A stretch of DNA of 32,000 bases from Candidatus Saccharimonadota bacterium (GTDB lineage: Archaea; Micrarchaeota; Micrarchaeia; Micrarchaeales; Micrarchaeaceae), in NCBI GenBank assembly GCA_963698035.1, contig OY969114.1, forward strand, positions 720,001 through 752,000, given 5' to 3'. Position numbers and translations under genes: made by a program. Positions 1-32,000 of this stretch are shown one piece after another; within the stretch, counting starts at the first letter, position 1; each line of letters opens with the position of its first letter. The notes below the pieces were generated by a model. That model worked only from the letters and a program-made list of their open reading frames with translations. It was not told where the DNA came from and searched no databases.

Positions 1-2
1 TG

Positions 3-158
3 ATAGGCGCGGGAGCGGGAGGCTACCTTCTCCTGGCTGTGCCGCCGAGCTCCCACAACGCCGTTAGGAATTTTCTCAAGGGGGAGGGGATGCAGGAAAG
101 GCCATTCACAATTGACAGGCTGGGAAGCAGGCTGCTGAAGTTTGACGAGGAGGAATAA
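3..158 (+). CDS. 3' end of a gene entering from upstream; GHMP-kinase-like C-terminus (partial)
   Basis: Frame 3 is open from the window edge to TAA at 156-158: IGAGAGGYLLLAVPPSSHNAVRNFLKGEGMQERPFTIDRLGSRLLKFDEEE. GAGAGG plus a hydrophobic strand resembles GHMP-kinase motif 3 (compare GPGSGGTIIV in the 29211-30203 gene). Absent from the ORF track because it has no start in the window. Confidence 0.4.
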   Translation: MGAGAGGYLLLAVPPSSHNAVRNFLKGEGMQERPFTIDRLGSRLLKFDEEE

Positions 159-187
159 TATAGCCTATGCCGCCCCGGGCGGCCAGG

Positions 188-214
188 CTATTTATTGATA
201 GAAAAGTGAACCCC
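188..214 (+). promoter_or_regulatory. TATA-like box (CTATTTATTGATAG) plus GTGA-N5-ATG start context
   Basis: CTATTTATTGATAGAAAAGTGAACCCC lies immediately before ATG 215. It follows the same layout as other start sites in the window. Confidence 0.4.
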
Positions 215-922
215 ATGAGGTCCAGCAAAAATGTAACGCCAAAGTCCTTCATCCCGAACAAGGAGATCGAAAGAATAAGCATGGAGCCGATGTCGGGGCA
301 GTACATGCTGATATTGAGGAGGGAGTCGGGCAGGGAAGCGCTCGAGGAGCTTAATTCTGACCAGAGGTGCAGGCTCTTCTTCAAGCTTGACGGCGACCGG
401 GAGAGCAGATGCATACCTCTAAGGCGGTGCAGCGACGTTTACCCGACAATACTTGATGAATACATGGCAGTGAGAGAATTATACAGGATAGTGCCCGAGT
501 TCACGCCAAGGCCGCTTGGCACGGTCCTTAGCGTGGCAGGCCGCATGGATGGATACTTTATGGAGAAGGTGGATGGAATAAGGCTGAGCACCGCTATCGG
601 AATAGGGGATAAGCAAATGGTCAGCACTGCGACAGACATGATAGAATACCTAGCAAGGATACACACAAAAGGAATGGCGCACGGGGATTTCACCAGCCAA
701 AACATGCTTCTCGCGCATTCTGCCGGTTCAAGGACCAAGGTGATAGACCCGGTCGGGTACCACAACTCCAGCGTCGGGATAGGCGGCAACTTGGCCGCGC
801 ATGTAGATGTGCAGCTGTTCATGGGTCTGGTAACCGATGACATTAAGGACCTGAGGTCTGTTATGCGCTCCCTTATGCTAATGAATAAATTGGGGAAACC
901 TGGGGAGGCACAACTGGCATAA
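215..922 (+). CDS. Protein-kinase-like fold protein (Bud32/RIO/APH-like, atypical)
   Basis: Catalytic-loop-like HGDFTSQNMLL followed by KVIDPVG (HGDxxxxN ... xID pattern of Bud32/RIO/aminoglycoside-kinase folds). No clear glycine-rich loop. Start moved from 167 to ATG 215 on promoter/GTGA context; the start remains uncertain. Confidence 0.6.
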   Translation: MRSSKNVTPKSFIPNKEIERISMEPMSGQYMLILRRESGREALEELNSDQRCRLFFKLDGDRESRCIPLRRCSDVYPTILDEYMAVRELYRIVPEFTPRPLGTVLSVAGRMDGYFMEKVDGIRLSTAIGIGDKQMVSTATDMIEYLARIHTKGMAHGDFTSQNMLLAHSAGSRTKVIDPVGYHNSSVGIGGNLAAHVDVQLFMGLVTDDIKDLRSVMRSLMLMNKLGKPGEAQLA

Positions 923-1454
923 ATACAAATAAGGTTCCTTGGGTTCCGATTAACTGCATAGGCGGAGCTGGCGTTTTGCTTGGTCGCTCCAGCTTCTTTA
1001 AGCTAATATTTCTTTTAGGCTCAAGAACATCATTGTGGCGGAAAGATTTCCATTGGCCACCGTCAAAGCTCACAATATGTCTGGTTGTATGCGGCGGATA
1101 TAAGTCTCCATCCAATGCTCTTTGTATAATCGTTGTCTTGTCATAAAATCCGTTGCTTCTCCAACTCCTAACAGAAACAAAATCGGTGAGATAGAAACCT
1201 ATCTCTGTTGCCAATATGCTCGGATATCCGAGCTTCTCAAGAGCGCCAGCTCTATGGTGTCCATCAAGCATGAGGAACCCTTCACCGACGCGATGCACTA
1301 CGACCGGGCGTCTTTGCATACCATCCTCTTCTATTTTGCGCGCAAGCCTGTTAAGGCGGGATTGTGATACCTCCTCGTGCCTCATCAGGTCCTTTATGTT
1401 AAGTTTAACTATTTGTATAGATTCTTTCGCCAAGGACAAGGACTGATTTACCAT
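873..1454 (-). CDS. ParB/sulfiredoxin-like N-terminal domain protein
   Basis: RPVVVHRVGEGFLMLDGHHRAGALEKLGY matches the ParB/Srx-fold core (DGHHR motif). The C-terminal 110 aa are unassigned. The 3' end overlaps the convergent kinase-like gene by 50 nt. Confidence 0.65.
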   Translation of the reverse strand: MVNQSLSLAKESIQIVKLNIKDLMRHEEVSQSRLNRLARKIEEDGMQRRPVVVHRVGEGFLMLDGHHRAGALEKLGYPSILATEIGFYLTDFVSVRSWRSNGFYDKTTIIQRALDGDLYPPHTTRHIVSFDGGQWKSFRHNDVLEPKRNISLKKLERPSKTPAPPMQLIGTQGTLFVFMPVVPPQVSPIYSLA

Positions 1455-1470
1455 AATTTATAGTACCCGT

Positions 1471-1488
1471 TTAAATATAAAGCTTTAC
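1471..1488 (-). promoter_or_regulatory. BRE/TATA for the ParB-like gene
   Basis: The minus strand reads AAAGCTTTATATTTAAAC, 33 nt from its first A to ATG 1454. Confidence 0.5.
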
Positions 1489-1624
1489 TTTGAGTCGGAT
1501 AAGACCCACTTTCAACGATATTTGCTGACGTTTGCTGAAGAAAAATGCAAAAAGTGAAGCGGCAGGACTCTGCCAGAGACAAAACCTTAAAAAGCTGTTT
1601 GTTGTTAACGAAAACGGTGAAATA

Positions 1625-2785
1625 ATGTCTAAACGTTTAGTTGCATCTGAGAGCGTTACGGAAGGGCATCCAGACAAAGTTGCGGATATAATATCGGATT
1701 CGGTAGTCGATGCAATAATAAGCCAAGATCCAAACGCGCATGTGGATTGCGAAACGCTGATAATGCAGGGCATGGTGGTGCTTACCGGTCAGATAACAAG
1801 CAAAGCTCATGTTAACATACCAAATATAGCTAGGCGCGCGCTGAAGGAAATAGGCCTCGACAACGCGAAAGACGGGCTTGACTGGGACACGTGTGGAATA
1901 ATCGCCTCAATCGAGGCGCAGTCGCCAGACATAGCGCAGGGTGTTGACGAGCGGCAAGGGCTAAACATGGGTGCCGGAGACCAGGGATTCGTCTTTGGTT
2001 ATGCATGCTCAGAAACTCCGGAACTTATGCCGATGCCCGCCGTTCTTTCGCACAAGCTGACCATGAGGCTTACGGAGTGCAGGAGAAAAGGGATTATTCC
2101 CTACCTGAGGCCTGACGGGAAGTCACAAGTTACGATTGAGTACGTTGACGAAGTCCCAAAGAGGGTAGACACTGTTGTAATCGCGGCGCAGCATGCAAGC
2201 GGCGTGAGCATCGCTCAAGTGAGGAAGGACATAATAAGTAAGGTCATCAGGAAGGCGATTCCGGCACGGATGCTGGACAGGAAGACAAAGTTTATAGTCA
2301 ACGGCACTGGGAGGTTTGTTATAGGCGGAACGCTTGCAGATTCTGGCTTGACCGGAAGGAAGACCGTTGTGGATGGCTACGGCGGGATAGGAAAGTCGGG
2401 AGGAGGATGCTTCAGCGGAAAAGACCCAACAAAGGTCGACAGGTCCGGAGCGTATCTGGCAAGGTACATAGCGAAGAACGTGGTGGCCGCAGGCCTGGCG
2501 AAGCAGTGCGAGGTCCAGATCGCATATGCGATAGGGGTCGCACGGCCGGTCTCCTTCTACGTAAACACTTACGGCACGGGCAAGATAAGCGATGAAAGGC
2601 TGGCGGGGATACTGGAAAAGAATTTCGACATGAGGCCCGGCGCCATAATGAGGGACCTAAAACTCAGGAGGCCCATATTCAGAAAGACTGCGTGCTACGG
2701 GCATTTCGGAAGGAAGGGGAAAGAATTTACATGGGAGAAGACGGACAAGGCAGCCGCGCTCAGGAAGGCGGCGCGTTCCTTGTAG
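1625..2785 (+). CDS. metK: S-adenosylmethionine synthetase, bacterial/eukaryal type
   Basis: Hallmark motifs SESVTEGHPDKVADIISD, GAGDQG and GGGCFSGKDPTKVDRSGAY. Start set to ATG 1625 (MSKRLVASES...), preceded by GGTGA-N4. The track start at 1532 is a TTG adding 31 non-conserved residues. Confidence 0.95.
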   Translation: MSKRLVASESVTEGHPDKVADIISDSVVDAIISQDPNAHVDCETLIMQGMVVLTGQITSKAHVNIPNIARRALKEIGLDNAKDGLDWDTCGIIASIEAQSPDIAQGVDERQGLNMGAGDQGFVFGYACSETPELMPMPAVLSHKLTMRLTECRRKGIIPYLRPDGKSQVTIEYVDEVPKRVDTVVIAAQHASGVSIAQVRKDIISKVIRKAIPARMLDRKTKFIVNGTGRFVIGGTLADSGLTGRKTVVDGYGGIGKSGGGCFSGKDPTKVDRSGAYLARYIAKNVVAAGLAKQCEVQIAYAIGVARPVSFYVNTYGTGKISDERLAGILEKNFDMRPGAIMRDLKLRRPIFRKTACYGHFGRKGKEFTWEKTDKAAALRKAARSL

Positions 2786-2807
2786 GCGTCGCACCAGCTT
2801 CAGCATA

Positions 2808-4013
2808 ATGTGTGAGACTTTGAAATTTACAATCTTGATAGCAGCGTTAATCTTATTCGGAATGATAGGCCTATCATATCCGGCAAATAATTCAACGTGC
2901 AACGTTTCCAATGGTTCCTGCACCATATCCAATATTACTATAAGCCATATAACTGTCAATTCAACAGGCAAAATCGGCAAGCCCATCTATATGGTATTGA
3001 TCTTTGCACAGGGCTGCCCGCATTGCGAAGCCCTCAACAGCTACATAGCGAACCTGAGTAAGACCTACGATATAAGAGTGAGCTATGTAAACGCTCTGAC
3101 CAACCAGACCACACTAGCAGAGTATCTCAACAATTATAATATCTCGAAGAACGATTGGGGTGCTGTCCCCATCCTCATCGTAAACAATACCTACTGCGCA
3201 GGAGATACGCCATGCGAATCATTCTTAGCAGCAAACATCGGCGCATTCTCAAAGAATGGGACCCCACAACTGTCGCCTGGTGGCTCTAGCAATCTAGGAA
3301 ATCTGTCTATCGCCGAATTGACCGTACTTGCACTTGTAGATTCAATTAATCCCTGCGCATTCGCAGTGCTGATATTCCTCCTCTCGACATTGTTTATCAG
3401 GAATCCGAATAACCGGCGCAAAATACTATTTGCCGGGGTATCCTTTGCGTTAGGCATATTCGCATTTTACATCATAATCGGCGTCCTGTTGCTGCTCGGC
3501 ATAAAGTCCGTGCTAGCTATAACGAACCTGAAGAGCATATATGTCTATTGTGCATTCGGGGCATTTGCGATAATACTCGGTTTATGGAATATCAAGGATT
3601 ATCTTGCATATGGTCGTGGCGTCGCAATGGAAGTGCCCAAAAGTTGGCGACCGAAGATGTTCGGAGTCATGGACAAAATATTATTCAAATTCGCATCCAT
3701 ACCTGCTGCATTCGTTGCAGGAGTCATAGTAACCGCTTTCTTACTTCCCTGCATAACGGGACCCTACTTCGTAGCAGGCAGCCTGCTCAAGAATCTACCA
3801 ATAGGCACGGCTATCGCATGGCTCGCCTATTACAACCTTATCTTCATATTGCCGATGCTCATAATAACCGCTTTAGTGTATGCCAGCTTCACAAGCGTAG
3901 ACAAGGCACAAAACTTCAAGGAAAAGAACATAAAGAAGCTACACCTATTTGCTGGTATCATGTTGCTAGGTGTAGGAATAGTGATAATCCTGCAGGTTCT
4001 TGGCTACCTGTAA
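2808..4013 (+). CDS. Thioredoxin-like (CPHC) domain fused to a CcdA/DsbD-type transmembrane thiol-disulfide transporter
   Basis: N-terminal signal/TM, a sequon-dense stretch, and a thioredoxin-fold CxxC (GCPHCEAL). The polytopic domain carries the two DsbD-family cysteines (DSINPCAFAVL and LLPCITGPYF). Confidence 0.8.
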   Translation: MCETLKFTILIAALILFGMIGLSYPANNSTCNVSNGSCTISNITISHITVNSTGKIGKPIYMVLIFAQGCPHCEALNSYIANLSKTYDIRVSYVNALTNQTTLAEYLNNYNISKNDWGAVPILIVNNTYCAGDTPCESFLAANIGAFSKNGTPQLSPGGSSNLGNLSIAELTVLALVDSINPCAFAVLIFLLSTLFIRNPNNRRKILFAGVSFALGIFAFYIIIGVLLLLGIKSVLAITNLKSIYVYCAFGAFAIILGLWNIKDYLAYGRGVAMEVPKSWRPKMFGVMDKILFKFASIPAAFVAGVIVTAFLLPCITGPYFVAGSLLKNLPIGTAIAWLAYYNLIFILPMLIITALVYASFTSVDKAQNFKEKNIKKLHLFAGIMLLGVGIVIILQVLGYL

Positions 4014-4073
4014 GTGATAAGATTTAAAGAGCTGTCATACAGCGGTCCTTGGCAAGCACCAATCCACCAGCGA

Positions 4074-5426
4074 TCATTTCTTATGCTTGCTTGCCTTTAC
4101 CTTCTCCGCAAAGCGGGTTATTAACCTATCGAACGCGCCTCCTATGGGCTGCAGGTCGTAAGAGACCCGTGCTATCGGCTTGTTGGAGTTGAGCAGCGGC
4201 CTGAGGTCTATCGGTGTTGCCGACACCACCGAATCGCACTCCGCCCTGTTTATGGTCGTCTCAAGGTCCTTTATCTGCTTTGGGCTGTAGCCCATTGCCG
4301 GCAACTCTATGGACAGCCGCTTGTATTTGTCGAACGTCTCCTTTATTGTGCCGACAGCGTAGTCCTTTGCGTTGGCGAATCCGGCGGCTCCATACTGCCG
4401 CGCCGCCACCGTTCCAGCTCCAAATAGCATGCCGCCGTGCGTTATGGTGGGCCCGTCTTCTATTATGAGGACCTTTTTGCCCCTAATCAGCCCGGGATTG
4501 TCCGCCTTCACAATAGAGTTGGCGCTCACTACCACTGCACCGGGGTTTATTGACCCGAGATTTCTGGTGACTTTCTCGATTTCCTCCCGTGTTGCGGAAT
4601 TCACCTTGTTTATCAGAAGCACGTCGGCCATCCTGGCGCAGGTGTCGCCAGGATAATATGTCAACTCGTCTCCCGCCCTAAGGGGATCGGCTACCGTTAT
4701 CATGAGATCCGGCTTGTAGAACGACGCGTCGTTGTTGCCACCATCCCATATTATTATGTCGGCCTCTTTCTCGGCCTGTCTGAGAATCGCTTCATAGTCT
4801 ACCCCGGCATAGAGCACGAAGCCATTCCTTACGGGTCCCTCGTACTCCTCCCTCTCCTCTATCGTGCATTTGTTCTTGTCAAGGTCGCTCAGCTTCGCAA
4901 AGCGCTGCACCGCCTGCTTCTTGAGGTCACCGTACGGCATCGGGTGTCTTACTATAACGGGCTTGAGGCCGAGCCTGCGCAGCAGCAACGATATATATCT
5001 GGTGGTCTGGCTTTTGCCGGATCCCGTTCTTACCGCGCAGACGGCTATGACCGGCTTGCTCGATCTTATCATGGTGTGCTCCGGTGAGATCAGCCAGAAA
5101 TCTGCGCCAGCCGCATTCACGATACTGGCCTTCTCCATCACGGTGTAGAAGCTCAGGTCGCTGTACGATAATATGCACGCGTCGGCCTTCAGTCTTTTTA
5201 TGAGCCTTACGAGTTCAGATTCATCGTATATCTGTATGCCTTTTGGGTAGAGCGGCCCGCTCAACTCCTTGGGGTACTTCCTATCGGATATGAATGGTAT
5301 CTGCGTTGCTGTGAACGCCACCACCTCGAAGTCTCTGTTGTTTTTGAAGACAACATTGAAGTTGTGGAAGTCTCTTCCAGCGGCCCCTATTATTATCAAC
5401 TTCTTCCTCCCCACCTTTCCCACCAA
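4074..5426 (-). CDS. COG2403-family P-loop protein (predicted GTPase / cyclic 2,3-diphosphoglycerate synthetase-like)
   Basis: N-terminus IIIGAAGRDFHNFNVVF and Walker A AVRTGSGKSQTT. The ~450 aa size and layout match my recollection of COG2403. The specific activity is not inferable. Confidence 0.6.
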   Translation of the reverse strand: MVGKVGRKKLIIIGAAGRDFHNFNVVFKNNRDFEVVAFTATQIPFISDRKYPKELSGPLYPKGIQIYDESELVRLIKRLKADACILSYSDLSFYTVMEKASIVNAAGADFWLISPEHTMIRSSKPVIAVCAVRTGSGKSQTTRYISLLLRRLGLKPVIVRHPMPYGDLKKQAVQRFAKLSDLDKNKCTIEEREEYEGPVRNGFVLYAGVDYEAILRQAEKEADIIIWDGGNNDASFYKPDLMITVADPLRAGDELTYYPGDTCARMADVLLINKVNSATREEIEKVTRNLGSINPGAVVVSANSIVKADNPGLIRGKKVLIIEDGPTITHGGMLFGAGTVAARQYGAAGFANAKDYAVGTIKETFDKYKRLSIELPAMGYSPKQIKDLETTINRAECDSVVSATPIDLRPLLNSNKPIARVSYDLQPIGGAFDRLITRFAEKVKASKHKK

Positions 5427-5493
5427 AATCTGCCGGATACCTATTTAAAGGGAAACTTTATATCTATTTGTCTATTCTGGGTCTTGGAGGAGA

Positions 5494-5793
5494 ATGCATG
5501 ACACTACCGATGTTCAAATGAATATTTTTATTGATATAATTGGTTGGGTGGGTGCAGTGCTTGTTGTATCGGCATATCTTCTAATTACTACCAATAAGCT
5601 CAAAATAGCATCAAAGCTCTACCAGCTCATGAATTTATTAGGTGCAGCCGGGATCATAGTAAACTCTCTTTCATACGGCGCCTATCCATCTGTGGCGGTA
5701 AATGTAGTCTGGATTTTTATTGCATTTTATGGACTTGAAGAGGGGCTATGGAGTAAAATGGCAAAGAAGAGGAGGAATAAGCCGCGAGTGTAA
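5494..5793 (+). CDS. Small 3-TM membrane protein (PQ-loop/CBU_0592-like architecture)
   Basis: Three hydrophobic helices. GGAGG lies 3 nt upstream of the ATG. YQLMNLLGAAGIIVNSL...VAVNVVWIFIAFYGL resembles small 3-TM families. No PQ motif. Confidence 0.5.
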   Translation: MHDTTDVQMNIFIDIIGWVGAVLVVSAYLLITTNKLKIASKLYQLMNLLGAAGIIVNSLSYGAYPSVAVNVVWIFIAFYGLEEGLWSKMAKKRRNKPRV

Positions 5794-5807
5794 GCCCGAG
5801 CCAACAG
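5777..5807 (+). repeat. AAGCC-type array
   Basis: ATAAGCCGCGAGTGTAAGCCCGAGCCAACAG. The gene's stop TAA (5791-5793) is the start of a TAAGCC unit. Confidence 0.6.
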
Positions 5808-5879
5808 TCATAACAGCATTATACTGCTCTGCACATAATTATACACAAAATTTGTTAATATATGATGTAAAGTGTATTC

Positions 5880-6137
5880 ATGGCAGCAAAAGAGCTTGTG
5901 GGCAAGGTAACGCACTACTTTGGCAAAATAGGCGTGGTTACAATCTCCCTTAGCAAGGCGCTGAGGGTCGGCGATAGCATAGAGATAGGGGAGGGAGAGA
6001 CAAAGCTTGTGCAGAGAGTGGACAGCATGCAGCTAAACCACGTAAACATAGACAGCAGCGAGGCGGGCAGCGAGATTGGGCTGAAAGTATCTGGAAAAGT
6101 TAGAGAGGGAGCCGAGGTCTACAGGGTCGAAGCCTAA
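5880..6137 (+). CDS. Stand-alone EF-Tu domain-2-like beta-barrel protein (translation elongation factor-like protein)
   Basis: GKVTHYFGKIGVVTISLSKALRVGDSIEI...VDSMQLNHVNIDSSEAGSEIGLKV...REGAEVY follows the pattern of small EF-Tu-D2-like proteins. Confidence 0.55.
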   Translation: MAAKELVGKVTHYFGKIGVVTISLSKALRVGDSIEIGEGETKLVQRVDSMQLNHVNIDSSEAGSEIGLKVSGKVREGAEVYRVEA

Positions 6138-6230
6138 ATAGCACCAACTATCAGCATTGATAGTCTTCGAACTCCAATTAGCCTATTCAGGCATTCATAA
6201 CCTTATTTTACTACGACATCTACCCCAAGA

Positions 6231-6250
6231 AAAAGCATAAATATCTGGAC
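6231..6250 (+). promoter_or_regulatory. Conserved BRE/TATA cassette AAAAGCATAAATATCTGGAC
   Basis: Contains the exact 9-mer ATAAATATC, ~40 nt upstream of ATG 6279. Confidence 0.6.
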
Positions 6251-6278
6251 CGACGTTATAGTATTACGGGTGGATGGA

Positions 6279-6587
6279 ATGGCAGATATAAGAAGTAGAG
6301 AAGACAGTAGAGACCAGAGGGTTTCTGCTGCAAGAAGGAAGGGTAGGGGGGCTGTGGACAGGGAGCAACTAAAGGCTGCTTTTAGAGCGGCAGGTGCGAC
6401 CGACGTCGATGACACAGCGGTAGAGACCGCAGCGGCAGTGGTTGAAGAGAGGCTCTTCGAACTAGCAGCCAGGTCTGTAGAGTCCAGCGAAGAGAGAGAG
6501 GAATCAAGACTCAGCGCATCGTCCGTTGCAATCGCAGCGCAAAGGGAAGCCGAAGACAGAAGGACGAGAAGGAGGGCAGCAAGATAA
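6279..6587 (+). CDS. Charged small protein, candidate histone-fold protein with N- and C-terminal tails
   Basis: The core LKAAFRAAGATDVDDTAVETAAAVVEERLFELAARSVE...SRLSASSVAIAAQR aligns without gaps to the archaeal histone pattern (IIKDAGAERVSDDARITLAKILEEMGRDIASEAIKLA...RKTIKAEDIELA, recalled from HMfB). R/E/D-rich tails flank it. The fold is unverified. Confidence 0.45.
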   Translation: MADIRSREDSRDQRVSAARRKGRGAVDREQLKAAFRAAGATDVDDTAVETAAAVVEERLFELAARSVESSEEREESRLSASSVAIAAQREAEDRRTRRRAAR

Positions 6588-6797
6588 AGCTATTCGGTAC
6601 TGTTAAAGTATCGAATACTTTCTACCTGGCTTTGTGCATGAGGTAGATTAACGCAAAGGTCGATTGGCTTCATGCACAAAAGCAGGTATTTTAGCAGAGT
6701 AGCCAAAGCGCTCCAAGAACGGCATAAACATTGTCACAAATACAGCAGACGGAGCAATATTACACTAAAACAAGCGAGCTTTGAGCTGGGCAATCCC

Positions 6798-7196
6798 TTA
6801 TCTCTTGCTTTTCCTTTTTGGCATGCTCATTAGGCCGACCCAGATCCCGTCAGGATCCTTTACGAAGCCCATTGCTATCCTATCGTTCTTGAAAAGCTTC
6901 ATTGCGACTGGCGCACCCCTGCGAGTGAGCCTGCGGTACTCCTTCTCAGCATTGTTCACCTTGAACATGAGGTGGTCCATCTCATCGCCCTTCTCATACG
7001 GCTTGTACAGGTGGAAGTTCTTGCCATACCACATTAGCCTTAGCTTCTGCCCAGTTCCCCTATCCTCCAGCGTGACGGTCTTCTCGCCAGGGAAGCGATT
7101 CATTCTGTCTACGACCTTGAGCCCCATGGCTCTAGTGTAGAAGTCGACGGACTTATTTAGGTTCCTCGTCCTTATGCTCGCATATATCAATCCCAT
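6798..7196 (-). CDS. VOC/glyoxalase-family protein
   Basis: MGLIYASIRTRNLNKSVDFYTRAMGLKVV ... DPDGIWVGL is a typical glyoxalase/bleomycin-resistance fold. Start set to ATG 7196, preceded by GGTGA-N5. Confidence 0.8.
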   Translation of the reverse strand: MGLIYASIRTRNLNKSVDFYTRAMGLKVVDRMNRFPGEKTVTLEDRGTGQKLRLMWYGKNFHLYKPYEKGDEMDHLMFKVNNAEKEYRRLTRRGAPVAMKLFKNDRIAMGFVKDPDGIWVGLMSMPKRKSKR

Positions 7197-7226
7197 ACTA
7201 TTCACCAAACATATCAGTTTCACACG

Positions 7227-7523
7227 TTAGTTCATGAATCTCTTTATGCTTAATCCAAACATCAGCATAGTGAGCCAAAACCCAATTAGCAGAGCTGGCA
7301 GTGCATAGCTGCCATATAGGTTAAGTACTACCAGTCCTATGGCAATTATTGTCGCAAGCACGAAGTTTGACAGGCCCCAAAACATGTTGACCTTGGGCGG
7401 TGATTTTTGGCCGAATGGGCTCCTAAAGATTTTTCCTGCTGCACCAAATATAAAATGCGGCACACCGTTACCTAGCAGGAATCCCACTATGAAATACCAT
7501 ATCAAGAAAAGCTCTAGCGCCAT
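7227..7523 (-). CDS. Small membrane protein, unknown function
   Basis: Three predicted TM helices. Start set to ATG 7523, preceded by GTGA-N4, with TTATATAT about 40 nt upstream. The stop lies 3 nt from the track start of the next gene. Confidence 0.5.
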   Translation of the reverse strand: MALELFLIWYFIVGFLLGNGVPHFIFGAAGKIFRSPFGQKSPPKVNMFWGLSNFVLATIIAIGLVVLNLYGSYALPALLIGFWLTMLMFGLSIKRFMN

Positions 7524-7560
7524 TCTCTCACTTGTATACAGGCATTTCATGCAAAATATA

Positions 7561-7583
7561 TAAGCCTAAGCGTGCGGAAGAAA
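7561..7583 (+). repeat. AAGCC-type array plus purine box
   Basis: TAAGCCTAAGCGTGCGGAAGAAA. Confidence 0.5.
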
Positions 7584-7630
7584 GAAATAAAGAATAGTGT
7601 TTCGATAAGTTATTGCAATTGGTGGTGAAA

Positions 7631-8038
7631 ATGAAAACCAAGAAAGGGTACAAAGTCGAACTTGAAAAGGAGACCAGGAAAAATACCTATTTTCGGCATG
7701 TGCTATACACCGCAGAACATAGCCAGCTTGTTCTTATGAGTCTTAAGCCCAAAGAGGAGATAGGCGCGGAGATCCATAAGGGCATAGACCAGTTCTTCAG
7801 GTTTGAGCATGGAAAGGGATTGGTGGTTATTAACGGTGTTAAACATGTTGTTCAAGACGGCAGCGGGGTCATCGTGCCGGCTGGTGCAAAACACAATGTA
7901 ATCAATACTTCCACGCATCTTGGTCTTAAGTTTTATACGATTTACTCGCCGCCAGACCATGTGGATAAAATAGTTCACCACACGAAGGCCGAAGCAATAG
8001 CCAAGGATAAGGAATTTGACGGGCGCACAACAGAATAG
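7631..8038 (+). CDS. Cupin-domain protein
   Basis: GAEIHKGIDQFFRFEHGKGLVVINGVKHVVQDGSGVIVPAGAKHNVINTS shows the two cupin motifs. Confidence 0.8.
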   Translation: MKTKKGYKVELEKETRKNTYFRHVLYTAEHSQLVLMSLKPKEEIGAEIHKGIDQFFRFEHGKGLVVINGVKHVVQDGSGVIVPAGAKHNVINTSTHLGLKFYTIYSPPDHVDKIVHHTKAEAIAKDKEFDGRTTE

Positions 8039-8140
8039 CAGCTTTGTCTAAAGTGGCAGATACGAGCCCTCCCAATAGTATGAAAACCAAATCATACAGA
8101 TGCCTTTTTATTTAACACAGTTCAACTAATACTTGTTTTT

Positions 8141-8791
8141 ATGGCAACCTCAACAACGCAGGATGCTTCAGGCAGCAGTAAAAAGGACAGGACGAAGATT
8201 TACATAGCAATCGGTGCGGTAGTCATAGTAGTGGTCGCACTAGTGTTTCTGGCATTCGGATCGGGGGGCGCTTCCACCACAACGATCCTACCACTGACAA
8301 ATTCATCACCGATATACATGAGCATACCTCAAGCGCAGGAGCTCCTCGGGTCGCCAATAATAAACTACCCCTCTAATTACACTGCTACAAGCCTATACAA
8401 CTTCACTTTTCCGTTGAACATATCAACCTTAGAGTATGGTGTGCCTACCCTGTCTGGCAATGTCACCAATGGCTGGGTGACCGTGGCATTCGGCACCGGC
8501 AAGAATAACGCAAGCATAGAGTATCTCGTTATTCAAACAGCTAGCGCACCACTAATATCCACGCTTTTTGCCCAGGAATTCTTATTAACTCTCTCTTCGC
8601 CTCCGACCATCATCAAAGGGCAGAAAAACGGAATGAACTACACCTATGAGAACTTCACCAATAGCTCCGGAAGCTTCCGGATGTTTGCAGGATGGAAGGA
8701 CGGCTATGTTTCAGTGGCATACCTGCAGGCAAATAGAGCTGTTTCGAATCTGACACAGATTGCGCAGGTTGTCTCCAGTAACATACCGTGA
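8141..8791 (+). CDS. N-terminally anchored extracellular protein, probable glycoprotein
   Basis: Single N-terminal TM (IYIAIGAVVIVVVALVFLAF). 10 N-x-S/T sequons counted by hand in 216 aa. TATA CTTTTTATTTAAC lies ~33 nt upstream. Confidence 0.6.
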   Translation: MATSTTQDASGSSKKDRTKIYIAIGAVVIVVVALVFLAFGSGGASTTTILPLTNSSPIYMSIPQAQELLGSPIINYPSNYTATSLYNFTFPLNISTLEYGVPTLSGNVTNGWVTVAFGTGKNNASIEYLVIQTASAPLISTLFAQEFLLTLSSPPTIIKGQKNGMNYTYENFTNSSGSFRMFAGWKDGYVSVAYLQANRAVSNLTQIAQVVSSNIP

Positions 8792-8817
8792 GTTTGCTGC
8801 AGCAAGAAAGGAGGCAG

Positions 8818-9672
8818 CTATTTGTAGGCAACGATGCCCCTGTAGCTTTTGCTAACTTTTCTAAAGCCAGCTTCTAGTAATCTGTTAATAGCGCCCTTAG
8901 TATAATCTACCTTATATTCATGTGGCACTCTCCCTCCCCCTACAAAATGGTAGAGAGTTCCGCCGCGTTTCAATACCCTATACAGTTCCTTATAGAAATT
9001 CAGGGAATAAAGATCGCCTTCTATTTTAACATTTGGCGGGTCGTGCAGTATTAAATCAAATTTATTGTCATCAATCTTCATAATCGCTTTAATCACATCA
9101 ATATTTTCCAGGTTTATCTTTTTATTTTTGAAAGCTTCTATTGACCAGGGATTAACCTCGGCAATTTCAATCACGCTTTTTGACGATTCGCACGTGTATA
9201 CTTTTGCTGCACCTTTTTTGACCAGTTCAATCGAAGTATACCCAAGACCGAAACAGGTATCAAAGACTTTACCTGAGACATGCCCCAGTGCTTTAACCTT
9301 GTTTTCTGCCTCTTCTGTCGGTTTAGAAACCGATACCGCATGCATAACGCTTCCGTTTATCCACAGCGTAGGTGGCCAGTCAATATGCGGTTCGTAGAGT
9401 TTATATGCCCGTGAATTTTCAAAACTATATAAGTAAAATAAAGTGTCATTTTCTATAAGAAAGCAATCTTCATTGTGCCTTTTTTTATTTGCAGTTTGCA
9501 GCGTTGATAACTTTATGCGCTGCCCATCAGGAAATAGCAGGTCCTCTCCGGATTTAATTACTTCTTCAGTCGTAATACCGAGATTTAAACTTATTTTTGT
9601 TTTCCCTGGCGCAGACTTAAGAAGCCTTGCTATATGAAATCCAGAAATTACAAACTTTTGATAGCCACTCAT
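8818..9672 (-). CDS. Class I SAM-dependent methyltransferase (archaeal COG2521-like, DPP motif)
   Basis: Motif I DTCFGLGYTSIELVKKGA and motif IV LILHDPPN. The size and N-terminal extension match the predicted-archaeal-methyltransferase family as I recall it. The gene is markedly AT-rich. Confidence 0.75.
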   Translation of the reverse strand: MSGYQKFVISGFHIARLLKSAPGKTKISLNLGITTEEVIKSGEDLLFPDGQRIKLSTLQTANKKRHNEDCFLIENDTLFYLYSFENSRAYKLYEPHIDWPPTLWINGSVMHAVSVSKPTEEAENKVKALGHVSGKVFDTCFGLGYTSIELVKKGAAKVYTCESSKSVIEIAEVNPWSIEAFKNKKINLENIDVIKAIMKIDDNKFDLILHDPPNVKIEGDLYSLNFYKELYRVLKRGGTLYHFVGGGRVPHEYKVDYTKGAINRLLEAGFRKVSKSYRGIVAYK

Positions 9673-9724
9673 AAGGAATAGTTCAACGGCTAACTTTATT
9701 ATTGATACCTATAAGAGGTGTCCC

Positions 9725-9757
9725 CCAAGCCCCAAGCTAGCCTAATAAGCCTAAGAC
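9725..9757 (+). repeat. AAGCC-type array
   Basis: CCAAGCCCCAAGCTAGCCTAATAAGCCTAAGAC, followed by CGCACTAGGGCTAGAGAGCAGAG. Confidence 0.65.
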
Positions 9758-9823
9758 AATCGCACTAGGGCTAGAGAGCAGAGTACTAGGAGCAGCGCAG
9801 CTGGAATCGGTGGCAAACCGAGG

Positions 9824-9840
9824 GAAGGCATAAATACAAT
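9824..9840 (+). promoter_or_regulatory. BRE/TATA GAAGGCATAAATACAAT
   Basis: 37 nt upstream of ATG 9868. Its 13-mer GGCATAAATACAA is identical to 916-928. Confidence 0.55.
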
Positions 9841-9867
9841 ACAAACGAGTTATTTTTGGGCATCTGA

Positions 9868-10503
9868 ATGTCAATCGAAGCGAAAGAAAATGCTAGATTG
9901 AACGAAAAGAAGTGGGATTCAATAGCGGAAACTTACGAAACCAAATATCATGCCTTTTATTTATCATCAGGGCAAAGAAAAGTGGTCTCGCTGTTAGATC
10001 TGACTGGAAACGTGCGCCTTCTAGATCTCAGCTGCGGCACCGCCCGGGCGCTACGCTATGCCCCTGGCTTTGTTAAGGGCAGGGGAGAATACTATGGTAT
10101 AGACATTTCATCGAAAATGATTGAGAAGGCTAAAGAAAAATTTTCAGGTCACAGTAACATAAGCTTTCGCAAGGCAAATGCGGAGAAACTGCCTTTCAAA
10201 AGTGGTTTTTTCGATCTGATAATCTGTACGAATGCATTTCACCATTACTACAACCCTAACAAAGTCCTGAAGGAAGTATGTCGTGTCTTGAAGCCGAAAG
10301 GGAAAATTTATTTGCTGGACATGACTGCAGACATGCTGATCATTAGAATGGCGGACACGATAGCCAAAATGATGGATCGGGGTCACGTAAAGCTGTATTC
10401 CACTGAAGAATACAGAGTGCTTTTCAGAAATGCGGGTTTGAAGTACTTGAAAACCATGCCCATAGGGCCCGTGTCAAAAATCCACGTGGGTGAGAATGGA
10501 TGA
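9868..10503 (+). CDS. Class I SAM-dependent methyltransferase (Methyltransf_11/UbiE-like)
   Basis: LLDLSCGTARAL (motif I), YGIDISSKMIEKA, FDLIICTNAFHHY. Confidence 0.85.
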   Translation: MSIEAKENARLNEKKWDSIAETYETKYHAFYLSSGQRKVVSLLDLTGNVRLLDLSCGTARALRYAPGFVKGRGEYYGIDISSKMIEKAKEKFSGHSNISFRKANAEKLPFKSGFFDLIICTNAFHHYYNPNKVLKEVCRVLKPKGKIYLLDMTADMLIIRMADTIAKMMDRGHVKLYSTEEYRVLFRNAGLKYLKTMPIGPVSKIHVGENG

Positions 10504-10507
10504 TTCA

Positions 10508-10520
10508 CAGCCTCAAGCCC
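10508..10520 (+). repeat. Short AAGCC-type array
   Basis: CAGCCTCAAGCCC, directly abutting the promoter cassette. Confidence 0.45.
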
Positions 10521-10522
10521 TG

Positions 10523-10566
10523 GGAAAGCATAAATATCATGATAAAGTGAGTGATTTTGTGAAGGT
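10523..10566 (+). promoter_or_regulatory. Conserved promoter/5' cassette
   Basis: GGAAAGCATAAATATCATGATAAAGTGAGTGATTTTGTGAAGGT directly precedes ATG 10567. It matches 31658-31704 at 35/47 ungapped positions. Confidence 0.65.
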
Positions 10567-11319
10567 ATGTCTGCAGATGTAACATTAGATCCGAGCTCGA
10601 ACAAAAGAGTGCCTTTAATTAGTCAGGCCACTCCCGCACATGTCTCAATTCTTAAAAGGATTTATTCTAATGCTAAAGAATTAGTAAGGACCGCCGAACC
10701 CGAAACGCATGGGCAGATGGATAGTGAGCAGAGTGTAATAAAATTGGCTGCCGGGACATTAAATCTTAAGATTGTGCATGATGTTGTGCATTCAGAGAAT
10801 CTCACGCATAACGAGGCATCAATTGAGGTATGGGATCAAACAGACTACCACATAAACTTCACCCCAAACGATGGATCTAAAAAAGAAATTGAGATGGGGC
10901 ACATAAAACTAGCACACGGAATAGTCGTTCCGATCAAGACAAGTACATTCAAAGGAACGACAATAGCCCCGCCAGATACGATACAAATGCTGGCAGAAAG
11001 GGGAGTAGGCGCCGATGCAAAAGCGGTAGGTATCGATTCGTTCTTTCCGTTTTCTTTAATGACTAGAGAAAAAGAGAACTTGTATAGATGCAAGGGTATA
11101 GGTAGTGCATTACTAAGTAAAGTATTGGATGATTGTGCATCAGAAAGCGTGGCAGTTGTTATAGTATACACACAAGAGGTTGCGATGGTAGCCCTACTTA
11201 GAAAATTTGGATTCGAACAAGCGAATGAATACTCTTATTTCAAAGTTCTAAGCCAAGCCCAAGCACCGGGAAGGAGAGCAGGGGAGTCAAGAGCAGTCGC
11301 AACACAGGGAAAAGCGTAA
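10567..11319 (+). CDS. Hypothetical protein with C-terminal GNAT-like acetyltransferase motif
   Basis: YRCKGIGSALLSKVL...LLRKFGFEQ fits GNAT motif A (R-x-x-G-x-G). The N-terminal ~170 aa are unassigned. The last ~24 codons run through an intergenic-type repeat. Confidence 0.6.
   Translation: MSADVTLDPSSNKRVPLISQATPAHVSILKRIYSNAKELVRTAEPETHGQMDSEQSVIKLAAGTLNLKIVHDVVHSENLTHNEASIEVWDQTDYHINFTPNDGSKKEIEMGHIKLAHGIVVPIKTSTFKGTTIAPPDTIQMLAERGVGADAKAVGIDSFFPFSLMTREKENLYRCKGIGSALLSKVLDDCASESVAVVIVYTQEVAMVALLRKFGFEQANEYSYFKVLSQAQAPGRRAGESRAVATQGKA
11248..11286 (+). repeat. AAGCC-type array plus purine box (inside the 3' end of an ORF)
   Basis: CTAAGCCAAGCCCAAGCACCGGGAAGGAGAGCAGGGGAG. Confidence 0.65.
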
Positions 11320-11352
11320 ATATCTAAATATAATGAATATTTTTGTGATACT
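11310..11352 (+). promoter_or_regulatory. Conserved promoter/5' cassette
   Basis: AAAAGCGTAAATATCTAAATATAATGAATATTTTTGTGATACT precedes ATG 11353. The TAA inside the TATA box is the stop codon of the upstream ORF. Confidence 0.6.
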
Positions 11353-11652
11353 ATGCCAGAAACGCCAAAAGAAATGATGGAACGTAGAAGGGCGGGGCTC
11401 GTGGGAGAGAGGCCTGCCCCAGAGTCTACAACCGGCAGCGTTCCAGCAGAGAAGTCTGAGGCACCAGCATTGGACACTCCCGAAGCCATACACTCGCAGG
11501 CTGTTAGGCACGAAGCCGCGATTGCAAATATCTTTGAAGCAACACAGCTCCTCAGGACCCAAATGACGAGAGAGCAATATAAACCTAAAACTACAACCAG
11601 CACCCCGGATCAAAGCCCTAGCAAGGAAAAGCCTAAGCCACCCAAGTCCTAA
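11353..11652 (+). CDS. Low-complexity, probably disordered P/E/K/T-rich protein
   Basis: Strong cassette promoter and GTGA-N4-ATG context. No recognisable domain. The C-terminus (KEKPKPPKS) is encoded by an AAGCC-type array. Confidence 0.4.
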   Translation: MPETPKEMMERRRAGLVGERPAPESTTGSVPAEKSEAPALDTPEAIHSQAVRHEAAIANIFEATQLLRTQMTREQYKPKTTTSTPDQSPSKEKPKPPKS

Positions 11653-11655
11653 GAA
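11611..11655 (+). repeat. AAGCC-type array (spans an ORF stop)
   Basis: CAAAGCCCTAGCAAGGAAAAGCCTAAGCCACCCAAGTCCTAAGAA. Confidence 0.55.
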
Positions 11656-11672
11656 GTAGTTGGCAGTCTAAT

Positions 11673-12407
11673 CTATATATTTATCAACGATGTCAGCAGC
11701 ATTATGAGGAAGGCGCCGGCGCATATCAGCAGCATCATTTTAGCCTGAGAATGTTTGAACGTTTCCGGCAGAAGATGCGAAGCGCCAAGGTACAGGAACT
11801 CGCCGGAGAACATGGCAAGCAGGAAAGCAAGAGGCACCACCCCCATGTTCACCGCAAATGTGGTGAATACCCCAAGCACCGGCGCCACCGCATCGATAGC
11901 CAGGAACAGAGTGGTCCTGGACAACCGCTGCTTGTTCTTGAGCATTACTGTCACCGTGTTTATTCCATCTGTGAAGTCATGGAATATCACTGCTAAAGCT
12001 ACCACAATGCCTATAGCCGGGCTTGCCAGATAAGCCGTGCCTATGGCAACGCCGTCAAGAAAGCTGTGTATCGACAGGCTGCCCGCGCCCACGGGGCCCA
12101 TCATATGCTTGCCCTCCTCATTCTGATTGTGGAAGTGATGGGTTAGCAGGAACCTTTCCAGGCTGTTGTAGAACAGGTAGGAGAGCACGACGGTTATTAA
12201 CAGGTATCTTATTGGTATTGCATTGGCTTGCGCTATGCTAAGTCCCTCTGGAAGGAGGTCAAGGAAGGCAACAGCTATCAGAGCGCCCGATGCGAACGCG
12301 AAGAAATAGGGCTGTGCTCTCCTGAGCTTTATCGCTGTAACGCCTCCTATCAGCGTTGAAACAAGCGTTGCAAACGCAAGTATTATTACTATGATTCCAG
12401 GTGCCAC
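11673..12407 (-). CDS. ZIP-family divalent metal transporter (ZupT-like)
   Basis: HSFLDGVAIG and HDFTDGIN motifs in a polytopic membrane protein. GTG start. Confidence 0.85.
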   Translation of the reverse strand: MAPGIIVIILAFATLVSTLIGGVTAIKLRRAQPYFFAFASGALIAVAFLDLLPEGLSIAQANAIPIRYLLITVVLSYLFYNSLERFLLTHHFHNQNEEGKHMMGPVGAGSLSIHSFLDGVAIGTAYLASPAIGIVVALAVIFHDFTDGINTVTVMLKNKQRLSRTTLFLAIDAVAPVLGVFTTFAVNMGVVPLAFLLAMFSGEFLYLGASHLLPETFKHSQAKMMLLICAGAFLIMLLTSLINI

Positions 12408-12436
12408 ACGCAGCTTTCTCTACAAAGAATTAAAGC

Positions 12437-12480
12437 TTTAGCCCGAGCCCTCTCCAAGCCCTAGAGGGGGTAGTGGGTTT
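12437..12480 (+). repeat. AAGCC-type array plus G box, flanked only by minus-strand genes
   Basis: TTTAGCCCGAGCCCTCTCCAAGCCCTAGAGGGGGTAGTGGGTTT. Confidence 0.6.
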
Positions 12481-12491
12481 GGCTAAGGAAT

Positions 12492-13295
12492 TTACATTAT
12501 ACTGCACACCACCTTGCCATTCTCTACTCTTGCCTCAAGCACCTTGCCATCCCCTATGTCCTTCCAACCACGATTATCATCCATAGGCTCTGATGCTATC
12601 AGCGCCTTGTCTTTCTCCACGCGGTAGCACATCTTGTAAACCTCCCTTGCTTTATCTGAAACTGTACCCTTGCCATTATATTCATACCTGTTGAACGCAT
12701 ACATCCTCCTGCCGTCTGTGAAGATGGCATTCAGGCTGCTGAACGGCCCCTCGGCCTTGGTCTTGCTCCTGCTGTAAGTAATATTGATGAACTCCTCGGC
12801 ACCCCTAAACGCGGCCGCAGCATCATCGTTGTTCTCTTCAAGGCTCTTGATGAATGCGATAAAGTAGGATTCGCTGTCATTGAGGCTGGCAGGCTTCAGC
12901 TTGAATCCCTCGAGCCTCTCGTTCATCTGGTCTGGTATTTTTACCGTGCCGTTGTGCGCGAACATGTATCGTCCATAAGCGAATGGCTGGGTAGACTCGA
13001 TGTTTATCAGCCTGCTTATATTCATATTCCTCGGATTGCTGGCTTTCCTTATGAATAAGAGCCAACACCTGGACATGTATAAATCGGCTATGACTTTTGC
13101 TGCCCGATAATCCTTTGCAAACGGCAATGTGCTTCTTGTAAGCAAGCATATCCTGCGATATTTGTAGAAGCCGATCCCCCAGCCATCCTTATGACCTTCC
13201 ACCTCAGCCTGCCTCAGGAAAGAATATTTTGATTCGAACAGCTGCGCATGAGGTCTGGTTTCCCCGCTTGAGAGGATGCCTAGCAGCCTGCACAT
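12492..13295 (-). CDS. Class II (Ntn) glutamine amidotransferase, stand-alone YafJ-like
   Basis: The MCRLLG N-terminus provides the Cys nucleophile after Met removal. DGWGIGFY and AHNGTV are also present. The track start at 13298 is a TTG one codon upstream of the ATG. Confidence 0.8.
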   Translation of the reverse strand: MCRLLGILSSGETRPHAQLFESKYSFLRQAEVEGHKDGWGIGFYKYRRICLLTRSTLPFAKDYRAAKVIADLYMSRCWLLFIRKASNPRNMNISRLINIESTQPFAYGRYMFAHNGTVKIPDQMNERLEGFKLKPASLNDSESYFIAFIKSLEENNDDAAAAFRGAEEFINITYSRSKTKAEGPFSSLNAIFTDGRRMYAFNRYEYNGKGTVSDKAREVYKMCYRVEKDKALIASEPMDDNRGWKDIGDGKVLEARVENGKVVCSIM

Positions 13296-13439
13296 CAACC
13301 CACAATAGGTATCATCTAGTAAGAACTTAATAATCTTATGCTGAATTACTGAGAAGATTGCCTGGACCCAGCCGCAAAACCTAAAAGTATCAAAGAATAT
13401 TTAAACTCCTGATTCAATAAGGTAAGCAACGGGGGCATT

Positions 13440-15323
13440 ATGGCAGACACAAATAGCAAGGGCAGCAATACCACGAAATACGCTACAGCTGCGATAGTTG
13501 TAGTGATCATAGCGGGCGTACTATTTTTCAGCTTAAGGAGCAGCATTCTGATAACAACAAGCACAACCACAATCACAAGCGTGGGACCGGGACTAGGTAA
13601 TTTATCAATACAGCTCACCGACCCCCCAACGGTGCCTGCCGGTACGCAGTCATTAATAGTCGCGTATTCTGGCGTAGACCTGCATGAGACCGGGATGACA
13701 AATTCCACTGGCTTCATGGATTTCCCTGTAAGCGGAACGATAAACCTGCTGAACCTCACAAACGTAAGCCAGACCATAGCCGTTATAAGGGCCCAGGCGA
13801 ACCAGAGCTTCAATATGATAAGGTTTGACATAAAGTCAGCAAACATCACGATAAACAATGTCACATATAATGTAACGGTTGCTGTCAGCGGGGTAGTGGC
13901 CAGAATAAACAGCAGCGTCAACGCAGCGTCAAGCGGAGGGGTGCTCATTGATCTCTCGCCTACGGTGCTGCAAGTGTACACCAATGCAAACCAGAGCATA
14001 TTCGTTATGGTGCCTTCGGTAGGTGCGGTCGCAATAGGCAAAGGCACATTGAGCAGCAAGGTCGTCTCCAGTGTAGGCGCAACTGCAGCCCTGTCCGGCA
14101 ACCTGGCTACAGCAATCCATGCGCAGAGACCCAACATTTCGATAACCCTGGCAGCAGCCTCCGAAGCAGGCAACCTGACGCAATTGCGCATCTCGGTAAA
14201 GAACAACGGCAACTCCACGGTGCGGCTCAGCGACGTCGTGGTGAGGGGCTTCATGGAAGCAATGCCCGCCTTTGGCAGCTGGACTTGGCCTCCGGGGGTG
14301 GCCAATCCCGGAGTTGAGATTTCTGCTCCAATAAATACAGAACCCACGGTCGGGATAGGTTCAACAATACCACTAAATTCAAGCCTGAACTCAACCGTGG
14401 TTGCAGACCTGCATGCCGGTCCAGCCGGAGCTACAACTGGCGGCACGCTCTCCGCATCAGCAGCTTTGGGTGTGGATGAGGCAGAGATATTCTACAGGGA
14501 CTTCCACAACCAGCTGAACTTCATGGTTGAATCCAATGGCACTTTAGAGCTGCCTTATGACGTGGCCATGGTAGCATGTCCTGCTATAATAGTGAGCGGT
14601 GGCAATGCCACTGCGGTTATGCCAAACTGCCAGATCGGCAGTTTTGGATACTCGCTGGCTCCGGGCGCATCTGTCAACCTGACCTTCAGCGGCGTCATAA
14701 CAATGCCGAACGTGGGCGTGGTGGTATCCACCAACGTAGGGGTGCAGCCAGAGTCGTCGGCATCTGCGGCAATTGCAGGGCCGAGGGTCGGCAGTGCGGT
14801 AATAGTGCTGATACCCAACCAGACCTATAGTGTGGCGGTCCATGGAAACAGGGGGGCATCCGCCTCCGCCAAAGTGACCGCAACGGGATACATCACGAGC
14901 TACAGGCCCGGGATAGTAGATGTAACCAGCGTAGACCTGGGCTTGCACGACACATCAAGCGGGACCACATACAACGAGACGATGTCCGGCTTTATATCGC
15001 ACACCAATTCCACAGTCGCCTACTCCATATACAGCTACGGCGGGGTATACGCAACTGCATTGCCAAGGCTTCCATCATACTTGCTTAACGTTACCGGGTT
15101 CCAGGTGAACACCGCAGGCTTCACCCTATTGAACTACAGCGTTGTCGTGCAGCCGTCACCGCCCTGCCCCGTGTGTGCACCTGGGCAAGTCTGCCCCGAT
15201 TATTGCATAGCCGGAACCGGCAAGCTGTATCTGCTGCACATCCGGGTACCGCCAGTCAACTACACAGGAACGCTTTCGATAACCGAGGATTACACAAGCA
15301 TTACTAATATAACGGCGACTTAG
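13440..15323 (+). CDS. Large N-terminally anchored surface glycoprotein (S-layer-like candidate)
   Basis: N-terminal TM AAIVVVIIAGVLFFSL. 26 N-x-S/T sequons counted by hand in 627 aa. T/S/V/G-rich beta-type composition, with a Cys cluster CPVCAPGQVCPDYC near the C-terminus. Confidence 0.7.
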   Translation: MADTNSKGSNTTKYATAAIVVVIIAGVLFFSLRSSILITTSTTTITSVGPGLGNLSIQLTDPPTVPAGTQSLIVAYSGVDLHETGMTNSTGFMDFPVSGTINLLNLTNVSQTIAVIRAQANQSFNMIRFDIKSANITINNVTYNVTVAVSGVVARINSSVNAASSGGVLIDLSPTVLQVYTNANQSIFVMVPSVGAVAIGKGTLSSKVVSSVGATAALSGNLATAIHAQRPNISITLAAASEAGNLTQLRISVKNNGNSTVRLSDVVVRGFMEAMPAFGSWTWPPGVANPGVEISAPINTEPTVGIGSTIPLNSSLNSTVVADLHAGPAGATTGGTLSASAALGVDEAEIFYRDFHNQLNFMVESNGTLELPYDVAMVACPAIIVSGGNATAVMPNCQIGSFGYSLAPGASVNLTFSGVITMPNVGVVVSTNVGVQPESSASAAIAGPRVGSAVIVLIPNQTYSVAVHGNRGASASAKVTATGYITSYRPGIVDVTSVDLGLHDTSSGTTYNETMSGFISHTNSTVAYSIYSYGGVYATALPRLPSYLLNVTGFQVNTAGFTLLNYSVVVQPSPPCPVCAPGQVCPDYCIAGTGKLYLLHIRVPPVNYTGTLSITEDYTSITNITAT

Positions 15324-15379
15324 CGCAAGGGCCAGAATCCTCTAAGCTTTGTAGTTTAACTCTTGATTTTGCAGCCTTA

Positions 15380-15553
15380 TTATTTTAGCTCTAATTTGCT
15401 TGCTTCGGCCTTAAATCCGGACTTCATATGGGCCCCGTCGCAGAAAGGCTTCTTTGAAGAATGGCCGCATCTGCATAATGCAAACTCTACTTTTTCCTCT
15501 TTCTTGACCAGTATTGGTCCGTCTTTTATAAATTCAAGTTCTATTTTCTGCAT
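15380..15553 (-). CDS. CDGSH iron-sulfur domain protein
   Basis: CRCGHSSKKPFCDGAH matches the CDGSH signature C-x-C-x2-S-x3-P-x-C-D-G-x-H. Start set to MQKIELEF (15553) from the TATA ATATATAAAG about 36 nt upstream. Confidence 0.8.
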   Translation of the reverse strand: MQKIELEFIKDGPILVKKEEKVEFALCRCGHSSKKPFCDGAHMKSGFKAEASKLELK

Positions 15554-15652
15554 ATTAACCCCAAATGAATATTGGCACACTATCTTTATATATCCCCAAT
15601 GACCACCGCCTTCTTAGCACGCTGAGGAAAGCTTACTGGCTCCATTTTCTGC

Positions 15653-16894
15653 CTATCCTACACTGAGGCCTTTTACTCTTAGGTCACCAACAACTACATG
15701 TTCGTCTATTCTCTTTTTGATGGATGTAGACTCTATACCCCTTAAAAGCGATAACAGATCGCCAGCTATTATCACATCTTTTACTCCCTGCGTGCATCCA
15801 TTCATGTTTCTCCATGCAACATCAGCGGAGACGCTGAACCTACCAGTGCAGGTATCGCTTTCGTGTACACCCTGGAGGTAGTCAACTACTAGAGCGTCCT
15901 GTGTTACATCCCTCTCTTCCCTCGCCTTTATCACAAGGTTAGAGACACCATCCGCCGATGCTGTGTTTTTCGCTGAGGCCTTTCGCGCCCAATATTCATC
16001 ATAAAGGAAATTCTCAACCTCACCACCCCCAAGTAAAGTTATTGGTGATTTCCTCTGCCCAGCAGCATCGAACGTACGGCTGTACGTGCTGTTTCGTACA
16101 GCAGGATCATCGATAATAGAGATATCGGGGTTACCTATCTCCATTCCCTTTCCCAATGGTGTGCGCTGTCTGTAGAGATTTTCGCCCCAGAAGGCATCTG
16201 CTAATAGAGACCCAAACAGTTGTACAGAAGCCAAGGAGGTAAACACCACCTCATCGTACCTCTTATCGTTCTTTACCACAGTTTTAAGGGCCTCTTTTTT
16301 TCTAGCAACCGAATCCTTGATGTCACCAACGCTTATGTTTAATGCTGTCGAACTAATCTCTTCACCCACATCTGGTAATGGCCCGCCCATTCTGCTTCTC
16401 AAGGAGACAGCCATACCGAGGGCGATGGAAGATCTCCATTCTTCTATATCAGTACCTTCTGTACTTATGACCCTTTTTCTATAGTTTCCTGCAGAGACCT
16501 GTGCTCCGGTCAAATTCCACTTAGGCGTGTCGGTCAACTCCAAAAATATCTGTTTTATTTTATCAACACCGTCTGCAAGATTGAACTTCAAATTGACACT
16601 TGATCTCCCTGCGCTATCTCCTGACGGGAGCCCCCGGCTCTTGTCCCTCTCTGAAACCGCAGCCATCCGCATTGCACGTTCCGCAAGCTCGTTATTAAAT
16701 ACGTTTGAGTTTGCAATACCAATTCTTCCGTCTTTTACAACCTCCAATCTATAGCCAACTCCTGTAGAGCCTACCGAAGACGTCGCCATCGCCCAATCTA
16801 GCTCAAACGATAGCTCTCTGGAGTCAACCAGAAGAAGTTCGGCTTGGTAGCCCTCGTGCCTCAGTCTGTTAAGTGCAGAATAATAACCACCCAT
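15653..16894 (-). CDS. pmbA: PmbA/TldE-family protein (non-catalytic partner of TldD)
   Basis: TldD/PmbA-family length and C-terminal pattern, without an HExxxH motif. Its ATG overlaps the TAA of the restored tldD frame (TAATG). Confidence 0.85.
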   Translation of the reverse strand: MGGYYSALNRLRHEGYQAELLLVDSRELSFELDWAMATSSVGSTGVGYRLEVVKDGRIGIANSNVFNNELAERAMRMAAVSERDKSRGLPSGDSAGRSSVNLKFNLADGVDKIKQIFLELTDTPKWNLTGAQVSAGNYRKRVISTEGTDIEEWRSSIALGMAVSLRSRMGGPLPDVGEEISSTALNISVGDIKDSVARKKEALKTVVKNDKRYDEVVFTSLASVQLFGSLLADAFWGENLYRQRTPLGKGMEIGNPDISIIDDPAVRNSTYSRTFDAAGQRKSPITLLGGGEVENFLYDEYWARKASAKNTASADGVSNLVIKAREERDVTQDALVVDYLQGVHESDTCTGRFSVSADVAWRNMNGCTQGVKDVIIAGDLLSLLRGIESTSIKKRIDEHVVVGDLRVKGLSVG

Positions 16895-18239
16895 TAACCT
16901 ACCTTTAAACTTCTGAGCCTCACATGCGGTCCCCCGAGTGAGACAGACACCTCTTGGTTGCCCTTCCCGCAGAATGCGGTCTGCATCATAAAGTCCTTTC
17001 CAACGCCGTCTATATCCTCAAGCGCCTCAAGGAGGAAACCATTCATACTGGCGCCACTCTTCAGACTGGCGACTACCTGACCTCCTACTATTTTGTACCC
17101 CTCGTCTATTCCAAACTGGAAACTCCCATTGGAGAAATCAACCTCCCCCCGGAAGTGTCGACTATGAGATAACCGTGTTTTATACTGGATATAAGCTCTT
17201 CGGCGGCTATGTCACCTCTTTCCATATACGTGTTTCGCATTCTCACCACTGCCGGCACTGTAACATCCTGCGCCCTTGCGTTTCCCGTAGGCGGCAAGTT
17301 TAGCCTAACAGATTGTAGCAGATCCGTCAGAAAGCCTTCAACTACCCCACTGTCTACTATTCTTACCGGCATGGCTTCGGTTCCTTCATCATCATACTTC
17401 ATGCTGCAACCAGAAAGCAGTGTATCAACAGTTGGCGCATCCACTATGCTGACAGAGCCAATAGCTATCTTCTTTCCCCTTTCCTTGAGAAGCAGGCCTT
17501 GCTCGCCGCGATAATCAACTTCCGCAAGATGACCTACCGCCTCGTGGCAGAAAGTGCCTACAGCTTCTGGGCCAAGGACAACCCGGTACTCGCCCGCATC
17601 TACCGAGATGCCCTTTAGCTTGGCATCAAGTTTCCTTGCAATGTTGTCTCTAAGAGTTTCCATACTTACTAGATCAAAAACATAACCGCGTGTTGTGGCT
17701 GCAGGCACGAATGCGGTAGCCATGTTGCCTGGCGTACCTGCAGTTGCTGTTACGATAAGCGAAGAGTTGGGAATCGATTGAGTTATTTCTCTACCATTGG
17801 TGTCAAAGTACTCCTTTTCCACTACCACTTCATAGTAACTTGCATCTATGTTGCGTATCAAGGGGGTTGATTCCAGTACGAAATCCCTCAACTCCTTCAA
17901 GTCCGCCATCTTGTCTTCCGGCGCCTTGTTAAGATTGGGGGTTGGCTTTACAACATAACTGTCCCTGAGTGGTGGCATAGAAGGCACGCGGTCTTCCCCA
18001 GGGCGCAATCTTAGACGCAGCGCTTCCTCCACATCAGAAGCGGTTGTTTCTCGCGTGGTGAACCTATCAACTACGTTCCCATCGCTCACGACCCTAAGCA
18101 TATAGCCGAATCCCAATACGCTTATATCCACCCTTTCAGTGTCTTCATCCGCTGTTATGCCCAGTACCCTACCCACCTCATGGCGTATGCTGGCAAAATC
18201 AACACCTTTCGACTGTGCCTTCCTTAAAATCTGATGCAT
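16894..18239 (-). pseudogene. tldD: TldD metalloprotease gene interrupted by a 1-nt frameshift in a homopolymer
   Basis: The N-terminal 365 aa include HEAVGHLAE (HExxxH). The listed ORF stops at 17106 after 12 out-of-frame residues. Shifting -1 at the C6 run 17145-17150 (G6 on the coding strand) continues as EVDFSNGSFQFGIDEGYKIVGG...FCGKGNQEVSVSLGGPHVRLRSLKVG, the canonical TldD C-terminus. It ends at TAA 16896-16894. Restored length is ~448 aa. Confidence 0.85.
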
Positions 18240-18307
18240 TCGCCTCCACCCAATTTAAGCGCACCCTCGGGAAGGTGTGCAATTCATGACTGATCATCTT
18301 TACTGGC

Positions 18308-18329
18308 TTATCAAATATTTATATCTACG
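18308..18329 (-). promoter_or_regulatory. Candidate tldD promoter
   Basis: The minus strand reads CGTAGATATAAATATTTGATAA, ~75 nt upstream of ATG 18239, which is preceded by GGTGGAGG. It is divergent from the 18353 cassette. Confidence 0.45.
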
Positions 18330-18352
18330 TCTGGTAGCAGTTTTGCATACTA

Positions 18353-18397
18353 GAAAAGGCATAAATATCTGGATAAATAGAGTGTCTTTGTGACGCT
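18353..18397 (+). promoter_or_regulatory. Conserved promoter/5' cassette
   Basis: GAAAAGGCATAAATATCTGGATAAATAGAGTGTCTTTGTGACGCT precedes ATG 18398. Confidence 0.65.
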
Positions 18398-18889
18398 ATG
18401 TCAGAAGCAACAAGTGGAATTCGAAAACCAGAAGAAGTACAAACACCGAAGATAGTCTTCGCTGTAGGCAATCTGCGCATTGCAGAGATGGATGCAAATT
18501 ATCGGCAATCCATGGATTTTGCAAATAAGCCGGAAGGGGGAAGATCGGCGTTTACAAGGGAAGATTATGATAAATTAAGTGATTTGCAAAATGAGGAGTT
18601 GGCGCGTTTCCTTATCAAGCATCATAAAAACAAAGAGGGAGATGAAGGCAGAGTACGGGACGACTACGATTGGTTCTATCTGGGCGATAAAATGAGAGTA
18701 GACGATTTTGGCGACCCATATTTGTCGATAGTTTGCCCCAGCTGGAGTGGGTTGTTTGCGACGCCATCCTCTCGTTCCGATACGCAGAATGCTGTTGCGC
18801 CCCTGGTGGCGTACTATACCGAAACAAGCGCGGATTATAGGTTCAATCCGATAGAAGAGCTAAAACGTTCAGGGCCAAGCCCGCGCTGA
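18398..18889 (+). CDS. Hypothetical protein
   Basis: Cassette promoter plus GTGA-N4-ATG. No recognisable motif. The last codons (SGPSPR) lie in a repeat/hairpin. Confidence 0.55.
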   Translation: MSEATSGIRKPEEVQTPKIVFAVGNLRIAEMDANYRQSMDFANKPEGGRSAFTREDYDKLSDLQNEELARFLIKHHKNKEGDEGRVRDDYDWFYLGDKMRVDDFGDPYLSIVCPSWSGLFATPSSRSDTQNAVAPLVAYYTETSADYRFNPIEELKRSGPSPR

Positions 18890-18920
18890 GAGTAGCTGTG
18901 CATGAGAGCGGGCTGGGAAG
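18871..18920 (+). repeat. AAGCC unit plus complementary GGGCT box (hairpin-capable)
   Basis: AGGGCCAAGCCCGCGCTGAGAGTAGCTGTGCATGAGAGCGGGCTGGGAAG. AGCCCGC (18878-18884) is complementary to GCGGGCT (18908-18914). Confidence 0.55.
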
Positions 18921-18958
18921 AAGCATACGCTTTAATAATTTAAATGCGTTCATTCATC

Positions 18959-19279
18959 ATGGCAAATAAAAAACCCAAGGTTATCGCAGACATAACTATC
19001 TTCCCGACCGGCGTCGGCACAAGTGTCGGCGACTACGTTAGGGCAGCGTTCAAATCAATGAAAAGCGTCAAGGGCGTGAAACTGCAGCCAAATGCGATGT
19101 CTACCGTAATCGAAGCAGATAGTTTGCGGGCTGTCTTCTTGGCCGCGGATAGAGCGCATAAAGCGGTATTGAAGATGGGAGCCAAGCGCGTATACATTGT
19201 GCTAAGAATAGACCATAGATTAGATAAGCCGGAAACCGCAAGCTACAAACTGGACAGGATTAAAGGCAAAATAGCGTAA
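18959..19279 (+). CDS. MTH1187/YkoF-like (UPF0045) thiamine-binding-type protein
   Basis: KVIADITIFPTGVGTSVGDYVRAAFKSMK...MSTVIEAD fits the MTH1187-family N-terminal pattern. The start could be 18944 or 18959. Confidence 0.7.
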   Translation: MANKKPKVIADITIFPTGVGTSVGDYVRAAFKSMKSVKGVKLQPNAMSTVIEADSLRAVFLAADRAHKAVLKMGAKRVYIVLRIDHRLDKPETASYKLDRIKGKIA

Positions 19280-19296
19280 TGCATTAGAGTGATAAT

Positions 19297-19710
19297 ATGC
19301 CACAACAACTTGTTACACAGAATCCAGAATTCCGACAGGCAGAGGCCGTAATGATATCAAAAACTCAAATTACCCAGGAACGGGGGTTTGAGGCTGTCAA
19401 AAGCAAGAAAGGATACCACGTGGCTTCTGAAGAGGAGCTTGATGCTCTTTCCAGAACGAATCAGGGCGTTAGAGAACTTCTAATCAGCAGTTGGGTTTTA
19501 ACAAATAAAATAAATGAATACGGCGGTCCTGTGGCTGTCAGCTTCGGCTACGGCGGGTACTGGTACTTAGGCGTCATTCATGGGGAGAGGGGTCCCGACC
19601 TTCATGGCTGGGTGGTGTTGGTGCCAGATGCCAGCGAAGCTACCACGCCACAAAGTGAACCTCTAAGGCCAACACCTACTATACTAAGAAGAAGGAGCAC
19701 AGAGACATAA
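19297..19710 (+). CDS. Hypothetical protein
   Basis: GTGA-N4-ATG lies 17 nt after the upstream stop, so it is likely co-transcribed. No recognisable domain. Confidence 0.55.
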   Translation: MPQQLVTQNPEFRQAEAVMISKTQITQERGFEAVKSKKGYHVASEEELDALSRTNQGVRELLISSWVLTNKINEYGGPVAVSFGYGGYWYLGVIHGERGPDLHGWVVLVPDASEATTPQSEPLRPTPTILRRRSTET

Positions 19711-19756
19711 GCCTAAGCAGAAGGAGAGAGATTAAGGTAGGAGAGTGCCGGAAGAG
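19707..19756 (+). repeat. AAGCC-type array plus purine box
   Basis: ATAAGCCTAAGCAGAAGGAGAGAGATTAAGGTAGGAGAGTGCCGGAAGAG. The stop TAA (19708-19710) begins the first unit. Confidence 0.6.
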
Positions 19757-19809
19757 TTTCGCCCCATCACATTTTTATACTAATGCATCTAATTGTTTCT
19801 GGTGGATAA

Positions 19810-20292
19810 ATGCCAGGCGCTAGAAGCACCCCGGCCATCATGTTTGCAATTGTTGTTGTGGCGGTCATTTTAGCCATCCTAATATCATTCGCGCTAGTGC
19901 TTGTCACTTTTAATTTCACTGCCGTGCTTGTCGCTGTCGTGTTCTTCCCGATCCTCGATATCGTTTACAGAAGCGTGAAGGGCACCAAGCTGAAAGAATT
20001 CTCACAGGCTTTGGCTGCTGCAGTAGGCGGATGCCTGATTGCAGTCGCATATTCCCCCTTCATATTGGGGTTAACTGTCTTGCGCAACAGAGTTGCCTTC
20101 TGCCTGCCTTCCCCCCCACAGTATTATTTGATTTATTTAGGAATAATGATTACAGGCATAATTGGAGCGCTGGTGATGACGCGCATGCAGAAAGCGAGGA
20201 TTGTGAATCCGGCACTGGCATTTCTATTGTCCTGGGCCCTAATGAGCACGCTCATATCGTTTAGCGGCTGGCTATGCCCGAACATTATTTAG
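19810..20292 (+). CDS. Polytopic membrane protein, unknown function
   Basis: Four to five hydrophobic helices. TATA TTTTTATACT upstream and GGTGGA before the ATG. Confidence 0.55.
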   Translation: MPGARSTPAIMFAIVVVAVILAILISFALVLVTFNFTAVLVAVVFFPILDIVYRSVKGTKLKEFSQALAAAVGGCLIAVAYSPFILGLTVLRNRVAFCLPSPPQYYLIYLGIMITGIIGALVMTRMQKARIVNPALAFLLSWALMSTLISFSGWLCPNII

Positions 20293-20321
20293 AGACTCCA
20301 TCATGCTGGAACAGAGCGTTG

Positions 20322-20360
20322 CTTAGCCCTGCACCCAAAGCCCAAGCCCAGCATAAGCAG
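20322..20360 (+). repeat. AAGCC-type array
   Basis: CTTAGCCCTGCACCCAAAGCCCAAGCCCAGCATAAGCAG. Confidence 0.6.
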
Positions 20361-20380
20361 CTAAAAGGTCTGTGACTAAA

Positions 20381-21121
20381 ATGAAACTCATACAACTCAA
20401 CATCTGCCGCGGATTCCTCAAAATGTACGCGATAGAGTTTCTGAAAAAGGAGGATCCTGACATAATTAACCTTCAAGAAGTTTCTAGAGGTATGGGCACC
20501 ACCAACACCGACTACTTCAGTACGTACGAATCGCTGCAAAGAGCTCTCGATTATAGACACTCGTTCTACTCACCAACAATAGAGGGCAGATTTGCCAAGC
20601 ATTTCGTTTCCGAAGGGCAATTAATACTGTCCAAATACCCCCTGATATACAAAAAGGCAATCTACATGCACGGCAAACCAGATTTCCACAGCAGCTTTAT
20701 TGGGAAAAAGGACCGGAATGTGGAAGTGCTTCAGCATGTCAAGATAAAAATTGGCGGCAAGATAGTCAATGACCTAAATTATCATGGCTATTTTATATGG
20801 GGCTCGAGGGCCGGAAACAAAATCACAGAATCCCATTCAAAAAAGATACTGAATTGCATGGACTCAATTGACCAGAACGAGCAGACCATACTCTCGGGAG
20901 ACTTTAACCTCTCTCCTAAGTCAAATTCGCTTAGGATGATAAGCAGGAGCTATCCCGACCTTATCTCAAAGTACAAAATAAAAACTACGAGAAACGAGTT
21001 GAGCCGTGAGAAGACGCCGGTTGATAACATATTTGTAAATAGGCGGGTAAAGGTCAAATCCCTAAGGGTTCCCATGGTATATATATCGGATCACCTGCCT
21101 CTGGTAATGAACTTTGAATAG
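20381..21121 (+). CDS. Endonuclease/exonuclease/phosphatase (EEP) family protein
   Basis: MKLIQLNI...INLQEV...SGDFNL...SDHLPLV are the EEP catalytic motifs. Start set to ATG 20381 (GTGA-N5-ATG). Confidence 0.8.
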   Translation: MKLIQLNICRGFLKMYAIEFLKKEDPDIINLQEVSRGMGTTNTDYFSTYESLQRALDYRHSFYSPTIEGRFAKHFVSEGQLILSKYPLIYKKAIYMHGKPDFHSSFIGKKDRNVEVLQHVKIKIGGKIVNDLNYHGYFIWGSRAGNKITESHSKKILNCMDSIDQNEQTILSGDFNLSPKSNSLRMISRSYPDLISKYKIKTTRNELSREKTPVDNIFVNRRVKVKSLRVPMVYISDHLPLVMNFE

Positions 21122-21126
21122 GAGAG

Positions 21127-21342
21127 TCATTTGGGCTCTTCTATTTTCTTTTTTGTGGTGCCGCCACCATAGAAGGCATGCCCACATTTCCTGCACAATG
21201 TATAAACTTCATCCTTCCTGCCTTTTAGCTTGGTAAGAGATTCATTCTCGCAGGCGCATGAGCATTGTACGAACTTTCTCTTGGTGAAAACAATTTCGGT
21301 TAAAACGCTCTCATCCCTCGCTTCATAACATAGCTTGCACAT
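21127..21342 (-). CDS. Small zinc-ribbon protein
   Basis: Two CxxC pairs (MCKLC ... CRKC) plus CSCAC. TATA TATATTTTATG ~33 nt upstream. Confidence 0.55.
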   Translation of the reverse strand: MCKLCYEARDESVLTEIVFTKRKFVQCSCACENESLTKLKGRKDEVYTLCRKCGHAFYGGGTTKKKIEEPK

Positions 21343-21384
21343 CTCAATACCCCTAATTAATAAAACAACATAAAATATACCTCC

Positions 21385-21440
21385 AATAAGCCTTAAAGCT
21401 TTAGCTCAAGCCGAGTCAGGGGAGAGAAGGAGGGAAGTCG
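21385..21440 (+). repeat. AAGCC-type array plus purine box, flanked only by minus-strand genes
   Basis: AATAAGCCTTAAAGCTTTAGCTCAAGCCGAGTCAGGGGAGAGAAGGAGGGAAGTCG. Confidence 0.6.
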
Positions 21441-21448
21441 GATTCTAT

Positions 21449-22183
21449 TTATTTGATATCATATCCAACTCTAACATCGCCGCCCCGTGCCTTTATATTG
21501 CGAATAGCGACATGCCCTATATCTGCGAGGTTGCTTACGTGTGTTCCACCGCACGGAAGGCCGAAGTCCCCGAATACTACGACCCTGCTTGGCTTATCCT
21601 CAGGAATATTGTCCGGCACGTGCCTACAAACAGAATGCATCTCACTTTTATTAATAAACAATAATTTCGGTACTATATTTTCTTTGAGAATCTGATTGCA
21701 TGCTTCCTCAATGTCCACGCGAAGTTTTTCTTTACCGGATTCTTCTGCACTTCCTTCATATTCAACATAAGGCCCCTCCGGAAAGTGATATCCCTTTATA
21801 GGAATCCAATCTGGTTTAACCTTCGATACTGCATAGTCAACAACGTGACCTGCCGAATGAAGTTTGCTATTCAATGCTCTCCTTTCTTTTTCTACAACAC
21901 ACTCTACCACTTCGCCAGAAGGAAAGTTTCCAAGTTCAAATTTCCCGATATGGTGTACCATACCCTCTATAAAACGAACTTCTTCAACAACAAATTTCGA
22001 TAATTCTGAATGAATTATGCCTTTATCATAAGGCTGTCCACCACCTTGTGGGTAGAATATAGTTTGATCTAAAAAAACGGTTGTTCTCCCATCTTTGTTA
22101 GAAACGCCAATAATGCTTGCCCTACAGTCTAATAGGTTATAATTTTCCAAATATATGAGTTTTGTAGGTATATCTGAGGTCAT
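21449..22183 (-). CDS. alaX: Alanyl-tRNA editing protein (AlaX-M type)
   Basis: HSAGHVV (HxxxH) and CGGTHV (CxxxH) zinc motifs of the Ala/Thr-tRNA synthetase editing domain, in a ~240 aa protein. Confidence 0.85.
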   Translation of the reverse strand: MTSDIPTKLIYLENYNLLDCRASIIGVSNKDGRTTVFLDQTIFYPQGGGQPYDKGIIHSELSKFVVEEVRFIEGMVHHIGKFELGNFPSGEVVECVVEKERRALNSKLHSAGHVVDYAVSKVKPDWIPIKGYHFPEGPYVEYEGSAEESGKEKLRVDIEEACNQILKENIVPKLLFINKSEMHSVCRHVPDNIPEDKPSRVVVFGDFGLPCGGTHVSNLADIGHVAIRNIKARGGDVRVGYDIK

Positions 22184-22215
22184 TTACATCCCAACAAGTA
22201 GTATGTACAACACAT

Positions 22216-22488
22216 TCAGATTGAAATCCCTATCAATTTTAGGATTATTATGATCGCTACAGCAGGCAACCCAGCAATTGCGACTACGATAATTGTAAGC
22301 AGGTTGTAAACTATCCCTAGATTGAAAATGGTGTTCACCGCGTATATGGCAATCAGGCCGAGTATGCTGTTTACTATGAGACCGACTATTACGCGGCCCA
22401 GCTTGAAGATAATGAACAATATAAGTGCAATCGCTGCTATTACCAGTATCTCTGAAAGAACAGGTCCTATAATTATGGCTGCCAACAA
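22216..22488 (-). CDS. BofA-like small membrane protein, paralog 2
   Basis: 90 aa, three TM helices. 30/51 identical residues to the upstream paralog in the core IVNSILGLIAIYAVNTIFNLGIVYNLLTIIVVAIAGLPAVAIIIIL. The LGIPGV-like segment recalls the BofA family. Confidence 0.6.
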   Translation of the reverse strand: MLAAIIIGPVLSEILVIAAIALILFIIFKLGRVIVGLIVNSILGLIAIYAVNTIFNLGIVYNLLTIIVVAIAGLPAVAIIIILKLIGISI

Positions 22489-22497
22489 ATTACCCCA

Positions 22498-22779
22498 TTA
22501 TTTTTTATCTTTTTTACCTACTCCAAGCAAATTCAGTATTATCAGAATGGCCACTGCAAGCAACCCAAATATCGCAACAAAGACAATCACGAGCAGATTG
22601 TACCTTATGCCAAGACCAAAAATAGCATTTACCAGGAATATTACTACAAATCCGACTATGGTGTTGATTAGGAGGGTGTATAATATGCTCCCGCTAAGCG
22701 GCAGGATATAGAAAAATATCAGTGCAATTAGGACTATAGCTAGCAATAACCCTATTCCAGGCCCTGTTTTTGTTGCCAT
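22498..22779 (-). CDS. BofA-like small membrane protein, paralog 1
   Basis: 93 aa. The gene ends 9 nt before paralog 2. GTGA-N4-ATG start context. Confidence 0.6.
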   Translation of the reverse strand: MATKTGPGIGLLLAIVLIALIFFYILPLSGSILYTLLINTIVGFVVIFLVNAIFGLGIRYNLLVIVFVAIFGLLAVAILIILNLLGVGKKDKK

Positions 22780-22946
22780 AAGATCACACTTATCCTCATA
22801 CTCTTAGATAATTCACTTATTGGGTTTTTATGCCTTGTGCTATACTCCGACAAAACCCCCTCTTGCACACGCATGCAAGAATCTATTCCGCTAGGCGCAC
22901 GCCAACATTTATATATCATAAAAGGCTGAAAGTTAATGTTGGTGTT

Positions 22947-23327
22947 ATGGAAGTGGAAGTAGCGAGAAGGGATAAGGTCAAGTTCGATCCAATAGAGAAA
23001 GTTCCTATGGGCGATGGGGAATGCCTGCGCACTATGGCCCCAGCCTCGCTGGACATAGGCAAAATGGAAGGGATGATAGCCAAGGGCGCAAGACTTACTC
23101 CCGTATCCAGGATAAGGGCGGACGGCACAAGCAGGGCGCCAGTAGACAGGTTGGAGTACAAACTTGAAGGCAAAGGCATGGCAGCTACGGCCAGCGTATC
23201 TGACAATGGTGCGTTCGGGGTGAGTGTACAGAGCGACGAGTACAGGCTTGAGGATGGTAGCGTTTACGCAAATGCGCTAAGAAGGAAGCTTATGCGCAGC
23301 ATAATCGATGCACTCGAGAGCGGGTAG
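22947..23327 (+). CDS. Hypothetical protein
   Basis: Start set to MEVEVARR (ATG 22947), with TATA TTTATATA ~36 nt upstream. No recognisable domain. Confidence 0.5.
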   Translation: MEVEVARRDKVKFDPIEKVPMGDGECLRTMAPASLDIGKMEGMIAKGARLTPVSRIRADGTSRAPVDRLEYKLEGKGMAATASVSDNGAFGVSVQSDEYRLEDGSVYANALRRKLMRSIIDALESG

Positions 23328-23444
23328 CAATTTCGAATAATACTACTCCTAAAGGGCACAAGAATTTGCAATACTATAACGCCAATCAGAGTTTTAGAGA
23401 ATACTGTGATATTGTTCTTAAAAGGCCGCAAAACAAGTAAGAGT

Positions 23445-23660
23445 TTACCAGCTATCCTCGGCTCTACGCCAAGGACGCCTTATAACGGGCTCCGCCGGGC
23501 TCCTTCCTTCATCCTCGTCCCTGCTCCGCTTTGCCGGCTCTTCCTCATCGAAAAGCTCAGCTTTGTCGCCTCTCCGCGTCTCGCTTCCCATTCTTTCAGC
23601 ACCCCTCAACAACTCTCGTGTAGGAGTTGGCCTATTCATTTGTTTGTTCTCTACCATCAC
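23445..23660 (-). CDS. Possible small highly charged protein downstream of guaB
   Basis: ORF starts 15 nt after the guaB stop on the same strand. R/E/D-rich with no motif. It could be non-coding. Confidence 0.25.
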   Translation of the reverse strand: MMVENKQMNRPTPTRELLRGAERMGSETRRGDKAELFDEEEPAKRSRDEDEGRSPAEPVIRRPWRRAEDSW

Positions 23661-23675
23661 TATCGCCTTTCGCCT

Positions 23676-25193
23676 TTACCAGCTTGATTTTGTCTGGAAG
23701 CCCATCTGTATATCATGCGGCATGCTCTCTTTTAATCCTGCGCTTGTTATCCTGATGAATTCTGAGTTCTTCTGCAACTCCTTTATGGTTGTTGCCCCGC
23801 AGTAGCTCATCCCGGACCTTAGGCCGCCTATGAGCTCCCTTATGATCTCCTCGGTCCTTCCCTTGTAGTCAGCGAGGCCCTCAACGCCCTCAGGCGTCCT
23901 GCCCTCTAACATCCCCTCGGTAACCTCCTTCTCCCTAATAATATCTACACCCTCTCTTTTCTTTCTATCAACAGAGGCGGTGAGCGAGGCCATACCGCGC
24001 GTCAGCTTGTACTTTCTGCCGTTCTTGAGAACAACAGGTCCCGGACTTTCATCTGTGCCTGCGAGAAGCCCCCCCACCATAACCGTGGAGGCGCCAGCCG
24101 CCAGCGCCTTGACTATATCGCCTGGCGTTCTTATCCCCCCGTCCCCTATTATCGGGACACCATAATCGTCCGCCACAAGCGCGCTCTCCATTATTGCGCT
24201 GAGCTGCGGCACTCCAAATCCTGTGACTATTCTTGTTATGCAGATGCTGCCGCTTCCCACACCTATCTTCACCGCATCTGCGCCCGCCTTTATCAGATCC
24301 CTTGTACCCTCCGGCGTTGCAACATTGCCTACAATCACCTGAATATCACCGTATGCCTTCTTCACTGCTTTCAGGGTGTCGACCGCATTCGATGAGTGGC
24401 CATGCGCTATATCGACAACAAGCACATCCGCCCCCGCCTCTATGAGCTTGCCCGCCCTGTTCATATAATCGCCCTTGACCCCTATCGCCGCTCCCACCAG
24501 CAGCCTTCCCTTCTTGTCCTTGCTGGCATTCGGGAACTGTATGCGTTTCAGGAGGTCAGATGATGTTATAAGTCCTGTTAGCCTGTCGCTCTTGTCTACA
24601 AGAGGCAGCTTCTCCACCTTGTTATCCTTGAGCAGCTTATAGGCCTCGTCCATCGAGACATTCGTCGGTGCTGTTATCAGCCTCTTCCTGGGGGTCATCA
24701 CCTCCCTTATCTTTATCGTAGGGTCGTCCTGGAGCATTATGTCGCGCGTGGTGAGCACGCCGAGAAGTTTGCGGTCCTTTCCAACGATTACTATACCACC
24801 TATGTCATACTCATCGAGTATCTTTCTCGCATCTGCGATCGGGCGCTCCGGCCCGAGCGTCAGGGGGTCTTCTACCATGAGGTTCTCTGACCTCTTGACT
24901 CTGGCTACCTCCCTCACCTCTTCATCAACGGTTAGAAACCTGTGTATTATCCCAATACCCCCGAGCCTCGCCATCGCGATAGCCATGGAGGCCTCTGTCA
25001 CGACGTCCATATTTGCACTTACTACCGGTATGCCCAGCTCTATCTTTCTCGTTAGGCGGCTCCTGGTGTCGACCATCTTGCGCGTCCTTACATCAGAATA
25101 CTTCGGGACAAGCAGCACATCGTCAAAGGTCAATGCCGGGCCACTGTGTGCAGCAAAAACTCTCATCTTGGAATTAGTACCCCTCTTTACCAT
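23676..25193 (-). CDS. guaB: IMP dehydrogenase with CBS pair
   Basis: [10 protein letters not shown], catalytic loop [28 protein letters not shown], and an inserted CBS region. Confidence 0.95.
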
Positions 25194-25288
25194 AGAATCC
25201 GTATACTATGGATACGCACACTAATATTTAATCATTGCGCAGATAGGGCGAGCATAAAGAACCGCACCGGGGCAGGCTAGAAAACCCC

Positions 25289-25325
25289 AGAAAGCTATAA
25301 ATATCTGGATAATGTGAGCTTTTTT
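25289..25325 (+). promoter_or_regulatory. Conserved promoter/5' cassette
   Basis: AGAAAGCTATAAATATCTGGATAATGTGAGCTTTTTT precedes ATG 25326. Confidence 0.6.
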
Positions 25326-25613
25326 ATGATTGAAATAGCAGCGCAAGATGTATTGAGGGATGCGCAACATACAGTGTCTCGGGTGGACACTAGTGCCGGA
25401 AGCGAGGTTTCTGACAGCCACGCGAGATATTTAGCAAGAATGGCAAATCGCACTGCCGTTGATAGCAATCCATCTCTATATTTGAGGGCGCAACCTAAAG
25501 ATATTACAGCAAGGATGGCCAAGTTTAATGGCGATAAAATTATGGTCCTTGCACTCGGCGCAACTACTTTTGTTCTTACAGAAATCAGTAACTTAGCGCC
25601 GCTATTAAGGTAG
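25326..25613 (+). CDS. Hypothetical protein
   Basis: Chosen over the antisense 116-aa ORF because of the cassette promoter in the plus orientation. No motif. Confidence 0.45.
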   Translation: MIEIAAQDVLRDAQHTVSRVDTSAGSEVSDSHARYLARMANRTAVDSNPSLYLRAQPKDITARMAKFNGDKIMVLALGATTFVLTEISNLAPLLR

Positions 25614-25648
25614 TCTAATCTAACTAGGGACAGAGTATGCTCCAATCA

Positions 25649-25870
25649 TTAGTCTGTGCGCCTGGAAATTCCCGACCTTAATTGGGGCGAAGGCATAAGT
25701 GCAGTGCAACAGCCATCACAACCGTGAACACTTCCTTCCCTTCCCATCTGTTTTGGATACCATATGGTATGACCAATACCGTGTTTGCATGTCCATTCTA
25801 ATCTGCCGTCCTCTCGGTAATTCAATTCTTCTTTTTTATATCCTTTCGCAACTTGTTCTCTCGTTACCAT
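25649..25870 (-). CDS. Small Cys/His-rich protein
   Basis: WTCKHGIGHTIW...VHGCDGCC suggests metal binding. AAAGCTTAG box 30 nt upstream of the ATG. Confidence 0.45.
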   Translation of the reverse strand: MVTREQVAKGYKKEELNYREDGRLEWTCKHGIGHTIWYPKQMGREGSVHGCDGCCTALMPSPQLRSGISRRTD

Positions 25871-25891
25871 ACTTTCATCACTTATGCAAAA

Positions 25892-25928
25892 CTAAGCTTT
25901 AAGCCTTAGCCCAAGCCCAGCTGGCTGG
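25892..25928 (+). repeat. AAGCC-type array
   Basis: CTAAGCTTTAAGCCTTAGCCCAAGCCCAGCTGGCTGG. Confidence 0.6.
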
Positions 25929-25976
25929 ATTGCACCAAGCTTTTTATTTGATATCATTGTATCATTTCCAGAGAGA

Positions 25977-27254
25977 ATGGCTGATTCAATATCATTGATC
26001 AACAACCTTTGGGTGCTGATAGCAGCGCTCCTCGTGTTCATAATGACCATAGCGGTCGGCTTCCTCGAGATGGGCGAGCTCGGCGAGGAATACCGCAAGA
26101 GTCTGCTGAAGTCGGTACTCATAATATGCTCCGCATTGTTCTTCATGGCATTCGTAGGGTTCAACCTTGCATTTGCGCCTACAATAGGGGGCATAATCGG
26201 CAACCCATTATACACCGGGCTTTTCCTTGGAGGATTCAACGGCAATGTTCCGGGACTATTGGCAGGGGTGTGGTGGTCCATGACCTCGCAGTATTTCGGT
26301 TCTGGCCTTGCTTTAGGCAGTTATTTCCTGTTCGAAACGGCGTTTGCCGCGGTCACGCTCGCCCTTGTGGGGGTTGTCGTGCTGAAGAAGATGAGGCTTA
26401 AGGCATTCCTGTTGTATTCGGCAGTGTACTTCATAATAATATGGGCGCTGCCGGCAGCGTGGATATGGAATCCTACAGGCTGGTTGTACATTATGGGCAT
26501 GAGGGACTTTGCCGGCGGCTTGGTCGTCCATGGGGCTGCGGGAGCAGCCGGATTAGGCATAATGTACCAGATATGGAGGGAGGAGAAGAAAAAGCGCTTC
26601 AAGCAGAGCCCACAGGTCCCGATAAAGCTCAATCCAATATGGCTTACCCTTGCCGTGCTGCTGCTCTGGATCGGCTGGTTTGGCTTCAACCCAGGAAGCG
26701 TGCTGGCTTTCAACAACAGTACAATGACGGTAGTACTTACAACCTTCCTTGCTGCGGCGGCAGCCATGTTCTCAACGCTGATTGTCGGGCGCATAAAAGC
26801 AAAGCAATTGCGCCGGCACGAATTACTCCTATGCGTTAATGGCATACTCATGGGCCTAATAGTGATAACACCGCTGGCCGGGTTTGTCAGCCCGCTGAGC
26901 GCCATAATACTCGGCATACTGGCCGGCCCGCTCTTTATATACGCCAACCTCTTCTTCTCCAGGTCCAAATGGTTCACCGATCCGATAGGGCTCCTTCCAG
27001 GGCACCTTGTCGGGGGATTATTCGGGGTGCTGATGATTGCGTTCTTTACCCAAGCGCCTTTCGCCGTGGCATCCGGCAACGGCACACTCCCGAACGGCAT
27101 CCTGTTCGGAGGTGGAACCGTGGCGGTGGGGCAGCTCGGGATTGAGGTGTTCGGGATTGTAGTGGTTATGATAACAGTGTTCTTGCTCTCTTTTGTGACA
27201 TGCGCGGTCATAGCCACAATCATGAAAGGCATAACAACTGATTACAAGCAGTAA
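25977..27254 (+). CDS. amt: Ammonium transporter (Amt family)
   Basis: AVGFLEMG, DFAGGLVVHGAAGAAGL, WFGFNPGS, ~11 TM helices. No glnK follows; the downstream gene is convergent. Confidence 0.95.
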   Translation: MADSISLINNLWVLIAALLVFIMTIAVGFLEMGELGEEYRKSLLKSVLIICSALFFMAFVGFNLAFAPTIGGIIGNPLYTGLFLGGFNGNVPGLLAGVWWSMTSQYFGSGLALGSYFLFETAFAAVTLALVGVVVLKKMRLKAFLLYSAVYFIIIWALPAAWIWNPTGWLYIMGMRDFAGGLVVHGAAGAAGLGIMYQIWREEKKKRFKQSPQVPIKLNPIWLTLAVLLLWIGWFGFNPGSVLAFNNSTMTVVLTTFLAAAAAMFSTLIVGRIKAKQLRRHELLLCVNGILMGLIVITPLAGFVSPLSAIILGILAGPLFIYANLFFSRSKWFTDPIGLLPGHLVGGLFGVLMIAFFTQAPFAVASGNGTLPNGILFGGGTVAVGQLGIEVFGIVVVMITVFLLSFVTCAVIATIMKGITTDYKQ

Positions 27255-27260
27255 AGGACG

Positions 27261-27282
27261 CAACCAAGCCTAGCTAGGGGAT
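27261..27282 (+). repeat. AAGCC unit plus CCTAGCTAGG palindrome
   Basis: CAACCAAGCCTAGCTAGGGGAT, a few nt after the amt stop. Confidence 0.5.
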
Positions 27283-27416
27283 AGAAAAACGCACTAGGAG
27301 TGGGCTAGAACGCCTCTCCACTTCGAAGTGCACAAGAGCTAGAGAGAAGGGAAGCGTGGAGTTACAGAGCATGCTAGATGGCCCTAGCCCACTCTTTAAC
27401 GATCTTCTCCTTTTAA

Positions 27417-27737
27417 TTACCTAAACATATTTGTATCGGCAGTCGTCTTTATCTCTGGTTGCTTGGGCATAGATGGATCAGCTAATTGTTTTTCTAAATT
27501 AACTATATTTTCAGATAAGATTTTGACTAGAGCTTTTGCTGTATTTTTGCTTATTATAAATTCGCCGATAGCTTGATGCTTCATTCCATCCACAAAAATG
27601 AGTTCTATTTGACATTCTTTCTCGATTTTCCCTTTAGCGTCTTTTGCTGCCTTCATCCTAATTGCTAAAGCAACGTCATCAGCAAAAATTGGCTTGGTGT
27701 CAAAGAAGTTTATGCTTTGTTTTTGTTCATCTACCAT
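27417..27737 (-). CDS. Hypothetical protein (DUF3467-like pattern)
   Basis: SINFFDTKPIFADDVALAI...IGEFIISKNTAKALVKILSENIVNLEKQL loosely follows the DUF3467 pattern as I recall it. Unverified. Confidence 0.45.
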   Translation of the reverse strand: MVDEQKQSINFFDTKPIFADDVALAIRMKAAKDAKGKIEKECQIELIFVDGMKHQAIGEFIISKNTAKALVKILSENIVNLEKQLADPSMPKQPEIKTTADTNMFR

Positions 27738-27800
27738 AAAATCATCGTAATATATTCATTGGTAAAGTAATAAAAGCGTTGATAAAATGGGCTTAATTAT

Positions 27801-27860
27801 CAAAGCCACGCCCTAAGCCAAGCTCCAGCCTAGGAAAGGAGGGGGAGTGGAGAGGGCTCT
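27801..27860 (+). repeat. AAGCC-type array plus purine/G box
   Basis: CAAAGCCACGCCCTAAGCCAAGCTCCAGCCTAGGAAAGGAGGGGGAGTGGAGAGGGCTCT, then the promoter. Confidence 0.65.
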
Positions 27861-27883
27861 CAGAAAGCATATAAGGATTAAGG
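27861..27883 (+). promoter_or_regulatory. BRE/TATA CAGAAAGCATATAAGGATTAAGG
   Basis: ~30 nt upstream of ATG 27898. It resembles the SET-gene promoter AAGCATTATAAGGATT at 30229-30244. Confidence 0.55.
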
Positions 27884-27897
27884 GTTCAATTTGATGT

Positions 27898-28152
27898 ATG
27901 TATTATGTTGAAATACTTGGTTTGATTGCAGGCTTCTTCACCACAATGGCATATGCCCCACAAGCGATAAAGGCGCTCAAGACAAAGTCCACGAAGGATC
28001 TCTCAATCTTATGGCTTTCGATTGCAGGACTTGGAACCGCATTATGGATTTTCTATGGATTCTTCATAAGTTCCATTCCCATAATACTGTGGAACGTCGG
28101 GTCAGATGTGCTAATCGTGATACTCATAATGCTGAAGCTCAAATACGGCTAA
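27898..28152 (+). CDS. SemiSWEET / PQ-loop 3-TM transporter
   Basis: 84 aa, 3 TM, PQ motif (MAYAPQAIKALKTKSTKDLS), typical SemiSWEET size. Confidence 0.75.
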   Translation: MYYVEILGLIAGFFTTMAYAPQAIKALKTKSTKDLSILWLSIAGLGTALWIFYGFFISSIPIILWNVGSDVLIVILIMLKLKYG

Positions 28153-28180
28153 TAGCCTAAGCCCTAGCCCAAGCCCCAAA
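28152..28180 (+). repeat. AAGCC-type array, cleanest copy (period 6, four units)
   Basis: ATAGCCTAAGCCCTAGCCCAAGCCCCAAA, reading as AGCCTA AGCCCT AGCCCA AGCCCC. It starts at the SemiSWEET stop codon. Confidence 0.7.
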
Positions 28181-28319
28181 ACTTCATATCCTATACCCTA
28201 AGGGTCTACGCGGAGAGTTTTTCCCCCAAAATGTCAGCTCATGACTTTTTTCATAAGTTTTACGTGCTATCGGCTGAAGCATCCATTGGTTTTATAATAG
28301 TTAAATCAGCAGTTTTTCC

Positions 28320-29051
28320 ATGAAATTATCCTTTGACCCGATTATAAAAGATGTTTTCTTCTCGATGATGCTTGTTAGAGAGATACTGCTAGGACTTGCT
28401 AGTCCGAAATACGGAACTCTTGGACTGTATTATTTTGTAAAATTGAGGAAGGATGTTTCATACATAAGAAATGAACTAAAGAAGAACTTTTCAACAACAG
28501 ATATACTCAGGCGCTCGCACGGTGCAGGTGCGCAGTACAAGGAAATTCTGCTCTACCTTCTAGTAAGGAAGCTCAGGCCTAGGCTCGCAATTGAAACGGG
28601 AGTTGGCCAAGGGGTCTCAACATACTTCATCCTGAGGGCAATGAGGGACAACGGGTTTGGGAAGCTGATTAGCATAGACCTTCCAAATAGGAACAGTAGA
28701 GGTCGCATGAATGTGGATGGTATGATGGAAACCACATACATACCAAAGAACCTAACCCCGGGCTGGCTTGTTCCAAGAAAGTGGCGGAAGAACTGGAGAC
28801 TAATTCTTGGGGACTCGAAGAACGTCTTGCCGAACCTAAACTGTGCCCCTAATCTATTCTTTCACGACTCCGAGCACTCATATGAGACTATGAAGTTTGA
28901 GTATGGGTGGGCTCTCGACCACATGAAAAAGGGGATTATAGCATCCGATGACGTTGGATGGTCCAGGGCATGGAAGGAATTTCTCAGCAAATACAGAAGC
29001 AAAGTGAGGAAGCTCCGCTTTCCTATAATAGGAGTCTCGTTGCTGCGCTGA
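28320..29051 (+). CDS. Class I SAM-dependent methyltransferase (Methyltransf_24-like)
   Basis: LAIETGVGQGVSTYFIL (motif I) and FFHDSEHSYE. Confidence 0.75.
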   Translation: MKLSFDPIIKDVFFSMMLVREILLGLASPKYGTLGLYYFVKLRKDVSYIRNELKKNFSTTDILRRSHGAGAQYKEILLYLLVRKLRPRLAIETGVGQGVSTYFILRAMRDNGFGKLISIDLPNRNSRGRMNVDGMMETTYIPKNLTPGWLVPRKWRKNWRLILGDSKNVLPNLNCAPNLFFHDSEHSYETMKFEYGWALDHMKKGIIASDDVGWSRAWKEFLSKYRSKVRKLRFPIIGVSLLR

Positions 29052-29140
29052 GCACTCAAAACCCATCAGCCATCCTGAACCTGAGACTCAGAGGCCAGTG
29101 TCAAAGCCAAAGAGAAGCTAAGAGTGGGCTGGAAGGGCTC

Positions 29141-29166
29141 TAGAAATATATAAATATCTGAACGAG
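29141..29166 (+). promoter_or_regulatory. Conserved BRE/TATA TAGAAATATATAAATATCTGAACGAG
   Basis: Exact 9-mer ATAAATATC. ~60 nt upstream of ATG 29211, so this gene would have a longer leader. Confidence 0.5.
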
Positions 29167-29210
29167 CGAGATAAAAACAGAGCAATACGATATTTAAAAA
29201 CGGTGGAAAA

Positions 29211-30203
29211 ATGGTAACAATAGAAGGAAGCAAAACGTTTTACGCGCGTTCGCCACAGAGGATCAGCATAAGCGGCGGCGGGACCGATCTTTACGGATAC
29301 GCAAGGTTCTACGGAGGAAATGTTGTGAACATTGCCGTGGACACTTATGCCAGAGTTATGGTCGAGAGAAATCCCAACCCAGGCGAAGTAAAGGCGATCT
29401 ATGATAAGACCGAGAGAGTGTCAAAAGCCAAAATGCTTAGGCACGGGCCCACTGCCGAGGTGCTTCAGATGGCCGGAATAGAGTCAGGCGTTATAGTCAG
29501 ATACATTGACAGCATTTCAACAGATTCCGGGATCGGCCTCAGAGGAGCGACCCACGTTTCCGCGCTTCATGCAGCATACGCTTACGCTGGCAGAAGCATA
29601 GAGAAGGAGGAGCTTGCCCAAAAGGCAGTTGATGTCTCTAGAGTTGTAGATTTGGCGGGCGGGACCCAGGACGAGTACGCGGCCACATTTGGAGGGATAA
29701 ATCACTGGAAGTCGGTGGGGGATGGGCGAGTGCTTAGAAATCCGATCAACCTGACGGGCACAGCCCTCAAAGCCTTCATGGAATGCACAACAGTGTTCTA
29801 TACTGGCACATTCGGCGATTATTCCATACTAACCGCAGAGATGGCAAGGCTGGAAAAGCACATAGACGACTTCCACAAGCTCTCGAGCCTTGCAAGACAA
29901 ACGCCAGAGCCCCTTCTAAAGGGTGACATGGAAGTAGTTGGAGGGATATTGGCGGAGGACTGGGAGATAAAGCAGTCGCTGGATCCCAGTGTTGCTACGG
30001 CGAAGATGAAGCACGTTGACGGGCTTTTAAGGAAGGAGGGCGCGTGGGGCATGAAGGTCATGGGCCCCGGCAGCGGGGGTACAATAATAGTGATGGCGCC
30101 AGAGGAATTGCGTGAAAAGATAATATCTCTGATGGGTTCCGAAGGGCTGGCGCGCTACAACTTCAAGATTGACAACGAGGGCAGCAAGGTTTGGAGCCTG
30201 TAG
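29211..30203 (+). CDS. GHMP-family sugar kinase (COG2605-like)
   Basis: RISISGGGTDL (motif 1) and KVMGPGSGGTIIVMAP (motif 3). Motif 2 is atypical: DSGIGLRGATHVSA instead of a GLGSSS-type loop. Confidence 0.8.
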   Translation: MVTIEGSKTFYARSPQRISISGGGTDLYGYARFYGGNVVNIAVDTYARVMVERNPNPGEVKAIYDKTERVSKAKMLRHGPTAEVLQMAGIESGVIVRYIDSISTDSGIGLRGATHVSALHAAYAYAGRSIEKEELAQKAVDVSRVVDLAGGTQDEYAATFGGINHWKSVGDGRVLRNPINLTGTALKAFMECTTVFYTGTFGDYSILTAEMARLEKHIDDFHKLSSLARQTPEPLLKGDMEVVGGILAEDWEIKQSLDPSVATAKMKHVDGLLRKEGAWGMKVMGPGSGGTIIVMAPEELREKIISLMGSEGLARYNFKIDNEGSKVWSL

Positions 30204-30205
30204 GG

Positions 30206-30241
30206 TTTGCCCGAGCTCCAAGCCTGATAAGCATTATAAGG
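30206..30241 (+). repeat. AAGCC-type array merging into the SET promoter
   Basis: TTTGCCCGAGCTCCAAGCCTGATAAGCATTATAAGG. Confidence 0.5.
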
Positions 30242-30262
30242 ATTGATTGCTTACGTGTAATC
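30227..30262 (+). promoter_or_regulatory. SET-gene promoter
   Basis: GATAAGCATTATAAGGATTGATTGCTTACGTGTAATC. The TATA is ~31 nt upstream of ATG 30263 and follows an AAGCC-type array. Confidence 0.5.
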
Positions 30263-30841
30263 ATGATCGCTGATTTGTTCGATATAAAAGAAACCGGCAG
30301 ATACGGGAAGGGCATATTTGCAAGGAAGTTTATCCCCAAAGGCACCATTGTTCACTTTTTATGCAGAAAATGCGGGACTTGGTCAAAAAAAGAACTGGCC
30401 AGATTGCCCAAAGATAAATTAGATTTTGTTATGGAACACGAGTATCCTATGAAATATTGTGATGAAAGGCTTTTGTATATCAACCATTCCTGCAATCCGA
30501 ATATCATGGAGTCTGGCAGGGGGTTTGATATAGTTGTAAAAGAAATTAAAGAGGGAGAAGAGGCAACGGAAGATTATAGGATATTCAAGGAAGAACTTCA
30601 TTTTGCAGATGGTTGCAAGTGCGGAGAGCCGAATTGCATGAAAAGAACAACATATACACGCCCACCCCCGCAGAAACTACAAAGATTTTGGGATAAGAAA
30701 ATAGAAGGCGCGTTGCGATTAATCAACTCAGTAAATCAGCCTTTAAAAATCCAATTAGTGAAGGAACATCCGGATTTAAGCCATTTTTTCAATAAGAACG
30801 GAAAGCAACCAAAGCTCTTGAATACTGTTAGGGTGCCATGA
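30263..30841 (+). CDS. SET-domain protein (putative lysine methyltransferase)
   Basis: GRYGKGIFARKFIPKGTIV, YINHSCNPN, EEATEDY, and a post-SET-like CKCGEPNC. Start set to MIADLF (ATG 30263). Confidence 0.85.
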   Translation: MIADLFDIKETGRYGKGIFARKFIPKGTIVHFLCRKCGTWSKKELARLPKDKLDFVMEHEYPMKYCDERLLYINHSCNPNIMESGRGFDIVVKEIKEGEEATEDYRIFKEELHFADGCKCGEPNCMKRTTYTRPPPQKLQRFWDKKIEGALRLINSVNQPLKIQLVKEHPDLSHFFNKNGKQPKLLNTVRVP

Positions 30842-31008
30842 TGCATATTTTAAAGCGTCATGATCCTTCTCAAAAGGATATAAACAGGCATCTGGAGGAT
30901 CTTGGCATTAGGCCGCCACCACTAGTGAGAAAAGAGGAGGAGAAGAAGACACAGCCTCCGCCAACAGCACGGTCACTCACCCAACGCATATTCCGCTATA
31001 CGAGATAA
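30838..31008 (+). CDS. Unannotated 56-aa basic/proline-rich ORF, ATGA-overlapped with the SET gene
   Basis: ATG 30838-30840 overlaps the SET stop TGA 30839-30841. It translates as MMHILKRHDPSQKDINRHLEDLGIRPPPLVRKEEEKKTQPPPTARSLTQRIFRYTR, with TAA at 31006-31008. It falls below the ORF-track length cut-off. Confidence 0.35.
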   Translation: MMHILKRHDPSQKDINRHLEDLGIRPPPLVRKEEEKKTQPPPTARSLTQRIFRYTR

Positions 31009-31116
31009 GCCCCCAACTTAATCATTAAATCACAGTGTGAAAAGAGAAGGTATTATAGAATTAGACGTGGAAGGGTTGTAAATCATTGATGGATAGACGC
31101 TAAAAAAGATGATAAA

Positions 31117-31410
31117 ATGGCAAGGAAAACAAGAAGAAGTTTTTGGGAACATTTCTCACTACCTCGAATTGTAGGAGCAGTATTTGTACTATTCTCAGTA
31201 AATGGGATAATACGAACAGAAACTACCGACTTTATATTACACAGATTAGTTACATCAAGTACATATGCGCATACAATTATTTTACACCTTCTTATATCGG
31301 GTTCTGGGGTGTTGGCACTTCTCTCCAACGTCATAATATTGATAATCGGAATAGTGTTGATAGTATTTGATATGAAATTATTCATACCACATACAAGAAG
31401 AGTAAGTTGA
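31117..31410 (+). CDS. Small membrane protein (2 TM), unknown
   Basis: Basic N-terminus followed by two hydrophobic helices. AT-rich region. The antisense 100-aa ORF is less protein-like. Confidence 0.35.
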   Translation: MARKTRRSFWEHFSLPRIVGAVFVLFSVNGIIRTETTDFILHRLVTSSTYAHTIILHLLISGSGVLALLSNVIILIIGIVLIVFDMKLFIPHTRRVS

Positions 31411-31414
31411 TTGG

Positions 31415-31609
31415 GTGAAACTGCAAGAATTTATCAGCGCTTGCAATAGATTTAAAGGTAAGACGATTACACTTAAAAATGGGATCAAACTCCATATGGA
31501 GGAAATACCCGAGATAGAGAATAATAGATTTCCTCTCAACTATCCACACATGGGAAGGAAGAAATGGATAAACATTAAGAATGTTGTTGCAGTTGAAGAA
31601 TGGAAGTGA
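31415..31609 (+). CDS. Small hypothetical protein (GTG start)
   Basis: 64-aa ORF starting 4 nt after the previous stop. No motif. Confidence 0.25.
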   Translation: MKLQEFISACNRFKGKTITLKNGIKLHMEEIPEIENNRFPLNYPHMGRKKWINIKNVVAVEEWK

Positions 31610-31612
31610 CGT

Positions 31613-31660
31613 CCAAATCCCTAGCCCGAGAAGGAAGGAGCGCTCGAGAGACCTCAAGAA
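31613..31660 (+). repeat. AAGCC-type unit plus purine box
   Basis: CCAAATCCCTAGCCCGAGAAGGAAGGAGCGCTCGAGAGACCTCAAGAA, then the promoter cassette. Confidence 0.55.
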
Positions 31661-31701
31661 AAGTATAAATATCATAATAAAGTGAGCATTGCTGTGAGAA
31701 A
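31658..31701 (+). promoter_or_regulatory. Conserved promoter/5' cassette
   Basis: GAAAAGTATAAATATCATAATAAAGTGAGCATTGCTGTGAGAAA precedes ATG 31702. Confidence 0.65.
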
Positions 31702-32000
31702 ATGGTACGATATAATCAGAGAGCAAAACCAGCGGAAGATCTTGCAAGAGAGGTTACGGGTGCTCTGGGACATGATCCAATTTCATTACTGCGTATAGAA
31801 TCTTATCCAGTCAGAATACGCAACGGGATAGAAATCATGATAGAACCGCCTTTTGAAACACAAGGCAATGTAAGGGACACGGTTCGAAACGCGATGAAAA
31901 TGGTTGAAGAAGCTATTCGTGTTACAAACGAGGAGTTTAAATCTGGCCCGAAGGTAAAACTAGCGCGTGTAGAATTTCAAGTGGGTAGAGAGTACGATTC
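31702..32000 (+). CDS. Hypothetical protein, 5' part (runs off the window)
   Basis: ATG 31702 is open to the window end: MVRYNQRAKPAEDLAREVTGALGHDPISLLRIESYPVRIRNGIEIMIEPPFETQG... Absent from the ORF track because it has no stop. Cassette promoter and GTGA-N4-ATG. Confidence 0.5.
   Translation, partial: MVRYNQRAKPAEDLAREVTGALGHDPISLLRIESYPVRIRNGIEIMIEPPFETQGNVRDTVRNAMKMVEEAIRVTNEEFKSGPKVKLARVEFQVGREYD

Follow-up and report, generated by a model that had tools for sequence, protein, structure and literature searches.

Dispersed AAGCC arrays of one orientation in the intergenic spacers of an archaeal genome region

A dispersed family of short AAGCC arrays occupies the intergenic spacers of the window, the whole 32,000-nucleotide stretch analyzed here. 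All of its approximately 17 elements share one absolute orientation, whatever the strands of the flanking genes. The family is genuine and its orientation is not definable relative to those genes. The elements are enriched in the spacers, polarized by strand across the region, regionally clustered, bipartite in their anatomy, unstructured and hypervariable. The host is a sparsely sampled, uncultured archaeon with a compact genome and BRE/TATA promoters. A tentative interpretation is that the elements are slippage-prone simple-sequence modules that adjoin promoters and share their orientation with a local set of consensus promoters, all on the plus strand.

The material consists of approximately 48 kb of one genome and approximately 10 kb of one close strain. 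Arrays, defined as two or more AAGCC-like units, were counted in a 43 kb composite of 5.3 kb of intergenic DNA (the window and flanks from the same organism) and 37.8 kb of coding DNA, and the spacers were compared with 1000 dinucleotide shuffles. The plus strand of the spacers is enriched, with 52 AGCC (28.2±4.8 in shuffles) and 8 arrays (0.70±0.83); 0 of 1000 shuffles were as high for either. The minus strand of the spacers is at the chance level of the dinucleotide shuffles (AGCC 19 vs 20.4, arrays 1 vs 0.33), and AAGCC is not enriched across the window as a whole (102 vs 88.7±9.1).

The same asymmetry is evident in the counts by strand. Intergenic AAGCC occurs 18 times on the plus strand of the window and 4 times on the minus strand. 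The intergenic part of the composite has 50 AGCC on the plus strand vs 19 on the minus strand, 24 vs 5 AAGCC, and 13 vs 2 arrays. The AAGCC:GGCTT ratio is 4.8:1, whereas base composition predicts only 1.57:1. Coding DNA has no strand bias in arrays (8 vs 9) and no plus-strand excess of AGCC (148 vs 168). The signal is limited to one strand of the intergenic DNA. The independence of the polarity from gene direction rests on two spacers between minus-strand genes (12408-12491 and 21343-21448), one convergent spacer (27255-27416) and approximately 14 minus promoters with no sense-oriented array upstream. AAGCC lies on the plus strand in all three spacers, as first described. Sense-oriented arrays are found upstream of 0 of the approximately 14 minus-strand promoters and of about 10 of the 24 plus-strand promoters.

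The elements are bipartite (Table 1). On the left, 2-5 degenerate hexamers ([A/T/G]AGCC[C/N]) form a C-rich array, and a purine box of the GGAG/GAGAG/GGGCT type makes up the right half. The order of array and box is invariant. We count 18 loci in the window where 17 had been listed, and every site quoted in that list is present as described. Not all of them carry 2-5 units, as had been proposed: approximately 12 have at least 2, and the others are single units adjoining a purine box. The array singled out as the cleanest has 3.8 tandem copies at a period of 6 (28154-28176). The reported starts on stop codons also stand, with TAAGCC at 5791 and 19708 and TAATAGCC at 28150 lying on the stops of ORFs 5494..5793, 19297..19710 and 27898..28152.

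Table 1. Array elements and promoter-leader copies of the region (positions are those of the window)
Position	Strand	Feature	Context
5791..5803	+	array TAAGCCCGAGCCA	begins on stop codon of ORF 5494..5793
7560..7590	+	weak element, single AAGCC and TAAGC, then purine run GGAAGAAAGAAA	divergent spacer; complement abuts TATATATTTT of minus gene 7227..7550
9723..9800	+	array (CCCCAAGCCCCAAGCTAGCCTAATAAGCCTAAG), then CGCACTAGGGCTAGAGAG purine box	divergent spacer
10509..10524	+	two-unit array AGCCTCAAGCCC	5 nt past stop codon, 5 nt before BRE GAAAGC
11248..11300	+	array and purine box	within 3' tail of ORF 10567..11319, upstream of promoter of 11353..11652
11630..11640	+	two-unit AGCCTAAGCC, doubtful member	last codons of ORF 11353..11652 (...KPKPPK)
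12434..12480	+	array and G-rich box; sole marginal hairpin (z -2.0)	between minus genes; complement (GGGCT)n abuts AAAGCTTTAAT BRE/TATA of minus gene 11673..12407
18875..18925	+	AAGCCCGCG...CGGGCTGGGAAGAAG, single unit and purine box	overlaps stop of 18398..18889
19708..19760	+	TAAGCCTAAGC, then long purine box	begins on stop codon
20325..20352	+	array AGCCCTGCACCCAAAGCCCAAGCCC	immediately upstream of GCATAAGCAGC promoter-like site
21385..21440	+	four-unit array and 20-nt homopurine box	between minus genes
25895..25925	+	five-unit array	divergent spacer upstream of amtB; complement abuts TATA of minus ORF 25649..25870
27264..27325	+	CCAAGCCTAGCTAGGGG...CGCACTAGGAGTGGGCTAG	convergent spacer
27800..27862	+	array and purine box	upstream of PQ-loop gene promoter
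28150..28181	+	cleanest array TAATAGCCTAAGCCCTAGCCCAAGCCCC	begins on stop codon
29104..29140	+	AAGCCAAAGAGAAGCTAAGAGTGGGCTGGAAGGGCTC	upstream of TATAAATATC promoter of 29211..30203
30214..30226	+	weak two-unit AGCTCCAAGCC	after stop codon
31615..31655	+	CCCTAGCCCGAGAAGGAAGGAGCG element	upstream of conserved promoter
10525..10569	+	BRE/TATA-leader module, representative copy	adjoining elements
6228-6249, 11311-11355, 18356-18400, 25292-25328, 29145-29160, 31660-31704	all +	further BRE/TATA-leader copies	

Promoters of the region have BRE/TATA boxes of the GAAAGC-ATAAATATC type 25-45 nt ahead of the start codons, and a promoter-leader of approximately 45 nt is conserved at six sites. Promoters with TAAATATC number 9-10 on the plus strand, with 0 functional on the minus strand; sigma-70 sites and hairpin-T terminators are no more frequent than in shuffles. 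At plus-strand genes the element follows the stop codon upstream, or the promoter of the neighbor, and precedes the BRE/TATA of the gene itself. At five minus-strand genes (11673, 25649, 27417, 7227 and 8818) the complement of an array is found 0-10 nt upstream of TATA. The array-to-TATA distance varies from 5 to 75 nt, and the positional homology among promoters extends only to approximately 15 nt upstream of TATA. Plus-strand AAGCC per kb is 6.4 in spacers between plus genes (5 arrays), 5.7 in divergent spacers (5), 5.7 between minus genes (2) and 1.5 in convergent spacers (1). Three candidate roles had been suggested for the arrays. The footprint of a small promoter-bearing repeat element fits best: the arrays occur in promoter-containing spacers, adjoining the strongly conserved BRE/TATA-leader module. 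A simple terminator role is not supported.

Comparison with a strain that is 97-98% identical (JGI Ga0074045 contigs) reveals rapid change. The relative lacks two units of the array at 27803 (a 12-nt indel), has an extra 28-nt purine box at 25925 and differs by one further 2-nt indel. Substitutions between the strains cluster within the elements, and the element at 31615..31655 has 7 in 28 nt. Element divergence is 8.1% plus 4 indel events per 248 nt. Third codon positions differ by 3.7%, codon positions 1+2 by 1.5% and the remaining intergenic DNA by 3.2%. The element at 12434-12480 is nearly unchanged, with 1 substitution. The relative also contains two extra small genes, each accompanied by an array, a purine box and a promoter of its own, all oriented in the same way. 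The arrays are lineage-specific; L002, L084 and L086, which are more distantly related, have none.

Another possible, although unlikely, role is that of a signal for factor-dependent termination or 3'-end formation. Directly after the stop codon, an unstructured RNA tract rich in C and poor in G would load a termination or processing factor, as at bacterial rut sites; the archaeal aCPSF1/FttA with its KH domains would be a candidate. The arrays would then replace the oligo-U terminators that are largely missing from this genome. Five arrays begin 0-5 nt from the stop codon of a plus-strand gene (5791, 10509, 18877, 19708 and 28150) where approximately 0.6 are expected by chance. The scarcity of oligo-T noted earlier is real: T5+ runs are missing from all but 8 of the 33 free 3' spacers. 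The arrays are richer in C than in G and do not fold, and in both spacers between minus genes the 3' UTR of the minus gene opens with a C-rich, G-poor tract complementary to the purine box. Hypervariability is compatible with this role, since a signal that depends on composition, like a rut site, can withstand fast changes in sequence. However, rut is a bacterial system, and to our knowledge no archaeal factor with rut-like specificity has been established. Five arrays are in divergent spacers, which contain no gene end. Arrays are found in 1 of 7 convergent spacers of at least 40 nt, and at 1-2 of 7 convergent vs 8 of 14 tandem 3' ends; only 0-1 of 11 minus genes has a sense-oriented array after its stop. 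A simple terminator role is not supported, given the divergent and convergent spacers and the T-poor composition of the elements.

The shared orientation could also mean that the arrays label one of the two DNA strands for a process linked to replication or segregation, such as a directional translocase or the handling of lagging and leading strands. Such a system would resemble the bacterial KOPS/AIMS or the ASPS, replichore-polarized oligomers described in archaea (Cortez et al. 2010, PMC2958812), in which a short motif is likewise strand-fixed over tens of kb regardless of gene orientation. The independence from flanking genes and the distribution among plus and minus promoters are consistent with this proposal, as are a chromosome-strand A>T component of approximately 0.06 at fourfold-degenerate sites, an intergenic AT skew of +0.107, and the location of the consensus promoters on one strand, as expected if the plus strand is leading. 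However, a KOPS or ASPS motif is a single word of 4-8 nt that is over-represented genome-wide along whole replichores, mostly in genes, and inverts at dif, whereas the AAGCC motif is tandem, exclusively intergenic and hypervariable. The adjoining 17.9 kb on the left, with 1.6 kb of spacers, have no arrays (Poisson p~0.03), and this absence together with the unskewed coding DNA argues against a KOPS-like system. GC skew at fourfold-degenerate sites is approximately zero. We consider this explanation distinctly unlikely.

It is improbable that the arrays bind a lineage-specific activator or chromatin protein, with 6-bp sites upstream of BRE that would recruit TFB/TBP in the manner of EarA or ara-box sites. 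Archaeal activator sites are normally directly upstream of BRE, including the four 6-bp EarA sites (PMC5512572), and several repeats of approximately 6 bp are also arranged in this way at the ara-box and the Ptr2 UAS. Hexamers lie 0-10 nt upstream of BRE/TATA at 10509 and 20339 as well as next to the five minus genes noted above, and AAGC is common to the units and the local BRE consensus, RAAAGC. The known sites, however, are conserved, belong to one regulon and aid weak promoters. The units here are degenerate, change faster than third codon positions and are gained or lost whole; such variability between near-identical strains argues against a precise protein-binding array. In addition, the spacing to TATA is variable (0 to 75 nt), the units are in sense for plus genes and antisense for minus genes, the genes served are functionally unrelated, and their promoters already have consensus BRE/TATA boxes.

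Hairpin formation had been proposed from the complementarity of AGCCC and GGGCT, but it is not a general property of the elements. Folding z-scores range from -2.0 to +2.3 over both strands; |z| is <2 in 16 of the 18 folds, and half of the 18 are worse than shuffles. Some pairs can stack (18870-18925, -21.3 kcal/mol; 12425-12491, z -2.0). The earlier statement that no described family is recognizable agrees with Rfam, which gave no match at E<=1. A structured repeat built from these arms, whether a REP/BIME-like palindrome, an integron attC-like site or a G-quadruplex/i-motif, is very improbable and is largely refuted by the z-scores, despite frequent stop-codon starts and a shared orientation that recall attC. 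REP/BIME and attC are also dispersed intergenic repeats often directly 3' of stops, but they are defined by folding imperfect palindromes, whereas the AAGCC elements are unfolded, have no conserved core site and accompany genes with their own promoters. A single canonical four-tract C3/G3 motif (C3, in the array at 20325..20352) occurs in the 43 kb composite, and no transposase or integrase is in view.

The promoter-adjoining, slippage-prone module remains the interpretation we tentatively prefer. The arrays resemble prokaryotic simple sequence repeats (microsatellite or "contingency" tracts) in their head-to-tail units of 5-7 nt, the gain and loss of units and the raised substitution rate. 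They differ in being short (2-5 units), degenerate, coupled to a purine box and confined to one strand in at least 12 spacers, whereas a typical repeat locus stands alone, inside one phase-variable gene or a short distance upstream of it. Several observations run against this interpretation. Neutral slippage alone leaves the single orientation and the fixed order of array and box unexplained, and the two elements between minus genes have no plus gene to serve. One of these two, at 12434-12480, is nearly unchanged and folds marginally well. The five starts at stop codons are unexpected for a purely promoter-side element, and the association with promoters is weak (p~0.05 by density, not significant by spacer counts).

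According to the preferred interpretation, a bipartite low-complexity module would fill the dispensable DNA of promoter-containing spacers. The module may arise, grow and shrink by replication slippage or unequal exchange, and would have spread locally in direct orientation with the near-identical consensus promoters, all on the plus strand. Any action it has would not depend on exact binding sites, RNA folding or termination; it may instead act through its composition, with GC-rich, T-poor DNA serving as a buffer ahead of the AT-rich BRE/TATA.

AAGCC arrays were put forward in the initial annotation as dispersed occupants of the intergenic spacers. They are real on the plus strand of the spacers. 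In the window overall AAGCC occurs 102 times versus 88.7±9.1 expected and is not enriched. In the intergenic DNA of the window it occurs 18 times on the plus strand and 4 times on the minus strand. The window was extended to a 43-kb composite and then to approximately 48 kb using three short Logan contigs of run ERR10755947. The plus versus minus counts in the composite spacers are 24 versus 5 for AAGCC, 50 versus 19 for AGCC and 22 versus 7 for AGCCC. In a control of 1000 dinucleotide shuffles of the spacers, with an array defined as two or more units, the plus strand has 52 AGCC (28.2±4.8 expected) and 8 arrays (0.70±0.83 expected), and none of the 1000 shuffles reaches either value. The minus strand is at the shuffle expectation (AGCC 19 versus 20.4, arrays 1 versus 0.33). 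When AGCT units are allowed, 13 plus and 2 minus arrays are found in 5.3 kb of intergenic DNA, and 37.8 kb of coding DNA contains 8 and 9, an approximately 11-fold enrichment on one strand only. TRF identified a period-6 tandem repeat at 28154-28176 (3.8 copies) and a period-7 one at 9723-9737, and at 13 loci the units are spaced by 5-9 nt. Every site quoted earlier is correct, including three arrays that begin on stop codons. All inferences are based on the approximately 48 kb of this genome and approximately 10 kb of one close strain, which is 97-98 % identical (the relative strain). It was found by cluster look-up in JGI metagenome 3300010341 and one ENA contig, and its contigs L087, L101, L116, L121, L147, L148 and L149 were aligned to the window.

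The window has a GC content of 47 % and densely packed genes. An A-rich BRE and TATA, for example GAAAGC-ATAAATATC or AAAGC-TTTAAT, lie 25-45 nt before start codons, and a bacterial promoter and terminator scan found sigma-70-like sites and hairpin-T terminators at about the shuffle level. The TldD/PmbA homologues are archaeal. As judged from sequence, the host lineage is sparsely sampled, because the closest of these homologues is only 55 % identical. The IMPDH (23676-25193) is 84 % identical to that of a MAG labelled Micrarchaeota (L002). Beyond the archaeal matches at 84 % and 66 %, its nearest relatives are almost all Chloroflexota/Anaerolineales (51-55 %), and the matches suggest a bacterial-type gene that may have spread by transfer. 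The TldD-like protein (17106-18239) has 377 aa and no N-terminal PF01523 domain, which is found in homologues of 447-460 aa. A 50-aa ORF (16894-17046) overlaps the start of the neighbouring PmbA-like gene. A proviral or mobile-element source of the region was rejected, as PHROGs gave one weak match among 10 proteins and most of the small proteins had no Pfam match.

The elements have two halves when read on the plus strand. The left half is C-rich and consists of one to five degenerate hexamers (AAGCCC, TAGCCC, GAGCCC, sometimes AAGCTN). The right half is a purine box with GGAGAG, GGAAGG and GGGCT. The elements are poor in T (A215 C200 G218 T99, or 99 T in 732 nt). Each is left-justified in its spacer. 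The array begins at the stop codon of a plus-strand left neighbour in five cases, and the remaining arrays begin 0-10 nt from the TATA of a minus-strand left neighbour. On the right, the purine box reaches as far as the BRE if the next gene is on the plus strand, and as far as the stop codon if that gene is on the minus strand. At 11248-11319 and 11630-11652 the repeat itself codes for an ORF tail (…SQAQAPGRRAGE… and …KPKPPKS, respectively), and the promoter of 11353..11652 sits within the 3' end of the ORF 10567..11319. A further ORF on the minus strand (25649-25870) encodes a Cys-rich protein of 73 aa (…HGCDGCC…), was missed by the gene caller of the collection and is conserved in the relative strain. 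The BRE/TATA upstream of this ORF abuts an array.

TATA elements of minus-strand left neighbours that adjoin an array, and copies of the conserved promoter-leader
Feature	Sequence	Position	Strand	Remark
TATA of left neighbour	GGGCTAAAGCTTTAAT	12407	-	
TATA of left neighbour	GGCTTAAAGCTTAG	25870	-	
TATA of left neighbour	GGCTTATATATTTT	7550	-	
TATA of left neighbour	GGCTTTGATAATTAAG	27737	-	
Promoter-leader, ~45 nt		6228-6249	+	near identity
Promoter-leader, ~45 nt		10525-10569	+	near identity
Promoter-leader, ~45 nt		11311-11355	+	near identity
Promoter-leader, ~45 nt		18356-18400	+	near identity
Promoter-leader, ~45 nt		25292-25328	+	near identity
Promoter-leader, ~45 nt		31660-31704	+	near identity

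Many elements adjoin a strikingly conserved promoter-leader (AAAGCATAAATATCnnGATAAAGTGAGnnnTTTGTGAnnnATG), which is present at six sites. It consists of RAAAGC-ATAAATATC, GATAAAGTGAG, a T-run and GTGA, which is likely the Shine-Dalgarno sequence, followed by ATG. The six genes behind it are unrelated, small and mostly hypothetical. A strict 27-nt promoter pattern has 4 matches versus 0 in shuffles. The alignment between these promoters stops approximately 15 nt upstream of the TATA, and the arrays and purine boxes beyond vary in length and spacing. All 9-10 consensus promoters of the TAAATATC type in the composite (window -1072 to 33707, negative coordinates lying to the left of the window) are on the plus strand. 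The minus-strand genes have other TATA variants (AAAGCTTTAAT, GATTAAATATTAG). The consensus promoters and the arrays share the same strand asymmetry. A metagenome scan with the 27-nt pattern returned 52 loci, of which all but 3-4 are chance matches in AT-rich DNA. The true loci come from the metagenome of the relative strain (L101, L116, L121). Because the strict pattern recovered only contigs that overlap the window region, the scan suggests that the promoter module is concentrated in this domain. An almost identical promoter-leader is found on one contig (VFSW01320522, L129) in otherwise unrelated DNA without arrays. Two PQ-loop (SemiSWEET-like) paralogues that are 70-74 % identical (27898-28152 and L001 11409-11662, window equivalent 35478-35731) have a common duplicated promoter region, GAAAG-[CG]-[AT]-ATATA-[AG]-GGA…GGGTTCAAT, and an AAGCC / GGGG-purine element is located upstream of each.

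The single absolute orientation of the approximately 17 elements described in the initial annotation was confirmed within the approximately 30 kb that they occupy. Five plus-strand arrays are in spacers between two plus-strand genes, five are in divergent spacers, two are between minus-strand genes (n=2 spacers only) and one is in a convergent spacer. A sense-oriented array is present at approximately 10 of 24 plus-strand promoters and at 0 of approximately 14 minus-strand promoters, a difference with a chance of approximately 5e-4 if they were equally frequent. Neither the promoter nor the upstream stop codon can therefore serve as the reference point for the polarity. Convergent spacers have 1.5 plus-strand AAGCC per kb versus 5.7-6.4 per kb in the other classes. 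The intergenic AT skew is +0.107, and fourfold-degenerate sites show a chromosome-strand A>T component of approximately 0.06. Base composition contributes to the polarity but was rejected as its only cause, as it predicts an AAGCC:GGCTT ratio of 1.57:1 versus 4.8:1 observed. Coding DNA has no motif skew, either for AGCC (148 plus, 168 minus) or for the arrays (8 and 9). Left of position 5.7 kb, a 17.9-kb stretch (L150 1-4943; window -7192..5700, L082) has ordinary AT-rich spacers with arrays on neither strand in 1.6 kb of spacer DNA (Poisson p ~0.03), and the arrays are thus regional and not uniform. Because the coding DNA is unskewed, the consensus promoters are all on the plus strand and the left 17.9 kb is free of arrays, the polarity is a property of a domain of approximately 30 kb and matches the promoter class in strand.

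The elements differ between the two strains. The array at 27803 has two units (12 nt) fewer in the relative and its purine box is 2 nt shorter, and the array upstream of amtB has an extra 28-nt purine box behind it there. Substitutions number 3 in 27 nt for the cleanest array (28150..28181) and 7 in 28 nt for the element at 31615-31655. The purine box at 21418, between two minus-strand genes, has six changes that are mostly A-to-G, and the element at 12434 has one change. The pooled elements show a divergence of 8.1 % and 4 indel events in 248 nt, versus 3.7 % at third codon positions, 3.2 % in other intergenic DNA and 1.5 % at codon positions 1+2. The relative also has two extra small genes, one of them winged-helix-like (L116, reverse strand, corresponding to window 33674-33733). 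They are inserted at an existing module in the same orientation, and gene content thus varies at the modules, because each extra gene comes with a separate array, a purine box and a consensus promoter. A 9-mer, CGCACTAGG, followed by GGGCTAG is found exactly at 9761-9769 and 27290-27298 and once in the extra module of the relative (L116 reverse strand ~775), with approximately 0.24 exact copies of the 9-mer expected in the window. No arrays were found in the nearest other genomes, L002 (IMPDH 84 % identical), L084 and L086 (TldD 55 % and 53 % identical), which are too distant for footprinting.

The best fit, which we hold tentatively, is that the arrays are slippage-prone, fast-evolving simple-sequence modules. 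Like microsatellite-type repeats, they have short head-to-tail units, unit-number polymorphism and a raised mutation rate between close strains. The modules would fill the unconstrained part of the promoter-bearing spacers, and would have been propagated locally along with the consensus promoter class in one direct orientation. Any function would probably be compositional, with the elements buffering the AT-rich BRE/TATA on its upstream side by GC-rich, T-poor DNA.

It is possible, with about half that likelihood, that the arrays are a rut-like, factor-dependent 3'-end signal. A T5+ run follows the stop codon in only 8 of the composite's 33 free 3' spacers, which upholds the scarcity of oligo-T noted previously. 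Termination in this host is probably not mainly via oligo-U tracts. This scarcity and the five arrays that start at stop codons suit a 3'-end signal, whereas the five arrays in divergent spacers and the occupation of just 1 of 7 convergent spacers do not. The elements themselves are not oligo-T terminators, as they are T-poor and the T5+ runs are not inside them. A scan found 23 terminator-like sites versus 17.7±4.2, and none overlaps the plus-strand arrays. A single clear candidate for a hairpin-type terminator was seen, an inverted repeat at 6623-6641 / 6670-6688 (19 nt, 89 % complementary, 28-nt loop) in a 210-nt spacer between convergent genes.

A signal oriented by the direction of replication is somewhat less probable. 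The strand bias is independent of local gene orientation (13 plus versus 2 minus arrays, within approximately 30 kb only), but the coding DNA is unskewed and the adjoining 17.9 kb has no arrays. The closest described polar sequences are ASPS and KOPS, words that lie within genes throughout the genome and switch orientation at dif (PMC2958812). The arrays resemble them in a bias that is independent of gene orientation within the approximately 30 kb, and differ in having no genome-wide or coding-DNA over-representation and skew. In its full form, which we consider equally doubtful, this reading would have the arrays signal chromosome direction from intergenic DNA only. Across the genome their strand would follow replication rather than transcription and invert at the origin or terminus, and a strand-specific factor linked to replication or segregation would recognise promoter-bearing spacers by them.

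An array for a candidate activator or chromatin protein is unlikely. The analogy would be EarA, which has four 6-bp sites upstream of the BRE (PMC5512572), and the arrays here are 0-10 nt from the BRE/TATA at seven promoters and 35-75 nt away at others. Unlike EarA-type arrays, the units are hypervariable and the genes behind them are unrelated. A structured element is very improbable, since 18 RNA folds (nine elements, both strands) are no better than shuffles (z -2.0 to +2.3). The hairpin capability proposed in the initial annotation is thereby not supported as a general property, and the hairpin, REP and attC readings are removed because the elements do not fold. The elements lack the imperfect, single-strand folding palindrome of REP/BIME and integron attC sites, and the repeat search found no local inverted repeat at them. 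A G-quadruplex or i-motif was rejected, with one canonical four-tract C3/G3 site only (20327-20349), as was a known ncRNA, since the window has no tRNAs by tRNA search and no Rfam covariance-model match at gathering score or at E<=1.

A polar sequence that follows replication and is intergenic is, to our knowledge, of a kind not described in Archaea or Bacteria, where the known polar words are mainly inside genes. Should the arrays prove to be oriented by replication, they would be the first polar signal restricted to intergenic DNA, and the origins and termini of uncultured archaea could be located from sequence with their help. A role at RNA 3' ends would point to a composition-based termination signal without oligo-U in a genome mostly lacking T-tracts. 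Even if the arrays are slippage filler only, they mark an approximately 30-kb domain whose promoters evolve concertedly, and in a single orientation, with the DNA upstream of them. The gain and loss of genes at such modules between strains has been little studied as a way in which intergenic DNA evolves in compact archaeal genomes.
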